This document shows, in pieces, positions 1-64,000 of a stretch of 64,000 nucleotides of DNA. This stretch comes from a virus (lineage: Duplodnaviria; Caudoviricetes). A program made the translations under genes and the position numbers. Where the stretch lies: the IMG/VR virus record IMGVR_UViG_3300010051_000550, positions 15,667-79,666 of that record. One strand, 5' to 3'. The notes beneath the pieces were generated by a model. It saw nothing but the letters and a program-made list of their open reading frames with translations, was not told where the DNA came from and made no database searches. Numbering within the stretch: the stretch's first letter is position 1; each line of letters starts with the position of its first letter.

Positions 1-196
1 CGTCGTTTTCGGTGAGGTACTGGAGGGCTTCCTTCAAGGTGTCCTCGGCCCTTCTTATATCGGAGAGGAAAGTACCCGCGAAGCTGGGGGCGCCGCGCAG
101 GCGTTCCCGGTTGTGGATCATAACGGTGCGGATGTCATCCAGAAGAACCTCGATCATTTCTTGATGTTTTTCGTATTGCAGCAGTTTGTCGTTCAT
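1..196 (-). CDS. Small helical hypothetical protein, runs off the window edge; similar to 851-1060
   Basis: ATG at 196 after a GGAGAG RBS; reads MNDKLLQYEKHQEMIEVLLDDIRTVM...AEDTLKEALQYLTEND. Confidence 0.7.
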   Translation of the reverse strand, partial: MNDKLLQYEKHQEMIEVLLDDIRTVMIHNRERLRGAPSFAGTFLSDIRRAEDTLKEALQYLTEND

Positions 197-198
197 TT

Positions 199-287
199 TT
201 CTCTCTCCGTAAGTGGTTTACTGATGGACATGTTACTCGGACGGGGGCAAAAGCCAAGGCTCAGTTCGATGTCTTTTCAGTGTCTTT
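199..287 (-). repeat. ~90-bp promoter+RBS module, copy 1
   Basis: Near-identical to 1063-1150; minus strand reads AAAGACA x2, TTGGCT-16-TAACAT, GGAGAG, ATG. Confidence 0.85.
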
Positions 288-358
288 CGGGACGAGATGA
301 GACAGAGAGGCAGCGACCCGTTGCCGGGCCGCTGGAAAGGTGGGGATGGAGTTGGGGG

Positions 359-610
359 TTATTCGTCGTCGTCCTCGGCCTCAAACTGGTTGAGCTGCTC
401 GATGATGTCATCGAGGTTGAGGTCGCCGCCGAGGAAACCGTGGTTGCTGCTGGCCATGATTTTCAGGTGGTCGAGGATGTAGGCCTCGGCCGCGTGGTCG
501 CCGGAGCGCCGGACATACTCGTCGATGCGTTCAATGGCGGCGTTCAGGTACTCCTGGGCTTCGGTGACCAGGTCGAGCAGGGCTTCTTTGTCAAAGGTTC
601 GGGCAATCAT
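359..610 (-). CDS. Acidic hypothetical protein
   Basis: ORF MIARTFDKEALL...; start overlaps the stop of the upstream gene. Confidence 0.7.
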   Translation of the reverse strand: MIARTFDKEALLDLVTEAQEYLNAAIERIDEYVRRSGDHAAEAYILDHLKIMASSNHGFLGGDLNLDDIIEQLNQFEAEDDDE

Positions 611-846
611 CGGGTCGTCTCCTTGCGGCCGAGTTCTCGGTCGACCGCGTCCTCGATCAGGCTCCAAAAATACTCTTCGCGCAGGCATCTCGTGCCGGCG
701 GCGAGCAGCTCTTTGTACGCGTCCCGGGCTTCGTCGGTCTGGAAGATGAACTCGTCGTCATCTGCCTCGTCGGCGTGGTCGGCGATTAGCTCAGCGATCA
801 GCTGGGCGATGGTGATGGGGCGCAGGTGGTTAAGCAAGTTGGTCAT
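607..846 (-). CDS. Acidic hypothetical protein
   Basis: GGAG RBS before ATG at 846; MTNLLNHLRPITIAQ... Confidence 0.7.
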   Translation of the reverse strand: MTNLLNHLRPITIAQLIAELIADHADEADDDEFIFQTDEARDAYKELLAAGTRCLREEYFWSLIEDAVDRELGRKETTR

Positions 847-850
847 GGTT

Positions 851-1060
851 TTACTCCTCATCGGTTACTTGCAGGAAGGTAAGCGCTTCTCGCAGGTGCT
901 CTTCTACGTATCCAAGATCGCCAACGTAGGCCCAGTTGCTGCTATCGTCTCGGAAGCTGCGGCTGTGGTCGGCGACCAACTCGCTGAGTTGGCTCAGCAT
1001 GCGCTGAACGTTGTCCTTGCGAGTTTGGTATTCCTTTTTCGTGGGCGTGTTGTTGATCAT
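851..1060 (-). CDS. Small helical hypothetical protein
   Basis: ATG at 1060 directly after the repeated promoter/RBS module. Confidence 0.72.
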   Translation of the reverse strand: MINNTPTKKEYQTRKDNVQRMLSQLSELVADHSRSFRDDSSNWAYVGDLGYVEEHLREALTFLQVTDEE

Positions 1061-1062
1061 GT

Positions 1063-1150
1063 TTCTCTCCGTAAGTCGTTTACTGATGGACATGTTACTC
1101 GGAACGGGCATAAAGCCAAGGCTCAATCTGGTGTCTTTTCAATGTCTTTT
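1063..1150 (-). repeat. ~90-bp promoter+RBS module, copy 2
   Basis: Near-identical to 199-287. Confidence 0.85.
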
Positions 1151-1159
1151 TTAATCTAA

Positions 1160-1744
1160 ATGGAGCATGGTGGTATCGAGATGGACGATAATTCGGTTCG
1201 TTTGTGGGAAAGGGCGCATTTGGAGCCGACACGGTGGTTCTACCGTTTCGATACGTATTACCGGCCGTTGGGGCCGGAGCGGAGTCTCCTGACGGCCTAC
1301 CGATTGTGGTGTCAGGCAGAAAAGGGCAGAAAGAGCGCGGCGGTCAGCGCGCCGACGAGCTGGCGGGAGGCGGCCGAGCAGTGGCAGTGGAAGGACCGGG
1401 CCGAGGCCTGGGACATGAGCCAGCGGCTGGAGCGACTAAAGGAAGACGACGAGGCGCGGCGCAAGAACCGGGAGCGACGGCTGGCGGTGTTGAACGCGGT
1501 GATGGCGCGGGCTTCAGACGCGCTGGTGAGGTTGAAGACGGAGGACGCGCGCTGGGGCGACGTGATCGCCGCGATCCGGCTGGCGGTGCAGGAGCTTCGT
1601 CACGAATACGGTGACGACGTGACGACGGTCAAGGTGGAAGCGGTTGACACGGCGCCGGACTGGATGATGGTCATGGCTCGGATGGATTCGGATCAGCTGG
1701 AGAAAGTCATCTCCAATCTCGACATGGTGGATAGATATGAGTGA
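1160..1744 (+). CDS. Phage protein, possibly terminase small-subunit-like
   Basis: Motif LWER..EP..WF.RF..Y..LGPERSL..AY resembles helical proteins found before terminases; first gene of the packaging operon. Confidence 0.55.
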   Translation: MEHGGIEMDDNSVRLWERAHLEPTRWFYRFDTYYRPLGPERSLLTAYRLWCQAEKGRKSAAVSAPTSWREAAEQWQWKDRAEAWDMSQRLERLKEDDEARRKNRERRLAVLNAVMARASDALVRLKTEDARWGDVIAAIRLAVQELRHEYGDDVTTVKVEAVDTAPDWMMVMARMDSDQLEKVISNLDMVDRYE

Positions 1745-1934
1745 TCAAACACCCGGCGCGGAACTGGACGAGGCGATGCGAGAGATGCTGGAGCACCTCC
1801 GCGCGTTGTTCGTCAGCACCCTGCCGGCACTTGTCGGTATTGAGGATTTGCTCGGTGTTCCTCCCGAGGAACAGTATGTGCGGCGCGAACGTCTGGAGCG
1901 GGGTGAGGACGGCGACACCGGATGTTACGTATAG
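1737..1934 (+). CDS. Hypothetical protein
   Basis: Overlapping start/stop with the upstream gene. Confidence 0.55.
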   Translation: MSDQTPGAELDEAMREMLEHLRALFVSTLPALVGIEDLLGVPPEEQYVRRERLERGEDGDTGCYV

Positions 1935-1956
1935 CCGTGATGGAGGTTGAGGCAGG

Positions 1957-2250
1957 ATGGAGCCAGGTGCGGGACATATAGACGCGGGACAGGATCGGGA
2001 GCGGCGCGACAAAGTCTATGCGTTCGTCTGTTCGTTTATGAAGGCCAGCGGCGGAGTTGCGCCTTCCGCGCGGGAGATTCAGCGCGGCACGGGGCTTCGC
2101 TCGCTGAATCATGTTCACGGCTGCCTGGGCACGCTGGAGCGTGAAGGGCGCATCCAGCGCGGCAAGTTCGGCCGGCCGCGCAGCCTGCGCATCGTGGGCG
2201 CTCGCTATTTGCTGCCGGACGAGGCGGAGGCGGGAGGTCGGGACAGATGA
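1957..2250 (+). CDS. LexA-like N-terminal winged-HTH DNA-binding protein without a peptidase domain
   Basis: VYAFVCSFMKASGGVAPSAREIQRGTGLRSLNHVHGCLGTLEREGRIQR...PRSLRI follows the LexA NTD pattern (PS.REI...GL.S...V...L..LE..G.I.R). Confidence 0.8.
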   Translation: MEPGAGHIDAGQDRERRDKVYAFVCSFMKASGGVAPSAREIQRGTGLRSLNHVHGCLGTLEREGRIQRGKFGRPRSLRIVGARYLLPDEAEAGGRDR

Positions 2251-2945
2251 CAGCGAGAGGTGGAAGCGCGTCGGGTAAGCGCGTGCGAGCGGCCGAGCGG
2301 CGCGAGCGGGCGTGGGAGCTTCGCAAACGGGGACTGACGTATCGGGCGATTGCCGAGCAGCTGGCGCCGGAGTTCGGTTCGTATTCGAAGTCGCAGGCGG
2401 AGCGGGACATCAAGCACACGCTCGACGAGTTGAACGAGCGGACGCTGGAGACGGCGGCCGAGGCGCGGGCGATTGACCTGGCGCGGTTGGATGACCTGCT
2501 GCTGGCGTGGTTCGCCACGGCGCTGCGGGAGCACGAGCGGCCGACGGCGACGCCGGCTCGTGGCGAAGGCGAGGAGGGTGATATCGTTTCGGCCTGGTTC
2601 GCGAAGGCGGTTAAGTCGGCCGCTGAAGGGAGCGAACCGGCCGAGGGGAGTGAGGCGGCCGGGAGCACGCCGCTTGACAACATCGACTGGAGCACGCTCT
2701 CGCCTATGGATTTGCTCGACGCGGTGCTCAAGAGGGCGCAGCTTTCTAAGCAGGCGACGGAGATCGTCCTCAAGATATTTGAGCAGCGAGCCAGGCTGCT
2801 GGGCTTGCACCGGCAGGAAGTGGCGCTGACGACGCCCAGCCCGCTACAGGTGGCGTCGGCGGTTGACCTGTCCGGGATGGATGAGGATGGCCTGAATGCA
2901 ATCATCAGAAATCTCGCGGCTGCGCGAGGCGACGGCACGGATTGA
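2247..2945 (+). CDS. HTH protein, probable terminase small subunit
   Basis: N-terminal HTH (RAWELRKRGLTYRAIAEQL); lies immediately upstream of TerL. Confidence 0.6.
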   Translation: MTARGGSASGKRVRAAERRERAWELRKRGLTYRAIAEQLAPEFGSYSKSQAERDIKHTLDELNERTLETAAEARAIDLARLDDLLLAWFATALREHERPTATPARGEGEEGDIVSAWFAKAVKSAAEGSEPAEGSEAAGSTPLDNIDWSTLSPMDLLDAVLKRAQLSKQATEIVLKIFEQRARLLGLHRQEVALTTPSPLQVASAVDLSGMDEDGLNAIIRNLAAARGDGTD

Positions 2946-4602
2946 ATGGCAACGTCGCCAAGCGGCCGGGAATGGCCTCGCCGGCGCGGGGCAGCTGGAT
3001 TTACTGACATGGACGGTGGTATATCGATGCTGGCTGCAACCGGGGCAACTATTCGACATAGCAGAGCACCTGTACCTGGTGGACATCTACAACAGCCGGG
3101 CGCGCGAGCTGGTGATCTTCAAGGCCGGTCAGATGGGGGCCAGCGAGTTCGCTGTGAGTTACGCGCTGCACGCCTGCGACCAGGAGCGGGCGACGGTGCT
3201 CTACGTTTTCCCGACCGAGGACGACGTGAGCGACTTCTCGACGTCGCGCATCAACCCGGCGCTGGAGGCCAGTCCGTACTTGAACCAGCTGGTGGTGCCC
3301 GGCGGCGGCGGCGGTGGGCGCGGCGCGGACCGGGTGACGCTGAAGCGAATCCGCGACCGGTTTCTGTATCTGCGCGGGGCGCGGGTGAGCAAGACGGGCC
3401 AGGCGTCGCAGTTGAAATCGGTGGCGGCCGACAAGGTTATCTTCGACGAGCTGGACGAGATGGACCCGCGCGCACCGGTTATTGCCGTCAAGCGGTTGGG
3501 CCACAGCGCCATCGGCGGGCGGCTGGACATTTCGACACCCACCCACCCCGGTCGCGGGATTCACGCTCGCTGGCTGGAGTCGGATCAGCGGGAGTGGTTT
3601 GTGCAGTGCGCGGGATGTGGGGAGCGGCAGCCGCTGACGATCAACCAGCTGGTGAGCGAGTGGGACGAGCTGGAGCGGCCGGTGGCGTGGCACGGGATGA
3701 AGGACGGCCGCGCGTTCGTCGCCTGTCGCAAGTGCGGCCGGGAACTGGATCGGCTCGGTCGTGGCCAGTGGGTGGCGGCATATCCCGAGCGGCCGGTGAC
3801 GGGGTTCCACCTGAGCAAGCTGTTTTCGTCGCGGACGGACCTGATGTCGATCATCGCTCAGCTGCAGTCAGTGGACGAGAGCGTGCGGAAGGAGTGCTTC
3901 AATCAGGATTTGGGGCTGCCTTACAAACCGCGCGGCGGCAAGTTGAGCGAGGAGATGCTGGACGAGTGCCGGCGCGACTATGGGCATGGGCCGGAGCGCG
4001 GCGAGCGGCCGTTTATCGGCGTGGACGTGGGCACGGTGCTGCACGTGGTGGTGCGCGGGCCGCTCAACGGCGAGGGGGAGCGGCCCCAGCGGTTTGCCGG
4101 CGAGTTGGCCAGCTTCGAGGAGTTGGGGCGGCTCATCCGGCAGTATCGGCCGCGACGGGTGGTGATCGACGCGCTGCCGGAGACGCGGATGGCGCGGGCG
4201 CTGCAGGCGGATTTCCCGGATGGGCTGATCTGGCTGTCGTACTACACGGAGGGCAGCAAGGACGAAGCGGCCGTGCGGTGGGATCAGAAGAACGGCACGG
4301 TGCTGGTCGACCGGACGCGGGCGATGGACGCGATGATCGCGGGGTTCTCGCCGGTGGTGCAGGAGAACACGCTGCCGGCCGGCGCGCGGGGTATCAGCGG
4401 CGGCAATTATTACCGGCACATGACGGAGCCGGTGCGCGTCGTGGAGACGGCCGCGGGCCGGGCAGGAACGGACGTGGCGCGGTATGTGTCGGAGAAGGCG
4501 GATCACTTCGCGCACGCGGAGAATTATTGTTGGGTGGCGAGCCAGTCGCCGAAGGCGCCACTGTTGGGCGTGGCGCTGGGTGTTGGGGTGAAGGGCTGGT
4601 AG
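2896..4602 (+). CDS. terL: Terminase large subunit, lambda GpA-like
   Basis: KAGQMGASE Walker A variant, VIFDELDE Walker B, ISTPT, CxxC...CxxC, C-terminal nuclease IGVDVG...DHFAHA. Confidence 0.92.
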   Translation: MQSSEISRLREATARIEWQRRQAAGNGLAGAGQLDLLTWTVVYRCWLQPGQLFDIAEHLYLVDIYNSRARELVIFKAGQMGASEFAVSYALHACDQERATVLYVFPTEDDVSDFSTSRINPALEASPYLNQLVVPGGGGGGRGADRVTLKRIRDRFLYLRGARVSKTGQASQLKSVAADKVIFDELDEMDPRAPVIAVKRLGHSAIGGRLDISTPTHPGRGIHARWLESDQREWFVQCAGCGERQPLTINQLVSEWDELERPVAWHGMKDGRAFVACRKCGRELDRLGRGQWVAAYPERPVTGFHLSKLFSSRTDLMSIIAQLQSVDESVRKECFNQDLGLPYKPRGGKLSEEMLDECRRDYGHGPERGERPFIGVDVGTVLHVVVRGPLNGEGERPQRFAGELASFEELGRLIRQYRPRRVVIDALPETRMARALQADFPDGLIWLSYYTEGSKDEAAVRWDQKNGTVLVDRTRAMDAMIAGFSPVVQENTLPAGARGISGGNYYRHMTEPVRVVETAAGRAGTDVARYVSEKADHFAHAENYCWVASQSPKAPLLGVALGVGVKGW

Positions 4603-4616
4603 GAGAGGGATGAGAG

Positions 4617-6203
4617 ATGGCAGAAAGTAACGCGTGGAGCAGGTTTTGGCAGGGGCGAGGGGCGACGGCGGCCAGGGAGCGGCAGCTTCGGAGGGGCGAT
4701 CTTCAGGTCGGCGCGAGGGCGCTGGCGGGCGCGCGGGCGCGGCCGAAGGCGCCGGCCGGGTCGCGGGCGCGATTGACCCAGGACGGCAGCGCGCCCTACG
4801 GGGCGCTGTGGGGGCTGGCGTTGCAGGCAGATCGGGAGGTGGATTGGCAGGCGCTTGACCTGGACGCGCGGATGCTGGGGCGGATGTCGACCGGCGACCT
4901 GGTGGAGTTGATGGCGGATCTGTCGCCGGAGGTGAGCGGGGCGCTGTGGCATTTCACGCGGTTTTGCAATCCGGGCTGGGAGGCGCGGGCGCTGAAACCG
5001 GGTTCGCTGGTGGAGGACGCGACGGGCAAGAAGTTGCTGGACGCGTTCCTGGACAGGCTGAATGAGAAGTACGGCGCGGTGGACGTGGTGTGGAATTCGT
5101 TCTTCATGACCGCCTTCCTGCGCGGGGCGTTTTTCGGGGAGTTGGTGATGAGCAAGGACAGGCGGACGCCGCTGGACTTGATCGCCGTCGACCCATACGC
5201 GGCCGAGTATGTGCGGCGCGATGATCCGGAGTTGGGCGAGGTGTGGCAGTTGGGGCAGACGGTGGGCGGCCAGTTCAGGCCTTTGGACGTGCCGACGGTG
5301 CAGTATGTGCCGATTGACCCGCTGCCGGGTCGGGCGCCTTACGGCCGCTCGCTGGTGACGCCGGCGATTTTCTCGTCGCTGTTCCTGTTGGGGCTGCTCC
5401 ATGACTTGAGGCGGGTTGTGGCCCAGCAGGGGTATCCGCGCCTCGATCTGGAGGTGAGTCTGGCGCGGCTGACGGAGTCGATGCCTGAGGAGATTGACGA
5501 CGACCCGGACAAGCAGCGGGAGTGGGTGCAGCTGGTCATCGGCCAGATCGCGGAGATGTTTTCGCAGTTGCAGCCGGACGACGCCTATGTGCACACGGAC
5601 GTGGTGAAGGTGAACCGGCCGGTGGGCGCGGTGGACGCGTCGAGCCTGGGCGCGGTGGACGCGCTGATCCGCTCGGTGGAGCGGATGGCGACGCGGGGGC
5701 TGAAGACGATGCCGCTGTTGATGGGCAGTAATGAGGCGGTGAGCGAGACGCACGCGAACCGGCAGTGGGAGATTCATGTGGCGGGCATCAAGGCGCTGCA
5801 GCACCTGGCCGAGCAGATGTTGAGCCACCTGCTGACGCTGGCGCTGGAGGCGCAAGGCGCGCGGGTGGTGGTGGAGTTGCGGTTCGCGGAACTGCGGGAG
5901 AGCGAGGCGCTGCGGGACGCGCAGGCGGAATCGGCCGTTATCGACAACGCCATGCGGAAATACCTGGCGGGATGGATTAGCCAGGATGAGGCGGCGCTGG
6001 AGGTGACGGGGCACGCGCCGGACAGGGATCGGCCGCGGGTGATTGAGGTCGTGGGCGGGGCGGACATTGTCGACTTGAGCGTGGCTGAGGGCGGCGCAGA
6101 CGCGCGCGGCCGGGAAGGGGTGTGGCGGCGGGAGCTGCTGGCGGAGATGGAGGCGGCGCGGGTGGCGTTGGAGAAGGTGATCGGAGAGGAGCGACATGGA
6201 TGA
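4617..6203 (+). CDS. Portal protein
   Basis: 528 aa directly after TerL; PYGRSL motif; helical portal-like organisation. Confidence 0.78.
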   Translation: MAESNAWSRFWQGRGATAARERQLRRGDLQVGARALAGARARPKAPAGSRARLTQDGSAPYGALWGLALQADREVDWQALDLDARMLGRMSTGDLVELMADLSPEVSGALWHFTRFCNPGWEARALKPGSLVEDATGKKLLDAFLDRLNEKYGAVDVVWNSFFMTAFLRGAFFGELVMSKDRRTPLDLIAVDPYAAEYVRRDDPELGEVWQLGQTVGGQFRPLDVPTVQYVPIDPLPGRAPYGRSLVTPAIFSSLFLLGLLHDLRRVVAQQGYPRLDLEVSLARLTESMPEEIDDDPDKQREWVQLVIGQIAEMFSQLQPDDAYVHTDVVKVNRPVGAVDASSLGAVDALIRSVERMATRGLKTMPLLMGSNEAVSETHANRQWEIHVAGIKALQHLAEQMLSHLLTLALEAQGARVVVELRFAELRESEALRDAQAESAVIDNAMRKYLAGWISQDEAALEVTGHAPDRDRPRVIEVVGGADIVDLSVAEGGADARGREGVWRRELLAEMEAARVALEKVIGEERHG

Positions 6204-6336
6204 TATTTGGACGTTCTTGCTCTTCGCGGTGGCGTATACGTCGGTGGCGCTCCTGTATTTGTTCTGGGTGTTGCCCAGGGCTTTCAAGTGGCTGTTTGGG
6301 AAGATGAAGGGCAACGATTCGGACAGAGGCCAATGA
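6196..6336 (+). CDS. 46-aa membrane peptide
   Basis: GGAG RBS; hydrophobic MDDIWTFLLFAVAYTSVALLYLFWVLP. Confidence 0.55.
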   Translation: MDDIWTFLLFAVAYTSVALLYLFWVLPRAFKWLFGKMKGNDSDRGQ

Positions 6337-6369
6337 GCGCCTCGATAAGGTAACGAGAGCGGAGGACTG

Positions 6370-6810
6370 ATGTGCGATTCTGATGAGGTTAGAGACAAGG
6401 TCAGGGAGGAGTTGTTACACGTTCTGAATACGCCGGAGTGGCGCGACTGGAAGCCGACGGCCGAAGAGCGGGCGGCGCTGGTGGAGTTGAGGGAAGCGAT
6501 GCTACTTCTCATGGCCGAGGCCAGCGGCCGGGCCATCGAACGGATAGTGGATGGGATGCGTGAATTCCTCGCGCGTCTCCGGCCGCATATGGAAGCGCTG
6601 TTGGAGGAGATGCGTTCGCTCGGTGAAACGATTGTTAACGCATTGGTCGAGGGAATCTCTCTGTTGCGGGGGGAGGAAGACGCGGCCTTCTCGTGGCGGA
6701 AGCGGAAGCGGAAGCCGGAGGTACGCCCGGCGCGAGTGGTGGACTCGGTGGCGGCCGGGAGGAATCCGGCGATGGTGATGCGGACGCGCATTCGCGGGGG
6801 GCGGCGATGA
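6370..6810 (+). CDS. Hypothetical protein, tandem paralog A
   Basis: Shares TAEERAALVE..LRE and NALVEG.SLLRG with 6807-7034. Confidence 0.6.
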   Translation: MCDSDEVRDKVREELLHVLNTPEWRDWKPTAEERAALVELREAMLLLMAEASGRAIERIVDGMREFLARLRPHMEALLEEMRSLGETIVNALVEGISLLRGEEDAAFSWRKRKRKPEVRPARVVDSVAAGRNPAMVMRTRIRGGRR

Positions 6811-7034
6811 GCGATAGCGATGAGGAGTTGATACACGTTCTGCATATGCTGGAGTGGCGCTACTGGGAGCTGACGGCCGAAGAACGGGCGGCGCTGGTGG
6901 AGATGGCGGAGTTGAGGGAAGCGCCGTTATTTCTCAAGATGGAAGCGTTCGTGGAGGCGGTACATTCACTCCGTGAAGCGATTATTAACGCTTTGGTTGA
7001 GGGATTCTCTCTGTTGCGTGGGGGGCGGCGATGA
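6807..7034 (+). CDS. Hypothetical protein, tandem paralog B
   Basis: ATGA-coupled to paralog A. Confidence 0.6.
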   Translation: MSDSDEELIHVLHMLEWRYWELTAEERAALVEMAELREAPLFLKMEAFVEAVHSLREAIINALVEGFSLLRGGRR

Positions 7035-7154
7035 CGGCAAGCACTGAAAAGGAATCAGAGAAAGAAAGACGCAGGAGGATGGAGGATTGTTTGGCGCGGC
7101 TGGACGAGGGAGTTAAGCAGCTGTTAGCAAACAACTATAAGTATGGTATGGCGG

Positions 7155-7275
7155 GCGGCCGCAGAGCGTACCGTCGAGGTCAAGGGGAAAAAGGAGTAGT
7201 GAGAGATGGCCGAGATTCCATTTGAGGCATTGTTATTTGGACTGGAAGGCACGCCGGGAACCGGGGCCGCGCCGG
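7155..7275 (+). repeat. Copy of the tail-tube gene RBS and 5' end (original at ~23356-23476)
   Basis: GTCGAGGTCAAGGGGAAAAAGGAGTAGTGAGAGATGGCCGAGATTCCATTTGAGGCATTGTTATT is identical at both loci. Confidence 0.92.
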
Positions 7276-7550
7276 AGACCGAGCCGGCTCGAATGCGCCG
7301 GCTGCTGAACGAGGAGCGGGCGCAGCGTGTCGCGGCTATGCGGGTGGCGAGCGAGATGTTCGGGAACTTCAATCGACTGCTGGCCGAGTCGGTGGCGCAG
7401 CAAGCCGCGACTCAGGCGGCGTTGGACAAGGCGAATCGGGATATTGACGCGCTGAGGGCTCGGCCGGTGGGAGGAGTGCTCCGCTGGAGAGAAAGACGCT
7501 TTATGGGGGACACAGATGCCAGAATGTACGTTGACGGAGAAGAAGAATAG
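7206..7550 (+). CDS. Chimeric hypothetical protein with a tail-tube N-terminus and a coiled coil
   Basis: MAEIPFEALLFGLEGTPGTG versus tail tube MAEIPFEALLLGLESTSGTG. Confidence 0.65.
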   Translation: MAEIPFEALLFGLEGTPGTGAAPETEPARMRRLLNEERAQRVAAMRVASEMFGNFNRLLAESVAQQAATQAALDKANRDIDALRARPVGGVLRWRERRFMGDTDARMYVDGEEE

Positions 7551-7562
7551 AAGGAACTTAAG

Positions 7563-7820
7563 GTGAATATGATGAAAGCAGCTGCTAACGTAATCGCGGT
7601 GTTGGGATGGGGCGGGTTCCTGGTGGCCTTGTGGTGGCCGCTTGTGATGGGCGAGATGCCGGCTCTCGGTTCATGGCTAGCCGTCATTTTGTTTTCGCTT
7701 CTGACGGGTTTGGTCGTGCCGTCGTATCTCCTTCGACTGGAGATTCAGATCAGCTCCACGGCGGCCGGCTCGGCGGAGCGCGCGAAGGCGGTTGGTTCGC
7801 GGCCGGGCAGGCAGCCGTGA
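7563..7820 (+). CDS. Two-TM membrane protein
   Basis: Two hydrophobic segments. Confidence 0.55.
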   Translation: MNMMKAAANVIAVLGWGGFLVALWWPLVMGEMPALGSWLAVILFSLLTGLVVPSYLLRLEIQISSTAAGSAERAKAVGSRPGRQP

Positions 7821-8755
7821 GCCCATATGACCCAGCTGCGGCCTTCGCCGGCGCAGGGCCGGTTTTATCCACCGCCACCCTCGCGCGGGAGGTCGCCCGG
7901 TATCATCGGGCGCTGTCGTCGGGGTTGGCGCTGGCCGGCGCGCGTTCGGCGGCGGATGGGCCGACGGCGGGCGAGTTGCTGATGGAGGCCGGATTCGGGC
8001 AGGCGTTGCAGCCGGCGCTGGCGACGATGTACCAGCGGCCGCTCGACGAGGGCCTGACGGCGATGGTGGGGATGAGCCGGGAGGAGATCTCCGGCTCGGT
8101 GCTGGCGTTCTATCGGGAGCGGCCGGACACGTTGGAGCCGGCGCGGCGGGTGTTGGGCCGGTATGCGCGGCGCGGGTTCGAGTTGGGTGGCCAGATGGGG
8201 CTGGACGGGCTGGACCTTCCCGGAGTGTTTGAGTTGAGCGATGAGGATATTGAGGCGGCGCTGGAGGCGCATACGGCGCAGTTGACGGTGGCCGAGCGTG
8301 GGGCGGAGATGTCGCTGGCAGTGACGACGGCCGAGGAGATCGGCCGCCGGGTGGACAAGCAGCGGGATGAGGGCCTGTCGGTGGCGGAGATGTTGCCGCT
8401 GATGAGCGCCTGGGTGCTGGGGAGGACGGTCATTCGCTCGGCCAACATCGCGGCGACGGAGTCGGTGCGGATGACGCGCTGGGGGATGGTGTGGGCGTTC
8501 GCGGGGAACGGGATTCGCGGCGTGCGGCACGAGTGCGCCCTGGACGTGGAGCAGCGCTGCAGCGGGGAGTGCCCGGCTTTGTGCGGGGTGGAGTATGAGT
8601 TGGGCGGGGTGTTCGCTCCGATGAGCGGTATCCCGAGCGCGGGGCAGATTCCGCTGCACCCGCGCTGCCGGTGTGTATACGCGCCGCTGATGGACGGATG
8701 GGTGAAGCCGGCGCTGATCTGGACGGGATTTGCATTGGGTTTGTTGAGTGATTAG
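7817..8755 (+). CDS. Minor head morphogenesis protein (SPP1 gp7/Mu F-like)
   Basis: C-terminal C..C...G..Y...IPLHPRCRC motif; ATE..R motif; GTG start at 7817. Confidence 0.85.
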   Translation: MSPYDPAAAFAGAGPVLSTATLAREVARYHRALSSGLALAGARSAADGPTAGELLMEAGFGQALQPALATMYQRPLDEGLTAMVGMSREEISGSVLAFYRERPDTLEPARRVLGRYARRGFELGGQMGLDGLDLPGVFELSDEDIEAALEAHTAQLTVAERGAEMSLAVTTAEEIGRRVDKQRDEGLSVAEMLPLMSAWVLGRTVIRSANIAATESVRMTRWGMVWAFAGNGIRGVRHECALDVEQRCSGECPALCGVEYELGGVFAPMSGIPSAGQIPLHPRCRCVYAPLMDGWVKPALIWTGFALGLLSD

Positions 8756-8766
8756 GAGATAGGTCG

Positions 8767-8931
8767 ATGAGCAAAAAGACGAAAGGGCAGACGGTGACGA
8801 CTGAGAAGAACGGCATCGTCATCGAGACGACGTATGACGGCGAGGGGAATGTGATCGCTGTCAAGAAATGGGTGAAGCCGGACAAACGGCAGCGAGGCCC
8901 GGCCCCCAACGTGGAGCAGCGGCCGCAATAG
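8767..8931 (+). CDS. 54-aa hypothetical protein
   Basis: GGAG/AGG RBS; MSKKTKGQTVTTEKNGIVIETT. Confidence 0.5.
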   Translation: MSKKTKGQTVTTEKNGIVIETTYDGEGNVIAVKKWVKPDKRQRGPAPNVEQRPQ

Positions 8932-8944
8932 GGACGAGGACGTT

Positions 8945-9157
8945 ATGGCGCAACAATCGCGGGAGCCGGCCGCCGGCCAAGGGCCGACATTGCCGGGCGG
9001 GTTGGCGAAATGGGCGTGGAAGGCGGCGCTGCGTCTGGCGACGCTGAAGCAGCCGGGGGTGTACGGGCTGCTTCTGATCGTGCGGCCGGACAACACGCGG
9101 GAGTTGGTGATCCAGAACAGCGACCGGCCGCACAAGCCGGAGGATTTAGGTGCGTGA
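8945..9157 (+). CDS. Hypothetical protein
   Basis: GAGG RBS; coupled to the next gene. Confidence 0.55.
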   Translation: MAQQSREPAAGQGPTLPGGLAKWAWKAALRLATLKQPGVYGLLLIVRPDNTRELVIQNSDRPHKPEDLGA

Positions 9158-9420
9158 TGACAAATAAGCAGAATGTGAACAGCAGTCAGAACTCGGCGCT
9201 GGCGGGACTCGGCCAGGCGCTGGATCAGGGAGCGTGGGTGAATTTGTACAAGTCGAATCCGGTGCTGGCGCAGGCAGTGGCGGATGCGGTGGGCCAGGGA
9301 GTGACGCCGATAGCTATTCGGCATTATGTGATGCGCCACACGGGTGGCCAGTCGGATTTGGCGAAGTTCGTGGAGCAGGCGGCGCGCTGGGTGGCGAAAG
9401 CGGCACCGGACGAGACGTAA
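9157..9420 (+). CDS. Hypothetical protein
   Basis: TGATG coupling; MTNKQNVNSSQ... Confidence 0.55.
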   Translation: MTNKQNVNSSQNSALAGLGQALDQGAWVNLYKSNPVLAQAVADAVGQGVTPIAIRHYVMRHTGGQSDLAKFVEQAARWVAKAAPDET

Positions 9421-9456
9421 ATCGCGCGGCCGAGCGGCCCCTTTCCTATTCTGTGT

Positions 9457-9478
9457 AGCCCGGTTCGCCGGGTTTTTT
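9457..9478 (+). terminator. Intrinsic terminator ending the packaging/portal block
   Basis: AGCCCGG-TTCG-CCGGGTT followed by a T run. Confidence 0.8.
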
Positions 9479-9482
9479 CATC

Positions 9483-9499
9483 TGTTTGCGCGCCAACAT
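9483..9499. promoter_or_regulatory. 16-bp near-palindrome TGTTTGCGCGCCAACA, copy 1 of 3
   Basis: Same 14-bp core at 29530-29543 and 52930-52943. Confidence 0.7.
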
Positions 9500-9536
9500 T
9501 TGAGCCGATTCCCCTGCCGTTTCTCTCTGTAAAACC

Positions 9537-9590
9537 TTGACTTTCACGGCCGAACGATTATAATATTATTAATTGTTAATTATTAATTTT
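9537..9590 (+). promoter_or_regulatory. Near-consensus sigma70 promoter followed by an AT-rich putative operator
   Basis: TTGACT-16-TATAAT, then ATTATTAATTGTTAATTATTAATTTT in GC-rich DNA. Confidence 0.85.
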
Positions 9591-9605
9591 GGAGACAAGA
9601 CCACC

Positions 9606-9830
9606 ATGACGATTTACGAGGAAGTCAACGAGCAGCTGGAGAACAAGAATATCGATTCGTCGCAGATATCGGCCATCGGCTTCACGCCCGCTATCGGCCG
9701 GTACGCGCAGATGGACGACGGCACGCGGATCGCGCTGAGCGACCACGACTACTGGCTGCTGGACGACAACCTGGAAGCGATGAATCAGGCGTGGCTGGCG
9801 CAGCAAGCAGAAGAAACCATTCCCGCCTGA
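9606..9830 (+). CDS. Hypothetical protein, first gene of the accessory operon
   Basis: GGAGACAAGACCACC-ATG. Confidence 0.75.
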   Translation: MTIYEEVNEQLENKNIDSSQISAIGFTPAIGRYAQMDDGTRIALSDHDYWLLDDNLEAMNQAWLAQQAEETIPA

Positions 9831-9857
9831 AGAGCGGGGCCAAAAGGAGACAAGACC

Positions 9858-10190
9858 ATGTTGACTGTAGATTCCTTGACCGCAGTGTACGCCGCCATGA
9901 AGGCGGCGACCGCCGAGGCCTTTAACGCGGCCGAAGCGGCCGAGATCGCAAGCGCCGCCTACGAGGCGGGCAAGAGCGCCCTTCTGCTGGACGGCAAGTT
10001 GGACGGCAAGAACGAGGCTCAGCGCGAGGCGCAGGCCCGCGAGGCGCTGGCTCCTCTGTTCGAGACCGTCCAGGCGACCGGGCGGGCGGCGCGCCTGAAG
10101 AAGCACCTTCAGGAGATGGCGCGGATGGATGTGGAACTGGTTCGCGCACAGCTCCGGTTTCTGGAGCTGGCTGAGGTGAACGAGGCCTAG
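9858..10190 (+). CDS. Helical/coiled-coil phage protein
   Basis: GGAGACAAGACC-ATG; GKNEAQREA motif. Confidence 0.75.
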   Translation: MLTVDSLTAVYAAMKAATAEAFNAAEAAEIASAAYEAGKSALLLDGKLDGKNEAQREAQAREALAPLFETVQATGRAARLKKHLQEMARMDVELVRAQLRFLELAEVNEA

Positions 10191-10235
10191 CACGACAGGC
10201 CGGGGAGGTGACTAACCCGGCCGAGGAGATACGAG

Positions 10236-10625
10236 ATGGCTGTCAATAGAATGGCCGAGGTGTGCGAGTTTTTGGTGTACCTCAGCGACGAGACGCTGGC
10301 GCGAGTTGAGGCGGCCGCCTCTCAGGAGATAGAGCGGCCGGGCGCGACAGCGGAAGAAATAGAGAACGGGCGTGTGGTCGTAGATGCGGTACGCCGCGTC
10401 TATGACGGCCGCGAGCCGGCCAGGCATGTGGAGCACGCCCCCCACGTCGGGGAGACGGGCATCGAATGCCCGTTCTGCGACCGGGAGCTCGACTGGAACG
10501 GTCACTTGCACGTTTTCTGCTGCGACTGCTGCGACTACAAGTGGAAGGATGCGGCCGAGATCGAGCGCGACCGGAAGCTGGTCGCGATGGCGTACAGCCA
10601 GATGACCGGTGGCCTGGACGGGTAA
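10236..10625 (+). CDS. Hypothetical protein with a Zn-ribbon
   Basis: CPFC...CCDCC. Confidence 0.7.
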   Translation: MAVNRMAEVCEFLVYLSDETLARVEAAASQEIERPGATAEEIENGRVVVDAVRRVYDGREPARHVEHAPHVGETGIECPFCDRELDWNGHLHVFCCDCCDYKWKDAAEIERDRKLVAMAYSQMTGGLDG

Positions 10626-10638
10626 AGAGGAAAAAATC

Positions 10639-11145
10639 ATGAAGGAATTTCCGGTTGATGCGGGGATTATTGGAATCGTGCCGGTGGCGGCCATCCAGCG
10701 CGAGGACAGCTGGAAGGAAGGCGGGCTGGTGATTCGGGTGCAGGGCGGGCGGTTTCTGAACCTGCACTACGACTATGGAACGATCACCATCACGGCCGAC
10801 CTGAACGGGGCGGTGCCGGTGCTGGAAGACACCGATTTCTGGGTAGGGGATTTGTGCTACGTGCTGGAGAACAATATCCCGGCCGACGATCCCCAGTGGC
10901 ACGAGTCGACTAATCCGGCTCCCGGCTACTGGGCGGCATGCGTCAGTTCATTCGAGACGCCGCGACATGGCGGGTGCTATTTTGCCCGGCCGTTCCGTTT
11001 GGAAGGGGGAATGGCGGGGCTGGTTTCGAGCACACAGTGGGGAGACGGGTTGTACCCGGGCGCGGTTCAGCACGAGGGCAAGTACACGGTTCGCGTGCGG
11101 ATTGAAACCGGTGAGGTAGATGATTTTGAGGATGAGGAGGAGTGA
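10639..11145 (+). CDS. Hypothetical protein
   Basis: GAGG RBS before ATG at 10639. Confidence 0.7.
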   Translation: MKEFPVDAGIIGIVPVAAIQREDSWKEGGLVIRVQGGRFLNLHYDYGTITITADLNGAVPVLEDTDFWVGDLCYVLENNIPADDPQWHESTNPAPGYWAACVSSFETPRHGGCYFARPFRLEGGMAGLVSSTQWGDGLYPGAVQHEGKYTVRVRIETGEVDDFEDEEE

Positions 11146-11957
11146 TGGGCGGCTTGATACGAAGACTAGTAGTAGATAGCGATGAACTGGTGGATGGGCT
11201 AGACAAGGCCGTTGCGCCGGTGGCCGACGAGATCGACCTGACATTACTGGATGAGAAACGCAGTTTGACCGGCATGGTGCTTAGGTGCGTATGGGAGGTG
11301 CGGGTGAAGTCGGTCGACATGCGTCCGTTTCGGTTGATCTACGACGACAGCAGAGCGGCGGAGGACGGTGAATGGTTCCTCGAAAGCGATGACGAGAGCG
11401 TCACTCTGACGTGGTGGGCAGAGTACGGCGACTGGCAAAGTCAGCCAATTCGGGAATTTTTGCGCCGACAGTTATGGCCGTCGAAATCGGCCGTCGTGCT
11501 GATCGTCTGGAACGGCGATTACGAACTGTTCGAGAATGCGTTGGTGCAGTTTAAAGACCCGGCCGTTATCCGGGAAATGTACAACCTCACGAAAGCGCTC
11601 AGGCCGGTAGGCCAGGGGAAAGTGGCGGGGCTGAGCGTCTATAGCACCTGTGCCAAGTTGACAGCCGATTCCGTCACCGCTTATCAAACCCACGCGACCC
11701 ACGATACTACGCCGGGGCGCTCGCTTGGTGATGAGGTTCTCCTTGAGCCGCTAGTCGCCGCTCCCTTGTTCGGAGAAGAGATCGATGACCTGATGTTGGA
11801 AGTGAGCGACGACGGCATGCTTCTGATCCGAAGTGACAGGCTCAACGGATGGGGATCGATTGATCTGGGTGACCTTGTCTTGGCGCTTGATACAGAGTCA
11901 GCATGCGGATTGGGATCGGCGATGAGGACGAGGAGGAATGATGGGTCTGTTAGCTGA
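11145..11957 (+). CDS. Hypothetical protein, paralog 1
   Basis: Shares APVADE..LT, C.W.VR and LE...DGMLL..SD...GW...DL with 11938-12771. Confidence 0.75.
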   Translation: MGGLIRRLVVDSDELVDGLDKAVAPVADEIDLTLLDEKRSLTGMVLRCVWEVRVKSVDMRPFRLIYDDSRAAEDGEWFLESDDESVTLTWWAEYGDWQSQPIREFLRRQLWPSKSAVVLIVWNGDYELFENALVQFKDPAVIREMYNLTKALRPVGQGKVAGLSVYSTCAKLTADSVTAYQTHATHDTTPGRSLGDEVLLEPLVAAPLFGEEIDDLMLEVSDDGMLLIRSDRLNGWGSIDLGDLVLALDTESACGLGSAMRTRRNDGSVS

Positions 11958-12771
11958 TTTGATGCGGGAGGAGTCGGCCGACGACTTGGCGCTGGCGGGT
12001 GAAGAGAGCTTGCGCCGGGACTGGAGAGAGATTACTTCAGAACTGGCCAGAGTGATCGCGCCGGTGGCGGACGAGGTGGAGCTGACCGAGGTCTTTCGGG
12101 AGCGCACCGACACAGCCGTTCTCAAATGCACGTGGCTCGTTCGGCCCAAGCCCGAAGCAGCCCTGGATGGGGCGTTTCATTTGGTGTTCGATGTTGCCAG
12201 GGGATGGTACCTGGTAGACGCGAACTCGAAGAGAGTCTTCCTCGTTAACGGTGGCTCTCTGGACAGAGAGCCGCATTGGGAGGCGGCTGAGGTTCGCGCG
12301 TTCCTGAAGAGGGTGCTGGTTCCGAAGGAGAAGGGGCTGGTATGGGTGGTGGCCGATTGGTCAGGAGATACTGACTATGAGGAAGTTCTGGTCAGCTTCG
12401 ACGGGAAGGCGCTCGTCGGCGAGATGTGCCGGGTGGTGCGCGCCGGTCTTCATCCGCTTCTTCAGCCACCGATGTTCGGGGATGATGACTGGTTGCGCGT
12501 GACGGGGTCGTCAATCGAGATGCGAGGCAAGGCGATACAGGTGTATCGGTTCCGGCCGGGGCGCACAGCGAGAGATGGAAGCTTGCCGGGAGCTGGGATG
12601 CTGCTCGATGCGGCCGACGCTATGGCGTTGTGCGGCGCGCCGATTGGGACGCTCATTTTGGAACTGGGCAACGACGGGATGTTGCTAGTGCATAGCGACG
12701 AGTATGAGAGGGAGGGGTGGGCAACGGTCGATTTGCTGGCGGTGGAGGAGATGCTGGATGAAGCACAGTAA
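11938..12771 (+). CDS. Hypothetical protein, paralog 2
   Basis: Shares the same motifs with 11145-11957. Confidence 0.75.
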   Translation: MMGLLADLMREESADDLALAGEESLRRDWREITSELARVIAPVADEVELTEVFRERTDTAVLKCTWLVRPKPEAALDGAFHLVFDVARGWYLVDANSKRVFLVNGGSLDREPHWEAAEVRAFLKRVLVPKEKGLVWVVADWSGDTDYEEVLVSFDGKALVGEMCRVVRAGLHPLLQPPMFGDDDWLRVTGSSIEMRGKAIQVYRFRPGRTARDGSLPGAGMLLDAADAMALCGAPIGTLILELGNDGMLLVHSDEYEREGWATVDLLAVEEMLDEAQ

Positions 12772-13051
12772 AACCGGCCGCGAACTTGATTACGAGGAAT
12801 TCGCCAAGCTGCACGCTTTCCAGTATCGGCTCTCGGAGCTTCTGGTGACCTGCGAAGTGGTGTCTGTCGCTATGAGCGATGACTTCGTGTTCTGCGTCTG
12901 GGGAGTTCTCCGGCATGGGCCAGAGAAAAAGCCGGCGCTTCTGGCGTCGGTGCCGGGAGACTTGGACAAGGCCATTGAGTTGGCCATGTTCGCCGCACAG
13001 GAGTTGGAGCGGCCGTATCTTGAAACGGTGGAATTGGAGACAACATCATGA
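12758..13051 (+). CDS. Hypothetical protein
   Basis: Overlapping starts/stops within the operon. Confidence 0.6.
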   Translation: MKHSKTGRELDYEEFAKLHAFQYRLSELLVTCEVVSVAMSDDFVFCVWGVLRHGPEKKPALLASVPGDLDKAIELAMFAAQELERPYLETVELETTS

Positions 13052-14193
13052 GACTGGAAGAACTGTTGGAAATGGGGCTGGATGAGGAAAAGGCTGAGGA
13101 AGCGAGGAAGGCCGAGCGCGATGCGGCATTCCGCTCTCGACTGGCCAAGCACGACGCGGCGTTTCGGTCTTGGCTGGGCGAGCTGGCCGAGGACTTCGAG
13201 ATCGATAGGCCGGAGGAGTTGGACGGATATATCGGTGGTGAGCAGCCGATACGCTGGACAATCCGCCCGAAGTGGCGGTTGCCCTATCCCTTCACCGCCA
13301 TGACGGCGGGTAGCGGCGCATACCGGTTTGGGCTGAACGGCACAGCCTACGCGGTCAGCACGGCCAACGATCCGGACTTCGCCCGCTTCCTGCTGAATGC
13401 CAAGAAAGCGCATGACGCGGAACTCGAAGAGCGGATCGCGGGACTGGCGAGGGAACTGGCGGTCGTCAAGGTGTTCACCCGCGCCGATAGCGAGGAGGCC
13501 CGGCTACGGAACACGCACGCGAAGCTTATGCAACTGGCTCCGGCGCGGTGGGAAGAGTGGGCCGCCTTGTTGAATAAGTCGCTGGCCGAGTTGAAGGGGC
13601 AAGTCGCACAGCAGGAAGAAGAGGAGGCCTTCCGCGCGTCGGCGATAGAGGCATATCGCCTCGCGATGGAGGCGTGGGCCGATGAGTGCGAGGCCGTCGC
13701 CGCCCACAACGCCGAGGTGATCAACCGGCTGAAGAACGCCCTGGGCGAGGTGAAGCAGGAGCTCATGATGGTCGAGTACGCCGTCGTTGCCGACGACGAG
13801 TACGGCCCCCAGGTCGAGATACGCACGGCATGGAGCGCCGGCGAGATTGCCGACGCGCCTGACGCGCATCTGCTCATTGAAGGCGGCCGAGTTCGGAAGT
13901 GGACGATCCGCAACATCATCCGCATGTCCGAGTTGGAAGAGGTGACGCCGGATAGACATCCCAACCTGTTCGACGAGATGCAGATCGCCGGAGAGAGGGT
14001 CTTCTTCCTGCCCTGCTCGGCCGAGCACCGGACGTTGGTCAACGAGGCATTGAGCGCCGTCCGTGTCGCCCCGGATGCGCCAAGCTGGGATGAGTCCAGC
14101 GGCGGGCTGGGGTACGGTGATGACGTACGCGACGCCGCGCGGCCGGCGCGGGATCGGGCTAACCAGGTCGTCACGGAGTGGTGGCCGTTCTGA
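13048..14193 (+). CDS. Hypothetical coiled-coil protein, 381 aa
   Basis: ATGA coupling; long ORF. Confidence 0.75.
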   Translation: MRLEELLEMGLDEEKAEEARKAERDAAFRSRLAKHDAAFRSWLGELAEDFEIDRPEELDGYIGGEQPIRWTIRPKWRLPYPFTAMTAGSGAYRFGLNGTAYAVSTANDPDFARFLLNAKKAHDAELEERIAGLARELAVVKVFTRADSEEARLRNTHAKLMQLAPARWEEWAALLNKSLAELKGQVAQQEEEEAFRASAIEAYRLAMEAWADECEAVAAHNAEVINRLKNALGEVKQELMMVEYAVVADDEYGPQVEIRTAWSAGEIADAPDAHLLIEGGRVRKWTIRNIIRMSELEEVTPDRHPNLFDEMQIAGERVFFLPCSAEHRTLVNEALSAVRVAPDAPSWDESSGGLGYGDDVRDAARPARDRANQVVTEWWPF

Positions 14194-14211
14194 GTTGTGT
14201 GGAGGTAAGGG

Positions 14212-14460
14212 ATGGCAACTGATACCAAAGAATCACAGGCGGTTCGCGCATGGTGCATTGAACTGAAGGCGGCGCTGTTGCGTTTGGAAGCGGCCGTCTA
14301 CATGGTTGAAATCGGCCGCGACGCGCCGGAGACGGTGCAGGTGGAGTTGGCGCGGGTGCGCGAGGTGTGGGATCGATGCCCGCTTCCGTTGCACGAGATG
14401 GGCGCGATGAAGGTGCACGTGCTCGCCAACGGGACGTGGGAGACGCACGATGTCTCATAA
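14212..14460 (+). CDS. Hypothetical protein
   Basis: GGAGG RBS. Confidence 0.65.
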   Translation: MATDTKESQAVRAWCIELKAALLRLEAAVYMVEIGRDAPETVQVELARVREVWDRCPLPLHEMGAMKVHVLANGTWETHDVS

Positions 14461-14490
14461 CCCGATGGGCGGCGGTTTTGGGAGGCGAGT

Positions 14491-14880
14491 ATGACGAGGA
14501 AGCAAGGCAGCGACGGGTATCTGCCGACGGCGCGGTATGTGGGACCGAGCGACGAACTGCGCTTCGGCGAGGCGGAGTATCAGGGCGGGCGGATTTATCC
14601 GGTTTCGCCGGAGGCTCACGCGAAGTTGCGCGCGTTCTGCCTGGCCCAGCGGGAAGCGGCTGCGGCGCGGCGTAAGGCGGCGCGGCGTCGGGTTGAGTTG
14701 TCGTCGGAGCAGTTGGAGGAGGTGATTCGCCGGCACGAGGGGGGTGAGTCGCTGACAAATTTGGCGGCCGAGTTCGGGGTTAGCGCGATTACGCTGATCC
14801 TGCGGCTGCGTGAGTTGGGTCATGATACGTCGCGCCGGCCGGGAAAGGGCCGGCGCAAGAGGCAGAGGCTGGAGAAGTGA
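14491..14880 (+). CDS. HTH DNA-binding protein
   Basis: LSSEQLEEVIRRHEGGESLTNLAAEFGVSAITLILRLRELG. Confidence 0.75.
   Translation: MTRKQGSDGYLPTARYVGPSDELRFGEAEYQGGRIYPVSPEAHAKLRAFCLAQREAAAARRKAARRRVELSSEQLEEVIRRHEGGESLTNLAAEFGVSAITLILRLRELGHDTSRRPGKGRRKRQRLEK
14853..14880 (+). repeat. 28-bp direct repeat, second copy at 15861-15888
   Basis: GCGCAAGAGGCAGAGGCTGGAG(A/G)AGTGA, one mismatch. Confidence 0.85.
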
Positions 14881-14914
14881 ACGGAATGAAGTTCAAGTTT
14901 ATTGAAGGCGCGCA

Positions 14915-15211
14915 ATGACATTCGCCATCAGACTGTCCGACCTAGCCATCCTGCCTGAGTTTCATCCACTCGGGTTTCTGCTTGGCCCGGTATTAACCGA
15001 TAGGATCGTTAACCTTGGCGGCCAGTTCGATGCGGCGGGAGTAGTCCTGGAATGCGACGACGCCGAACGGCTGGATGCAATTCTGCGCGTCGCTACGTCG
15101 CAGAACCTACCCGGATTATCGTGGCCGATACGGACGTATAAGAGCACTACCGGCGCGGGCGCCTGGCGGCGGTGGAATCCGACTGAGGAGACCCCGGCTA
15201 CCGTAGACTAG
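14915..15211 (+). CDS. Hypothetical protein
   Basis: ORF inside the repeat-flanked cassette. Confidence 0.55.
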   Translation: MTFAIRLSDLAILPEFHPLGFLLGPVLTDRIVNLGGQFDAAGVVLECDDAERLDAILRVATSQNLPGLSWPIRTYKSTTGAGAWRRWNPTEETPATVD

Positions 15212-15261
15212 CCCCCTGCCCTCTGACACCGTGTTTTTGAAATAGTTCAAAGGAGAATGAA

Positions 15262-15609
15262 ATGATCAACATTGACGATTTAACAATAGGACAGGCCCGC
15301 GAGTTAGCGGCCATGTTCGCCGGCGCACACGCCGCGCCGCCAACCGTTATTGACCACGGCCTGCAAATCGCAGTGCTGGATAGAGGTTTCGTCTACATCG
15401 GATACGTGACCACCGATGGCGAGTGGTGTCGCATCGAGAACGCCTGGAACATCCGACGCTGGGGCACTAAGAAGGGCCTCGGTGAACTGGTGAACGGGCC
15501 ACTGTCCGACACGGTTTTAGATCGCGTCGGCCGGATTCGACTGCCAATGAGCGCGCTATTACACCTCATCGAGGCAAAGGGGACGGCGTGGACGAGCAAA
15601 TTAAACTGA
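15262..15609 (+). CDS. Conserved phage protein, DUF6948-like
   Basis: IAVLDRGFVYIG...ENAWNIRRWGT..GLGEL..GP pattern; followed by a Gly-rich gene, a pairing common in phages. Confidence 0.6.
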   Translation: MINIDDLTIGQARELAAMFAGAHAAPPTVIDHGLQIAVLDRGFVYIGYVTTDGEWCRIENAWNIRRWGTKKGLGELVNGPLSDTVLDRVGRIRLPMSALLHLIEAKGTAWTSKLN

Positions 15610-15824
15610 CCGGCGTCTACCGCTTCGGCGGCCTCTTCGGCGACGGCGGTGGCTACGGCTACGGCAACGGCAACGGCACCGGCTTCGGCGCCGGCAGCGA
15701 CGGCTACGGCGACGGCTACGGTGATGGCTATGGCTACGACGGCGACGGCAACGGCACCGGCTTCGGCGACGGCAGCGACGGCTTCGGCGACGGCTGCGGC
15801 GACGGCGGCTACGGCCATGCCTAA
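15588..15824 (+). CDS. Gly/Asp/Tyr-rich low-complexity protein
   Basis: GDGYGDGYG repeats. Confidence 0.65.
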   Translation: MDEQIKLTGVYRFGGLFGDGGGYGYGNGNGTGFGAGSDGYGDGYGDGYGYDGDGNGTGFGDGSDGFGDGCGDGGYGHA

Positions 15825-15889
15825 AAGTAACGGCCGCGTTCCAAGCGCAGCCGGGCGGCTGCGCAAGAGGCAGAGGCTGGAGGAGTGAA

Positions 15890-16636
15890 ATGAGTGATCT
15901 ATTGACATTGACAGACGCGGCTTTCGATAACCTGGTCATCAACATGACGAGCAAGGAGCGGGCTTCTGCTTTACGGCAGATGGTGCGCCAAGTGCGCGAA
16001 CTTCAGGAGGCATTGGGGCAGGTCGATCTTGGCGAGTGGGAAGATGACCGGCTTCGGGAGTGGCTGCCGGCGGCGGCGGAAAGCGAGATGGTCAAGCGGT
16101 TGACCGCCCGGAGCGAGGGGCTGAACTGGGAGCTTGGAATGGCTACTCGACGTATGGCCGAACTGGAAGCTGAGAATGTCCGGCTTCGGGAGCGTTTGGC
16201 GGCGGCCGAAGAGCGCGGAAGCGAATTTGAGGAAGGTCTGGCGTATGTGGAAACAAACTCCGATAGCCTCGCTCCACCAGTGGGGTATAAGCCGGACCCG
16301 ATCCAGTTTCAATGTTTGAGGACGTGGTACTCGGCGGGGGAGGTGTCAATCCATCACTCCGAACAGGTTCTGCACGCGGTGCTGGGTCTAACGGGGGAGG
16401 CGGGGGAAGTTGCCGACCTGGTGAAAAAGTGGGCGTTCAAGCCAGGGGCGTCGGTCGGCCGCGAGGACGTGCTCGATGAGCTGGCGGACGTGCTGTATTA
16501 CACGGCGGTGCTGGCGCATCTGTGGGAGTTCGATAATGAGGACATGCTCGACCATCTGGCGAAGAAGCTGGCGGATGGGCATGGATGGAAGGGGTTGCCG
16601 CCGATTGTGGCGATGAGGTGCGGTGAAGGCCGGTAG
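15890..16636 (+). CDS. Coiled coil fused to a MazG-like NTP pyrophosphohydrolase
   Basis: LGLTGEAGEVADLVKK...DELADVLYY (ExxE...ExxD motif). Confidence 0.85.
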   Translation: MSDLLTLTDAAFDNLVINMTSKERASALRQMVRQVRELQEALGQVDLGEWEDDRLREWLPAAAESEMVKRLTARSEGLNWELGMATRRMAELEAENVRLRERLAAAEERGSEFEEGLAYVETNSDSLAPPVGYKPDPIQFQCLRTWYSAGEVSIHHSEQVLHAVLGLTGEAGEVADLVKKWAFKPGASVGREDVLDELADVLYYTAVLAHLWEFDNEDMLDHLAKKLADGHGWKGLPPIVAMRCGEGR

Positions 16637-16748
16637 CGGGAGAGCAGAGACATGAGCTAGATGCTGAACGGAACGTGCGTGACGACCTGGCGAAGCACGG
16701 GGTGGCTATCAAGGGCAATCTGAGCATTGAGATCGAACTGTAACGAGG

Positions 16749-17282
16749 GTGGAGATGGCCGAGTTGGTATTTGATAATTGCAGGGTGCTGGCGCTGGCAG
16801 TGGTGACGAATGGAATTCACGATGCTGTGACCGGGGTGGAAGAGGCGAGGGAGTGGATCGGCTCAGAGGTGTTTGAGTTATGGTGCGACCGGTGTGATTT
16901 GCATCCTGAGTACCTGCGCCGGCGGGTGGCGCGGCTTCTGGCTTCGGGGCGGTCTGTTCTGCTGCCGGACGATGGGGATGACGAGGCGGTGGATATTGAC
17001 GAGGCGGTGCGGCTGCATGAAGAAGAGGGGTATACCTGGTCGGAGGCCGCCGCGAAGATGAACGTGTCTGTTTCGACCTTGCGGAATAGACGCAAGGCGG
17101 CCGGGCATAACATGGCTAAGAGCACCGGCGCAGGGGCGACCGGTAAGGAGATCATCAAGATCGATTTGGAAGCGGCCAGGCGGCTGCATGAGCGGGGACT
17201 TACCTGGAGGGAGATCGCCGACCAGCTCGGGGTGAGTGCCGAGACGCTGCGACTGCGGCGGAAGGCGTTTGGAGGATTGTGA
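16749..17282 (+). CDS. Protein with two C-terminal HTH motifs, candidate transcription regulator
   Basis: GYTWSEAAAKMNVSVSTLRNRR and GLTWREIADQLGVSAETLRLRR. Confidence 0.8.
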   Translation: MEMAELVFDNCRVLALAVVTNGIHDAVTGVEEAREWIGSEVFELWCDRCDLHPEYLRRRVARLLASGRSVLLPDDGDDEAVDIDEAVRLHEEEGYTWSEAAAKMNVSVSTLRNRRKAAGHNMAKSTGAGATGKEIIKIDLEAARRLHERGLTWREIADQLGVSAETLRLRRKAFGGL

Positions 17283-17656
17283 TGGCTCTTTGCAGATGGT
17301 CTGATTACCGATGTGACTTGTATATCTATGAGAGCGACTGGGGCATCGAGTGCCATGTGGCCTGGCGGCGGCGCGTGGGCGAACCGGAGCCGCCGCTTAT
17401 CCCCGTGGATGGGGACGATGAGGCGTGGCTGGCGTGGCAAAAGGCATTTGTGGTTTATGAAGAGCAACTGCTGGCGGCGCCGCTGGAGCGGATCGGCCTG
17501 CCCCACGACGGAGAGAGCCGCACCTTCGGCGAGTGGGGCGAGTTGCTGGCGTATGTGACGGGGTTGAAGGAGTTGGGGTATGGGGTGCCGGATTGGGTGA
17601 TTGAGGAGATCAAGGAGGAGGTTGCCGCGTCCGGTTTGTTGGAAAGCGAGGAGTGA
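17279..17656 (+). CDS. Hypothetical protein
   Basis: Coupled start; last gene of the accessory operon. Confidence 0.7.
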   Translation: MMALCRWSDYRCDLYIYESDWGIECHVAWRRRVGEPEPPLIPVDGDDEAWLAWQKAFVVYEEQLLAAPLERIGLPHDGESRTFGEWGELLAYVTGLKELGYGVPDWVIEEIKEEVAASGLLESEE

Positions 17657-17708
17657 ACATGTGTTCACGCGGGGCGTATTGACGCGCGGCCGGGGCGCGT
17701 GATAACCT
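17653..17708 (+). promoter_or_regulatory. Palindromic box GTGAACATGTGTTCAC plus head-operon promoter
   Basis: GAAC-N4-GTTC ends 12 nt before TTGACG; extended -10 TGnTAACCT. Confidence 0.75.
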
Positions 17709-17782
17709 ATCAGCACAGCGATAAATCATATATTCTGAGCGCGGCGCAACGGCCGCGAACAGCGACGTAAAACGTGTGAATG

Positions 17783-17813
17783 ACGCCGCTCCCAATTCGG
17801 GAGCGGCGTTTTT
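17783..17813 (+). terminator. Leader terminator upstream of the head operon
   Basis: ACGCCGCTCCC...GGGAGCGGCGT followed by a T run, ~15 nt before the ATG. Confidence 0.75.
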
Positions 17814-17828
17814 GTTTTCGGAGGTGGT

Positions 17829-19253
17829 ATGGCAGTTCTGACGAAGACCGGCCTGAGCGCCAATCGAGCTGAGCAAGAACCGGATGTTTCCTACATCACG
17901 CGACGGGCGCGGCTGCGGCCGGCGTCGTTTAGTGAGGTTCGGGAAGCGGGCTTGCTGGACGGGCGGGCGAACGGGGAAGGGGAGCAAGATGACACTCGGT
18001 ACTGGTTCACGGCCGAGATTTCGAGCGAGGCGCTGGATTCGTATTTCACGCACATGTCGAGCGGCACTCTGCGCAACTTCGCGCGGAACGCGGCCGAGGG
18101 TGTGTCGCTGCTGGACAGCCACGACGGTCACAAGCTAGGCGTGGGGTACTCGGCCGGCGGGCGATATGAAGAGGAGAACGGCCAGGGACGCGCGTTGGGC
18201 ATCTTCTACATTGTGCGCGGCATCCGGTTCGGCGGCAAGCATTCTTATGCCAGCACCGACGACCTGATCACCGCCATCGAGAACGGGGTTGTGCGCGACG
18301 TGTCGGTCGGGTTCTACGGCGGCCGGTGGGTTTGCGACTTGTGCCATCAGCCTTATTTCGGCTACGGCTCGGCCTGCAATCACTGGGCGGGGATCGAGTA
18401 TGAGATTGAGCGCGACGGCAAGATGGTGCGCGAGGTGTGCACGGTCCAGATCGACGATGCGCACCTGTCGGAGGTGTCGCTGGTGTTCGATGGGGCGACG
18501 CCGGGGGCGATGATTCTGAAGGCGGAGCAGGCGGCGGAAGACGGCCGTCTGACGCCGGACATGACACGCCAACTGGAGATGCAGTACCGGATCAAGTTGC
18601 CGGGACCGGTTGCCGATGGCCGGACATTGAACGTTCGGGGCGGCTTTGTGAGCACCACCGGCAACGCGGCCGACATCAGGATCGTCGCAGGCGCGGCGGT
18701 CAATGGAGCGAGAGTGATGGAAGAGGAAGAAGTTATCGAGACTGTGGAAGAGGTAGTTGAAGAGCCGGCCGCCGACGCGGCCGTCGACCAGGCAGGGGCG
18801 GATGAGGCTCGCGCGGAACTGGACGCGGCCCGCCAGGCGCTGACCGAGATTCGGGATGTGGTGGTCGACTCCGGCGCGCCGGAGGGCACCACGCTGGCCG
18901 TGTCGGTGCGCTGGCTGAATGAGCAGCTGGCGAAGGTCACTGAGGAGCGCGACCGTGCGCTGGGGCAGGTGGCCGAGTTGCAGCCGCTGGCCGACCAGGG
19001 GCGTGAGTATCGCTCGCGCCTGGTGGAGGAGGCGGTAGCTGAGGGCGTGCGCGCCATGAGCGCGTCGTTCCCGGAGGAGACGTATCGGGCGATGCTGGAA
19101 AACGCGCCGCTGGAGCACATTCGCAAGGTGAAGGAGACGTTCGCGGCGCAGGCGGCCGAACGGTTCCCAGGCGGGCGGCAGACGCGCGATGAAACGAGTA
19201 ACGGCAAGAAGCCGAAGCCGGAAGTGCCGGCGGCGGCCTACGGGGTGAAGTAA
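17829..19253 (+). CDS. Prohead protease fused to a scaffold
   Basis: LLDSHD...VRDVSVGF...LSEVSLVFDGA protease-like motifs; acidic coiled-coil C-terminus. Confidence 0.8.
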   Translation: MAVLTKTGLSANRAEQEPDVSYITRRARLRPASFSEVREAGLLDGRANGEGEQDDTRYWFTAEISSEALDSYFTHMSSGTLRNFARNAAEGVSLLDSHDGHKLGVGYSAGGRYEEENGQGRALGIFYIVRGIRFGGKHSYASTDDLITAIENGVVRDVSVGFYGGRWVCDLCHQPYFGYGSACNHWAGIEYEIERDGKMVREVCTVQIDDAHLSEVSLVFDGATPGAMILKAEQAAEDGRLTPDMTRQLEMQYRIKLPGPVADGRTLNVRGGFVSTTGNAADIRIVAGAAVNGARVMEEEEVIETVEEVVEEPAADAAVDQAGADEARAELDAARQALTEIRDVVVDSGAPEGTTLAVSVRWLNEQLAKVTEERDRALGQVAELQPLADQGREYRSRLVEEAVAEGVRAMSASFPEETYRAMLENAPLEHIRKVKETFAAQAAERFPGGRQTRDETSNGKKPKPEVPAAAYGVK

Positions 19254-19297
19254 CCCTGAATTCTCAGTAGATGAACAGCAGGACGGAGGACTAGGAC

Positions 19298-19723
19298 ATG
19301 AGCGAGCGGACGAATGTCAGCAACATCGGCGTGGGCGGGGTCTATCGCACGTACAAGATCGACGACTCGACGATCACTTACGATGCGACGAAGCCCGGCG
19401 GCTCGGAGCAGGTGGGGCTGGCGGTAACTTTATCGGCAGCGGATACGGTGGCGCTGACGGCCGACGCGGACGAGGTGATCGGGAAGCTGATCCTCGTCGA
19501 GTCGGACGACAAGTGCACGGTGATGACCGACGGCACGATGGCGCTGCCGGGCGGAGATGGGGCGGCCTTGACGCTGGGCACGAAGATCGTGGGCGACCTG
19601 GGGGCGGGCAACGCCAAGGGGTACATCCGGTCGGCGGCTTCGGGGCAGGCGGCCGAGTTGCTGGTGGCGCGCGGGCGAATTGAGAATGCCGGCACGGCTT
19701 CGGCCGTGGTGGTGACGCTGTAG
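19298..19723 (+). CDS. Head decoration/cement protein
   Basis: Small beta-rich protein between scaffold and major capsid. Confidence 0.65.
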   Translation: MSERTNVSNIGVGGVYRTYKIDDSTITYDATKPGGSEQVGLAVTLSAADTVALTADADEVIGKLILVESDDKCTVMTDGTMALPGGDGAALTLGTKIVGDLGAGNAKGYIRSAASGQAAELLVARGRIENAGTASAVVVTL

Positions 19724-19749
19724 GGCAAGAAGGGAGGAGAGAGAAGACG

Positions 19750-20961
19750 ATGAGCACGATTGAGACGAAAGCACGCGCCGGCGATCTGCTGGGGCAGATG
19801 GGCCTGAGCATGTACCGGCGCGCCTACGATCAGGGCATGTCCCTGTCGGCGCTGCTGGAGAAGGAAGACCCGTCGGGTGATTACCGCGACGGGACCGACG
19901 CCTTCCAGCGCATTTTGATGGCGGCCGATCTTCGCACGGAGACGCTGCCGCACTACGGGGTGCAGGCGAGCACCTTCGGCGAGTTCCTGAGCGACGAGCG
20001 GACGCGGGCCTTGATTCCCGAATGGCTGCTGCGCGAGTGGCGCAGTGTGCAGACGGGGCGGCCGTTTTCGACCCGCGCCATGTACACCAGCGCCGATGCC
20101 GCCGCCGGATCGTGGGAGCGGCCGTATGCCGAGGCGAACACGCCGCGCGTGGATCAGCAGATCGCGCCGGCCATTCCGTTGAGCCAGCTGGTCGCCATTA
20201 CGACCCCGATCAACTCGGCCGAGTATCGCTCCTACTATCTGGAGAACGACGAGAGCCAGACCAGCATGGTGCGCGTGGCTGAGGGTGCCGAGGTTCCGCG
20301 CGTGAAGCTGACCGGCAGCCAGCACGTGATCAACCTGCTGAAGTACGGCCGCGCGCTCGAGGCCTCCTACGAGGTGTTGAAGCGCCAGCGTGTGGATCGC
20401 CTGGCGCTGACGGTGCGCATGATGGCGGCTCAGGCTGAGGCGGACAAGGTTGGGGCGATCATCGACGTGATGGTCAACGGCGACGGCAACAACAACGCGC
20501 CGACGACTCACGCGCTGACCACTCTGGACTCGACCGCGACGCCCGGCACGCTGTCCCTGAAGGCCTGGCTGGCTTTCAAGATTAAGTTCGGCAATCCGTA
20601 TGCCATCACCGGCGCGCTGGCGCAGGAGGCTGTGGCGCTGCAGATGCTTCTGTTGAACACCGGCTCGGCCAACACGCCGCTGGTGGCTGTGCAGCAGCCG
20701 AGCGGCTTCGGCGCGTTCACGCAGATCAATCCGGGCTTGCGCGACAGCGTGGCGCTGGGCTGGACGGCCGATGCGCCGTCGCTGAAGATCGTCGGTTTCG
20801 ACCGCCGCTTCGCCATCGAGCGCGTGGTGGACGTGGGCATGACCATCACCGAGATCGAGCGGTTCATCACTCGTCAGGTGGAAGTGCTGGTTGTGACCGA
20901 AGCCGAAGGGTACGCCATCATCGACAAGAACGCGATCAACGTTCTGAATGTGAACGCCTAG
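19750..20961 (+). CDS. Major capsid protein (HK97 fold)
   Basis: 403 aa; VAEGAEVP...KYGRALEASYE...DRL pattern; position in the head module. Confidence 0.85.
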   Translation: MSTIETKARAGDLLGQMGLSMYRRAYDQGMSLSALLEKEDPSGDYRDGTDAFQRILMAADLRTETLPHYGVQASTFGEFLSDERTRALIPEWLLREWRSVQTGRPFSTRAMYTSADAAAGSWERPYAEANTPRVDQQIAPAIPLSQLVAITTPINSAEYRSYYLENDESQTSMVRVAEGAEVPRVKLTGSQHVINLLKYGRALEASYEVLKRQRVDRLALTVRMMAAQAEADKVGAIIDVMVNGDGNNNAPTTHALTTLDSTATPGTLSLKAWLAFKIKFGNPYAITGALAQEAVALQMLLLNTGSANTPLVAVQQPSGFGAFTQINPGLRDSVALGWTADAPSLKIVGFDRRFAIERVVDVGMTITEIERFITRQVEVLVVTEAEGYAIIDKNAINVLNVNA

Positions 20962-20977
20962 CGTTGAGGAGGCGGAT

Positions 20978-21385
20978 GTGGGCACGACTAATTTCGATGC
21001 GGTAGTGGCGGCGAGTGTGGCGGCGGCTATCGGCTTTCCGACGGCGGCGCGGACGGCGACGGCCGCGCCCGGCGGGACGACCGGTGTGATCGCCGACGCC
21101 GGCATGCTGCAGTTTGTGACGGTGGCCAGCGACAACGCGGCCAAGGTTATCACGCTACCGACGCCGACGCCGGGCACAATCGTCATCTTGCGCAATGGCG
21201 CTACAGGTTACGAATTGCGCTCCAGCGACCCGGCGACAGTGGCCATCAATGGCGGAGCCGGCGCGGACGCGGAGTCGGCTATCGCCGCCAATGCGATGGT
21301 GATCGCCGTCTGTACGTCGGCCACGACCTGGCAGGCTATCAGTCTGGCCGGGACGACGCTGGCGGCGGTGGAGGCTGCGGCGTAA
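20978..21385 (+). CDS. Head-associated structural protein
   Basis: GGAGG RBS; beta-rich; follows the capsid gene. Confidence 0.55.
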   Translation: MGTTNFDAVVAASVAAAIGFPTAARTATAAPGGTTGVIADAGMLQFVTVASDNAAKVITLPTPTPGTIVILRNGATGYELRSSDPATVAINGGAGADAESAIAANAMVIAVCTSATTWQAISLAGTTLAAVEAAA

Positions 21386-21786
21386 TGGATATCATCCGCG
21401 TGCGGGTGGCCGAGCCGGAGAGCAATCGGGTGGCGTTGTGGGAGCGCCACCCGGCCCATCCACACGGCGAGGTGTGGCTGGCCGGCGCTGGGGAGTACGA
21501 CGTTGCGGCTACTCCGGCGGTGATGTCGCGGCTACGGAACGGCACCCTTGTAAAGGTGGACACCGTAGCCGCGCCCGCGCCGGAGCCGGTGTCGACCGGC
21601 GAGCGGCCGAATCCGGAGGATGACCCGCAGGTCGAGAGGAGCGTGCCGGGCAAACAAAAGGCGCGCGGCCGGAAGAGCGGCGTGCATCCCGACGAGGAGC
21701 CGAGCGAGGAGGCGTCAGTCATCACTACTGTTGCAGGTGACGGCGCGCCGTCGAGCCGGCCGCAGCGCAAGGCGCGAGGGAGTTAG
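21385..21786 (+). CDS. Hypothetical head-tail region protein
   Basis: TAATG coupling. Confidence 0.6.
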   Translation: MDIIRVRVAEPESNRVALWERHPAHPHGEVWLAGAGEYDVAATPAVMSRLRNGTLVKVDTVAAPAPEPVSTGERPNPEDDPQVERSVPGKQKARGRKSGVHPDEEPSEEASVITTVAGDGAPSSRPQRKARGS

Positions 21787-22212
21787 ATGGCGATCCTGAC
21801 CTCGGCGGATTACCCGGCGATTCGGGCGGCTTTGGACGTTGGTCTCTCGGATGGGCAGCTGTCGGACGCGACGATTGGGCAGGACATCTTCGTCGGCGCG
21901 GCCGAGGCGGAACTGCTGCGGCGGGTCCCGGACGCGGCCAGTATGGTCGGCGAGGACCTGAAGCGGGTGAAGCGGGCGCTGGTGTGGTTGACGGCAGCCC
22001 TGCTGGCGCACTCGGTGGTGCGGATTACCAGTTTGAGCGTTCAGACGCGGGATCTGTCGTACAGCCGGCAGACGTTCGACCCGGACGAGAAGGCGGCCGA
22101 GTTGCGCGCGCGGGCGGAGACGGAGATCGCGGCGTTGGTCGCGTCGGAAACGACGGAGGCGACGATGCCGACGATGTTCACGCTGGCGGGCAGCGGCTGG
22201 AGCCGGAGGTGA
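21787..22212 (+). CDS. Head-tail adaptor
   Basis: Size, helical pattern and position. Confidence 0.6.
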   Translation: MAILTSADYPAIRAALDVGLSDGQLSDATIGQDIFVGAAEAELLRRVPDAASMVGEDLKRVKRALVWLTAALLAHSVVRITSLSVQTRDLSYSRQTFDPDEKAAELRARAETEIAALVASETTEATMPTMFTLAGSGWSRR

Positions 22213-22219
22213 GTGGGGC

Positions 22220-22609
22220 GTGATCAGCATCGAGATTTCATCTCTGGATGATGTGGCCGCCGCGCTGGCGCAGCTCGAGGATTTGCCGGCGTATCTGAAC
22301 ACGCCGTTCGTGGAGTGGGGCGAGGCCACGCTAATGAACAATCTGTGGGGCATGAAGAACTATGCCCCACCCCCGCCGAACTCGACGTATCAGCGCACGG
22401 GCCAGCTGGGTACGGACTGGGATGTTCACGGGATCGCCGATAGCCAGGTTTTGTTTGTGAACTGGCACGAGGCGGCCGAGTTGGTGGTGGGCGAGAATCA
22501 GGCCTGGATGCATGAGGGGCGTTGGTGGAAGGCCATCGACCGGATTGAGGAGCAGGCTGAGAAGGCGATTTCGATGCTGATTGAGCGCCTTAACAAGTGG
22601 CCGAACTAG
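22220..22609 (+). CDS. Neck protein (HK97 gp10-like)
   Basis: Y.RTGQL..W motif; position. Confidence 0.55.
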   Translation: MISIEISSLDDVAAALAQLEDLPAYLNTPFVEWGEATLMNNLWGMKNYAPPPPNSTYQRTGQLGTDWDVHGIADSQVLFVNWHEAAELVVGENQAWMHEGRWWKAIDRIEEQAEKAISMLIERLNKWPN

Positions 22610-22612
22610 GCT

Positions 22613-23131
22613 ATGGCAGACTACACCGTTTCGGACGCGCTGGTGGCGTTGAAAGAGATTCTGATGACGGCTTCGGCCGTTGGGCAGTCGCCTCTGGCCG
22701 GGGGGTATGTGCTGCCGGATGACGCGGCGACCGGCGTTTTGCCGCAAGTGCTGCCGCTGCCGTGCATCACGGTCAGCGAGGTTTACAACACGCCCAATGA
22801 CTGGACTCGGAAGGCCGAGGGCACCGGACTGAATACGTGGAAGGCGGAGGTGCTGCTGTTCGTCGCTCCGGGGCCGCTGACGGTGTTGAACGCGGCGACG
22901 GCGGCGGCGATGCTGAAGACGCGGAACTGGGCCAAGGCGTTCGCGGATCGGCTGAATGCGAACCAGTCGCTGAATGGGAAGGCGCTGGTCATTGGCGAGC
23001 ACACGGGCGGCAACCGGAGGCTCTTTCGCTACGGGATCGGCCACGTCTTTCTGGATGCGACGAAGGAGTATTGGGGGATGCGGCTGGAGTTGGCGATTCA
23101 GCAGCGGCATACGCAGCAGATGAGCGCATAG
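22613..23131 (+). CDS. Tail terminator-like protein
   Basis: Position before the tail tube gene. Confidence 0.55.
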   Translation: MADYTVSDALVALKEILMTASAVGQSPLAGGYVLPDDAATGVLPQVLPLPCITVSEVYNTPNDWTRKAEGTGLNTWKAEVLLFVAPGPLTVLNAATAAAMLKTRNWAKAFADRLNANQSLNGKALVIGEHTGGNRRLFRYGIGHVFLDATKEYWGMRLELAIQQRHTQQMSA

Positions 23132-23142
23132 GAGAGAAGGAA

Positions 23143-23400
23143 ATGGAAGGGAAGGATTTGTGGATTTACATCGGCAAGGGGGCCTTCATTGACGGCATTC
23201 CGGCCCGGAATCTCACTCAGCATGATTGGGACAGGCTGAACGAGGATGAGCGGTCGGCCGTGGAGAACCAGGGGTTGTATCGACGGGCGGCGCGGCCGAA
23301 GGTCGAGGAAGTGAAGCAGCCGGAGAAGCAGCCGGAGAAAGAGGCGGGTAAGAACGCGGCCGCAGAGCGTGCCGTCGAGGTCAAGGGGAAAAAGGAGTAG
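23143..23400 (+). CDS. Small phage protein
   Basis: YIGKGAFIDGIPARNLT..W motif; RBS. Confidence 0.65.
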   Translation: MEGKDLWIYIGKGAFIDGIPARNLTQHDWDRLNEDERSAVENQGLYRRAARPKVEEVKQPEKQPEKEAGKNAAAERAVEVKGKKE

Positions 23401-23406
23401 TGAGAG

Positions 23407-24624
23407 ATGGCCGAGATTCCATTTGAGGCATTGTTATTGGGACTGGAGAGCACGTCGGGAACCGGAGTCGCGCCGACGCATTATGCCAGTATGGTCGGCT
23501 CGTTGAAGCCGGTGAAGGAGCGGTACCGGCCGGACGAGGCCAGGGGCACGCTGGTTGAGGCGTATCGCTCGAAGGTAGCTCGTGAGTGGAGCGAGTGGTC
23601 GGGCGAGGGGCCGCTGGATGTGTACCTGCTGCCGGTTCTGCTGAATATGTGCGTGACCGGCAACATGACGAGCCAGCCGACGACGCCCGGCGGCGCGACG
23701 AACGCGCGGCTGTGGACGTTCAAGCCGACGATCAACGCCAATGACCTGAAGACGGCGACGATCTTCTGGGGCGACCGGAACGTGCAGATGTTCCGTGGCC
23801 GCTTCGGAACGCTGGACGAGCTGACGATTACGGCCGATGCCTCGGGCACGGATGGCTCGAAGATGTCGGCCAGCGGCCGGACGCAGATTCAGGATTACGA
23901 AGAGTACGACGTCTCAGCGATCTCGAAGGACAACCCGGCCGAGGTGACCATCGGCACGCACTCGCTTCTGGCGGGCGATAAGGTGCGAATCGTCGGCGGT
24001 GAGATGGTGGAGCTGCACGATCTGGTGTTCACTGTGGCGAACCCGACGGGCACGACCGTTGAACTGGCGGGGATCGATTCGACCGGATATACGACCTACG
24101 TGGGGGGCGGCACGCTGGAGAAGGTGGCGCCGGCGTTCCCGTCCATCCTGACCGCGCCGCTGATCTCGGGGCCGGGGATGCAGATGTGGCTGGATACGTC
24201 CTCGGCGATTGGGTCGACGGAGATTTCGGGCCGGCTGATTTCGGCCGAGCACGTGATTCCGGTCAACTACGGGTACAAGCACCTCGCCGTCGGCCCGGCC
24301 GGCGCGAAGACGTACTCGCGGGTCGGCCGCAACAAGCGCTCGATCACGACTCGCGTGACGCTGGAACTGTTCGACATGGATCAGTATAAGTTGTTCCAGA
24401 ACGAGACAAACACCAAGCTGCGAATCCGGCACAACGGAGACTTGATCGAGGCCGGCTTCTACCACTACGTGGAAGTGGACACCTACGGGCCGTTGAACTT
24501 CACGGATTGGGGCGAGTTGGAAGGGACGAACCGGACGCTGACGCTGGAAATACAGAGCCAATATGACGCGACGCTGGGGGCGGACTTCAGCGTGAAGGTG
24601 CAGAACGACCGGGCGACGCTTTAG
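23407..24624 (+). CDS. Major tail tube protein with an inserted E1-FCCH-like beta domain
   Basis: Position; internal segment AISKDNPAEVT..HSLLAGDKVRI..EMVELHD..FTV...ELAGIDSTGY..Y.GGG. Confidence 0.8.
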   Translation: MAEIPFEALLLGLESTSGTGVAPTHYASMVGSLKPVKERYRPDEARGTLVEAYRSKVAREWSEWSGEGPLDVYLLPVLLNMCVTGNMTSQPTTPGGATNARLWTFKPTINANDLKTATIFWGDRNVQMFRGRFGTLDELTITADASGTDGSKMSASGRTQIQDYEEYDVSAISKDNPAEVTIGTHSLLAGDKVRIVGGEMVELHDLVFTVANPTGTTVELAGIDSTGYTTYVGGGTLEKVAPAFPSILTAPLISGPGMQMWLDTSSAIGSTEISGRLISAEHVIPVNYGYKHLAVGPAGAKTYSRVGRNKRSITTRVTLELFDMDQYKLFQNETNTKLRIRHNGDLIEAGFYHYVEVDTYGPLNFTDWGELEGTNRTLTLEIQSQYDATLGADFSVKVQNDRATL

Positions 24625-24648
24625 TACGATTGCAATACATTCCGTGAG

Positions 24649-24687
24649 GGAAGAGTATGGAAAGGCCTCGAATTCGAGGCCTTTTTG
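24649..24687. terminator. GGAAGAGTATGGAAA plus palindromic terminator, copy 1
   Basis: AAAGGCCTCGAATTCGAGGCCTTT; related copy at 25956-25996. Confidence 0.85.
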
Positions 24688-24760
24688 TTGAGATTGTACG
24701 ATGATCAGAATGTCGATGAGCATCATTGATTAAGTTCTGGATGGACTATATCAATTATAA

Positions 24761-25189
24761 TTGACAGATCGAGTTCAAATGATCTATTATCCGGTTCCCT
24801 CAATCGAAATGAGCGCCCGGCAACATCGAGGGCGGGTGTCGAAAGTGCTAACTGGGCAAACAACCAATATGAGCGAAGAAAACAATGCCATCGAATTTAA
24901 TATAGTCTGGGAATCGGATAGACACCTCCAGACGATCTATGCCAATCACTTCTATATCACTCACGCTGGAGACGAGTTCTATTTGATGTTTGGCGAGCTA
25001 CCGTCTCCAAATATTGCGAATATGGCCCCGGACAAAATAAGAGACTATCTTGGCGACAGTCTTGAGATCAGGCCCTTGGTACGGCTGGCTATCGCGCCTC
25101 AAACGATGCTCAGGATAGCCGAGGCCATACAAACGAATGTGTCCAATTACATCGGGAAAAATATCGGTGGTAAGGACGATGAAGAATGA
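24761..25189 (+). CDS. DUF3467-like protein (probable start ATG ~24869)
   Basis: IYANHFYITHAGDEFYLMFG...VRLAIAPQTM..IAEAI..NV..Y. Confidence 0.65.
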   Translation: MTDRVQMIYYPVPSIEMSARQHRGRVSKVLTGQTTNMSEENNAIEFNIVWESDRHLQTIYANHFYITHAGDEFYLMFGELPSPNIANMAPDKIRDYLGDSLEIRPLVRLAIAPQTMLRIAEAIQTNVSNYIGKNIGGKDDEE

Positions 25190-25635
25190 GCACCCTAACT
25201 CTAAGAGTTGATCCATTTTCCGGAACCGGCCTAAATAGAGGACATCAGAAGATCGGCGATCTGCCAGCAATCTATCGCCGCAAGACAAATACAACGGCCC
25301 GCCCTAAGGTTACTCTGAGCGATGAGTCCAACTCGTCAACCGATACCGATTCAGGGGTCACATATCTTGTAGGACAAGGCGGGATCGACGGTGAATGGAA
25401 GCTCTTACAACCTCTCTCCATCGTCATAGAAATTGACGAGGACGGCGATTACATTGTGTCCGACAAAGTGTTCTCTAGATACGGTGTAGGTGCAACTGTG
25501 CTGGAGGCATTTAAGGACTTCATATCCGATCTAACCACGTACTACACGATTGTTGCTGAGTCCGCGGCGCACAATCCGGCCGCGGCAGCGTTGTTAGAGG
25601 AGATTCAACAGTACCTTCAACGAGCAGATGGCTAA
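25186..25635 (+). CDS. HicB-like antitoxin
   Basis: SIVIEIDEDGDYIVSD...YGVGATVLEAFKDF..L..YY, a partial RNase H fold pattern. Confidence 0.7.
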   Translation: MSTLTLRVDPFSGTGLNRGHQKIGDLPAIYRRKTNTTARPKVTLSDESNSSTDTDSGVTYLVGQGGIDGEWKLLQPLSIVIEIDEDGDYIVSDKVFSRYGVGATVLEAFKDFISDLTTYYTIVAESAAHNPAAAALLEEIQQYLQRADG

Positions 25636-25646
25636 ATACGTCTCAA

Positions 25647-25943
25647 ATGTTTACATCGAAACAGATTTTACGCACTTTGCGCACCAAGTTTAAATTTACC
25701 GACGTTAAAGGAAAGTATGCAGATATATACGTTACGCTTGAACTCCCTGGAGTTCGGCCAGTTGTAACAAAGGTTTCACATCCTAAGTCCCAAAGAAAAA
25801 CTGTCGGGAAACCCCTTGAGAACCTGATGGCAAAGCAGTTGCGCGTTGAGACACAGTACTTCCGTAACATGATCGGATGCACGCGCAGTCAGGAAGAGTA
25901 TTATGAGCGACTCAGGTCAGAGCAGTTCCCGCCTGTCGAGTAG
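25647..25943 (+). CDS. HicA-like toxin
   Basis: Basic 98-aa protein; TKVSH...LENLMAKQL.V....F..MIGC..S.EEYY pattern. Confidence 0.62.
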   Translation: MFTSKQILRTLRTKFKFTDVKGKYADIYVTLELPGVRPVVTKVSHPKSQRKTVGKPLENLMAKQLRVETQYFRNMIGCTRSQEEYYERLRSEQFPPVE

Positions 25944-25955
25944 GTTCCCTGCGAA

Positions 25956-25996
25956 GGAAGAGTATGGAAAAGCCCCTCGAAATCGAGGGGCTTCTT
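25956..25996. terminator. GGAAGAGTATGGAAA plus terminator, copy 2
   Basis: AAGCCCCTCGAAATCGAGGGGCTT. Confidence 0.85.
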
Positions 25997-26137
25997 GTTT
26001 ATTGGGGGCTAACCCACACCCCTCACGCCCGTGAGAGCAACCCATCGGCCGCAGGTTTCCGGTTCATCTGACGGTGTCTACCGTACCTGGGCGTTTAACG
26101 ACTCGATCTATGTAGTATCGCTTTGACGAGTTATTAA

Positions 26138-29100
26138 TCATGTTTTTGATAATCTCTGAAGTACGCGTTTTATGGGCGGGTTCTTGATGTTACGAGGGAT
26201 AATGGGCAAATCACCTTTTTGTAAGGCAGCAATATCCGGATCGTTTTCTCCTATCTCCCATGCGGACCGAATAATCAACTCATGCTTTCCAATTGCATAA
26301 TCCCAATCCGGATCAGGAAACTCTGTTTCCGAGATGTATTGTGCAGGTAGGAGGACATACCTTCCCACACTTTTATAGTTCTTCAAAAAACCATCTAGAT
26401 TATCGGAGTTCTGTGGCTCCATTGTATGAACCCGACTAACCAGATGTAATTGGTTGCCCTTTGATGGCCTAATAGCATTAAGGTTAGTAGAAATCATCAT
26501 TCTGTAATTAGCTTTTTTTCTTCTGTTAATCCCCCTAATAATCGAGATTCGCAACTGATCCTCTTCGTCAACACTGCCAAATCTGTCTATCCACTTTCTG
26601 AAAATATGTTTGGCTGGCTCTATATTCTCGAAGCCAAGGCCCAAAATCAGTACATCTTCAGGCAAAAAACCGAAACTGATTGCGGTCCATTTTGCCCTAT
26701 CCCAAAGCGGAATGTTAATAAGCGAAATTATCTTGCGATCTTTGTGTTTCAAATTATCGATTGCGAATGAGGACTCAGGAATTTCGCCTTTTCCTAATTC
26801 CAGAGTCCATTCCTCTCTTTCATCTATGCCCTCTGCTTCTAAGTGATGATCCCACGGGAGACTACGTTTCATGGGATAATCGATATCGCTTTTATCATCT
26901 TTCCAATCGGAAAGGCGGAATCTAGGCGAACTTCCGATCATATTCACAACCGCAATGTCAATGTCTGTAATAAGCATTGCTCGACCAATGCTATGCTCGC
27001 TTTTGGCTAGTCGCTCCGTGAATGAATCAGTATCAACAACCACACCAATTTGAAGAGTTGTGTGAAGTAGAAAGTCCAGTAGCCATGCACTGAAGTCGCC
27101 CCTCTCATCCTGATTAGTCCGTCTTAATGTCCGGGGATGCCTAATGCTTATGGTTTGGCCAGTAGCCGTTTCATCGGTTTCAAACTTTGGCAAGCCGGCA
27201 AGGAAATCAGATGGTTCAATCGAAATATGCAATTCAGAGCGATACGGCAATATTACACTTTCAAGGCTCGTTGCTAATAATGCTTCAAGCGCCCCTAAGA
27301 TCGTTTCGGCCAAATATATCGAGGTATGGTCATTGAATGCGTGAATTGACACCTCGCAACCGAGTACATTCGAGCGAAGAGTAACCTTCTTGCTCAAGAG
27401 CAAGTCAGGTTGGTACAACAAGTCGCGGCTGGCAGGTTGATTACGCCACCTTATGAATAAGTCACAAATTTCTTCAGGGCTGTCGTTCTCAGAAATGATA
27501 TTCTCTGAACGCAGGTATTCCTCATATCCCAGTACATACAACAGCGCCATCCGTGAGTAGGAAAGTTCCGCTCGCTCCAAGACTGACGGTAAGAAGTTGA
27601 GCCATTTTGAATCCCATATGCTTAGCCTCAAGAACTGTATCGCTAAGACCTGATCCTGAATAGTCCGTTCATTTATGAACTTCTCTTGTTTCTCCTCATT
27701 TAGGAGCAAGGATTTTGCCAACAATGAAGCTACTTCTATCCATTCAAGAACGTGAGGGATGCGACCCAGTTGTAACTCCAACCAAATTATCCTTTGGGTG
27801 AGGGCAAGTGTCTGCGGCAAGAGTTTTCCATATTTATGGTATGCTGACCAAGAAGAGTTGATAGCAATAAGGAGATTTGAACGTGCTGCCCATAATAATC
27901 CAACTCTTTCATACGCAGCTCCACAGGCAGCAACTGACATAATCCACTCCTCCATATGCTCCTCCACGGCCAATTCCTGTTGGGACTTTCCGAGGAGCCT
28001 GATAGCATCGTAATTCTTACCTGCTAGCAATTTTTGATACCCACGTGTAAGATGCAATTCTCCGGCTACGCTATCACCTGTTCTACGCTTAATGAATTCC
28101 TCGACCTCTTCCATCAATTCATCGTACTTAGCGTGAGACGCCAGAATCATTCCTAGCTCTTGAATGATATGAATTGTCGAGATAACAGGGTACTCGGCCA
28201 GCCCTTGGCTCTTCTTTAAAATACTTCCAAGCTGAGTGAGGATACCATTCACTCCTCGTCCCTTTGCCAACGCCTCGGCTAGTTCCATGAGTAATTTGAT
28301 TGTGCGTGCATGATGTGCATTATTCGGACGTTGGGAGCTCATTGCCAGGCGGTTGAGTTCGGCTTTAGCTGTCCTAGTACGTTTCGATAATTTTCTCCTG
28401 CTTGTACCGGGCCGGCCCCGCTGGACTTCAACATGAAGAAGTTGCCATAGATTGATCATCAGTTCGATATCAGTTGTCTGATTACTGCCTACTGCCAACT
28501 CCTCGACTCGTTCATACAAATTGTCAAACAACTCAATATCGCCGTACCACCAATATGCTGTCCAAGCTCTATTGTAAGCAATACGTAACATCTGCTGCCG
28601 ATGTCCAACTTTCATGGCAACATGCTCAGCACGTTCGAACCTAGCTTCGATCTCCATCCGAGAAAGTTCAAGCCCACGCGCAAGCAGTGCCACTTGCAAG
28701 CAGTCTTCCGCGAGTTGATACCTAACCCCCTTGTATCTCTCAGGGTCATTGATGCGCTCCTCGAGTTCCTTCATTTCTGCTTGACGTTTTGTGTCCTGTG
28801 ATCCCAACTCCCTCTTCGATAATTCACCGAAGCCTTCTATATGGAGCGATTCAATTGCAAGTCGTAACCGCTCGTGCTCGAAGACGCACTTTACGATCCA
28901 ATTTCGATCAAGTACCCGAACATCTATGCTGAACTCTCGGGACAAGGCATCTTCAACTTCAGCTCGGGTGCTGTCCTTTACAAATTGATTTGTTATGAAA
29001 TAAACAAGCTTGTAGCTTCGATTAGTCTTGGCGATTTTCTCGACGTCAGACCGAACCTTTGATCGCCAGTCTTTCTTGGCGCTGAAGGCAAATGCCCACC

Positions 29101-29476
29101 GTTCTTGACTAGCTTCCCTACCAACCCCCTCATACCACCCTAGCGCAAGCTCGTCCGCAACCGGGTAAGTCTCGGTATCCACTTTACTGTCCCCTCCACC
29201 AGTCGACCCGGTTTGAGGTATCAGGTTTGGACAAATTTCCTTTTCTGCCAATCTTCTGCAAAAGTGTTCGAATTCAATTTCTTGTTTTCGATGAGTAAGG
29301 GTTTCTAAGTGGTATTCGAAGCTCACTTGTGTCAATTGAAGTGTAGTTGAGACCCTAGTATCAGAAAAAAGTTCGGGTCGCCGAGCGCGCATGAAGTCTG
29401 AGGGACGCCACTGCGATCCCTGTTGGTGTTCAACATCATGCGATGATGCTTCTTCAGGTAAACTGGTTTTCGACAT
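26138..29476 (-). CDS. Low-GC 1112-aa protein: N-terminal PD-(D/E)xK nuclease-like domain plus TPR-like helical repeats; defence candidate
   Basis: EFEHFCRRL...GSTGGGDSKVD...AFSAKKDW..KV.SD; long helical region; no P-loop seen; GC far below the flanks. Confidence 0.7.
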   Translation of the reverse strand: MSKTSLPEEASSHDVEHQQGSQWRPSDFMRARRPELFSDTRVSTTLQLTQVSFEYHLETLTHRKQEIEFEHFCRRLAEKEICPNLIPQTGSTGGGDSKVDTETYPVADELALGWYEGVGREASQERWAFAFSAKKDWRSKVRSDVEKIAKTNRSYKLVYFITNQFVKDSTRAEVEDALSREFSIDVRVLDRNWIVKCVFEHERLRLAIESLHIEGFGELSKRELGSQDTKRQAEMKELEERINDPERYKGVRYQLAEDCLQVALLARGLELSRMEIEARFERAEHVAMKVGHRQQMLRIAYNRAWTAYWWYGDIELFDNLYERVEELAVGSNQTTDIELMINLWQLLHVEVQRGRPGTSRRKLSKRTRTAKAELNRLAMSSQRPNNAHHARTIKLLMELAEALAKGRGVNGILTQLGSILKKSQGLAEYPVISTIHIIQELGMILASHAKYDELMEEVEEFIKRRTGDSVAGELHLTRGYQKLLAGKNYDAIRLLGKSQQELAVEEHMEEWIMSVAACGAAYERVGLLWAARSNLLIAINSSWSAYHKYGKLLPQTLALTQRIIWLELQLGRIPHVLEWIEVASLLAKSLLLNEEKQEKFINERTIQDQVLAIQFLRLSIWDSKWLNFLPSVLERAELSYSRMALLYVLGYEEYLRSENIISENDSPEEICDLFIRWRNQPASRDLLYQPDLLLSKKVTLRSNVLGCEVSIHAFNDHTSIYLAETILGALEALLATSLESVILPYRSELHISIEPSDFLAGLPKFETDETATGQTISIRHPRTLRRTNQDERGDFSAWLLDFLLHTTLQIGVVVDTDSFTERLAKSEHSIGRAMLITDIDIAVVNMIGSSPRFRLSDWKDDKSDIDYPMKRSLPWDHHLEAEGIDEREEWTLELGKGEIPESSFAIDNLKHKDRKIISLINIPLWDRAKWTAISFGFLPEDVLILGLGFENIEPAKHIFRKWIDRFGSVDEEDQLRISIIRGINRRKKANYRMMISTNLNAIRPSKGNQLHLVSRVHTMEPQNSDNLDGFLKNYKSVGRYVLLPAQYISETEFPDPDWDYAIGKHELIIRSAWEIGENDPDIAALQKGDLPIIPRNIKNPPIKRVLQRLSKT

Positions 29477-29527
29477 ATTAGATCAGCCGCACTGCACACG
29501 CCTATGGGAGCATCGCCGGGGTGCTTT

Positions 29528-29543
29528 ATGTTGGCGCGCAAAC
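29528..29543. promoter_or_regulatory. Near-palindrome ATGTTGGCGCGCAAAC, copy 2 of 3
   Basis: Reverse complement is identical to 9484-9499. Confidence 0.7.
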
Positions 29544-29550
29544 GGATTTG

Positions 29551-30435
29551 TTAGTTCGTTTCGAAGCCGTGCGCAGCCAGGAAGTAGCGGCTGCAACTGG
29601 CGGTGTTACTAAACAGGTTGACGCTGAAGGGTAGCTCGGCGTTAGCGTCGACCTCCCCTTGGTCTGTGAAGGAACTGGGGGCAGCGATGGGCACCAGGTC
29701 GTCGTCGAAGCAGATGGCAGCGCCCTGAACAAGGTCCAGCGGGGCGTCGTTGGAGTTCAGCAGTATGCCGACGATATTGTTGCCGACGATATTGTGCTCA
29801 AGGACTTCGAGGTCGCGACGGGCAAGAAAGACGCTAGGGGCGTCTTGGGCTGTAACGCGGTAGTCGATGGTGGCGCCGTCCAGGTCAGTGTCCATGAACC
29901 CGACTGTACCGAAGGCGACGCTTCCAGGGGGCACGTAGGATGGGGCGAAGAGAAGCCCGGAGCCGGTGCCTAGGACGCCGCCGGCTTCGTCACGGGCGGT
30001 GGCAGAGATTTCGACGTTGTAGACGGGGGCGTCGACGTTGTTGCGGACGACAACGGAGATGCTACCGAATTCACTGGGCTGACCTTGGGCAATCACGGAG
30101 AGGCCGGGACCACCAGCGGGCAGATCGTCGGGGGTTATGTTGGCTGTGGCGAGGTAGGAAGTGGGTTCGATTGCGGCCGCGGGCGCTGGGGTAGGAGGCG
30201 GCGGTGCCGTCGGGGCGACTTCAACGAGGCGGGTGACCTCCACCTCAATCTCGACGAGGCGGGTGACTTCTACTTCAATCTCAACCAAGCGGGTAATTTC
30301 GATTTGCTCGGCTTGGGGGGCGGCCGTGGGCTGTCCGCCGCAGGCGCTAAGAAGATGGGTAGCGAGAGCGATTAGGGCAATGCGTTTCAATGGGAGCCTC
30401 CTGTTTGTATCGGATTGGCTCGGCCACGGGAACAC
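29551..30435 (-). CDS. Lipoprotein with EVTRLVE repeats and FxLYD-like Ig domains
   Basis: Lipobox LSAC; (IE)VEVTRLVE x3; VVVRNN...VYNVEISAT.RD..G.VLG. Confidence 0.78.
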   Translation of the reverse strand: MFPWPSQSDTNRRLPLKRIALIALATHLLSACGGQPTAAPQAEQIEITRLVEIEVEVTRLVEIEVEVTRLVEVAPTAPPPPTPAPAAAIEPTSYLATANITPDDLPAGGPGLSVIAQGQPSEFGSISVVVRNNVDAPVYNVEISATARDEAGGVLGTGSGLLFAPSYVPPGSVAFGTVGFMDTDLDGATIDYRVTAQDAPSVFLARRDLEVLEHNIVGNNIVGILLNSNDAPLDLVQGAAICFDDDLVPIAAPSSFTDQGEVDANAELPFSVNLFSNTASCSRYFLAAHGFETN

Positions 30436-30704
30436 GCGGCGGAGTATGAGGCGGACTATAAATGATAGGGTCTATCTGGTCAATCGTTTTGGCGAGGCGC
30501 GGCCGATGTGGATGGCGTGGGCTTGGTGGGCAGGGCGGTCCCGGCTGGATGTGGTTACCATGTACACTAGAGACGCGCGGGTTTTCATTCGGCCGGGGGA
30601 TGAGATCTGGCGGAATAGCGGGGATTGCGAGTTATAATGTGCGGAAGGGGTTGAAGTGTCGCGGTTTTGGTGGAGTTTGTTTTGTGCAAAAGGAGTGAAA
30701 CAAA

Positions 30705-30929
30705 ATGACCGATGCATTATTGAGGTTGATTATGCTTGACGTAGAGGAAGGGATCAGGAAGAGAAGCTATTCGGGATACACGGATGAAGCAGTTCTCTCG
30801 CATAAGCAATATCTACTCGACAGCGGGCTGGCAAAGGGAAACCGGCAACGCGGCGATGATACCGTGAAATCTGTTATTCTGACCGGCTTGACCGAACGTG
30901 GAAAAGAGCTTCTGAGCACGTTGGGTTGA
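30705..30929 (+). CDS. Small winged-helix protein, DUF2513-like
   Basis: LLRLIML...YTDEAV..H..YL.DSGL..G....LT.LT..G.E.L. Confidence 0.55.
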   Translation: MTDALLRLIMLDVEEGIRKRSYSGYTDEAVLSHKQYLLDSGLAKGNRQRGDDTVKSVILTGLTERGKELLSTLG

Positions 30930-31018
30930 TGTTAACAACGGTCGCTGTCAGCACACTTTCTGTGATAGATTTCTTGACAAGGAGTGGATTGCTTTCAGTC
31001 GATTATGGGAATTAAGAG

Positions 31019-31052
31019 GAGGCCCCTGAGCGATCAGGGGTCTCTCCGTTTT
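31019..31052. terminator. Hairpin terminator after the winged-helix gene
   Basis: GAGGCCCCTGA-GCGA-TCAGGGGTCTC then TCCGTTTT. Confidence 0.55.
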
Positions 31053-31157
31053 AGCGGACGGGGAGACCAAGGTCGGGCCGGACTTCTTGGATCATCTGCA
31101 CAATTACTGTTCGAAGTCGGGGTAGATGTTGAAGAGGTCGGCTCTCGAAGACTTCCT

Positions 31158-31212
31158 GTGAACATCTGTTCACATCGGCCGCGTGTACAGGAGTGCTCGA
31201 GTGACCTATAAT
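31158..31212 (+). promoter_or_regulatory. Palindromic box GTGAACATCTGTTCAC plus tail-operon promoter
   Basis: GAAC-N4-GTTC ends 12 nt before TGTACA-17-TATAAT. Confidence 0.78.
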
Positions 31213-31273
31213 ATTAGCAATTGAATTTGCCTCGCGGAGAACCCGCGAGTAGCGACGTGAAACGACCGGACAC

Positions 31274-31313
31274 ACGCCGCGCTGACATGTAGTAGTCAGC
31301 GCGGCGTTTTTTA
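31274..31313 (+). terminator. Leader terminator upstream of the tail chaperone gene
   Basis: ACGCCGCGCTGAC...GTCAGCGCGGCGT followed by a T run. Confidence 0.8.
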
Positions 31314-31340
31314 TTTCCGGCAAAAGGGAGAAACAAAACG

Positions 31341-31766
31341 ATGGGACTTTTGGTAGACAGAAACACGCCGCCGGTTGCCGTGAAGTTCGGCAACGACCCC
31401 GATGACGAGCAAGAGGTGAACACCGTCTTCGTCAAGGCCAGATTCACACTGGGGGACACGATTCAGATCGAGGAGGCCAGCCTGCGACTGGAGGTGGCCC
31501 AGTCCGATGACAGCAAGGACGGAGAGCCGCAGGCCTTTCGCGTGCCGGTATCCACCATCGGTCAGATGGTGGCCGCTATGCGGCACGCCGTGACGGGCTG
31601 GGAGGGGCCGATGTTCAAGGATCACCGCTATCGCCGGAGCATCTGGAACGACATCGACATCGCGGAGAACGAGTGGTGGATTCGCAAGGTTCACAAGCGG
31701 ATTGACGAACTCAACACGCCGCGTACCGATGACCCGAAGCCGGCGAAAAGCCCAAACGCCAAGTAG
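31341..31766 (+). CDS. Tail assembly chaperone (gpG-like)
   Basis: Position before the tape measure gene; slippery site at the 3' end. Confidence 0.75.
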   Translation: MGLLVDRNTPPVAVKFGNDPDDEQEVNTVFVKARFTLGDTIQIEEASLRLEVAQSDDSKDGEPQAFRVPVSTIGQMVAAMRHAVTGWEGPMFKDHRYRRSIWNDIDIAENEWWIRKVHKRIDELNTPRTDDPKPAKSPNAK

Positions 31767-32014
31767 CTGCGGCCGAACCAACGCCGCGCGAGAAGTACCT
31801 GACGCGAGTTGAGAACCGATGGCTGCGTCGCTTGCAGGGCTTGCTGCCGGCGGGGACGGCGAGTGGCGAATTCGACCTGTACGTGCTGATGGCTACCCGA
31901 TACCGCTGGACGCCCGAGCAAGTTAACGCCTTGACCCCGGATTTCCTGGAGGAACTGCTTGCTTATCAGGCGGCTGAGGCGCGGTGGGAAGAGGAAGCAG
32001 CGGAAGGAATCTGA
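31341..32014 (+). CDS. Tail assembly chaperone, -1 frameshift product (gpGT-like)
   Basis: In-frame C CCA AAC heptamer at 31751-31757; -1 frame stays open to TGA at 32014 (YRWTPEQV..LT...L..L). Confidence 0.82.
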
Positions 32015-32056
32015 GCGCAAGGCCAGGGAGGCCAGAGCGAAGGCCGGACGATAGTT

Positions 32057-35000
32057 ATGGCTGCTGAACTGGCAATCATCGCCAAACTGCAGGACGACGC
32101 ATCGTCCGGCATTCGCTCACTTCGGGGGGAAGTTGAGGGACTGGGGGACTCCGGAGGAATTGCGGCGAAGGGGTTCCAGACGCTGCAGAGTGTGGGGACG
32201 GCGTCGATTGTTGCCATTGGCGTGGCCGTGGCTGCGGCCACAGCGGCGGCCGTGTCGTTCGTCAAGTCGGCAATTGACGCCGGCATCGAGTTTGAGTCGG
32301 CCTTCGCGGGCGTGGTCAAAACCGTTGATGGAGTAGCCGATGCCAGTGGGGCTTTGACTGAATTGGGGCAGCAGTTGCGGGATGAGTTCCGGCAACTGGC
32401 TTTGGAAATCCCCATTGCGGTTACGGAACTAGCCAGGATCGGCGAGTTGGGCGGACAACTCGGCGTAGCCTCCGGTGATCTCATCGCCTTCACAGAACTG
32501 ATTGCCAAGCTGGGAGTGACAACGAATCTCTCCACTGAGGAAGCGGCGATGTCGTTTGCCCAGTTGGGGAACATCATGCAGTCGTCTCAGGACGATTTGA
32601 CGCGGCTCGGCTCGTCCATCGTGTGGTTGGGAAACAACTTCGCAACCACTGAGGCGGAGATCGTGGAGTTCACATCACGCATCGCCGGTGCGGGCGCGAT
32701 AGCCAATATGTCGGAAGCAGACCTGGCCGGTATCGCCGCCGCGTTTGCTTCGGTTGGCGTAAGCGCAGAGGCAGGCGGTACGGCCGTGCAGAAGGTCATC
32801 CTGGACATGAACACGGCCGTGGTTTCTGGGGGTGCTCAACTTGAGCTTTACGCCAGGACGGCCGGAATGACTGCGCAGGAGTTCGCGCAGGCGTGGCGAG
32901 AAGACGCGGCGGGGGCGTTTATAGCGTTCGTGGAGGGGTTGGGGCGCGCCGGCGACCAAGCCATCCTGATCCTGAAGGAGTTGGGGCTGACGGATGCTCG
33001 ATTGACGCGCGGCTTCCTGTCGGTGGCCAACGCCGGTGAACTACTGCGAGAGGCGGTCGAGGGCAGTAATCAGGCGTTCCGGGAGAACATGGCGCTGGTG
33101 CGGGAGGCGGCACTGCGGTTCCAGACGGTCGAGAGCCAGATGCAGTTGTTCCGCAATGTCATTAACGACGTCAAGATTTCGCTCTATGACGCACTGCGGC
33201 CGGCGATTGGGGCGATCATCGCCGCGCTGACACTGTTCCTCACGTCGGTGGCCCCCCAGGTTCGCGAGGTATTTCAGGCGATAGGCGGGGCCGTCAACGA
33301 ACTGGTGACGGCTCTGCTGAAGGGGGAGTCTCCTGTTCTGGCTCTGGTCGACGCGCTTTACATGCTTGGCGCAGGGCTTGGCATGCCGATTGAGAGGCTT
33401 GAAGCGATACGACAAGGCGTTCTGAATTTCATTTCGGGTGTCAGCAGAGTTTTGGGGCCTATCGCGCAGGCTATCACCTCATTTTTCTCGTGGAAGGATG
33501 TGCTGGTCGCGCTGGGGGTTGCTATCGCGAGCGTGGTTATTCCGGCGCTAATTGCCATCGTGCAGTTCGCCGCGCCCATTGTGGCGGTGTTTGGAGGGCT
33601 GGTGCTGGCAATCGCAGCCGTGCGGAATGCGTGGGAGGCGGATTTCCTGGGTATCAGGACGGCTGTAGAGGGCTTTGTCCAGAATGTTTTGAAGCTGATC
33701 GAAACGCTGCGGGCCACGAATTTGGACGATTTTTCGCGCCTCTTCAACGAGCTGCCGCCGCTATTCCAGGAGGCCGCGCGGGCATTGGTGAATCTGAAGG
33801 ACGCACTGCGAATCGCTTTGGATGGTATTAGGGCTTTGCTCAGCGGCGATACGGCGACGGCGATGGAGGCGTTTCGCTCGGCATGGGAGAAGGGCTGGAC
33901 TGCCATCGTCGGCTTTGTGCAGAATGCGGGGGCGCAGATCGGACAGGCTTTGCAAGGGTTGTGGCAGGGCATTGTGGCGTGGTTCCAGAGCGTGGACTGG
34001 GGCGGTCTGGCGCGGGACTTGATCGAGAGGTTCCTGAGCGGGATGGCGGCGCTGGGGCAGGCGCGGGCTGACCTGTGGGCGTGGATTCTCACTGCGCTGA
34101 CGAATTTCATCAACAGCGTCGATTGGGCGCAGATCGGCTATTCGCTGGTTGACCTGCTGGGCAAGGGGATTCTGGGAGCCGTTGGGCTGATCGCGACGGC
34201 CGTGGCGGGCATCGTTACCTTCATCTGGAATTTCATCACCGGCACGAACTGGATCGAACTGGGAATCAACCTGGTCAACGCCGTGATAGATGGCTTGGGT
34301 TCGTTCGCTAGCGGTGTAGGCGCGAAGCTGGCCGAATGGCGTCAGGCCATCTTCGACTGGGCCGGCGCTGAGGACTGGAGCGGCGTTGCCGAGAAGATTT
34401 CCACGATGGTCGGCGAGAAGCTAGGAGAGATGAGAGACGCGATTTCCGGCAAGCTCAACGAGTGGCAGACTGCGATCTTCGACTGGGCCGGAGCAGAGGA
34501 CTGGAGTGGCGTTGCGGCGCACATTGCCGAGAACATCGGCGAGAAGCTGGGTGAGGCGGGGGACGCGATCTCCGGCAAGCTCAACGAGTGGCAGGCGGCC
34601 ATCTTCGACTGGGCCGGGGCTGAGGATTGGCAAGGGGTTGCTGATCATATTGCCGAGAACATCGGTGAGAAGCTGGGCGAGGCCGGGAGCAGTGTCACCG
34701 CGACGCTCAGCAATTGGCAGAGGGCTATCTTCGATTGGGCGGGGGCTGAAGATTGGAATGGAGTGGCAACGCACATTGCCGAATTGGTAGGTTCGGCTTT
34801 GGGAGATGCGGCCGGTTCTATTGTTTCGACTTTGGATAGCTGGGAGCAGGCTATCTTCGACTGGGCTGGAGGAGCGGATTGGGGGGACGTGTCGGAGTCT
34901 ATCGCCACCCTGGTGGGCGACTCTCTGGGAGAGACCAGCGACAAGGTTACAGGCAAGCTGAGCAGCTGGATCACGGCGTTCACTGACTGGGTCAACACGG

Positions 35001-38000
35001 TCGACTGGTATCAGGTCGGCTATGACATCATGTACAAGATTACCGACGCCTTCCTGGACTTTAAGACGGCCGTCACAGTGAAGATCGCGGGCTGGCTGAC
35101 CGACGTCAAGACTGAGACAGAGGGATACGCCTGGTACGAAGTGGGAGCCTACATCCTGCTCAAGATCGCCGAGAGCGCCGCCGGAGCGGTGACGGACTGG
35201 GTGCAGGCGGTGAGCGCCTGGGTTGGCAACATCGGTTCAGCCATCACGCAACATCTGGGTAACTTGGCCCAGGTCGGCCGCGACATTGTGGCTGGAATTG
35301 CGGCCGGTATTTCGGCGGCTGGGGACCTCATTCAAGGCGCTATCGCCGGCGTGGCTGCCGGCTCTGAGCCAGCAGCCCGACAGGCCGTCGGCGCGCAATC
35401 GCCCGCGCGCAAGCTCATTCCCGTTGGTATGGATATCAGCGCCGGTATTGCGGTCGGTATCACGCAAGGGGCGGGGGCCATTATCAGCGCGATTCACACC
35501 GTGGCGGACGCGACGCAGATGGAATCGGCGAAGGCATTCGGCGAGGCGATGGCGGCTGTGGCGAAAGGGATTGCGTCGGCGCTGAGCGCGGCGCTGGACG
35601 TAGGTTCGTTCTCCGGGTTGGGGTCGGGGTTCGGCGCGGCCATGCAGCAGATCGCGGCGGCTATGGCCGTGATGGTCGGCGCTGTGGCTTCGGCCAATAC
35701 CTACAGCCAGGAGGCGCTGGAGGAGCTGTCGGCGTTTCTCGAGGTGGTGGGGGAGATCGGCGCGGTGCTGAACTCGGTGCGCGACGCGACGGGGGTGGTG
35801 ATGAATTTCCAGCCGCCACCGCTGAATATCGTCACGCTGGCGTTCGAGCGGATGGCGGGTTATCTGGCGGTGATGCTGACGGTCCTGAACGGGCTGACGC
35901 TGGAGACTATCGGCGTCGTGTCAGAGTTGGGCGACTTCATCGACGTGGCGACTGAGTTGGGGACGCTGATGGTGTCGATCCATTCGGCCGTGGGCGCGGC
36001 GATGAACTGGCAGCCGCCCCCGCTGAATATCGTGGCCACGGCCGTGGGGGTGATGGCGCAGCACCTGGCGGCGGTGATGACCGCGTTCTTTGAGGCCAAC
36101 CGCTTCGGCCTGGGGGGGCTGGCGATTTTGACCGAGTTCGCCGGGACGGCCGCGGCCATTGCGGAGATGGTGGGGCCGGCCGTGGGCGCCATGCACGACC
36201 TGAATGCCTTCGGGTCGGTGCAGCTGGACAGGTTCCACGAGGGCGTGGCGCAACTGGCCTATACGCTGCAGATCGTGATGCAGGCGTTTAATCAGGCGAA
36301 CACGTTTGGTTCGCTGGTGCTGGGGCAGATCTCCGACTTTGCCGATACGGCCGGCGGGATTGCCGAGATGGTGGGGCCGGCGATTCTGGCCATGCACGAG
36401 CTGGACGCCTTCGGCGCGGTGCGGCTGGACACGTTCCACGAGGGTATCGCGCAACTGGCTTATACGCTGCAGATCGTCCTGCAAAACTTCGTGCGGGTGA
36501 ATACTTTCGGTTCGGCCGTGCTGGGGCTGGCGCGGGAGTTCGCCGAGGCTGCGGGGGCGGTCGTGGATGTGATCGCGCCGGCCATCGAAGGGATGGACGA
36601 GTTGAACGCCTTCGGCGCGGTGCGGCTCGACAGGTTCCACGAGGGCGTGGCGCAACTGGCCTATACGCTGCAGGTGCTGGTGGGGGCGTTCGTGCGGGCC
36701 AACAATTTCGGCTCGGCGATGCTGGCGCAGGCGCGGGATTTCGCGGAGACGGCGGGGGAGATCATCGACGTGGTAGGGGAGGCTATCGAGGTGATGGGGC
36801 TGCTCTCCGGCTACGCAAGCAGCACACAGCAGCTCGGGGCGGTGATTCAGGCGTTCGCGGCAGATCTGCTGGTGTTGTTGAACACGCTGGTGGGTGCGTT
36901 CGCGGCGGCAGCGGCGGCGGCCGGCGGCGCGGTGGCGACTGCGGCCGAGTTCGCGGGGCACGCGGAAGACATCATTGACGTGGTGGAGCCGGGGATTGAG
37001 GCGCTGTTGGCTATCGCCGGATTCGAAGCGGTAGCCGGGATTCGTGTGGCGGCTATGGCGTTTGCGAACCAGCTGGTGGCTGTGCTGGCTGAACTTGCCA
37101 GCGCGTTCTCTCAGGCAGCCGCAAGCGCGGCTGAGGCTATCGAGGAAGCGGCTGAGTTTGCGGGGCATGCCGAGGACATCCTCGACGTGGTGGAGCCGGG
37201 CATTGAGGCGCTGGCGGCTATTGCCGGATTCGAGGCGGTGGCTGCGATCCGGGTGTCAGCTATGGCGTTTGCGAACCAGCTGGTGGCCGTGCTGGCTGAA
37301 CTTGCCAGCGCGTTCTCTCAGGCAGCCGCAAGCGCGGCTGAGGCTATCGAGGAAGCGGCTGAGTTTGCAGGGCATGCCGAGGACATCCTCGACGTGGTAG
37401 TGCCGGGGATTGAAGCCCTGGCGGCGGTGGCGGTTTATGTTCCGGCGTCCGGAATCGGAGCGGCTGTGCAGACGTTCGCAGCCGATTTGATAGCCGTCAT
37501 TCTCGCTCTCACAAACGCCTTCCAGCAGGCGGGCATTCTGGCGAATCAAGCAGTGGTTGAGGCGGGGGAGATGAGCGGGGCGCTGGAAGATATTGTGTCG
37601 GTCGTCGAGCCGGCCGTGGAAGCGGTGGTGGCGCTTGTCGGGTACACGACCGTTGGCGGCTTGCAGGCGAACGCGCGGCAGTTCGCGGCCGATCTGGTCA
37701 TCGTCGTACAAACGCTTGTGGACGGCCTGTCGCAGGCCGGACTGCTGGCGAATCAGGCGGTGGCCGAAGCGGGCGAGATGGCGAAGAGCATCGAGGACAT
37801 CTTGAAGGTGGTGGAGCCGGCGCTCCACCCCGACAAGGGCGCGCTCTCGCTTATCGCCAAGTACGTGAGTCAGGGCGGGCTAGTGCAGAAGGCCCAGCAG
37901 TTTACGACTGACCTGATCAATGTAACGCAGATTCTTGTCACCGGGTTGACGACATCGGCCTTGGCGGCCGGGGTAGCGCTGACGAAGGCCGGTGAGATGG

Positions 38001-39391
38001 CGAAGAGTATTGAGAGCCTGTTTGATGCGCTGGACCCGGCGATGACGGCCATCGGGAAGCTCGCGGATTACGCCAGCGCGGCAAACCTGCAGCAGAAGAC
38101 GCAACAATTCACGGCCGATCTGGTTGCCGTCGCCACCATCCTGGTGGCCGGATTGACCCAAGCCGCGAATCAGCTTGGGGCTGAGGCGGTTTCCGCAGCG
38201 CATGCGTTCGCGCAGGCCGTCTCGTTGATGGTGAGCCGCGTTCAGGCTGTCGTCGAGGCACTCGCCCAGTTCGGCGGCATGGCTACACCGAACATTGAGC
38301 CAATCCTTACCTATATCGTTGCCTCGGCACAACAAATTACCGGCGCTTTTGCCCAGGCGGGCGACATCGGGGCGGCCGTTCAGTATGCGGAGTCGTTCCG
38401 GCTGAACCTGCTGCAGCTCGTCAATGAGGTGAAGGCGGCCGTTGCGTATTTGATCGCGCTGGCGGGAACGGGGGTGAGCGGATCGGTGGGGGCGGCGCTG
38501 GCCGCTATCGCGGCGTCGCTGCAGAACACGGAGGGGCAGTTTGCCGGGGCGGGAGCGAAGCTGGCGACGGCGCTCATCGACGCGCTGCGGGGCGGGATCG
38601 ACGGCGGCGAGGGGGCCGTGGTGCAGGCGCTGGCCGGTGTGCTGGCGGCGCTCGAGGGCGCCGGGATGGCCGAGGCGCGCGATTTCGACAATGTGGGCGC
38701 GGCCATCGATGACGCGATGGTGGACGGCGTGAAGGCGGGCCAGTCGCAGGTGATGGCGGCCGTTGTGCAGGTGGTGGCGGCAGCTGTTGCGGCCGGATTG
38801 AGCGAGGCCAAGAAGGCGGCGGCCATCGGTGAAGAGATGATCCGGGCCGTGCTGGCGGAGGTCGGTACAGGTCGGAGCCAGTTGGATCAGGCCGGCGTGG
38901 CGGCGGGCGCGGCGCTCATCGATGGCATGGTGCGGGCCATTACGCTGGGGAAGAGCCGGCTGGTGAACGCGATTAAGGACGCGGTGAATTCGGCCGTGGC
39001 AGCGGCGAAGGCGGCGCTGGGGATCGCCTCGCCGTCGCGAGTGGCGTTTGAGTTGATCGACAACTTCATGCGAACGGCGGCCGGACGGTTCGGAGACGCG
39101 AGCGGACTGGTGACAGCGGTCGGCCGCTCGATTGACGCGACCATGACGGCGGCGATGAAGCGGCTGGAGCAGGTGCGGCTGGATGTGCCGGTGGTGGCGA
39201 CGGGCAGGGATATTACGAGGACGCTGGTTCCGCCGCCGGTGGTGCATTCGCGGCCGTCGGCCGGGGCGCTGGCCTTCGATGGGGCGGGGCGAGGCGGGAC
39301 GGTCAATGTCTACGGCAATATTGTGCTGCCGAATGTGTCGAACCCGGTTTCCTTCCTCGAGGAGCTGGATGCGTTGCGAGGTGGCGGCTAA
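32057..39391 (+). CDS. Tape measure protein, TP901-like core, 2444 aa
   Basis: FESAFAGVVKTVD...GQLG...NNFATTEAEI...AGGTA; very long amphipathic repeats. Confidence 0.95.
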   Translation: MAAELAIIAKLQDDASSGIRSLRGEVEGLGDSGGIAAKGFQTLQSVGTASIVAIGVAVAAATAAAVSFVKSAIDAGIEFESAFAGVVKTVDGVADASGALTELGQQLRDEFRQLALEIPIAVTELARIGELGGQLGVASGDLIAFTELIAKLGVTTNLSTEEAAMSFAQLGNIMQSSQDDLTRLGSSIVWLGNNFATTEAEIVEFTSRIAGAGAIANMSEADLAGIAAAFASVGVSAEAGGTAVQKVILDMNTAVVSGGAQLELYARTAGMTAQEFAQAWREDAAGAFIAFVEGLGRAGDQAILILKELGLTDARLTRGFLSVANAGELLREAVEGSNQAFRENMALVREAALRFQTVESQMQLFRNVINDVKISLYDALRPAIGAIIAALTLFLTSVAPQVREVFQAIGGAVNELVTALLKGESPVLALVDALYMLGAGLGMPIERLEAIRQGVLNFISGVSRVLGPIAQAITSFFSWKDVLVALGVAIASVVIPALIAIVQFAAPIVAVFGGLVLAIAAVRNAWEADFLGIRTAVEGFVQNVLKLIETLRATNLDDFSRLFNELPPLFQEAARALVNLKDALRIALDGIRALLSGDTATAMEAFRSAWEKGWTAIVGFVQNAGAQIGQALQGLWQGIVAWFQSVDWGGLARDLIERFLSGMAALGQARADLWAWILTALTNFINSVDWAQIGYSLVDLLGKGILGAVGLIATAVAGIVTFIWNFITGTNWIELGINLVNAVIDGLGSFASGVGAKLAEWRQAIFDWAGAEDWSGVAEKISTMVGEKLGEMRDAISGKLNEWQTAIFDWAGAEDWSGVAAHIAENIGEKLGEAGDAISGKLNEWQAAIFDWAGAEDWQGVADHIAENIGEKLGEAGSSVTATLSNWQRAIFDWAGAEDWNGVATHIAELVGSALGDAAGSIVSTLDSWEQAIFDWAGGADWGDVSESIATLVGDSLGETSDKVTGKLSSWITAFTDWVNTVDWYQVGYDIMYKITDAFLDFKTAVTVKIAGWLTDVKTETEGYAWYEVGAYILLKIAESAAGAVTDWVQAVSAWVGNIGSAITQHLGNLAQVGRDIVAGIAAGISAAGDLIQGAIAGVAAGSEPAARQAVGAQSPARKLIPVGMDISAGIAVGITQGAGAIISAIHTVADATQMESAKAFGEAMAAVAKGIASALSAALDVGSFSGLGSGFGAAMQQIAAAMAVMVGAVASANTYSQEALEELSAFLEVVGEIGAVLNSVRDATGVVMNFQPPPLNIVTLAFERMAGYLAVMLTVLNGLTLETIGVVSELGDFIDVATELGTLMVSIHSAVGAAMNWQPPPLNIVATAVGVMAQHLAAVMTAFFEANRFGLGGLAILTEFAGTAAAIAEMVGPAVGAMHDLNAFGSVQLDRFHEGVAQLAYTLQIVMQAFNQANTFGSLVLGQISDFADTAGGIAEMVGPAILAMHELDAFGAVRLDTFHEGIAQLAYTLQIVLQNFVRVNTFGSAVLGLAREFAEAAGAVVDVIAPAIEGMDELNAFGAVRLDRFHEGVAQLAYTLQVLVGAFVRANNFGSAMLAQARDFAETAGEIIDVVGEAIEVMGLLSGYASSTQQLGAVIQAFAADLLVLLNTLVGAFAAAAAAAGGAVATAAEFAGHAEDIIDVVEPGIEALLAIAGFEAVAGIRVAAMAFANQLVAVLAELASAFSQAAASAAEAIEEAAEFAGHAEDILDVVEPGIEALAAIAGFEAVAAIRVSAMAFANQLVAVLAELASAFSQAAASAAEAIEEAAEFAGHAEDILDVVVPGIEALAAVAVYVPASGIGAAVQTFAADLIAVILALTNAFQQAGILANQAVVEAGEMSGALEDIVSVVEPAVEAVVALVGYTTVGGLQANARQFAADLVIVVQTLVDGLSQAGLLANQAVAEAGEMAKSIEDILKVVEPALHPDKGALSLIAKYVSQGGLVQKAQQFTTDLINVTQILVTGLTTSALAAGVALTKAGEMAKSIESLFDALDPAMTAIGKLADYASAANLQQKTQQFTADLVAVATILVAGLTQAANQLGAEAVSAAHAFAQAVSLMVSRVQAVVEALAQFGGMATPNIEPILTYIVASAQQITGAFAQAGDIGAAVQYAESFRLNLLQLVNEVKAAVAYLIALAGTGVSGSVGAALAAIAASLQNTEGQFAGAGAKLATALIDALRGGIDGGEGAVVQALAGVLAALEGAGMAEARDFDNVGAAIDDAMVDGVKAGQSQVMAAVVQVVAAAVAAGLSEAKKAAAIGEEMIRAVLAEVGTGRSQLDQAGVAAGAALIDGMVRAITLGKSRLVNAIKDAVNSAVAAAKAALGIASPSRVAFELIDNFMRTAAGRFGDASGLVTAVGRSIDATMTAAMKRLEQVRLDVPVVATGRDITRTLVPPPVVHSRPSAGALAFDGAGRGGTVNVYGNIVLPNVSNPVSFLEELDALRGGG
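34321..34900 (+). repeat. 40-aa (120-bp) Trp-rich tandem repeats in the tape measure gene
   Basis: KL.EWQ.AIFDWAGAEDW.GVA..I...GE x5. Confidence 0.9.
36150..37420 (+). repeat. Two sets of 60-aa (180-bp) tandem repeats in the tape measure gene
   Basis: FG.V.LD.FHEG.AQLAYTLQ x3; AAEFAGHAEDI.DVV.PGIEAL x3. Confidence 0.85.
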
Positions 39392-41259
39392 TGATTCCGC
39401 TGAGTTGGGACGGCAACACGCAGATCAATGACGGCACGACTTTCGCGGCATATTTCGTGGGGCTGGAGTTGGGGCTGCCTAAGAACGACGTCAATCGAGT
39501 GCCACGCCACGGCGCGCACCCGCTGCTGGGCGGTATCACGCGGCAGGGGCTGGACTTGATGATGGAGGTGGAGGTGCTGACCGGGAGCGCCGACACGCTG
39601 CGGGCGTGGTTCGACAACGAGGACGCGACGCCGAAGCTGTTGGTGGTGACGGATGACAACGGCACCAACGCGCGGTACTGGCAGGCGATGACCGCGGAGC
39701 TCATTCCGACGAACTCGCCTTACATCTATCTGGTGAAGCTGGCGGTTCACGGCGATGTGCGGCTGCGGAATGTGACGCCCACTTCGCTGCATTGGGACGT
39801 TTCGACCAGCGGCGCGACGTTGGTGGTGAACAACGGCACGGCGGGGGTCAATGACGACGCTTACCCAATTGTCACTTTCACGCCGCGCTCGTATGCAACG
39901 GGGAACAACAACTACCGGCGCTTCGTGACGGTTCGCTGGCGGAATACGTCGGCGGCTACTCGGTATTCAGTGGACATCGTCGACGCCGGGCTGGACACGC
40001 GGCCGGCGAATACGAACTTCGCCTCGGCCGCAGGGGACGATATTCGGGTAATCGTCGACGGGGTGGAGGCCAACTACTGGCTGGATAACGTCAACACCAC
40101 GACGACGAAGGTCTTCGTCAATCTGGATTGGCAGCCGATGCAGGAGGCGACGTTAGCGGCGGTCATGGGCACGGGGTCGGTCACGACGATTCGCGTGAAT
40201 CAGGACATTCTGAACTTCCCGGCCAACGGGCTGTTGGAAATCGACAGCGAGCTATTCACCTACAGCGGCAAAGATAACGGGCTGCGGCAGTTCACGGGGG
40301 TGGCACGGGCGGCGAGGGGCACGTCGGCCGCCGCGCATTCGGCCGGGGCGACGGTGCGCTGGATTCAACACGACATCTGGATTGAGTATGGGAGTTCGTC
40401 GCTGGCCGCGCCGGAGATCGACGACTCGCTGAAGCCGATGTTCGACCTGTCAACGTCGAGCAATACCTCGTGGGACTACAACGAATTCGACGAGGAGGGA
40501 GCCTCGCGCGCTGCGGCGTGGACGTTTGCCAATATCAAGTTCATGACCCGCTATGGTGGGAACCAGACGGCGGCGGCGAACCCGTATGCAGAGATGGGTA
40601 TTCAGGACGACTGTGCGGATCGCAGCGCGACAGCGATTGAGGCGTACTGGAGCCTGTTTAACCCGTGCGGGATCGTCTCGGCCAATTTCCAGAACGGAGA
40701 GTATTACTACAGCCGCGCCGGCTGGACGACGATCCGCGTTCGTTCCAGTGCCAGCGGCGGTTCATATACCAGCAATTACACCGTGCCGGTTTCGGTGAAA
40801 GACGCGTGGACAGCGTGGTCGCAAAACGTGGCGCTACTGAGCGGCGCTCGCTATGTGCAGCTCCACATGAGCGGCACTGCAAGGAGCACGAAGCGCACGC
40901 GGGTGGAAGTGGCAGACGTGACGCTGACGCTGGACAGCAACTATACCCCGACAGTCACCATCGGCGCGGAGCAGGCGACGTATCGCCTGACGGCAACAGT
41001 GACAAATGAGACGACGGACGAAGTGTTCCAGATTGATTTCGGCATGGATTTGGACCAGTCGCTGGAAGTGAACACGGACACGGAAGAGGTGACGTTTCTG
41101 GCTGACGGCAGCCCGCAATACCAGGCGCTCACTATCGTGGGGGAGAACCGGAAGAGGATTATGCGTCTGCAGCCAGGGGCGAACACGCTGAAATATGAAG
41201 AAGATGGCCTGGTGGACGTGGATATCGATATCGAGTTCGAGCGCCGGTATCGGGCGTAG
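39391..41259 (+). CDS. Distal tail protein (Dit-like) with inserted domains
   Basis: Follows the tape measure gene; C-terminal LQPGANTL pattern; IDSELFTYSG..FTGVARAARGTSAAAH. Confidence 0.72.
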   Translation: MIPLSWDGNTQINDGTTFAAYFVGLELGLPKNDVNRVPRHGAHPLLGGITRQGLDLMMEVEVLTGSADTLRAWFDNEDATPKLLVVTDDNGTNARYWQAMTAELIPTNSPYIYLVKLAVHGDVRLRNVTPTSLHWDVSTSGATLVVNNGTAGVNDDAYPIVTFTPRSYATGNNNYRRFVTVRWRNTSAATRYSVDIVDAGLDTRPANTNFASAAGDDIRVIVDGVEANYWLDNVNTTTTKVFVNLDWQPMQEATLAAVMGTGSVTTIRVNQDILNFPANGLLEIDSELFTYSGKDNGLRQFTGVARAARGTSAAAHSAGATVRWIQHDIWIEYGSSSLAAPEIDDSLKPMFDLSTSSNTSWDYNEFDEEGASRAAAWTFANIKFMTRYGGNQTAAANPYAEMGIQDDCADRSATAIEAYWSLFNPCGIVSANFQNGEYYYSRAGWTTIRVRSSASGGSYTSNYTVPVSVKDAWTAWSQNVALLSGARYVQLHMSGTARSTKRTRVEVADVTLTLDSNYTPTVTIGAEQATYRLTATVTNETTDEVFQIDFGMDLDQSLEVNTDTEEVTFLADGSPQYQALTIVGENRKRIMRLQPGANTLKYEEDGLVDVDIDIEFERRYRA

Positions 41260-41278
41260 AGGATTTACGAATTAAGAG

Positions 41279-41995
41279 ATGACTATCGGGCTGGATGGGC
41301 ATTCGAAGGTAACAGGGCAGAGCGCGTCAGGGCCGCATACGTTGAACCATGCGTGCGGTGGGGTGCAGCGGTTGCTGGTGGTGGTCTTTTCGGGGATGCG
41401 CGGGTCGCTGACGCCTTGGACGGCGAGCGTGACTTATAACGGCGTGGCGATGACGCCGGGAGCGGCGGATGGGGTGTCGGGGAGTTCGCGTAATGTGCGG
41501 ACTGAGGTCTGGTATATGGTGAATCCGCCGGGGGGGGCGGCGTATCAGGTGTCAGTCTCGACGAGCGCGACGATGCAGGCGTATTCCCTGGCGGCGATCT
41601 CGCTGACGGGGGTGGATCAGTCGTCGCCGGTCGGTAACACGGGAACGAATGCGGGGAACCAGAGTTATTACGCGGTGGGGTTGGCGACGGCCGTGGCTGA
41701 TGCGTGGCTGATCGGCGGAGCAGGAATTCGAAACGGAACGCTGGCATGGGCCGAGCAGGGGAGCACGGTGGAGGTCTTCGAGCAGGCGTCGGGGAGCAGC
41801 ACGACGAATGACCTGGTGGGATGTGGGAATTATCTGGTCTGTGGGGCTGCGGGGTCGTATTCGCTGGAGGCGAATGCGAGCGGCGCGAACTTTGGGGTGA
41901 TGGGGGGGATTGTGGCGCAGCCGGCGGCGGCAGCTCCGGCGCAATGGCTGGGAGCGGAGTTGCTGGTTCCGGCCAGTGGGATTTGGACATTTTAA
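41279..41995 (+). CDS. Minor tail/virion protein
   Basis: Beta-rich; lies in the tail module. Confidence 0.55.
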   Translation: MTIGLDGHSKVTGQSASGPHTLNHACGGVQRLLVVVFSGMRGSLTPWTASVTYNGVAMTPGAADGVSGSSRNVRTEVWYMVNPPGGAAYQVSVSTSATMQAYSLAAISLTGVDQSSPVGNTGTNAGNQSYYAVGLATAVADAWLIGGAGIRNGTLAWAEQGSTVEVFEQASGSSTTNDLVGCGNYLVCGAAGSYSLEANASGANFGVMGGIVAQPAAAAPAQWLGAELLVPASGIWTF

Positions 41996-42010
41996 GTTGG
42001 GAGGTGAGAG

Positions 42011-42277
42011 ATGGCCGGCAGCTTCATTGTGACAGATACGCATGAGAAAGTGAAACGGATTTTGATGCTGATTGAGCAGGCGCAGGGGTTGTCGGCCGAG
42101 GTGGTGCAGCAGTGGAACAAGGTCTCGGGGGCATCGAAACTGGGCGGATACCAGTGGCCGGAAGGGTATAGCGAAGAGGATTTTGTGACGGCCATTTCGT
42201 CGCTGCAGACGTTGATGCCGGATGTGCTGGGAGCACATGGAACGAATCTTTACAGGCTCAAGACGGCGTTTAGTTAA
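42011..42277 (+). CDS. Hypothetical protein
   Basis: GAGG RBS. Confidence 0.6.
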   Translation: MAGSFIVTDTHEKVKRILMLIEQAQGLSAEVVQQWNKVSGASKLGGYQWPEGYSEEDFVTAISSLQTLMPDVLGAHGTNLYRLKTAFS

Positions 42278-42296
42278 TCAGGAATAGAGGTGAGGG

Positions 42297-43187
42297 ATGC
42301 CATCATATAACCCGCCCAAAAAGAACACGGCGTTTGTGATGTATTTGTCGCTGCGGAGTCAGGCGGACGTGCGACTATTTCAGGTGAACCCGACGCTGGC
42401 GGCCGGCGACGTGAAGGTGAGCAAGGACGGCGGCGCGTTGGCGAATGTGACGACGCTGCCGACGGTGGTTTCGTCTACCGCGTTGGTGAAGCTGGAGTTG
42501 TCGTCGACGGAGATGAACGCCGACAACGTGACGGTGATTTTCACGGACGCGGCCGGGGGGCAGTGGTGCGACCTGGTGATTAATCTGCAGACGGCGGCGG
42601 GCCAATTTGATGACATCGCGGCGATTAAGGCGAAGACAGATGCCCTGCCGGCCAGCCCGGCGGCGGTGGGCAGCGCGATGACGCTGGCGACGAACGCGGT
42701 GAACGCGGCCGCTGTGGCGACGGATGCGGTGACGGAGATTCAAAACGGACTGGCGACTTCGAGCATGCTGTCAACGGTTGTCGGCTACATCGATACCGAG
42801 GTCGCGGCGATTCTGGCGGCCGTGGATACGGAGATCGCGGCGATTAAGGCGAAGACGGATGCCCTGCCCAGCGATCCAGCGGATCAGAGCGCGGTGGAGG
42901 CAGCCATTACGGCGGCCGTGGCAGGGTTGAATGATTTGAGCGCGGCGGACGTGAAGTCGGAGGTGGTGGACGCGCTGAGCGTGGACACCTACGCCGAGCT
43001 TTCGAGCGTGCCGGCGGCGACGGCCAGCCTCGTTGAGAAGGTGAATTGGCTTTACATGCTGGCCAGAAACAAGCGGGTGACCTCCGGCACGCAGGACAAG
43101 GTTCGCAATGACGCCGATTCGGCCGACGTGGGGACGGCGGCGCTGAGCGACGACGGTACGAATTTCACGCGAGGCGAATACAGCTAA
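42297..43187 (+). CDS. Virion structural protein with IAAIKAKTDALP repeats
   Basis: Two copies of the motif; tail module. Confidence 0.6.
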   Translation: MPSYNPPKKNTAFVMYLSLRSQADVRLFQVNPTLAAGDVKVSKDGGALANVTTLPTVVSSTALVKLELSSTEMNADNVTVIFTDAAGGQWCDLVINLQTAAGQFDDIAAIKAKTDALPASPAAVGSAMTLATNAVNAAAVATDAVTEIQNGLATSSMLSTVVGYIDTEVAAILAAVDTEIAAIKAKTDALPSDPADQSAVEAAITAAVAGLNDLSAADVKSEVVDALSVDTYAELSSVPAATASLVEKVNWLYMLARNKRVTSGTQDKVRNDADSADVGTAALSDDGTNFTRGEYS

Positions 43188-44389
43188 TGGCGATTGATTC
43201 GGCCGACAAGCGCCGTTCGGTGCAGGGCTATGCCGGAGTGTTTGCGGTTATTCCGCCGCTGCCGGATACGGCCGTCGATGAGAATGACCGCAAGCACGCG
43301 GCCGGCATCTATCGCGGCAGCCTGATCGCGCAGGCGATCTTCTCGCTGCTGGAGCCGGCGGGTGTCTCGATCCTGTTCCTGATTGGGGACATCAACGGCC
43401 GGGTGCTGACGGAAATCAATCCGTATGTGCATCGGGTGTCGTGGCGGCACAATGCCATCGGTTCGACGGTCTTCACGATGGCGCGGACGGACCCGAAGTT
43501 GAGCGAGGAATATTTCAACGAGGGGAACCGGGTGCTGCTGGCGTTCGACAACGGGCTTCAGGAGTGGGGCGGGGTGCTGACCGGCGCGCGCGACTGGACG
43601 GATTCATCGGTGAGCTTCGAGGCGTATAGCGCGGAGTGGGTGCTGGCGACGCGGCGCACGCCACGGTCGCGGTATTTCAGCGACGCGCAGGTGGGGACGA
43701 TTCTGTCTTCGCTAATTCAGGAGGCGAATGTCTTCTACCCGACAGGATTGAAGCTGGGGAATATCTGGCAGGGTGGAGCAGCGCATTCTCCTGATTATCA
43801 CTACAAGTCGCTGTATGACGTGGTGGCCGAGAGTCTGGTCGGCAATCTGAGTGCGGGGGCGTTTGACGTGACGCCGGCGCTGGAGGGCGGGGTCATCGAG
43901 TTCTATGTGAACCTCTACGAGCGCAAGGGAGGCGACAAGACGAATGTGGCGCTGGTGGAGGGGCAGAACATCAGTGCCGTCCGCTATCGGGAGATTGACG
44001 AGATCGTGAACACCTGGCACATGGCCGGTGAAGGCGACGGCTGGACGGATGACGCGCGGGTGTATGCGACGGTGCTGGAGGGGGCCAGTGTGGGTCGTCA
44101 CGGGATGCGGGAGGATTTTGAGTTGCGGTCGGGGGTGGTGCAGCAGGCGACGATTGACCAGACGGCCGCCAAGCGACTGCAGGAAACGGCGTGGCCGACG
44201 CGCGTGCTGGGCCTGTCGGTGACGAATTCACCGCCGGCTCGGTTTCGGGATTACGGCATCGGAGACACGGTAACGTGCCGGCTGCCGTCGTATGGGTTCA
44301 ACGGGGTGCGCGGGACGTTCGAGGTGAGGGCGCGGGAGTTCTTTCCGAGTGATGGCGCGGCGGATCTCGTGCTGGTGGAGGCTCGGTGA
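43187..44389 (+). CDS. Baseplate hub/minor tail protein (Tal-like)
   Basis: EWGGVL...W..SSVSFEA; DYGIGDTVT..L; TAATG coupling. Confidence 0.7.
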   Translation: MAIDSADKRRSVQGYAGVFAVIPPLPDTAVDENDRKHAAGIYRGSLIAQAIFSLLEPAGVSILFLIGDINGRVLTEINPYVHRVSWRHNAIGSTVFTMARTDPKLSEEYFNEGNRVLLAFDNGLQEWGGVLTGARDWTDSSVSFEAYSAEWVLATRRTPRSRYFSDAQVGTILSSLIQEANVFYPTGLKLGNIWQGGAAHSPDYHYKSLYDVVAESLVGNLSAGAFDVTPALEGGVIEFYVNLYERKGGDKTNVALVEGQNISAVRYREIDEIVNTWHMAGEGDGWTDDARVYATVLEGASVGRHGMREDFELRSGVVQQATIDQTAAKRLQETAWPTRVLGLSVTNSPPARFRDYGIGDTVTCRLPSYGFNGVRGTFEVRAREFFPSDGAADLVLVEAR

Positions 44390-44946
44390 TGTTTGGGAGA
44401 TTGCAGGTTGTAACGAATCGCCGGCCGCTGGAAGGCGGAACGCTGCTGGCCGACTTCCTGGGGGAGAGCAATCTGCTGACGCGGACGCGCAAGCTGGAGC
44501 AGCAGACGGAGGAGATCGGGACGTCGCTGTTGTCGGCGGCGGCGGCCGGGCAGGTGTACACGCGGCGGCGCGGCGCGCTGATGTTCACGGGATGGGGACA
44601 GTCGTCGGTGCCGGCGTCGCAGTCGAATGTGACGCTGTCGCGCTTCGGCGTGGGGTGGCAGGGGCCGCTGGTGCTGCCGTTCGCGGGGTCGGTGACGGGG
44701 CTGCTGGTGACGATGAGCGCGCAGCAGACGTCCGGCTCGCTGACGGTGAAGGTGTATGTCTCCGGCTCGGCCAGCGGTATGGAAGCGGTTATTGACAGTG
44801 AGAACCGGTTGTATGTTGAGGAAACAGCGGGACAGGGCGAGTTTGGCTTCGAGGCGGGGGAGCCGATCACGTTACGCATCTCGACGGCGAGTTGGGCGCC
44901 GACGACGGCCGACGTGTTCGTGATGCTCGAGGTCGCGGCGGGGTAG
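44386..44946 (+). CDS. Tail-associated beta-sandwich protein
   Basis: Position and composition. Confidence 0.55.
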   Translation: MMFGRLQVVTNRRPLEGGTLLADFLGESNLLTRTRKLEQQTEEIGTSLLSAAAAGQVYTRRRGALMFTGWGQSSVPASQSNVTLSRFGVGWQGPLVLPFAGSVTGLLVTMSAQQTSGSLTVKVYVSGSASGMEAVIDSENRLYVEETAGQGEFGFEAGEPITLRISTASWAPTTADVFVMLEVAAG

Positions 44947-44950
44947 GGAT

Positions 44951-53685: not shown

Positions 53686-54816
53686 TTATCCGCTTTCGCA
53701 ACCGATACCATCTCCATCCGAGTCAAACCGGTGGGGGTCGTCGCCCACCACCTGGAACCGGCGATGCGTGATGTCCCCACAATCCAGATCGGGCGGCGGC
53801 GGCGGAATGCAGACCGTTGGATAGGACGGGTGGCAATTTCCCGACGGCGGGGGCGGGGCGATGGGCACCGGATCGGGAGCGCGAACCGGCTCTGTCGGCA
53901 GCGGCGCGGCTACGAGAGCGCAGCCCCGGCCGGTACCCTCATTCATTAGCCCGTGCAGCGTCGCCGACATCGCCGTGTCGGGTGGGTAGTCTTTCGCTAC
54001 AGCCCAGCCGCCGGCCACCAGCGCGCCGTTGACGAATGTATTTCCAACGTAGACATAGCGCAGCAAGCGGCCGAAACGATCCGTCTCGCTGACATCCCGC
54101 ACCATCCGCACGGTCTGGCCGGCGACGAGCGCGGCGTTGGCCTGCGTCGCCTCTGAGCCGCAAGTCTGCCCTACCTCGGGCGTGTCCATGCCGATGTAGC
54201 GCACGCGGTACGAAGCGCCGCCCATGCTCACATCGATGGTGTCGCCGTCGATGACGGCCGTCACGACCGCCGACTCTCCTAGCGCTGCCGGCGCGCTCGT
54301 TGCCGTTGGCAGTACAGGTGGCTGTGTCGGTGGGACGCTGGGCGCAGTGGGCAGGGGGCGGGTGGGCGTGGAGGGAGCGAGCGTCGCCGTTGGGGGAATA
54401 CGCGTAGCTGTTGGCGCTGAGGTGTTCGTCGGCCTCTCCGTCGCTGTCGGCCGTGCGGTGTTGGTCGGCCGTGGTGTGTTCGTAGCGCGTCGGGTGGCAG
54501 TCGGCGGCTGGTCGGTTGGTTTGGCCTGCGCTGCAGCCGGTTCGTCGGTTAGCTCAGCCAGCTCCTCAGCTGGCTCGTCCTGGGCTACCGATTCGACCTG
54601 GGCAAATTCAGCGGTTGCCGCCAGGCCGGCAACTTCGGCCGTCGACTCTGCGGTAGGTAAGCTGGCGAAAGCGGAGCACATCGTCAGGCCACAGCACGCG
54701 AATAGGAGGGGAGCTGCCAGCCATATTACCTTGCCAAACGTGCCCTGTCCGCGAAACTGGCCCATCCACCAGTTACTGAAGCGCGAAAAGTGTACTATCA
54801 CAAGGCCTCCTGTCAA
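53686..54816 (-). CDS. Membrane-anchored thermonuclease (SNase) with a C-terminal Cys/Asp Ca-binding-like module
   Basis: VIDGDTI...VRYIGMDTPE...DRFGRLLRYVY...LVAGGWA; [19 protein letters not shown]...[15 protein letters not shown]. Confidence 0.9.
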   Translation of the reverse strand: MTGGLVIVHFSRFSNWWMGQFRGQGTFGKVIWLAAPLLFACCGLTMCSAFASLPTAESTAEVAGLAATAEFAQVESVAQDEPAEELAELTDEPAAAQAKPTDQPPTATRRATNTPRPTNTARPTATERPTNTSAPTATRIPPTATLAPSTPTRPLPTAPSVPPTQPPVLPTATSAPAALGESAVVTAVIDGDTIDVSMGGASYRVRYIGMDTPEVGQTCGSEATQANAALVAGQTVRMVRDVSETDRFGRLLRYVYVGNTFVNGALVAGGWAVAKDYPPDTAMSATLHGLMNEGTGRGCALVAAPLPTEPVRAPDPVPIAPPPPSGNCHPSYPTVCIPPPPPDLDCGDITHRRFQVVGDDPHRFDSDGDGIGCESG

Positions 54817-54927
54817 TCCTGCGGGGAGAAATCACTGAAATTGTGTCGGTTGCGCCTTTCGATTTGTATTAAGCTAGCATTTTGACCTTCACCTTAGTTT
54901 GTGCCTTCTCAATTGCAGAGAAGTTGA

Positions 54928-55902
54928 CTACTTATATTTCCCTAGGAGAATGTCTAACATGCTATACCCTAACCCTTGTAAGCGCCTTAATTCTGCATAT
55001 GCTTCCTCGGGACTATCGAACTTTCTGACCCATTCTATGGCCACATTTTCCGCGGGATTTAATGGTAAATCTAAGCTTTGGCGAGTTCCTGTCAACTCCG
55101 ATTTCTTCAAAGGTTCGGTGATTGAAAAATAGTTATTTGATACTTGCACAAAAATATTCTGACATAAGGTAACAACGTCATTATAAATAATGGTTAAATT
55201 CGAGTAATTGATCGGTATAGGACTCCCGATAATGAAACCTTGCATTTGATGCTCGGTTATTTCTGATTGGTTCAGTTTGCTCAAGTATTTATTGTTAATA
55301 AGTCCGCCGTTGTGGATAATGGCATTTCTCATGTATAAAGCGACGACTAGATTCCTTCTATCGCCGGAAATATCTATCCCCATTTTTGACAATCGATAGA
55401 AACAAGAGTCGTATGACTTTCTAAATATTTCATACAATATGTATTCTGTAAGATCTGCGAACTCCTCTGGCCCCAATTGCCCGAGCGTCTTCTGATTTTG
55501 CTCTAGCCATTTCAAGGCTGAACTGTCACCCTCGAGCATTGACGAGTCACTCTCCCAGATCGCGGTTAAAGTTCTTCCTAGAAATGCTTCGAAGTGGGCA
55601 AGTATCAGCGGTAGTTCTTGGTAACAAAGATAACGTTCCTTGTCATCGCGGAATATGATTCCAGATAGCGTTTCGTACAATTTGTGATCTGTTTTGTGCA
55701 GAGGATCTGCCTTAGATAAAGAGCTCCTTGCTAAATTTGCAAAGAACGGGATGTCATCCTCCTTACCGGTTTGTTGTTGCTTTAATTGCGTATCAGGGAT
55801 GCTTTTATAGGCATAATAAGTCATAATTTCCGCACGATACATTGAGCTTAGAAAGTTAGCGTAGTGACGCCTATAATTGTTCCAGTCCATCCAGATCTCC
55901 AT
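54928..55902 (-). CDS. Low-GC HEPN-like protein, putative RNase
   Basis: RNAIIHNGG (R-x4-H); I.LAHFEAFL pattern upstream. Confidence 0.62.
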   Translation of the reverse strand: MEIWMDWNNYRRHYANFLSSMYRAEIMTYYAYKSIPDTQLKQQQTGKEDDIPFFANLARSSLSKADPLHKTDHKLYETLSGIIFRDDKERYLCYQELPLILAHFEAFLGRTLTAIWESDSSMLEGDSSALKWLEQNQKTLGQLGPEEFADLTEYILYEIFRKSYDSCFYRLSKMGIDISGDRRNLVVALYMRNAIIHNGGLINNKYLSKLNQSEITEHQMQGFIIGSPIPINYSNLTIIYNDVVTLCQNIFVQVSNNYFSITEPLKKSELTGTRQSLDLPLNPAENVAIEWVRKFDSPEEAYAELRRLQGLGYSMLDILLGKYK

Positions 55903-56135
55903 TTTTACTCTTAAGATATTTCCAAGTCTTGCTCACCTTCCCCACTTGCCACTCACCTTTCTGCGTCTGCTTTGTGGAAGCTTGCTTACCTTCACAGGTA
56001 CCATCGACAAGCATGAAACAGCACCTTCTTGCTCAAAGACCACAAGCATCTGAATTGATCTCAAACATTGTAGCTTCCTCCTATAGCGTCTGCTTTACAT
56101 AGCTGGAACATTTTCTCCATCGTTATCAGTAAAGT

Positions 56136-59100
56136 TCATCCTCCAATCCACAGGCCGTCGCCGGCGGTGCGGGCTTGGCCGAGGGCAGTTAGGGTTTGGA
56201 GCAGGTCGGTTACTTGGATTCGGCGAGCTTTTGTGGCTGGGCCGTCGAATGATGCGGCTATTTCGTCGGCTGTGACGGGGCGGGCGAAGGCGGCGAGGGC
56301 GGCACGCACGGCTGTGGCGCGGGCGGCGAGTTCGTTAGGCCAGGCGGGTTTGGCGGCGGGCGCGGATATGGCCTCCTCTTCCAGCAGCGTGGACTGGACG
56401 GCGGGGGCCGGCGCGTGGTCGGGGGCCTGGTATTCGGGGCGGAGCCAGCGCACGAGGCCGCGCGCTTCTTCGGCCGCGCGTTGGGCGTTGAGGGCGACGA
56501 GGCGCTCCAGTATCTGGTCGTCGCTCAAATCGGTTGGCCAGCCATAGGCTTCGAGGACGGACGCGTCGAGTTCGTCGTGGAGCTGGCGCAGGACGGAGAC
56601 GAGGCCTTGCTCGTGGATGCGACGGTCGGCGTCGGTTAGCGGCTCGCCGGCGCGCAGCTTGGCCAGGACGTTGTACATGTCGGTCAACGTGAGACGCGGG
56701 TGCTGGGCTTGCTGGCGCTTGCGGTGGGCGTCGAGTTGCTCGCCTAACTCGCGGATGCGGCCGCGTTTGGTGTAGGTAGGTTCGGGGAAGGGGAAGGTCT
56801 CAAAGCAGCGGGTTTTGACATACACCGAATCATTGCCCACGCCAAGCCAGGAACCAGCAGCAAGCGACCACGCTACGTGAACCCGACATGACAAGACGCC
56901 AAGATAGTAGGCATCGTCCAGTGCGATATTGACTAATTTATTGTCCGGCAATATAGCGGCATCGAGGAATGTGAAGAATCTATGCCGTGACGTCTCGACG
57001 GTAGCGATGTAGCGTGGCAGGCCGGCGAGGGCAGGGCGGAAGTTTCCGCGCGGTTCACCGTGAATCCACCAGTTGGTGCGATAGGAAGCGCGGTTGTTCT
57101 GGTCTCGCTCAGGTTTTACTCGTTCATAGACCCACTGGTAGACCTCGGGGAAGCGGAGACGCACCTCGTCAATTCCTAGCCCATATAGGTCGATGACCAT
57201 AACGCCGCGTGTCCTTCCCGTTAGATCGCGGCCGTGCCGGTAATTACGAATATGGGATTCCAGACCCGGAGTGCGTCCATACCCCAATGAACGCGCCTCA
57301 TCCGGAGTGACTATAAATCCTGACCCGATCAACTGGACACCGCGACTGCTCAAGTTCCCATTCGCCAGTAGAGGTGTCGCGCCTGAAACATCTGCCCCAA
57401 TCGTCAGATCGCTTTGTATCTTTCCTGTGCGCTCTTCCAGTGTCACCTCGACTTCGCCCGATTCCAAAGGCCGCTCGGCCGTCACTGCCTTCAGCACGCC
57501 ATCGGCTACTCCAACCGCGCCAACGGTCATCGAGATGCGCACGGCCGCGCCGTCGGATGAATCGACCCACGGGTGATCGGGGATGGCGAACAGCAGAGAG
57601 AGCGGGGGCGTGGCATCCATGTGGGCCTGCAGCACGCGGCGGTTGAACGTCTGGCGCAGGCTGTTGGTGGTGATGAGGCCGAAGCGGCGGATGGCTCCGG
57701 CGCGGGCCAGGCCGGCCGCCTTGTGCCACCAGTACATGACGTAGTCGGCCGAGGCGGGCACGACCGGATAGGTGGCGCGGATGGCCTTGGTATAGCCGTC
57801 GCCCAGCGCGTCGCGCATCCGCGCCGTGCCGATGAACGGCGGGTTGCCGATCACGAACTCGGCCGCGGGCCACTCGGCCGGGCGCGGCTTGATGTAGCGG
57901 TAGACAGGGACGCGGCTGGTCTCGTCGGGCACTTGCTCGCCGGTGACGGGATGGGGGCGGGTGGTGCGGCCATCCCAGCGCGAGACGGGGCGGCCGTCGG
58001 CGTCGAGTAGCGGCTCCACCGCATCCCAGTCGAGGACGGCGTCGCGGCGCTCGATGTTGTGGAAGTCACGGATGATAGGTTCGGCCGGCAGCACGTCGCC
58101 GCGCGTGCGCAGGTGCCATTGCAGGTAGCCGATCCACAGCACCAGCTCGGCGATGGCGGCCGCGCGGGGGTTGATCTCGATGCCCAGAAGCTGCTGCGGC
58201 GTGACCATGACGCTCTCGATTTCGAGCGACAGTTGGCCGTGGCCCAGGTCGCGCAAGGTGTTGAGCACCTCGCCTTCCAGCCGCTTCAGGTGCTCAAGCG
58301 TGACGTAGAGGAAATTGCCGGTGCCGCAGGCGGGGTCGAGCACGCGCGTGGCGGCCAGACGGCGGTGGAACGCGGCGACTTCGGCGATGGCCTTAGCTTC
58401 CGCGCCGGACTCGGCGAGCTGGGCAGCGGCGGCCTGCACGCCGTCCCACTCGGCGCGCAGCGGCTCGATGATGGTGGGGATGACCAGCCGCTCGACGTAG
58501 GCTCGTGGGGTGTAGTGCGCTCCCAGCTTGTGGCGCTCGACCGGGTCCAAAGCACGCTCCAGCAGGGCGCCGAAGATGGCCGGTTCCACGTCGCGCCAGT
58601 CGGCGCGGGCGGCCTCGATGAGCAGTTGAATCTGCACCTCGTCGAGCGGCAAGGCATCCTGCTCGGCGAAGAGGCCGCCGTTGAAGCGGGGGATGGCTCG
58701 CCGCAGGATGACGGAGAAGCCGCCGGCGTTCATGGTTCCCCACAGGTGTTCCAGCATCGGCTTGAAGCTGGCCGGGTCGTGGCGCAGGTCTTTCAGCAGT
58801 TCGGTGAAGGCTTTCTCCGGCAGCAGGCGCACGTCTTCGGCGAACATGGTGAAGAGGCAGCGCATCAGGAAGCTGGCGACCTTCTCCGGCTCGTAGGACT
58901 TCTCCAATGACACGGCCAGCGCGGCCAGGCGGCCGGCGATCTCGCGGGTCACGCGAGCGGTGCGGCGGGCGGGGTCGAGGCTGAGCGGATCGTCCCAGAC
59001 GGCGCGGAGCAGCTCACGAGTGGTCTCGTCGCGCAGGGCTTCGAGGGGGAAGCGGTAGCTGTGCGGATCGGGGAAGGGGGTGTAGTTGCCGCCGCTGCGG

Positions 59101-59582
59101 GTGAACTCGCTGTGGAGTTCGATGGTGTTGCCGACGTCGACCACGATAAGGAAGGGGGGACGGCCGCCGTCTTGTAGTTCGGCCGGCGGCAAGCTGCGGG
59201 CGTAGGTCTGGGCTTGGCGGCGGGCTTTTTCGAGGGCGGTGTCCCACGTGGAAGTGCCACGGGCGGCCGTGCCGCGCTTGCGCTTTTTGGGCGTGGCGGC
59301 GAGGGGCGCAGGTTCGGGTGTATCGCTGCCCTGCTTGGCTTCAAGAACAAATCGGCCGCGCCGGTAGAGGTCGATGAAGCCGGTTGTGCCGTGTGGGAGG
59401 GGGACGGCTTTCTCGAAGACGTAGGCGTTGTCGGCCGCGTCGGGGGTGGAAGGGTCTGGCTTGTCAACCCCGAGCAGCTCGCACAGTTCGACAAGGAAGA
59501 GCTGGTAGTTGGCGCGTTCGGCCGCGCCGGATGCGCGCCAGCGAGTGATGAAGTCGTTGATTGGTTTCGATGTGCCCGTCAT
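56136..59582 (-). CDS. MmeI-like type IIL fused restriction-modification enzyme (N6-adenine methyltransferase)
   Basis: [12 protein letters not shown]; IDLY...VLEAKQG; LGAHYTP; [11 protein letters not shown]; IGNPPF; TRD-like C-terminus. Confidence 0.92.
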
Positions 59583-60187
59583 TTCTCGCAGCCGACTCCA
59601 TCCTTATCACTATCAAACCTATGGGGATCTGGTGGGAGCACGGTAAAGTTATGCCATTGAATGTCGTCGCAGTTAAGGTCCGGGGGCGGGGGTGGAATGC
59701 AATGATCCGGGTAAGAAGGATGGCACAGCTTAGGGTCTCTGGTTGGCGTGGCGGTGGGCCTTGGCGTCTTCGTGGGTGTTGCTGTCGGTGTCCTGGTGGG
59801 CGTTGCGGTTGCTGTGCTGGTCGGCGTCAGCGTCGCGGTGCTGGTGGGCGTTGAAGAGGGCGTGACCGTTTGGGTTGGCGTGTTGGAGGCAGTCGGTGTA
59901 GCCGTCGGCGTGGCGGTTAATGTGGCCGTTGCTGCGCTGGTTTCTGTGGCCGTTGGCGCGGCCGTGGTGGCTGTCATCGTGGCCGTGGCCTCCAGTGTTG
60001 ATACGGGCGTTGAGCCGGGTAGGGTGGGGGTTCCCGGCGGGAGTGGGGCGGTTCTGGCGTCGAGCACAGCCGGCAGGTAGACGGAGGCCTCTTCCTGGTC
60101 GACGGCTACCAGCAGACGGCTGCCGCCAAGGGAGAACAGCAGAAAGCTGATGAGCATGAATATCCATCTGTGCGATGGCTTTCGCAT
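59579..60187 (-). CDS. Secreted Thr/Pro-rich protein with the same C-terminal Cys/Asp module as 53686-54816
   Basis: Signal peptide; YLPAVL; [19 protein letters not shown]...[15 protein letters not shown]; ATGA overlap with the R-M gene. Confidence 0.8.
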
Positions 60188-60482
60188 TGCGGGCGCCTCC
60201 TTTCCGCAGGCCGTCGCCGGCGACGCGATAGCTTTGAATCGCGCGCCCTAGCCTGACCGTATTAAGTTGTCGGGGAATCTGGTCTCCTATGAGGGAGTAT
60301 ACACGGGGATTCAGCCGCGAGGCAATAAAACCCTGGAGTGCTCGGGGTAGTGGGAGTCAGGGCTATTTTCCCATGAGCTTAGTTAAATTAAACTGTATTA
60401 TTCCAACCGGCATGATAAGAGAGAATAGTGGCGCGAAAGCGGTTTGGTCTTGAGGATTCGCCAAAGCGAGGTGCTTTCGGGA

Positions 60483-60511
60483 TTGACGCGAGATCGGCCG
60501 CATGTTATGAT
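60483..60511 (+). promoter_or_regulatory. Near-consensus sigma70 promoter
   Basis: TTGACG-17-TATGAT with an extended -10 TG. Confidence 0.85.
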
Positions 60512-60516
60512 GTAGT

Positions 60517-60597
60517 TGGTCTTGTCTCTGAAACTCAGAGATGAAAGAAAGCCCGGATCGCCAGGTTCACTACTGGCGGTCTGGGCCTTCTGTTTTT
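60517..60597 (+). ncRNA. Putative ~80-nt sRNA or leader RNA
   Basis: Starts at the predicted TSS with TGGTCTTGTCTC; hairpin CTCTGA-AAC-TCAGAG; 14-bp terminator stem at 60551-60586 plus T run. Confidence 0.5.
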
Positions 60598-60714
60598 AGG
60601 AGATATGCGGGATTGGCAGGGACGGGACCTAGGCCGCGAGACAAGACCACCAGCAGCCAAAAAGACACAACAATTTAACGCCACAGTGGTCTTGTCGCCG
60701 GAACGCGAGGCGAT

Positions 60715-61134
60715 ATGAAGGATTTGCAGTCTGTCCTGAAACTGTTGATTGTGGCATTGGTAGCAGCCGTGGTGCTGGGCGCCGTCCTGAGCGCGCGGGC
60801 GACCGCGCGGGAGTACTACGCCTACCGGTCGATGGTCGCGCCCAAAACGATCCATCAGATGGTGCTGGAGATGGAAGCGGCCGATGAGCCGGAGCGCGGC
60901 CCTGCCCTGCTCTATGGGGCCGGTTTGCTGGCGCTGGCGGGACTGGTCTTCGGCGGGATGCTGTTCGCCATGCACGGCGGGACGGCGCTGCTGAAGGAGC
61001 GGCGGCTCGGCCGCAAGAAGAGCCGGACGCGCCGACCGGCGTCGCTGCCGGCTATCCATACCGCCCCACTGCTGCGGGAGGCATTTCCCCCAAATGAAAA
61101 CTATGCGAACGATAGCGACGGCCATCGCGGGTAG
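60715..61134 (+). CDS. Two-TM membrane protein, possibly spread (Spd)-like
   Basis: Two hydrophobic helices and a basic tail; overlaps the ATPase gene. Confidence 0.65.
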   Translation: MKDLQSVLKLLIVALVAAVVLGAVLSARATAREYYAYRSMVAPKTIHQMVLEMEAADEPERGPALLYGAGLLALAGLVFGGMLFAMHGGTALLKERRLGRKKSRTRRPASLPAIHTAPLLREAFPPNENYANDSDGHRG

Positions 61135-62788
61135 CGTGGCGCTGCTGCTGCTGGTTGGGTGCGGCGGCTCCCCTGCCCCTCCCCCGCCGGACACGAGCGG
61201 GCTGGCGGTGCTTGACGCCCAGGCGACGCTGGCGGTCTGGTCGGCGCGGGAGACGGCGGTGGCCGAGGAAACGCGCCGGGCGCAGCAAGCCACCGTGGAC
61301 GCGGCGAATGCGGCCGTCCGAGCGACGGAGAGCGCTGCGGGTGCGACGGCGCAGGCGGTCCAGGCTGCCGGCGCAACCGTAGCGGCGCACGGCACGGCCG
61401 TCGCGGTGGAGGCCACAGCCACAGCCGGCGCGGGGTATATGGTGGCGACGGCGCAGTCAGCAGCGGCGACGGCGACGCGCGATGGGCTGGCGGCCGAGCA
61501 ACTGCGGCTGGGCATAGCGGCAACGGCGACGGCTGACGCGGCGGCGCTGGCCTTTCAGGCAGCGCAGGCGGAAAAGGCGCTGGCGGCGCGGCAGGCGGAG
61601 ATCGACAGGGAGTTGATGTGGAACCGGCTGCTGCCGTGGCTGGCAGGGATTGCGGCGGTGGGCGCGGCGGTGGCGATGTCGCTGTTTGCCGGGACGTGGG
61701 CGGTGGAGCGGTTGCGTCGGAACCGGCCGCAGCAGGCGGGGGATGTGTGGGTGATGGTGGGACCGAGCGGGCCGGTGGCGTTGAATCGGCCGCCGGCGCA
61801 GATTCCTGCTTCGCTGCCGCGCGCCCCGATTACCGTCAGTCCGGGGCCGACGCCGGCGGCCGATACACCTATCTCCCTGCCCGTCCCCCGGCGAGGCTGC
61901 TGGCTGGTGGCCGGGATGCGCGGCAGCGGCAAGACGACGGCCATCCATGCGGTGCTGCGCGCCCGCACCGGGACGCGCGTCGTCCTCGATCCTCGTGACT
62001 GGGAAGGCAAGTGGCCGTCTGACACGCGAGTCATCGGCCGTGGCGGAGATTACGATGCGATTGAGGCATTCCTGGCAGAGGAGATGGAGGCCATTCTGGA
62101 CGAGCGCGGCCGTCAGTTGGGCGACGGCGTGCCCAGCCGGACGCTTCAGGCTGACCCGATTTTCGTGATCATCGACGAGCTGCCAGCCATCGTTGAGCGT
62201 CTCGGCGATAGGTGCATGACCGCGCCTCGGCGCTGGATGTATGAGATGCGCCAGATGGGCGGCGACCTGCTGCTGTCGACCCAGAGCCTGCGCGTGAAGG
62301 CGATGGGCCTCGAGAACTACGGGGATGTGCGCCAGATGTTTGACTTCACGCTGGCGTTGGGCGATGTGGCGAGGGAAAAGTTCCCCCGCCTGGCTGAGGG
62401 GATGCAGCGGCCGGCGGTACTGTCTACGTTATCCAGCGCCCGGCCGGTAGTCATCCCCTGGATGGAGCAAGGGTCACGCCATGCCGTTGACGCCGGAGAC
62501 CTTGATGGGGATGGAGACGACGACGTGATCCTGCTGCCGGGCGGGCCGCTGTTTTTGGCCCCCACCCCACAAGCGCCGAAGGCCGACCCGCGCAACATGC
62601 GGCCCGAGGACGTGGCACGCATTCGGGCGCTGAAGGCGGCTCACTGGTCGCAACGCGCGATTGAGATGGAGATGTTCGGCTACACGGGCGGGGCGGCGTG
62701 GGAGGCCGTGCGCGAGGCGCTGGACGGAGATGGGCATGGCTGGCCGGCGGCGGCAGCCTGGCCCGCGCCCGGTCAGGTGCTACGGTAG
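61094..62788 (+). CDS. FtsK/TraB-like membrane P-loop ATPase with lipobox, Ala-rich stalk, TM helix and C-terminal HTH
   Basis: LVGC lipobox; LVAGMRGSGKTT Walker A; FVIIDELP Walker B; RQMG...LLLSTQS; C-terminal RIRAL...WSQRAIE..MFG. Confidence 0.78.
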   Translation: MKTMRTIATAIAGSVALLLLVGCGGSPAPPPPDTSGLAVLDAQATLAVWSARETAVAEETRRAQQATVDAANAAVRATESAAGATAQAVQAAGATVAAHGTAVAVEATATAGAGYMVATAQSAAATATRDGLAAEQLRLGIAATATADAAALAFQAAQAEKALAARQAEIDRELMWNRLLPWLAGIAAVGAAVAMSLFAGTWAVERLRRNRPQQAGDVWVMVGPSGPVALNRPPAQIPASLPRAPITVSPGPTPAADTPISLPVPRRGCWLVAGMRGSGKTTAIHAVLRARTGTRVVLDPRDWEGKWPSDTRVIGRGGDYDAIEAFLAEEMEAILDERGRQLGDGVPSRTLQADPIFVIIDELPAIVERLGDRCMTAPRRWMYEMRQMGGDLLLSTQSLRVKAMGLENYGDVRQMFDFTLALGDVAREKFPRLAEGMQRPAVLSTLSSARPVVIPWMEQGSRHAVDAGDLDGDGDDDVILLPGGPLFLAPTPQAPKADPRNMRPEDVARIRALKAAHWSQRAIEMEMFGYTGGAAWEAVREALDGDGHGWPAAAAWPAPGQVLR

Positions 62789-62797
62789 CAGTAGCAT

Positions 62798-62825
62798 AGC
62801 GCTACGTAGCGCGCTACGTAGCGCT
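62798..62825. repeat. 28-bp perfect palindrome
   Basis: AGCGCTACGTAGCGCGCTACGTAGCGCT, made of two overlapping GCGCTACGTAGCGC palindromes. Confidence 0.92.
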
Positions 62826-62902
62826 TGGCCGGACTTGCGCGGCCGATTCGTCGGAGATTCTGACGGGAATTTCTGTAGGACGCATTTGAGACGGTGCGTC
62901 CC

Positions 62903-62946
62903 AAGTTGTCACAAGCGGTTATAAGTTGTCACAACCGCTTATGACA
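62903..62946. promoter_or_regulatory. Centromere/operator-like repeats upstream of parA
   Basis: AAGTTGTCACAA x2 with 20-bp period; AAGCGGTT/AACCGCTT inverted pair. Confidence 0.65.
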
Positions 62947-62961
62947 TGTTGAGAAGTTGAG

Positions 62962-63840
62962 GTGATTCACATGAGTTCGGAGATCAAGACCACGGTAATC
63001 GCCGTGTCGACCGAGAAAGGCGGCACGGGCAAGACGACGACGGCCTGCAACCTGGCGGCCGGGCTGGCGCTGAAGGAGAAGTTCGCCGGCGGCCAGGGCG
63101 TGGTTGTTCTGGTCGACGTTGACCCGCAGGGGGACTCGGCCAAGTTTTGGGGAGTACACGGCCGCGTCTATCACGAGGAGCGCAATCCGGACGGGCCGTG
63201 CATCAGCGACGTGCTGCTCGGCGACGCGGCCGTCGGCGATGCGCTGATCCCGCTGCGGGATAATCTGTACCTGCTGCCGGCCAGCGCCCGGCTGAAGGAT
63301 GCCGAGTTCGAGCTGATCACTCGCGAGGTGCTGGCAGCCGGCGGGCGTGCGCGGCGGAAGCATGTGCCGCTGCCGGACGTGTTGAAGGCGCGGCTGCAGC
63401 CGCTGATGGGCGTGGCGCGGTGGATCGTCATCGACTGCGCGCCGCACATGGGGCCGCTGGAACCGGCCGTTTTCAATTTCGCGGACTGGGTTGTGGCGCC
63501 GGTGCAGCTGCAGTATCTCAGCGCGGCCGGGGTGTCGCAGCATACGGAGACGCTCGACGGTCATATCCTGCGGGGCGAGGCCAAGAGCAAGCTGGCTTTC
63601 ATCCTGCCGACGATGGTGTCGGTGCGCGATGGGGAGCCGTGGCAGAACGGCGAGCGTCAGATGCTGGAGGCGGTGGTGAAGGCGTACGGGAAGAGCAAGG
63701 TGCTCGCGCCGGTGCCGGACAGCGTGATCGTGGAGCAGAGTCCGGGCGTGCACCAGTCGATCTTTGAGTTCGGCCCGGCGTCGGCCGGCGCAGTGCGGGC
63801 TTACGCGAACCTGGTGGAGAAGGTGTACCATGTCGGATGA
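62962..63840 (+). CDS. parA: ParA/Soj-family partition ATPase
   Basis: KGGTGKTTTACNLA, VDVDPQGD, LLPAS, IDCAP, VVAPVQ. Confidence 0.93.
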   Translation: MIHMSSEIKTTVIAVSTEKGGTGKTTTACNLAAGLALKEKFAGGQGVVVLVDVDPQGDSAKFWGVHGRVYHEERNPDGPCISDVLLGDAAVGDALIPLRDNLYLLPASARLKDAEFELITREVLAAGGRARRKHVPLPDVLKARLQPLMGVARWIVIDCAPHMGPLEPAVFNFADWVVAPVQLQYLSAAGVSQHTETLDGHILRGEAKSKLAFILPTMVSVRDGEPWQNGERQMLEAVVKAYGKSKVLAPVPDSVIVEQSPGVHQSIFEFGPASAGAVRAYANLVEKVYHVG

Positions 63841-64000
63841 TTTCCTGAGCAAGCTGGCGGAGGGCGGCGGGCGGAAGGCCGGCCGCGTGGAGATGGACAG
63901 CCCGGTGCTGGCCAGTGCCGGGGCGCGGGTTCGGACCTCCTACCCCAAGTCGCGGCGGGCGGGGCAGTACGTGCGTGTGACGGCGACGCTGCTGCCGGAA
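63830..64000 (+). CDS. ParA partner, possibly ribbon-helix-helix/ParG-like; truncated by the window edge
   Basis: Overlaps the parA stop; MSDDFLSKL... disordered N-terminus, then VRVTATLLPE. Confidence 0.55.
   Translation, partial: MSDDFLSKLAEGGGRKAGRVEMDSPVLASAGARVRTSYPKSRRAGQYVRVTATLLPE

Follow-up and report, generated by a model that had tools for sequence, protein, structure and literature searches.

What does it mean that a dodecamer occupying the ribosome-binding sites (RBSs) of two phage genes returns, as its exact reverse complement, at the predicted start of a separate transcription unit? The window analysed here, a stretch of 64,000 nt, belongs to a 79.7-kb record of a temperate phage recovered by metagenomics of sludge and wastewater. 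A sequence-only reading of it had proposed that the unit encodes a small RNA (sRNA) acting in trans on the two RBSs or, alternatively, that the motif is a repressor operator. Sludge, wastewater and soil are the sources of its family, whose members are temperate and uncultivated, and a protein 100% identical to one of the studied phage also occurs on a 140-kb contig.

Copies of the motif and the start codons that they adjoin

The 12-mer is found on the + strand at 9592-9603 and 9847-9858, and its exact reverse complement at 60517-60528, all as originally reported. It recurs at 60638-60649, where the identity to 9592-9606 extends over 15 nt rather than the 14 first counted, and the inverted copy announced near 60686 is a one-mismatch match at 60687-60698. 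These five matches in the window compare with 0.17 expected; in the whole record six matches with at most one mismatch were found, against none for the reversed control. Two further sites had been overlooked, a wobble copy at 60619-60631 and the parA start region (62971-62991). The genome-wide scan that the earlier reading had suggested revealed additional copies in the same record upstream of the window, one exact (C1:12957) and two near-exact (C1:10355 and C1:4920), each immediately preceding an ATG. The record has five exact and about four degenerate copies.

All copies in the sense orientation lie in the interval between the Shine-Dalgarno (SD) sequence and the ATG or within one operon leader; those anchored to an ATG are at a distance of 0 or 2 nt from it or within codons 2-7. 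The gene-start copies are all in sense, and the two inverted ones (A1 and A3, described below) are inside a + strand transcription unit. A scan of about 230 kb, drawn from this phage and related ones, located sites with 10 or more of 11 Watson-Crick pairs to the complementary segment of the predicted RNA exclusively in start regions and the operon leader. A motif-like site at 6392, also present in the relative L152, was rejected as a target: it is coding and lies beyond the initiation window.

Phage genomes do reuse start regions, and the copies could in principle be relics of duplicated RBS cassettes, or chance matches, with no regulatory role. We consider this highly improbable: none of 100 shuffled windows reached the observed count, identity is limited to an 11-15-mer between unrelated flanks, and both motif and anti-motif are conserved across relatives with 48-72% protein identity while the neighbouring non-coding DNA diverges.

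The first target motif (9592-9603, + strand) occupies the stretch between SD and ATG of the 74-aa gene 9606, preceded at 9547-9591 by a promoter (TTGACT-17-TATAAT) and an AT-rich, TTAATTATTAA-like leader, a layout shared with the relatives L148, L151 and L152. The second (9847-9857, + strand) abuts the ATG of gene 9858 (110 aa). The SD-to-start placement described for both genes holds, as the ATGs follow directly and the orthologues use the same starts. In orthologues of gene 9606 the motif core stands directly against the ATG; the motif of gene 9858 is exact in L148 and L152 and carries a one-nucleotide insertion in L151, with diverged flanks. In three other phages whose orthologues of the two proteins show 50-71% identity, the motif at the ATG is kept, while the flanking intergenic DNA differs.

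Duplex prediction, also suggested by the earlier reading, gave energies of -20 kcal/mol or lower for 7 of 87 start regions, compared with 2.2% of 550 coding controls. The four best start-region duplexes are those of parA, gene 9606, gene 9858 and C1:12971, a 106-aa gene that leads the ParB-methylase operon and has the exact motif at C1:12957. The parA start yields the best predicted duplex of the 87 (-28.0 kcal/mol), pairing with nucleotides 1-20 of the RNA through 19 pairs with one bulge per strand, and in the relative L134 this start contains the exact 11-mer. The parA match consists in part of conserved Lys-Thr/Ile codons that are also present in relatives without the RNA; since these codons yield part of the motif anyway, the complementarity of parA in relatives is weaker evidence. 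For gene 9606 the predicted duplex extends to about 16 pairs (-24.7 kcal/mol). Pairing is weaker for a DUF5131 gene (C1:10363), whose motif is lost in L134, and for a ParB-like gene (C1:4936). Ranking by energy alone was dropped because G.U pairing is promiscuous on the G-rich coding strand and produced many false matches. All predicted targets are on the same strand as the RNA gene, 0.1 to 63 kb away from it.

The candidate RNA gene and its relatives

The near-consensus promoter that had been noticed upstream of the reverse complement is present at 60483-60511 on the + strand: it has a -35 element TTGACG, a 17-nt spacer with a conserved GATC and a TG-extended -10 element TATGAT, with 10 of 12 positions matching. 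Transcription is indeed predicted to start at the reverse complement, except that the exact position given, T60517, is probably -1, because the canonical +1 is G60518. The predicted RNA of about 80 nt (60518-60597, + strand) begins with the 11-nt 5' seed GGUCUUGUCUC (A1, 60518-60528), the complement of the RBS motif, and continues with stem-loop 1 (60522-60544), an intrinsic terminator with a stem of 14 pairs (60551-60586) and a U tract. The hairpin, the terminator and the approximate length proposed earlier are borne out by prediction, an 82-nt RNA folding with -44.4 kcal/mol (z = -7.3). In all predicted folds the first 4-6 nt of the seed are unpaired, with 7 of its 11 bases predicted to be sequestered in stem-loop 1. 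By prediction, the unit has the form of a short non-coding RNA between its own promoter and an intrinsic terminator, and open reading frames (ORFs) across it are not conserved. A 37-codon ORF at 60605-60718 was considered as a possible leader peptide and rejected: only 2 nt separate its SD from its ATG, and neither frame nor length is conserved, the counterpart having 8 codons in L134 and being open-ended in L127.

The unit is kept in five diverged relatives, which allowed six homologous units to be compared. The seed does not vary among the six and begins in each of them 7 nt after the -10 element, while the 6 nt that separate the two are variable; the -35 element and part of the promoter spacer are likewise conserved in all six. 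Each unit is predicted to adopt the same fold, with a free 5' end, a stem-loop and a terminator (z = -3.1 to -7.8), and the consensus comprises 22 pairs, 5 of them, in the terminator, with double compensatory changes. The terminator U tracts are interrupted in relatives. Just 3' of the terminator there is a conserved box, GGAGAUAUG(G/C)GGGA (60599-60612, + strand), with invariant columns in the alignment of homologues; comparison across relatives shows that it is not a conserved ORF start, and in the relatives it complements the C-rich loop of stem-loop 1, a pairing seen in the full-leader folds. Natural variants from four metagenome runs include none in A1, in the 12-mer of the leader copy M2 or in A3, and one of them, C60561T, retains a terminator pair as G.U. 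With the seed invariant in all six homologues, there is no co-variation between seed and targets.

No Rfam family reached its gathering score anywhere in the window, and among matches with E up to 5 on 60400-60760 there were three chance ones, none of them to c4. The FtsK-like protein encoded downstream, used as query, retrieved no related loci from viral, genome or metagenome contig collections. A 14-mer scan of viral contigs returned single chance matches only; a pattern for the unit architecture had no match in viral contigs and five chance matches in genome contigs; a start-region pattern scan of viral contigs gave no clear relative; and window positions 9000-13000 had no DNA match in the phage collection. 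The RNA gene and its distant targets occur together on one contig only in the studied record, and the L134 contig carries the RNA gene with one exact target (parA).

The operon leader and the alternatives to a trans-acting RNA

Downstream of the terminator the leader contains three more elements, all on the + strand. M1' (60619-60631) is the wobble copy, which pairs with A1 over the whole 11-nt seed, 8 of the pairs being Watson-Crick. M2 (60638-60652) is an exact target motif that can pair with A3 in cis or with A1. A3 (60686-60698), the second anti-motif, forms a hairpin with M2 just 5' of the SD (GAGG, 60706-60709) of gene 60715. This gene (60715-61134, + strand), syntenic in all relatives, encodes a 139-aa membrane protein and is the first of an operon that continues with a 564-aa FtsK/SpoIIIE-like protein (61094-62788, + strand) and with parA (ATG at 62971, + strand; ParA-like by PHROG 164). 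The FtsK-like protein has 50 homologues, some with PF01580 on record; a Pfam search with the studied copy gave nothing firm. The alternative pairings in this leader that were suspected at the outset are supported by the predicted A1/M2 and M2:A3 helices. In relatives M1' differs as DNA but retains 9-11 of 11 pairs, mostly via A-to-G changes, and M2 has an A-to-G change at position 4 that gives a G.U pair with A1. All substitutions but one in the 8-nt core of the leader copies are A-to-G or C-to-U, so that the RNA pairing is preserved and the DNA identity is not. The M2:A3 helix shows compensatory changes from C-G to U-A at its end and alternation of A-U, G.U and G-C inside.

These patterns bear on the proposal that the 11-12-mer is an asymmetric DNA operator of a phage repressor, comparable to the L5 stoperators, with the copies in gaps stopping transcription and the copy at +1 together with the M2/A3 inverted pair controlling the promoter at 60483. 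It accounts for the short intergenic gaps and the single orientation, relative to transcription, of the gene-start copies, for the overlap of one copy with the promoter +1 and for the inverted repeat formed by two others 37 bp apart; conservation of the copies in relatives and their occurrence in both orientations suit a DNA site as well as RNA pairing. The copies are, however, few for 79.7 kb and are anchored to ATGs rather than to promoters; M1' keeps its pairing with DNA identities of only 7-9 of 11; the M2:A3 helix has compensatory changes at its edge and a G.U intermediate, both of them signatures of RNA; and the invariant block begins exactly at +1. Moreover, no conserved DNA-binding (repressor) gene is linked to the RNA unit in the relatives examined. 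We regard an operator as quite unlikely. The comparative evidence favours a trans-acting sRNA, as judged from the conservation of the unit, the invariant block at the predicted +1, the wobble-preserving variation of the targets and the fixation of the motif to start codons. The sRNA interpretation of the earlier reading is supported in part. Its restriction to two genes is too narrow, as the predicted regulon extends to the 106-aa gene of the ParB-methylase operon, the DUF5131 gene, the ParB-like gene and parA, and its description of 9606 and 9858 as early accessory genes is putative.

One may also regard the locus as a leader acting only in cis, i.e. an attenuator of the membrane-protein/FtsK-like/parA operon, with the short RNA as a by-product and the distant motifs as a translation-enhancing spacer or as sites of an RNA-binding repressor that also recognizes M2. 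A1, M1', M2 and A3 do form a closed, conserved set of alternative helices in one transcript, the unit is always found ahead of the same operon, and the motif takes in the SD and is invariably placed against the ATG, as is expected of a translation signal; few distant targets are seen in the relatives, of which 12-22 kb were sampled. Yet M1', M2 and A3 lie past the terminator and so cannot decide termination, and M2 is followed by no start codon although it is identical over 15 nt to the start region of gene 9606. Whatever its purpose, a terminated RNA whose free 5' end is complementary to the start sites would pair with them, and gene annotation shows no evident candidate RNA-binding protein. 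On balance this explanation seems unlikely to us.

In more distant relatives the position that the RNA gene has in front of this operon is taken by a ribbon-helix-helix (RHH) repressor gene, which argues that this slot holds the regulator of the operon. In the related modules of RHH type (L128, L131 and L144) the locus contains genes for Arc/Mnt-like RHH proteins and for P22_AR_N antirepressors.

Proposed mode of action and comparison with known systems

In order to reconcile these observations, we propose that a trans-acting sRNA with a 5' seed blocks the initiation of translation of four to seven phage genes and autoregulates the membrane-protein/FtsK-like/ParA operon, working like c4 without being a member of the c4 family; judged from the sequences and their comparison, we give this reading a probability of roughly 0.55. 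Points against it are the interrupted U tracts in relatives, the invariant seed with its missing co-variation, the sequestration of most seed bases in stem-loop 1, the confinement of RNA gene plus distant targets to one contig, the loss of the DUF5131 motif in L134 and the contribution of conserved codons to the parA match. The unit 60483-60597 would produce an RNA of about 80 nt with the 5' end GGUCUUGUCUC, its first 4-6 nt free and the remainder built into stem-loop 1 as the 5' arm. Its pairing partner would be GAGACAAGACC in the SD-to-ATG interval, or just past the ATG, of several phage mRNAs: those of 9606, 9858 and C1:12971, more weakly those of the DUF5131 and ParB-like genes, and more extensively that of parA. 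Such pairing would mask the SD and the start codon and should thus block binding of the 30S subunit, lowering translation. The seed may also meet M1' and M2 within the leader of the operon that follows the RNA gene, where A3 would compete with it for M2, and read-through transcripts would thereby be autoregulated, much as with P1 c4. We infer that the RNA is produced, acts in trans and represses; because the seed complements the RBS regions of several of the phage's own genes, it probably turns them down together. More speculatively, the RNA might stand at the centre of a circuit for immunity and maintenance that is built on RNA alone, in which one seed silences a regulon with a shared RBS cassette over at least four operons, sets the levels of ParA and the FtsK-like protein, confers cross-immunity and is interchangeable with an RHH repressor gene. 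As seed and cassette are conserved among mosaic relatives, the RNA of a lysogen would then silence incoming relatives too. We put this wider scheme forward only tentatively; the operons that it names are those of replication/partition and the methylase, and an island inside the head module.

To our knowledge, phage regulatory RNAs come mainly from a few enterobacterial models and mostly target single operons or host genes. The present RNA is a well-supported, though unproven, addition to the cases in which a phage controls its genes through RNA. If correct, it would mean that dispersed phage operons can be co-regulated post-transcriptionally via a shared RBS sequence and that one regulatory slot can be filled either by an sRNA gene or by a gene for an RHH repressor, and the compact pair of 11-nt seed and cassette could be put to use as an orthogonal switch of translation. 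With a seed and targets that are both short and exact, the prediction lends itself unusually well to testing.

Several known systems share part of this organization. The stoperators of phage L5 are some two dozen copies of a short asymmetric site, located in intergenic gaps in one orientation and bound by the repressor. The studied motif is likewise a short asymmetric repeat in short intergenic gaps, in sense at gene starts and inverted in A1 and A3, but it has far fewer copies, is fixed to start codons, varies in a pairing-preserving way and has its complement at the beginning of an RNA gene. The CI RNA of the satellite phage P4 and the CA RNA of the phage-plasmid N15 are small, stable, processed leader RNAs that function as immunity factors through premature termination of transcription in their own operon. 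The leader studied here also holds complementary repeats; its complementary sites, however, overlap start regions, including those of distant genes.

The c4 RNA is released in its mature form from a longer precursor by processing (RNase P), and its operon encodes icd and the antirepressor ant. In contrast, the ends of the studied RNA are a predicted transcription start and an intrinsic terminator rather than processing sites, icd and ant are replaced in its operon by genes for a membrane protein, an FtsK-like protein and ParA, and P22_AR_N genes are found only in the RHH-type relatives. It also differs from c4 in that neither its sequence nor its structure matches an Rfam family, and in its further predicted targets, which belong to other operons up to 63 kb away. 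Nonetheless, c4 of P1/P7 is a short RNA at the head of the immI operon with complementary sites downstream and at an RBS, and represses translation, with autoregulation (PMC12197685). As in all six homologous units, the studied RNA is encoded upstream of complementary sites in its own transcription unit, and like the P1/P7 elements the phage carries plasmid-type partition genes.

The small RNA sar of P22 likewise acts by blocking a phage RBS (PMC12197685). It is transcribed from the strand opposite its target and is thus fully complementary to it, whereas the studied RNA is encoded elsewhere, on the same strand as its targets, and shares with them only an 11-20-nt seed. VpdS of the vibriophage VP882 and PreS of lambda are phage-encoded, trans-acting, base-pairing sRNAs with multiple targets (PMC12197685); they act largely on host transcripts or host sRNAs, while the regulon predicted here consists of the phage's own start regions sharing one cassette. 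With a conserved seed complementary to several start regions, and with targets kept in relatives, the studied RNA has, as far as its sequence can tell, features of a trans-encoded base-pairing sRNA with a 5' seed.

The predicted RNA unit and its counterparts in related phages

The 79,666-bp IMG/VR provirus record, of which the window spans bases 15667-79666, has in its left arm, outside the window, integrase, RepO-like, Tat sulfatase, ParB-like, Dam, DUF5131 and ParB-methylase genes. Genes for packaging, head and tail lie in the window together with an MmeI-type restriction-modification gene, and the right end of the window codes for a membrane protein, an FtsK-like protein and ParA. Nine metagenome studies (sludge, wastewater, drinking water and soil) contain DNA that is near-identical or related, and outside the membrane-protein/FtsK-like module the relatives are mosaic; one of them (L126, 83% identical) carries Cas6 and Csf3 genes of type IV CRISPR-Cas (5282-7242) a few kb past the ParA module.

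Ahead of this operon lies a predicted promoter (60483-60511; TTGACG-17-TATGAT, extended TG), followed by the seed A1 (60518-60528), stem-loop 1 and a terminator of 14 pairs (60551-60586). In the predicted fold of the 82-nt RNA (-44.4 kcal/mol, z = -7.3) the 5' end is free and is followed by stem-loop 1 and the terminator; an Rfam search revealed no family matching the unit. Homologs of the FtsK-like protein, together with one architecture pattern scan, yielded five more copies (L127, L138, L145, L134 and L137; six with the window), in relatives with protein identities of e.g. 72% (L127), 52% (L134) and 48% (L145). The block GGTCTTGTCTC is unvarying in all six and starts exactly 7 nt past the -10 hexamer, as is canonical for transcription starts at sigma-70 promoters, and the six bases in between are different in every unit; conservation of the transcription unit begins at what is predicted to be its +1. 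The predicted folds are alike in all six RNAs, with constant closing pairs of stem-loop 1 (GUCUC/GAGA(C/U)), a variable apical portion, and five terminator pairs substituted on both sides. The unit is very probably a real, conserved small transcription unit.

The conserved promoter spacer contains GATC in 6/6 homologs (window 60491-60496; L127, L138, L145, L134, L137), and the phage has its own Dam methylase gene (C1:7278-7898, numbered on the whole record); the promoter might be sensitive to methylation. In the window (60445-60453) and in L127 (1082-1093) there is a further, incomplete copy of the anti-motif 30-150 nt ahead of the promoter; one natural variant has it deleted or altered. The octamer UGGUCUUG (60517-60524) also occurs in a conserved segment of the 16S rRNA of bacteria, near E. 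coli position 980.

Three more distant relatives (FtsK-like protein identity 54-59%) lack the RNA unit and possess instead, ahead of the same membrane-protein/FtsK-like operon, an RHH (Arc/Mnt-like) repressor gene with its own promoter (L128 7975-8193; L131 3611-3817; L146 8270-8476). A P22-type antirepressor gene (P22_AR_N) is located downstream in L128 and L131, and also in L144, whose upstream region is cut by the contig end. Since the RHH gene takes the place of the RNA unit before the same operon, the regulator of the operon appears to sit in this slot, as a protein in some lineages and, by this comparison, as an RNA in others.

Predicted pairing elements of the leader

Past the terminator, the leader comprises a conserved box (60599-60612), two copies of the target motif, M1' (60619-60631) and M2 (60638-60652), a second anti-motif, A3 (60686-60698), and lastly the SD and ATG of the membrane-protein gene (60715). 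The predicted full-length fold includes A1:M1' and M2:A3 pairs. The DNA of M1' has changed in relatives, yet 9-11/11 pairs to the seed are kept; 11/11 pairing is available at only 12 positions in the 64,000 of the window's + strand. In the 8-nt core of M1', M2 and the start-region copies, the substitutions with a single exception replace A by G where the partner is U, or C by U where the partner is G. The end of the M2:A3 helix shows a C-G to U-A change in relatives, and one inner pair, A-U in the window, is G.U in L127, L138, L145 and L137 and G-C in L134. As read from the alignments, these are signatures of an RNA helix and not of a protein's DNA site, and the seed probably pairs with the leader motifs. 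The main rival, a stoperator-like DNA site, accounts for conserved copies in both orientations but leaves the wobble-only variation, the helix-edge covariation and the +1 boundary unexplained, and we regard it as quite improbable.

Contigs of four runs aligned to 60300-60900 contain ~46 places with substitutions and 16 with indels, and none of the variants falls inside A1, the M2 12-mer or A3; as ~3-4 would be expected in these 36 nt, this is modest support. In one variant stem-loop 1 and the terminator have been exchanged wholesale with the flanking elements kept, and another (C60561T) retains its terminator pair as G.U.

A 37-codon ORF across the leader was rejected, neither its frame nor its length being conserved. 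In L127, L138, L145, L134 and L137 the C-rich apex of stem-loop 1 has its complement in the conserved box GGAGAUAUGGGGGA behind the terminator; in the window stem-loop 1 is short, without the C run, and in the box C replaces one G. Box and loop may form a second seed-target pair.

Start regions as predicted targets

The sequence-only reading had proposed a trans-acting RNA directed at the RBS of genes 9606 (74 aa) and 9858 (110 aa), and all its coordinates were borne out. With at most one mismatch, the 12-mer (9592-9603 and 9847-9858) has 5 matches in the window vs 0.17 expected, a number no shuffle reached, and among the record's repeated 11-mers it belongs to the few that are not just GC-rich. 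The genome-wide motif scan suggested in that reading, run on the whole record, added three copies: an exact one (C1:12957) 2 nt ahead of the ATG of the first gene in the ParB-methylase operon (C1:12971, 106 aa), a 9-mer core (C1:10355) adjoining the ATG of the DUF5131 gene, and a copy with a one-base insertion (C1:4920) adjoining the ATG of the ParB-like gene. By their positions in window and record, all sense copies lie either in an SD-to-ATG spacer or in the 60.6-kb leader. Likewise, in a scan of ~230 kb (this phage plus relatives, both strands), the sites with at least 10/11 Watson-Crick pairs to the seed are all at start codons or in the leader, an anchoring that a stoperator-like site also leaves unexplained.

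Orthologs of the 110-aa protein are 50-71% identical, and in L148, L151 and L152 the motif stands directly against the ATG of each of the two genes (74 and 110 aa), in otherwise unrelated intergenic DNA. It is exact in 3/6 starts, the others having G for A at position 2 or 4, A for G at position 3, or a one-base insertion of the C1:4920 type; L152 has an extra tandem copy. Duplexes of -20 kcal/mol or lower with RNA nt 1-24 are predicted for 7/87 start regions vs 2.2% of 550 coding controls, the strongest being parA (-28.0), 9606 (-24.7), 9858 (-23.8) and C1:12971 (-21.8 kcal/mol). The parA start (62971-62991) is predicted to pair with RNA nt 1-20, which takes in the loop of the window's short stem-loop 1. 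In L134 parA opens with ATG-G and then the exact 11-mer, and in L145 the shared bases are in a different reading frame. The conservation in parA is merely moderate evidence, because in relatives without the RNA gene part of the motif is still there via Lys-Ile codons.

Conservation of the seed-promoter-terminator unit and retention of the motif at ATGs favour the proposal of a trans-acting RNA, with a predicted target set wider than two genes. We put at roughly 0.55 the probability that the RNA acts in trans, blocking translation initiation at distant start regions. The duplex would cover the SD and, at the parA start, also the AUG, so that repression would be expected rather than activation; co-variation of seed and targets is absent, the seed being constant throughout. 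That the leader acts only in cis and a different factor acts in trans is unlikely.

In the 9606 and C1:12971 operons, AT-rich TTAATTATTAA-like runs occupy the stretch from the -10 box to the RBS motif, and relatives retain them (window 9576-9591; C1:12926-12950; L148 2025-2054; L151 9700-9740; L152 9710-9736), and similar AATATTATT boxes occur just upstream of the RNA-promoter -35 in L127, L138, L145 and L134; these are a candidate protein operator common to the promoters. The 13-mer TTTGCGCGCCAAC has four copies (window 9485-9497 (+), 29530-29542 (-) and 52930-52942 (-); C1:4903 (+)), each in a gap past a gene or terminator and ahead of a promoter or RBS; the last immediately precedes the motif of the ParB-like gene. 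Tandem palindromic AGCGCTACGT units after the FtsK-like gene (62800-62826) and two AAGTTGTCACAA(G/C)CG(G/C)TTAT copies immediately upstream of parA (62904-62945) are candidates for centromere or ParA operator sites.

Comparison with known phage RNAs

The unit is similar to leader RNAs known from P4 and N15. Not being cis-antisense, it is not sar-like. In its predicted working it is closest to c4 of P1/P7, in which the RNA heads an operon and complementary sites lie downstream and at an RBS (PMC12197685), as they do here. It falls outside the c4 family, however, as it shows no match to a family and lacks icd/ant, and the predicted 5' end is primary, not processed. VpdS and PreS are multi-target trans-acting sRNAs of phages that act mainly on host RNAs (PMC12197685), whereas the targets predicted here are the phage's own start regions. 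What would be new relative to known phage sRNAs is that the start regions targeted belong to the phage itself and have one cassette in common.

What the first reader, a model, noticed from the sequence alone, without database searches (positions are those of the whole stretch)
17653..31340. Conserved operator-promoter-hairpin-motif-terminator leader before both structural operons
Seen at 17653-17828 and 31158-31340, in the same order: GTGAACA-N2-TGTTCAC; a 12-nt gap from the GTTC to -35; -10; a GC hairpin; AGCGACGT(A/G)AAACG (17761, 31251); then an intrinsic terminator starting ACGCCGC and ending GCGGCGT-T(n) just before the first gene. The rest of the two sequences has diverged, so these elements look selected. 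Established: lambda N/Q and HK022 put use RNA or DNA elements to read through leader terminators. Inference: an undescribed antitermination or attenuation switch for late genes, possibly SOS-linked.
Basis: partly seen in the sequence, partly recalled or inferred. Interest (0 to 1): 0.8.

Follow-up and report, generated by a model that had tools for sequence, protein, structure and literature searches.

The report
Late-gene promoter–terminator switch, Chloroflexota phage
Both virion-gene operons of this temperate Chloroflexota phage sit behind the same conserved control cassette: a DNA-damage-type (LexA) operator, a promoter, and a short leader RNA whose strong terminator can be disarmed by an alternative hairpin. 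This RNA element is in no RNA-family database and recurs in dozens of uncultured relatives.

Summary
Copies at 17653-17828 and 31158-31340 share every listed element in the same order. The cassette also recurs before the head and tail modules of about 36 distinct uncultured Chloroflexota phages whose neighbouring protein is only 45-79% identical.

It has two separable layers:
1. **DNA layer.** The palindrome GTGAACA-N2-TGTTCAC matches the operators found upstream of host lexA genes in related MAGs. It lies 11-12, 21-23 or 33 nt from the -35, always on one face of the helix, which suggests an activator site. The phage encodes a 97-aa LexA DNA-binding domain with no protease domain, like the late activator gp6 of phage GIL01. 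This gene co-occurs with the palindrome on all three contigs long enough to show both.
2. **RNA layer.** A hairpin (P1) and a strong intrinsic terminator are both supported by covariation. Between them the invariant GCGACGUG can pair with CACGCCGC, the 5' arm of the terminator, forming a weak antiterminator with a conserved A·C mismatch. Two relatives keep this RNA module inside an operon with no promoter.

Rfam has no match, and no antiterminator protein was recognised. Regulated readthrough is inferred, not shown. The scan has noted a similar SOS-operator-plus-terminator design on other phage DNA. I rate it a new variant of a known kind, of moderate to high interest.

The parts
17653..17668 (+). 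Copy A: SOS-box-type palindrome GTGAACA-TG-TGTTCAC, centred about -54.5 from the predicted start
   Evidence: Same core as the host lexA operators.
17679..17708 (+). Copy A promoter: TTGACG-18 nt-TAACCT (weak -10)
   Evidence: Aligned with the promoters of relatives. Not called by the strict consensus scan.
17740..17757 (+). Copy A hairpin P1: CGCGGC / 6-nt loop / GCCGCG
   Evidence: Covariation across 36 elements.
17761..17774 (+). Copy A invariant motif AGCGACGTAAAACG. GCGACGU (17762-17768) is the 5' arm of the proposed antiterminator.
17782..17819 (+). Copy A intrinsic terminator with U-tract. Its 5' arm ACGCCGC (17783-17789) doubles as the 3' arm of the antiterminator.
31158..31173 (+). 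Copy B: palindrome GTGAACA-TC-TGTTCAC, centred about -53.5
31184..31212 (+). Copy B promoter: TGTACA-17 nt-TATAAT
31231..31249 (+). Copy B hairpin P1: CTCGCGG / AGAAC / CCGCGAG
31251..31264 (+). Copy B invariant motif AGCGACGTGAAACG. GCGACGUG (31252-31259) is the 5' arm of the antiterminator.
   Evidence: P1 plus this antiterminator is the minimum-energy fold of the truncated leader.
31273..31316 (+). Copy B: CACGCCGC (31273-31280, 3' arm of the antiterminator) leading into the intrinsic terminator 31274-31307 and its U-tract
1957..2250 (+). Gene for a 97-aa stand-alone LexA DNA-binding domain, the candidate protein that binds the palindromes
   Evidence: Pfam PF01726, E 1.5e-7, above cut-off. 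TIGR00498 N-terminal part. All PDB matches are LexA DNA-binding domains. Same slot between TerS and TerL in L186 and L192.
17829..24624 (+). Head and tail-tube operon behind copy A: 474-aa head-module protein, 141-aa virion protein, major capsid protein 19750-20961, major tail protein 23407-24624
   Evidence: PHROG hits. Synteny in relatives.
31341..41259 (+). Start of the tail operon behind copy B: 141-aa and 60-aa chaperone-slot genes, tape measure protein 32057-39391, Dit-like protein 39391-41259
   Evidence: PhageMin_Tail Pfam hits on homologues.

Best explanation
This is a two-layer control cassette that restarts and gates late (virion) transcription after accessory-gene islands.

**Layer 1, DNA.** A LexA-family operator (GAACA-N2-TGTTC core) lies on a fixed face of the helix upstream of a sigma-70-type promoter. 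It is most likely bound by the phage's own truncated LexA homologue, which has the DNA-binding domain and no cleavage domain. That protein would act as an upstream (class I-like) activator, as gp6 does at the late promoter of phage GIL01. Host LexA may compete for the same box, which would tie late expression to the SOS state.

**Layer 2, RNA.** The leader of about 100 nt folds into hairpin P1 and a strong intrinsic terminator that ends 10-30 nt before the first gene. By default, transcripts stop there, including readthrough from upstream accessory genes. The invariant GCGACGUG right after P1 can pair with CACGCCGC, the 5' arm of the terminator. This gives a weak antiterminator hairpin with a conserved A·C mismatch and an A-rich loop. 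Because it is 3 to 6 times less stable than the terminator, I infer that a trans-acting factor, probably a still-unidentified phage or host protein, stabilises it to allow readthrough. This is the logic of the BglG/SacY RAT-terminator attenuators.

**Shown:** the anatomy, its conservation, covariation in P1 and the terminator, the helical phasing of the operator, the co-occurrence with the LexA homologue, and the possibility of the alternative pairing.

**Inferred:** who binds the operator, that it activates, that the antiterminator forms in vivo, and that a factor controls it.
For: **Conservation**
- The cassette is found before the head and/or tail modules in every close relative fetched.
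- There are 36 distinct elements in metagenomes and MAGs.
- It was found in few of the Chloroflexota genomes sampled, 2 of 151 and 5 of 151, so it is not a general host element.

**RNA structure**
- P1 plus terminator: 90.9% of cells paired, 14 pairs with changes on both sides, 0 of 500 shuffles as good.
- All 30 sequences examined have a stable P1, at -7.8 to -21.6 kcal/mol.
- The full leaders fold with z-scores of -3.5 and -6.1.

**Antiterminator**
- 8 pairs, 83% paired.
- The part of the terminator that would pair with both partners (columns 93-98) is frozen. The upper stem, which has only one partner, covaries freely. This is the pattern expected for mutually exclusive pairings.
- C92 lies outside the terminator stem, yet it is C in 28 of 28 sequences where its antiterminator partner is G.
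- In L028 the terminator has shifted register, but CACGCCGC and its complementarity to the motif persist.
- Divergent members change in step: L187 C-G to G-C, L190 A·C to G-C, L013 U-A to A-U.
- The antiterminator is the minimum-energy fold of the nascent transcript in 26 of 36 sequences. It is worth only -3.6 to -7 kcal/mol, against -18 to -38 for the terminator.

**Modularity**
- L027B and L197 keep P1, motif and terminator after the tail-tube gene with no promoter or palindrome.

**Operator**
- Host lexA genes in three related MAGs carry CGAACA-N2-TGTTCG upstream.
- Spacing from the box to the -35 falls into classes of 11-12 (16 elements), 21-23 (about 17) and 33 nt (2). At least three unrelated spacer sequences occur in the 23-nt class.

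**Truncated LexA**
- Family hits, and about 30 protein clusters of 67-125 aa.
- It lies in the same gene slot, and co-occurs with palindrome plus leader, on all three contigs that span both regions: the window, G006/L186+L033, and L192.

**Precedent**
- GIL01 gp6 is a truncated LexA homologue that activates the late promoter P3 from a palindrome (PMC6182141).

**Need for readthrough**
- No other promoter lies between the terminator and the first gene.
- The two leader terminators are the two strongest in the 40 kb scanned.
Against: - There are no expression or termination data.
- Covariation for the antiterminator helix rests on single-sequence events, because both arms are almost invariant.
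- ACGCCGC...GCGGCGU-U(n) also occurs as an ordinary host terminator stem (L198), so part of the invariance could reflect a generally good terminator base.
- No antiterminator-type protein (Q, N, NusG/KOW, CAT_RBD, ANTAR) was recognised among about 70 ORFs scanned.
- Some elements have a promoter but no palindrome (L027A, L029, L030, L058). The operator is therefore dispensable for the RNA layer.
- The recognition helix of the phage LexA homologue differs from that of host LexA, with 23-27% identity over the domain. Its actual site is untested.
- The promoters have good -35 elements. That is not the classical profile of a class I-activated promoter.
Confidence: 0.45

Rival explanations
1. Constitutive, tuned attenuator and insulator. 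No trans factor exists. The weak decoy hairpin lets a fixed fraction of polymerases pass a strong terminator. This sets the ratio of upstream to downstream products (for example tail tube versus tape measure) and damps readthrough from accessory islands. All regulation lies in the promoter.
For: Promoterless copies sit directly after the major tail protein gene in L027 and L197, exactly where a stoichiometry-setting terminator is expected. No antiterminator protein was recognised. A three-way pairing constraint alone can freeze the motif and the lower stem without any protein.
Against: The antiterminator is so much weaker than the terminator (-4 to -7 against -18 to -38 kcal/mol) that unaided readthrough should be very low for operons encoding abundant capsid proteins. 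The conserved A·C mismatch (34 of 36) and the conserved A-rich loop positions (AAAC...GA.A) are not needed for simple tuning. A strong promoter followed at once by a strong terminator is wasteful unless it is conditional.
Confidence: 0.25
2. The palindrome is simply a host LexA operator. Late promoters are repressed by host LexA in the lysogen and released by the SOS response, and the truncated phage LexA plays no part there.
For: The core is identical to the boxes upstream of host lexA. Five elements even carry the host-type CGAAC flank. LexA-controlled phage promoters are well known, for example GIL01 P1 and P3 (PMC6182141).
Against: The box lies at about -54, -65 or -75. It never overlaps the -35 or -10, so it cannot occlude the polymerase. 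The spacing jumps by whole helical turns, with unrelated spacer sequences, which indicates a face-specific contact typical of activators. Most boxes have T/A rather than C/G flanks. The truncated LexA gene co-occurs with the box in 3 of 3 informative contigs.
Confidence: 0.2
3. The invariant motif is a loading or pause site for processive antitermination. It would work like ops/RfaH, LoaP leader hairpins, lambda nut or HK022 put, altering the polymerase itself instead of sequestering the terminator arm.
For: It is an invariant 12-14-nt element in the leader of long operons. It ends in CGUG, which resembles the consensus pause (G-10, Y-1, G+1; own knowledge), and P1 lies at pause-hairpin distance. 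The layout of two adjacent hairpins recalls put.
Against: No strong internal terminators occur in either operon that would call for processivity. No NusG/KOW, N or Q family hit was found. The sequence is unlike ops beyond GGCG. The changes in L187, L190 and L013 follow base-pairing with the terminator arm, which a pure protein-recognition site does not predict.
Confidence: 0.12
4. The leaders are genes for about 100-nt trans-acting small RNAs. They would have a hairpin, a single-stranded seed and a terminator, and be made from their own promoter or from a 3' UTR. Their position before the late genes would be secondary.
For: The anatomy is that of a typical small RNA. The promoterless copies could be 3'-UTR-derived. 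Another first-stage note (e1-5868285) proposed a trans-acting small RNA in this stretch.
Against: The element is always co-oriented with, and 10-30 nt upstream of, the first gene of a late module that has no promoter of its own. No shared complementary target near start codons was found in the window: 8-10-mer matches are scattered at about the chance rate.
Confidence: 0.07

Closest known systems
GIL01 (Betatectivirus) late promoter P3 with gp6, a truncated LexA homologue, and host LexA (Fornelos et al. 2018, PMC6182141)
   Same: A temperate phage encodes a stand-alone LexA DNA-binding domain. A palindromic site lies at the late promoter that drives the virion genes. LexA-family logic links late expression to the SOS response.
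   Different: The gp6 site is GaCACAC-GTGTGaC, centred at -43.5 (class II), and is distinct from the host LexA boxes, which overlap the promoter. Here there is a single box of the host SOS type, 10-30 bp further upstream, in phased positions. No gp7-like co-repressor or promoter-overlapping boxes were seen. GIL01 P3 has no leader terminator. The hosts are Bacillus and Chloroflexota, and the viruses are unrelated.
Lambdoid late control: PR', Q-binding element, sigma-dependent pause, 6S leader RNA, tR' (own knowledge)
   Same: A promoter is followed by a short leader and a strong intrinsic terminator directly before the late genes. Readthrough is obligatory for virion production.
   Different: No Q family protein was found. 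The DNA site is upstream of the -35 at variable phased distances, not between the -35 and -10. The leader carries an RNA alternative pairing that overlaps the terminator, which Q systems lack. The RNA module also works as a unit inside operons without the promoter.
Protein-dependent RAT/terminator attenuators of the BglG/SacY/LicT family (own knowledge)
   Same: An imperfect, thermodynamically weak antiterminator hairpin with conserved non-canonical positions overlaps the 5' arm of a much stronger terminator. Termination is the default.
   Different: There is no CAT/PRD protein and no RAT consensus. An extra upstream hairpin P1 is present. The context is a phage late operon, not a sugar-utilisation operon.
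HK022 put RNAs (own knowledge)
   Same: A cis-acting phage leader RNA of two adjacent stem-loops placed before terminators.
   Different: put acts on the polymerase and does not pair with the terminator. No sequence or Rfam similarity was found, and a put-like processive effect is not required here because there are no strong internal terminators.

Membership tests
GIL01 gp6-type late activation by a truncated LexA homologue | Phage-encoded protein consisting only of the LexA winged-helix DNA-binding domain | tested here: met
   97 aa. PF01726 E 1.5e-7, above cut-off. TIGR00498 residues 6-70 only. PDB matches are all LexA DNA-binding domains. Family of 67-125-aa proteins.
GIL01 gp6-type late activation by a truncated LexA homologue | Palindromic binding site at the late promoter, positioned to contact RNA polymerase | tested here: inconclusive
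   A palindrome is present and helically phased at about -54, -65 or -75. It is not at -43.5 and has a different sequence from the gp6 site. Binding is untested.
GIL01 gp6-type late activation by a truncated LexA homologue | Host LexA boxes overlapping the same promoter, plus a gp7-like co-repressor | tested here: not met
   Only one GAAC-N4-GTTC box per cassette, and none overlaps the -35 or -10. No search for gp7 was made.
GIL01 gp6-type late activation by a truncated LexA homologue | Protein binds the site and activates transcription | not testable with these tools
   Needs EMSA or reporter assays.
Lambdoid Q-dependent late control | Q antiterminator gene (Q-lambda, Q21 or Q82 families) | tested here: not met
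   No such Pfam, PHROG or NCBIfam hit among about 70 ORFs of the record. A few small ORFs were not scanned.
Lambdoid Q-dependent late control | Promoter, short leader and intrinsic terminator directly before the late genes | tested here: met
Lambdoid Q-dependent late control | Q-binding element within or next to the core promoter, and a -10-like pause element in the initially transcribed region | tested here: inconclusive
   The only conserved DNA site is upstream of the -35 at variable distance. A conserved CAATTGAAT box lies just after the -10, but it is kept in the promoterless copies too.
RAT/terminator attenuators (BglG/SacY/LicT) | Weak imperfect antiterminator hairpin overlapping the 5' arm of the terminator | tested here: met
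RAT/terminator attenuators (BglG/SacY/LicT) | CAT RNA-binding domain and PRD-containing antiterminator protein | tested here: not met
   No CAT_RBD or PRD hit in the scanned ORFs.
ANTAR-regulated leaders | Two hairpins with conserved hexaloops (A1, G4), and an ANTAR protein | tested here: not met
   P1 loops vary from 3 to 10 nt with no conserved sequence. No ANTAR hit.
RfaH/ops or LoaP-type recruitment | ops consensus GGCGGTAGnnTG or a LoaP leader hairpin, and a NusG paralogue | tested here: not met
   The motif shares only GGCG and the terminal GTG with ops (direct reading). No NusG/KOW hit in the scanned ORFs.
Any Rfam 15 family | Match at the gathering score | tested here: not met
   No match in the window. 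Permissive scans of both copies gave only weak, discordant terminator-like matches.

The most novel reading that the evidence does not exclude
The leader is a new class of cis-regulatory RNA specific to late operons of Chloroflexota siphoviruses. Hairpin P1 is followed by an antiterminator hairpin with a conserved A·C mismatch and an A-rich internal loop. This hairpin would be the binding pocket for an unknown phage protein or small molecule. Together with a LexA-homologue activator on a host-type SOS box, it forms an AND gate (DNA damage plus a phage-made signal) for virion production. The RNA module is portable and can be placed inside operons.
Probability: 0.35. Interest if true: 0.75.

Novelty: new variant of a known kind. 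Interest (0 to 1): 0.6.

Why it matters
Almost nothing is known about gene regulation in phages of Chloroflexota, a major and mostly uncultured phylum of soils, sediments and wastewater systems.

This cassette gives a concrete, testable model for their lysis decision. It suggests that the unusual GIL01 solution, a LexA fragment turned activator, arose or spread far beyond Bacillus tectiviruses. It also adds an unnamed, well-delimited RNA element of about 100 nt, with 36 or more diverse members, that could be submitted as a new RNA family.

The element marks the starts of late operons, so it is also a practical annotation landmark for these phages in metagenomes. If a dedicated RNA-binding antiterminator exists, it belongs to no recognised family.

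Tried and rejected
- **Single-protein searches of IMG/VR.** Searches with the 474-aa and 141-aa proteins found nothing. Relatives came from the large protein database and contig look-ups instead.
- **Pattern scan of metagenomes.** The scan returned mostly chance hits in GC-rich coding DNA. I kept only hits with a U-tract and a hairpin.
- **Mini-hairpin ACGU-AAA-ACGU inside the motif.** It is present in some copies but broken wherever the motif ends in AAACA. Rejected as a conserved feature.
- **Pairing of the motif's AAAC with the U-tract.** This is trivial A-U complementarity and was not pursued.
- **Leader peptide.** An AUG exists only in the winA-type copies and is out of frame. Rejected.
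- **boxA/nut resemblance.** Weak and not tested against host rrn leaders.
- **The 232-aa HTH protein next to the LexA homologue.** I considered it as a candidate regulator, but its protein-atlas neighbours are viral HTH_23/Terminase_5-like proteins. It is probably a small terminase.
- **The 177-aa double-HTH, sigma-region-4-like protein at 16749-17282.** It is not conserved in relatives.
- **Gene-content comparison.** It found no non-structural protein shared by all element-bearing loci. The loci are short, so this says little.
- **A wider IMG/VR search with the truncated-LexA alignment.** It returned only the record already known.
- **Weak model hits L160, L161 and L198-L200.** These are ordinary terminators and were not counted.

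Full report
**1. What is there**

- a 16-bp palindrome (17653-17668; 31158-31173);
- a 12-nt gap to a -35 hexamer;
- a -10 hexamer: A is TTGACG-18-TAACCT, B is TGTACA-17-TATAAT;
- a GC-rich hairpin;
- AGCGACGT(A/G)AAACG (17761-17774; 31251-31264);
- a terminator ACGCCGC...GCGGCGU-U(n) (17782-17810; 31274-31307).

The terminators end 10-30 nt before the start codons at 17829 and 31341. Each motif occurs exactly twice in the window and in the whole 79.7-kb provirus record. Rfam has no match.

**2. Setting**

The window is a temperate siphovirus-like prophage.
- The part of the record before the window carries an integrase, a replication protein O-like gene, ParB-like proteins and methylases.
- The window then carries a small terminase, a 97-aa LexA-type protein, an HTH protein, a probable large terminase, the portal and head-morphogenesis genes. 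An 8-kb block of accessory genes follows, including MazG and HTH proteins.
- Copy A precedes a 474-aa head-module protein, the major capsid protein and the major tail protein.
- A 6.7-kb island of low third-position GC content follows, with minus-strand genes.
- Copy B precedes the two chaperone-slot genes, the 2444-aa tape measure protein and the rest of the tail.

Both copies therefore restart structural transcription after an accessory island.

**3. Conservation**

Homologues of the 474-aa protein at 53-79% identity led to contigs that all carry the same cassette before the head module. Where the contig reaches far enough, they also carry it before the tail module. A pattern scan added IMG/VR and metagenome instances.

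A covariance model finds only copies A and B in the window. It collects 36 distinct elements, including divergent ones in L013, L028, L187 and L190. Among Chloroflexota genomes sampled it hits 2 of 151 (phylum sample) and 5 of 151 (class sample), so it was not found as a general host element.

**4. RNA layer**

- On the 36-sequence alignment, P1 plus terminator pair in 90.9% of cells. Fourteen pairs show changes on both sides, and no shuffle or slid control comes close.
- Every sequence examined has a stable P1, with varied stem sequence and loop.
- The full leaders fold much better than shuffles, with z-scores of -3.5 and -6.1.

The key refinement concerns the invariant motif.
- GCGACGUG is complementary to CACGCCGC, the base of the terminator's 5' arm, apart from an A·C mismatch that is kept in 34 of 36 sequences.
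- The terminator positions shared with this alternative helix are frozen, while the upper terminator stem covaries freely.
- C92 lies outside the terminator stem but is always C when its antiterminator partner is G.
- In L028 the terminator has shifted register, yet CACGCCGC and the motif persist.
- The few divergent members change in step with the pairing: C-G to G-C in L187, A·C to G-C in L190, and U-A to A-U in L013.
- The antiterminator is the minimum-energy fold of the nascent RNA in 26 of 36 cases. It is worth only -3.6 to -7 kcal/mol, against -18 to -38 for the terminator.

Termination should therefore be the default, and efficient readthrough should need help. The loop keeps AAAC...GA.A, which pairing alone does not explain.

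The covariation evidence for this helix is thin. It rests on single sequences, because both arms barely vary. A host terminator with the same stem base exists (L198).

**5. Modularity**

In L027 and L197 the RNA module lies directly after the tail-tube gene with no promoter and no palindrome. The module there comprises a CAATTGA box, P1, the motif and the terminator. L027A, L029, L030 and L058 have a promoter but no palindrome. The palindrome, the promoter and the RNA module are thus three separable parts, and the RNA module is the constant one.

**6. DNA layer**

- Host lexA genes in three related MAGs carry CGAACA-N2-TGTTCG 70-100 nt upstream. The palindrome is therefore of the host SOS-box type.
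- Its distance to the -35 falls into classes of 11-12, 21-23 and 33 nt. These place its centre near -54, -65 and -75.
- The 23-nt class includes at least three unrelated spacer sequences, one of them an AT-rich UP-like element.
- Whole-turn jumps and a lack of overlap with the core promoter argue for a face-specific activator contact rather than occlusion.

The phage's 97-aa protein is a LexA DNA-binding domain without the cleavage and dimerisation domain. It is 23-27% identical to the host LexA N-terminal domains, and its recognition helix is related but different. It belongs to a family of about 30 clusters of 67-125-aa proteins.

This gene occupies the same slot between the terminase genes in L186 and L192. 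All three contigs that span both regions carry palindrome plus leader. L027, which lacks palindromes, has no such gene directly upstream of its large terminase gene, but that contig is truncated.

The direct precedent is GIL01 gp6, a truncated LexA homologue that activates the late promoter P3 from a palindrome centred at -43.5 (PMC6182141).

**7. Mechanism and rivals**

My best reading, at confidence about 0.45, is a two-lock switch:
1. a LexA-family operator used by the phage's truncated LexA as an upstream activator, possibly in competition with host LexA;
2. a leader attenuator whose weak antiterminator needs a trans factor.

The rivals are:
- a constitutive tuned attenuator and insulator with no factor (0.25), favoured by the promoterless copies and by the lack of any recognisable antiterminator protein;
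- plain host-LexA repression (0.2), disfavoured by the position and phasing of the box;
- an ops-, nut- or put-like loading site (0.12), disfavoured by the absence of internal terminators and by the pairing-consistent changes;
- a trans-acting small RNA (0.07), for which no shared target was found.

**8. Novelty**

The general design is known from lambdoid PR'-tR' control and from GIL01 P3.

New here are:
- the specific RNA family;
- its alternative pairing with a conserved mismatch;
- its portability;
- its coupling to a host-type SOS box in phased upstream positions, together with a truncated LexA, in Chloroflexota phages.

I class it as a new variant of a known kind, with interest 0.6.

Noticed in passing
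L027:13081-13194 and L197:1100-1227: Promoterless copies of the RNA module (CAATTGA box, P1, motif, terminator) lie directly after the major tail protein stop codon and before the chaperone gene. They are in two different prophages that have no accessory island there.
   Followed up: partly
window 17720-17735 and 31219-31228; columns 8-18 of A6: A conserved A/T-rich box (consensus CAATTGAATA) lies between the -10 and P1. It is kept even in the promoterless copies. Its role (5' end of the RNA, a pause element, or an RNase site) is unexplained.
   Followed up: no
L128:200-408: This leader carries a second, upstream copy of GACGTGAAACGCAGACACACG before the regular P1-motif-terminator, so part of the module is duplicated in tandem. 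The distance from the -10 to the motif is 92 nt, against 40-54 nt elsewhere.
   Followed up: no
window 24761-25993: The accessory island after the tail-tube gene opens with the best consensus promoter in the region (TTGACA-18-TATTAT at 24761-24790). It ends with the third-strongest terminator (25970-25993). It holds a DUF3467 gene and two small genes of low third-position GC content.
   Followed up: no
window 26138-29476 (minus strand): A 1112-aa minus-strand ORF of low third-position GC content has no Pfam hit. It lies in the hotspot between the two late operons. Relatives carry restriction-modification, AAA_15/21, HNH or transposase genes at the same place.
   Followed up: no
window 44951-45634: A 227-aa protein in the distal tail/lysis region ends in an EAD7 effector-associated domain (PF19960, E 2e-19).
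   Followed up: no
L196:3424-4899 (record bases before the window): A sulfatase with a twin-arginine signal lies among the early and replication genes. An integrase sits at the very start of the record.
   Followed up: no
L162, L163, L165 (host lexA loci): Each host lexA gene has a second GAAC-N4-GTTC box just downstream, in front of the next gene. This suggests a small SOS gene cluster.
   Followed up: no
G004 contigs C16, C188, C196, C145 and others: One Anaerolineae MAG holds 41 copies of TGAACT(A/T)(A/T)AGTTCA in arrays, at regular spacings of roughly 68-180 nt depending on the contig. They are probably a repeat array unrelated to LexA.
   Followed up: no
L190:30-110: Upstream of this divergent element lie two further terminator-like hairpins. 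One ends in GCGGCGTTTCAT, resembling the element's own 3' arm.
   Followed up: no
window 52650-52925: A Lar-like restriction-alleviation protein (PF14354, E 4e-8) follows the 1068-aa protein whose homologues in relatives carry a GH25 domain.
   Followed up: no

What the first reader, a model, noticed from the sequence alone, without database searches (positions are those of the whole stretch)
60715..64000. Phage-plasmid with a TraB/Spd-like DNA transfer module: possible cell-to-cell spread within filaments
Seen: a two-TM protein overlapping a membrane FtsK-like ATPase (lipobox, Ala-rich stalk, TM, Walker A/B, C-terminal HTH), repeats directly downstream, then parA and its partner, all in a complete-looking virion-encoding genome with no integrase in view. 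Established: Streptomyces plasmids move dsDNA with one FtsK-like TraB that binds adjacent clt repeats through a C-terminal wHTH, and Spd membrane proteins spread it through the mycelium. Inference: a tailed phage maintained as a plasmid that can also translocate its genome between cells of a multicellular filament without lysis. The lipobox and stalk are unusual for TraB.
Basis: partly seen in the sequence, partly recalled or inferred. Interest (0 to 1): 0.88.

Follow-up and report, generated by a model that had tools for sequence, protein, structure and literature searches.

The report
Membrane FtsK-like ATPase cassette in prophage
An integrated tailed prophage of a filamentous Chloroflexota bacterium carries a previously undescribed membrane-anchored FtsK-like ATPase that it shares with small integrative elements and cyanobacterial plasmids; this ATPase may move element DNA between cells, but the phage is not a plasmid and the nearby repeats belong to its partition gene.

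Summary
The sequence features are real: a 2-TM ORF overlaps a 564-aa protein with an invariant lipobox Cys, a 35%-Ala helical stalk, one TM helix, an FtsK-type P-loop domain and a C-terminal 3-helix HTH. parA and a truncated small partner gene follow.

The ATPase belongs to the FtsK/SpoIIIE/TraB/TcpA assemblage, not to VirD4 or VirB4. It forms its own family, and no curated model reaches its cut-off for it. Its nearest outside relatives are proteins on Nostoc and Pseudanabaena plasmids.

The same 2-TM + ATPase pair sits in small chromosomal integrative elements of Chloroflexota MAGs, next to a DUF3854 protein and a serine recombinase. This ties it to mobile-element DNA handling and gives the transfer idea some independent support.

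- The record is an IMG/VR provirus. A tyrosine integrase lies at contig base 1, and a syntenic relative lies inside an 807-kb chromosomal contig.
- The downstream repeats follow parA, not the ATPase, in relatives. They look like a type Ib operator/centromere.
- The 2-TM protein has no Spd homology, and the HTH has no wing.

Best reading (about 0.35): a TraB-analogous dsDNA pump of an integrating temperate siphovirus. Function is untested. An earlier scan note on this window had already flagged the palindrome.

The parts
60483..60704 (+). Promoter-like site (TTGACG-17-TATGAT with upstream TG), a hairpin plus T-run at 60551-60596, and three copies of the motif TGGTCTTGTC (60517, 60687; inverted at 60638). 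This is the likely control region of the cassette.
   Evidence: Consensus matches only; function not shown.
60715..61134 (+). 139-aa two-TM membrane protein with a basic cytoplasmic tail. It overlaps the ATPase gene by 41 nt. Homologues precede the ATPase in related phages and in chromosomal integrative elements.
   Evidence: (alignment A3, conserved GAGLLAL...GGT..LK..RL.RK block). No Pfam, PHROG or NCBIfam family.
61094..62788 (+). 564-aa ATPase: lipobox signal (Cys23), Ala-rich helical hairpin stalk (31-186), TM helix (about 181-204), FtsK-type P-loop domain (about 262-455), acidic DLDGDGDDD linker, and a three-helix HTH (504-544).
62798..62825 (.). 28-bp perfect palindrome (2 x GCGCTACGTAGC) 10 nt after the ATPase stop codon. 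It is partly conserved in the 83%-identical relative L029. Possible roles: hairpin/terminator, or part of the par site.
   Evidence: Role not resolved.
62879..62954 (.). Hairpin GGACGCA...TGCGTCC followed by two 20-bp direct repeats AAGTTGTCACAAsCGsTTAT with internal dyads, ending 8 nt before the parA RBS-like GAGGTG (start codon at 62962). Candidate parA operator/centromere.
   Evidence: Relatives carry different iterons at the same place before parA.
62962..63840 (+). parA: a 292-aa ParA/MinD-type ATPase with Walker A at residues 18-25 and no N-terminal HTH (type Ib-like).
63830..64000 (+). 5' part (57 codons) of the small ParA partner, cut by the contig end. The full 124-aa homologue in L029 has an RHH-like VRVTATLLPETLEEL pattern.
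   Evidence: The RHH assignment is from the sequence pattern only; no family hit.

Best explanation
The window end holds two separate modules of an integrating temperate siphovirus of a Chloroflexota (Anaerolineae-like) host.

Module 1 is a translationally coupled pair: a 2-TM protein and a new-family FtsK-type ATPase. The ATPase N-terminus is lipid-anchored outside the cell. An Ala-rich helical hairpin of about 10 nm projects from the membrane, one TM helix crosses it, and the motor plus an HTH sit in the cytoplasm. By analogy with FtsK, TraB and TcpA, I infer that it forms a hexameric ring that loads on element DNA through the HTH and pumps dsDNA at or through the membrane or septum. The most likely use is conjugation-like passage of the excised or replicating element into a neighbouring cell, as Streptomyces TraB does. 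The same cassette serves small DUF3854 + serine-recombinase integrative elements that have no virion genes.

Module 2 is a type Ib-like parA plus small partner, with its own operator/centromere repeats upstream of parA.

Shown: the architecture, the FtsK-superfamily fold, conservation of the cassette across phages and integrative elements, and the integrated state.

Inferred: the hexamer, DNA as the substrate, the direction of pumping, and intercellular transfer.
For: - FtsK-family signatures and matches: the Walker A block LVAGMRGSGKT resembles FtsK's LVAGTTGSGKS. The STQS motif aligns with FtsK ATQRPS. Profile against PDB sequences gives FtsK 2e-8. Foldseek gives the FtsK motor on dsDNA at 1e-7 and the conjugation coupling protein TcpA at 1e-6.
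- The family profile scores FtsK 36.8, a Streptomyces TraB-like protein 30.7 and pIJ101 Tra 28.5 bits, but F TraD and TraC about 0.
- Lipobox Cys23, the TM helix and the HTH motif are conserved across 25 homologues.
- The 2-TM + ATPase pair recurs in Chloroflexota chromosomes between a DUF3854 protein and a large serine recombinase. One case lies inside a 4.27-Mb contig. The shared cassette from the T4CP-like gene to the recombinase spans about 12 kb in L021 and L022.
- ATPase + HTH homologues lie on the 5.6-kb Nostoc plasmid pCC7120zeta beside a DUF3854-like 780-aa ORF, and on Pseudanabaena pPg_01 near a DUF3854 gene.
- The phage records contain no VirB4/AAA_10 or VirD4 family gene, so the motor would have to act without its own T4SS.
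- Precedent: a single FtsK-like TraB suffices for dsDNA transfer in mycelial actinomycetes (PMC3429521). SpdB2 homologues occur in some actinophages, where the authors suggest they might assist phage DNA spreading (PMC4447253).
Against: - There is no functional data.
- The family is not nearer to TraB than to FtsK, and the tree is poorly resolved with long branches.
- No Pfam or NCBIfam model reaches its cut-off.
- The HTH has no wing and no similarity to the FtsK gamma or TraB DNA-binding domains.
- No repeat array is conserved next to the ATPase gene in relatives.
- Some integrative elements also carry a T4CP-like gene and a weak PrgI-like ORF. The ATPase could therefore be one part of a larger or trans-supplied apparatus.
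- A tailed phage already has a route between cells.
- The filamentous habit of the hosts is taken from MAG names (Anaerolineae, Ardenticatenia, Ca. Trichofilum) and was not tested. The link between the family and filamentous taxa could not be tested because the genome search gave no taxonomy.
Confidence: 0.35

Rival explanations
1. One reading: an extrachromosomal phage-plasmid with no integrase, whose TraB-like pump loads on clt-like repeats just downstream of its gene and works with an Spd-like 2-TM protein to spread the plasmid prophage through filaments.
For: - FtsK-like motor + HTH + membrane anchor.
- parA and partner are present.
- Related viral contigs G001-G004 (53-89% complete) show no tyrosine or serine recombinase.
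- The 83% relative carries Cas6/Csf3 genes of the plasmid-typical type IV kind.
Against: - IMG/VR calls the record a provirus, and the left boundary lies exactly at the stop codon of a tyrosine recombinase.
- The identical ATPase is recorded on a 140,398-bp contig, which is larger than the roughly 97-kb genome implied by 82% completeness.
- A syntenic Int-RepO-sulfatase-ParB arm lies inside an 807-kb Anaerolineales contig.
- The repeats travel with parA in relatives.
- The 2-TM protein has no Spd family hit.
- No wing is predicted in the HTH.
Confidence: 0.07
2. Coupling-protein reading: the ATPase is a TcpA/ConQ-type (FtsK-like) type IV coupling protein. It docks element DNA to a T4SS supplied by the same or by a co-resident conjugative element, so phage and integrative elements are mobilisable rather than self-transmissible.
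For: - TcpA is among the best fold matches (1.4e-6, target-normalised TM 0.42).
- PGAP names the Pseudanabaena homologue a T4SS conjugative DNA transfer family protein.
- In L021/L022/L025 the cassette lies near a T4CP-like gene, and in L022 near a weak PrgI-like ORF.
- If the signal peptide were not cleaved, the topology would be the two-TM, C-in topology of coupling proteins.
Against: - The profile gives only 16.5 bits to TcpA and about 0 to TraD.
- No VirB4/AAA_10, VirD4 or DUF3854 gene was found in the phage records.
- No relaxase was recognised. Dedicated relaxase models were not run, and many ORFs have no family.
- The L022 T4CP-like protein has no canonical Walker A.
- The invariant lipobox Cys and the 150-aa stalk are not features of coupling proteins.
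Confidence: 0.15
3. Segregation reading: the pump clears or delivers copies of the excised, replicating element across closing septa of the filament. It works alongside ParA and its partner, so that daughter cells keep the element. This is an element-specific FtsK/SpoIIIE.
For: - FtsK is the best-scoring named reference in the profile comparison (36.8 bits). It is also the top Foldseek match and second to EssC in the PDB profile search.
- The ATPase gene lies within 0.2-6 kb of parA in the window and in six related phage contigs: L002, L005, L009, L010, L013 and L029.
- An HTH could give element-specific loading, as KOPS does for FtsK gamma (established knowledge of FtsK).
Against: - The integrative elements and the 5.6-kb Nostoc plasmid carry the ATPase without parA.
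- Host genomes appear to have their own FtsK: about 700-aa frames match only the motor part of the profile.
- The external stalk has no obvious use in segregation.
- The prophage is integrated, so it is segregated with the chromosome.
Confidence: 0.15
4. Conflict or secretion reading: the membrane ATPase is a prophage-encoded exclusion or defence factor, or an EssC-like protein exporter, rather than a mover of the element's own DNA.
For: - It lies in the accessory arm next to a type IIG restriction-modification gene (1594 bits) and a secreted nuclease.
- EssC and EccC are among the best matches.
- There is a weak PADLOC mad8 hit (2.7e-5 for the window protein, 1.4e-8 for the L022 homologue).
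Against: - The PADLOC hit covers only the P-loop in the window protein.
- No other component of a known defence system lies adjacent.
- There are no FHA domains or tandem ATPase domains as in EssC.
- A conserved cytoplasmic HTH points to DNA.
- The cassette is kept in minimal plasmids and integrative elements, where a backbone function is more likely.
Confidence: 0.1

Closest known systems
Streptomyces TraB / Tra (pSVH1, pIJ101) and AICE Tra proteins
   Same: - Single membrane-associated FtsK-type motor with a C-terminal DNA-binding domain, encoded on mobile elements of multicellular monoderm bacteria.
- Companion small membrane proteins.
- Relatives sit in compact integrase + replication-gene + Tra-type elements that resemble AICEs in layout (PMC3429521).
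   Different: - Separate family: 28-31 bits to the family profile, and no BLAST hit to any Streptomyces plasmid.
- Lipobox plus 150-aa external Ala-rich hairpin.
- Plain three-helix HTH.
- No clt-type repeat array tied to the gene.
- Here the gene is carried by a tailed prophage.
FtsK / SpoIIIE chromosome translocases
   Same: Best-scoring named reference in the profile comparison and the top Foldseek match. Shares the GxxGSGKS, DE and TQ motifs and a motor followed by an HTH-type domain.
   Different: No alpha domain or gamma winged helix. One TM helix plus a lipid anchor instead of four TM helices. Encoded on mobile elements and sparsely distributed.
TcpA / ConQ / Orf21-type FtsK-like coupling proteins of Gram-positive conjugation
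   Same: N-terminal membrane anchor plus an FtsK-like ATPase of similar size. Significant fold match.
   Different: No cognate T4SS ATPases detected in the phage and no relaxase recognised. Weak profile score (16.5 bits). Has an extra HTH and an external stalk.
FtsK-like proteins of actinophages, and SpdB2 homologues in actinophages
   Same: Precedent for tailed phages of multicellular hosts carrying FtsK-like or spread-type genes of unknown role (PMC11536984; bioRxiv 10.1101/2024.02.16.580700; PMC4447253).
   Different: No tblastn match of this ATPase in 50,697 deposited phage genomes. Different host phylum and different architecture.
TdtA of Thermus ICEth1 (transjugation)
   Same: A hexameric membrane-bound ATPase of the FtsK-HerA superfamily on a small integrative element, which pushes DNA out of the donor (PMC5365140).
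   Different: TdtA is HerA-like with a NurA partner. This protein is FtsK-like with an HTH and a 2-TM partner.

Membership tests
FtsK/SpoIIIE superfamily (PF01580 and kin) | RecA-type motor with Walker A GxxGSGK[ST], Walker B DE and a TQ(R/S) motif, detectable by profile and by fold | tested here: met
   PDB profile search: FtsK 2e-8, EssC 8e-9. Foldseek: FtsK motor 1.2e-7. Motifs are visible in alignment A1.
FtsK/SpoIIIE superfamily (PF01580 and kin) | Score above Pfam's curated cut-off for PF01580 | tested here: not met
   No PF01580 hit in hmmscan. 9.7 bits against a 24-bit cut-off. Some homologues carry precomputed PF01580 hits, those inspected being 'faint'.
Streptomyces TraB / AICE Tra | Groups with TraB/Tra rather than with other FtsK-like proteins | tested here: not met
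   Profile bits: FtsK 36.8, TraB-like 30.7, pIJ101 Tra 28.5. In the tree the family forms its own clade with cyanobacterial plasmid proteins, and the references sit on long branches. No tblastn hit to Streptomyces plasmids.
Streptomyces TraB / AICE Tra | C-terminal winged HTH that reads 8-bp repeats (clt) at the 3' end of the gene | tested here: not met
   The model has three helices and no strands. There is no significant PDB match; the weak ones are resolvase/transposase-type HTHs. No alignment to the TraB or FtsK C-termini. The repeats follow parA in relatives. DNA binding itself is not testable here.
Streptomyces TraB / AICE Tra | Sufficient alone for dsDNA transfer; spd genes give intramycelial spread | not testable with these tools
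   Needs mating or spreading assays. The 2-TM protein has no Spd family match.
VirD4-type coupling proteins / VirB4 ATPases | Profile similarity to T4SS-DNA_transf / TrwB or to VirB4 families | tested here: not met
   About 0 bits to F TraD and TraC. No PF02534 or PF12846 match over the cut-off in the phage records.
Phage-plasmid (P1, N15, SSU5 kinds) | Virion genes together with plasmid-type partition and replication genes | tested here: met
   Portal, major head and major tail proteins. parA plus partner. RepO-like gene.
Phage-plasmid (P1, N15, SSU5 kinds) | Maintained extrachromosomally, not integrated | tested here: not met
   IMG/VR class is provirus. Integrase at the cut boundary. Parent contig of 140,398 bp. 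A syntenic relative lies inside an 807-kb contig. Read-level proof could not be obtained.
Type Ib partition system | Short ParA without an N-terminal HTH, a small centromere-binding partner downstream, and iterated sites upstream of parA | tested here: met
   Walker A at residues 18-25 of a 292-aa ParA. A 124-aa partner in L029. Repeats at 62903-62942, with different iterons at the same position in L002 and L005. Binding is not testable here.
Bacterial lipoprotein | Signal peptide ending in a lipobox L-[ASV]-[GA]-C | tested here: met
   LLVGC in the window protein. Cys is invariant in 25 of 25 and Gly follows it in 17 of 17 close homologues. Lipidation itself is not testable here.

The most novel reading that the evidence does not exclude
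Temperate tailed phages of filamentous Chloroflexota carry a single-protein, TraB-analogous dsDNA conjugation motor. This would be a hexamer whose twelve external helices span the wall. The motor is shared with AICE-like integrative elements and small cyanobacterial plasmids. The excised prophage could then lysogenise neighbouring cells of a filament without making virions. This would extend FtsK-type conjugation beyond Actinomycetales and into viruses.
Probability: 0.18. Interest if true: 0.85.

Novelty: new variant of a known kind. Interest (0 to 1): 0.6.

Why it matters
A review of the field states that FtsK-type (TraB) conjugation was detected almost exclusively in Actinomycetales and suggests it is adapted to hyphal growth (PMC3429521).

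This report describes a distinct FtsK-like family with an invariant lipobox and an external helical stalk. It occurs in phages, in compact integrative elements of Chloroflexota MAGs, and on plasmids of Nostoc and Pseudanabaena. If it moves DNA, it would be a second, independent case of single-motor DNA transfer in multicellular bacteria, and the first carried by a tailed virus. It would also give a concrete target for testing virion-free spread of prophages.

Even if the function proves different, the cassette defines a family that no curated model captures, and a candidate class of small integrative elements built from a DUF3854 protein, this ATPase and a serine recombinase.

Tried and rejected
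- **Curated libraries.** Pfam, PHROGs, NCBIfam and PADLOC give no hit above cut-off for the ATPase or the 2-TM protein. The weak PHROG terminase hit (0.0046) and the PADLOC mad8 hit cover only the P-loop region, so I disregarded them.
- **Similarity to deposited genomes.** tblastn against deposited phages found nothing. Against plasmids it found only two cyanobacterial records.
- **Circularity.** There is no terminal direct or inverted repeat in the contig, and no tRNA genes.
- **Recovering the parent contig or the junction.** Exact look-ups of the ATPase and ParA proteins were empty or withheld.
- **Link to filamentous taxa.** A 401-genome Chloroflexota sample gave 21 matches at E <= 1e-10, mostly partial or host FtsK, but no taxonomy was returned. 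The link to filamentous classes could not be tested.
- **Phylogeny.** The tree separates the family from FtsK/TraB/TcpA but has long branches and an unreliable root. I use it only to say that the family is not inside TraB.
- **att site.** I first read the divergence of L042, L043 and L045 downstream of the integrase as an att site. L045 in fact diverges where a CRISPR array begins, and L042 diverges inside a phage HTH gene next to a Cas3-like/Cas6 module. No att core is claimed.
- **Accessions.** SCP2 (NC_003904) is not in the plasmid collection.
- **Complex prediction** was not used. No binding claim is made beyond the gene overlap and co-conservation.

Full report
**What is there**

The window is the last 64 kb of a single 79,666-bp record. 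The record has no terminal repeats.

At 60715-61134 lies a 139-aa ORF with two hydrophobic segments and a basic tail. It overlaps by 41 nt a 564-aa ORF at 61094-62788. The larger protein reads, in order:
- a signal peptide ending LLVGC;
- a 35%-Ala stretch (residues 31-186), which AlphaFold models as two long helices (37-107 and 115-209) joined by a short turn;
- a TM segment at about 181-204, followed by RLRRNRP;
- a P-loop domain with GMRGSGKT, IIDE and STQS motifs, at pLDDT about 90;
- an acidic DLDGDGDDD linker;
- three short helices at 504-544.

In an alignment of 25 homologues the lipobox Cys, the TM helix, the Walker motifs and the C-terminal GWS...GYxGG motif are conserved, and Cys23 is invariant.

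Downstream lie a 28-bp perfect palindrome (62798-62825), a small hairpin, and two 20-bp direct repeats (62903-62942). All are unique in the contig. parA follows at 62962-63840. A small partner gene starts at 63830 and is cut by the contig end.

The rest of the window encodes a siphovirus: portal, major head, major tail, a Dit-like protein, a 2444-aa ORF that is probably the tape measure (judged from size and position only), a beta-helix protein and a GH25 lysin. The sequence-level observation therefore holds.

**What the ATPase is**

No curated family reaches its cut-off. Other evidence places it clearly:
- A profile of the family finds EssC, FtsK and EccC among solved structures at 1e-8.
- The model's best fold matches are the FtsK motor on dsDNA, EssC/EccC and the FtsK-like coupling protein TcpA.
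- Against references taken from annotated records, the family profile gives:

| Reference | Bits |
|---|---|
| Pseudanabaena pPg_01 protein | 152 |
| Nostoc pCC7120zeta protein | 118 |
| E. coli FtsK | 36.8 |
| Streptomyces TraB-like protein | 30.7 |
| pELF FtsK-like protein | 29.6 |
| pIJ101 Tra | 28.5 |
| TcpA | 16.5 |
| F TraD, F TraC, Chloroflexota T4CP-like proteins | about 0 |

A quick maximum-likelihood tree keeps the family as its own group, with the two cyanobacterial proteins next to it. FtsK, TraB and TcpA lie apart on long branches, and the root is unreliable.

The ATPase therefore groups with translocase-type FtsK relatives, not with VirD4, VirB4 or HerA. It is not a TraB. The C-terminal domain, folded alone, is a bare three-helix HTH without a wing. 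It has no significant PDB match and no alignment to FtsK gamma or to the TraB C-terminus.

**Where else the cassette occurs**

About 50 homologues exist in metagenomes, most without any name.

- *Related phage contigs.* The order RHH gene, ~130-aa 2-TM gene, ATPase, ~115-aa gene, (a few genes), parA, ~110-aa partner recurs next to the GH25 lysin arm and a DnaB replication arm.
- *GTDB genomes.* All eleven hits are Chloroflexota MAGs (Anaerolineae, Ardenticatenia, Ca. Trichofilum, Ktedonobacteraceae).
- *Integrative elements.* In seven of those loci the context is not a phage. It is a compact cassette: DUF3854 protein (~760 aa), membrane wHTH protein, ~145-aa 2-TM protein, ATPase, ~150-aa protein, large serine recombinase, then host genes. 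Three loci also have a T4CP-like gene lacking a canonical Walker A. One case lies inside a 4.27-Mb contig. The 2-TM proteins of phage and integrative elements are homologous.
- *Cyanobacterial plasmids.* The only plasmid hits are in Nostoc and Pseudanabaena. The 5.6-kb pCC7120zeta consists of little more than a 780-aa ORF with DUF3854-region similarity, an RHH gene, small ORFs and the ATPase + HTH homologue.

This pattern of a backbone gene in minimal mobile elements is the strongest evidence that the protein handles element DNA. It is also what gives the transfer idea independent support.

The phage records themselves contain no VirB4/AAA_10, VirD4 or DUF3854 genes.

**Integrated, not a plasmid**

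- The contig begins with a 328-aa tyrosine recombinase gene (Phage_integrase plus SAM-like domains) whose stop codon is base 1. That is a gene-boundary cut.
- IMG/VR classes the record as a provirus, 82% complete.
- The identical ATPase is recorded on a 140,398-bp contig. That is larger than the roughly 97-kb genome implied by the completeness estimate, so about 60 kb must be non-phage DNA.
- A 61%-identical integrase with the same neighbours (orf152, RepO-like, sulfatase, ParB-HTH protein) lies inside an 807-kb Anaerolineales contig. In a 26-kb contig the same integrase protein is joined through about 7.4 kb of phage genes to the partner and parA. The ParA arm and the Int arm are therefore contiguous in the phage genome.

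Two caveats apply. I could not see the host flank itself. Related fragments G001-G004 show no recombinase in the 53-89% that is covered.

**The repeats**

In L029 (83% identical ATPase) the same two repeat sets are present in diverged form.

In L002 and L005, parA lies about 2 kb and about 0.7 kb from the ATPase gene. Each has its own iterons immediately upstream of parA: GTTTAAA repeats in one, ACAATGTGT plus a GTGCGC dyad in the other. Nothing comparable follows the ATPase stop codon.

A ParA with Walker A at residue 18, a small partner with an RHH-like pattern, and sites upstream of parA is the type Ib layout. I therefore assign 62879-62954 to parA control or centromere function. The 28-bp palindrome stays unresolved: it could be a hairpin/terminator, part of the par site, or a loading site.

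**Mechanism and odds**

The topology implies an external lipid anchor, an antiparallel helical hairpin about 70 residues (about 10 nm) long, one TM helix, and a cytoplasmic motor plus HTH. If the motor forms the hexamer usual for this superfamily, twelve external helices would surround its axis. That is an attractive geometry for a conduit through the wall or septum, but it is inferred, not shown.

| Reading | Odds |
|---|---|
| TraB-analogous intercellular dsDNA transfer of the excised element | 0.35 |
| Coupling protein for a T4SS supplied in trans | 0.15 |
| Element-specific septal segregation pump | 0.15 |
| Exclusion, defence or protein secretion | 0.10 |
| None of these | remainder |

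**Comparison and novelty**

FtsK-like genes are common in actinophages, with unknown role (PMC11536984; bioRxiv 10.1101/2024.02.16.580700). SpdB2 homologues in some actinophages have been suggested to help phage DNA spreading (PMC4447253). FtsK-type conjugation was reported almost exclusively in Actinomycetales (PMC3429521).

The present family has no match in deposited phages. It has a distinctive lipobox-stalk architecture and occurs in other phyla. I rate it a new variant of a known kind, with moderate to high interest that rests on an untested function.

Noticed in passing
G000 contig 1-987 (-), 15.7 kb before the window start (L001:1-987): Tyrosine recombinase (XerC/D-like, Phage_integrase + SAM-like domains) whose stop codon is contig base 1. 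Its roughly 90 homologues lie mostly on 1-3-kb contigs, which suggests assemblies break beside it.
   Followed up: yes
L045:8999-9262; L042:9397-12318; L029:5282-7242: Phage-borne CRISPR-Cas in this phage group. Four ~37-nt repeats with a 73-nt period start about 150 bp after the integrase stop codon. One relative has a Cas3-like helicase and Cas6 next to the integrase. Another has Cas6 and Csf3 (type IV-like) after parA.
   Followed up: partly
L019-L026, e.g. L022:1983-13748 (inside a 4.27-Mb contig): Compact integrative elements of Chloroflexota MAGs: (T4CP-like gene without a canonical Walker A), ~500-aa protein, DUF3854 protein, membrane wHTH protein, 2-TM protein, FtsK-like ATPase and a large serine recombinase, abutting host genes. 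The layout recalls AICEs. One genome has three ATPase copies.
   Followed up: partly
L030 (Nostoc pCC7120zeta) 4691-5584 joined to 1-1449, and 2957-4129: A 780-aa ORF runs across the record start and is missing from the gene table. It has DUF3854-region similarity (E 3e-6 to 8e-8) to the Chloroflexota and Pseudanabaena proteins. Together with the ATPase + HTH homologue it makes up most of this 5.6-kb plasmid.
   Followed up: partly
window 60483-60704: Near-consensus promoter, then a hairpin and T-run, and three copies of TGGTCTTGTC (one inverted) ahead of the 2-TM gene.
   Followed up: no
window 56136-59582 (-): Intact MmeI-like type IIG restriction-modification gene (PADLOC REase_MTase_IIG, 1594 bits), convergent with the lysis arm and divergent from the ATPase cassette.
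   Followed up: partly
window 53686-54816 (-) and 59579-60187 (-): A staphylococcal-nuclease-domain protein, and a Thr/Pro-rich protein with an N-terminal hydrophobic segment. Both end in a weak Excalibur-like C-terminal motif (below Pfam's cut-off). The nuclease also matches a PADLOC candidate, 'SNc+LTD' (1.6e-16).
   Followed up: no
window 24000-30500: Low-GC island (44-52% against about 63%) with leftward 1112-aa and 294-aa ORFs that have no Pfam or PADLOC family.
   Followed up: no
window 62471-62530 (ATPase residues about 460-479): A conserved acidic DLDGDGDDDVILLPG motif between the motor and the HTH (weak FG-GAP_3 hit, 0.0023). It resembles a calcium-binding loop, but is predicted to be cytoplasmic.
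   Followed up: no
P0027 / P0030 (NCBI, 630 aa): Two homologues keep the lipobox, stalk, TM helix and C-terminal HTH but carry a very different, longer P-loop domain. This suggests domain replacement within the family.
   Followed up: no
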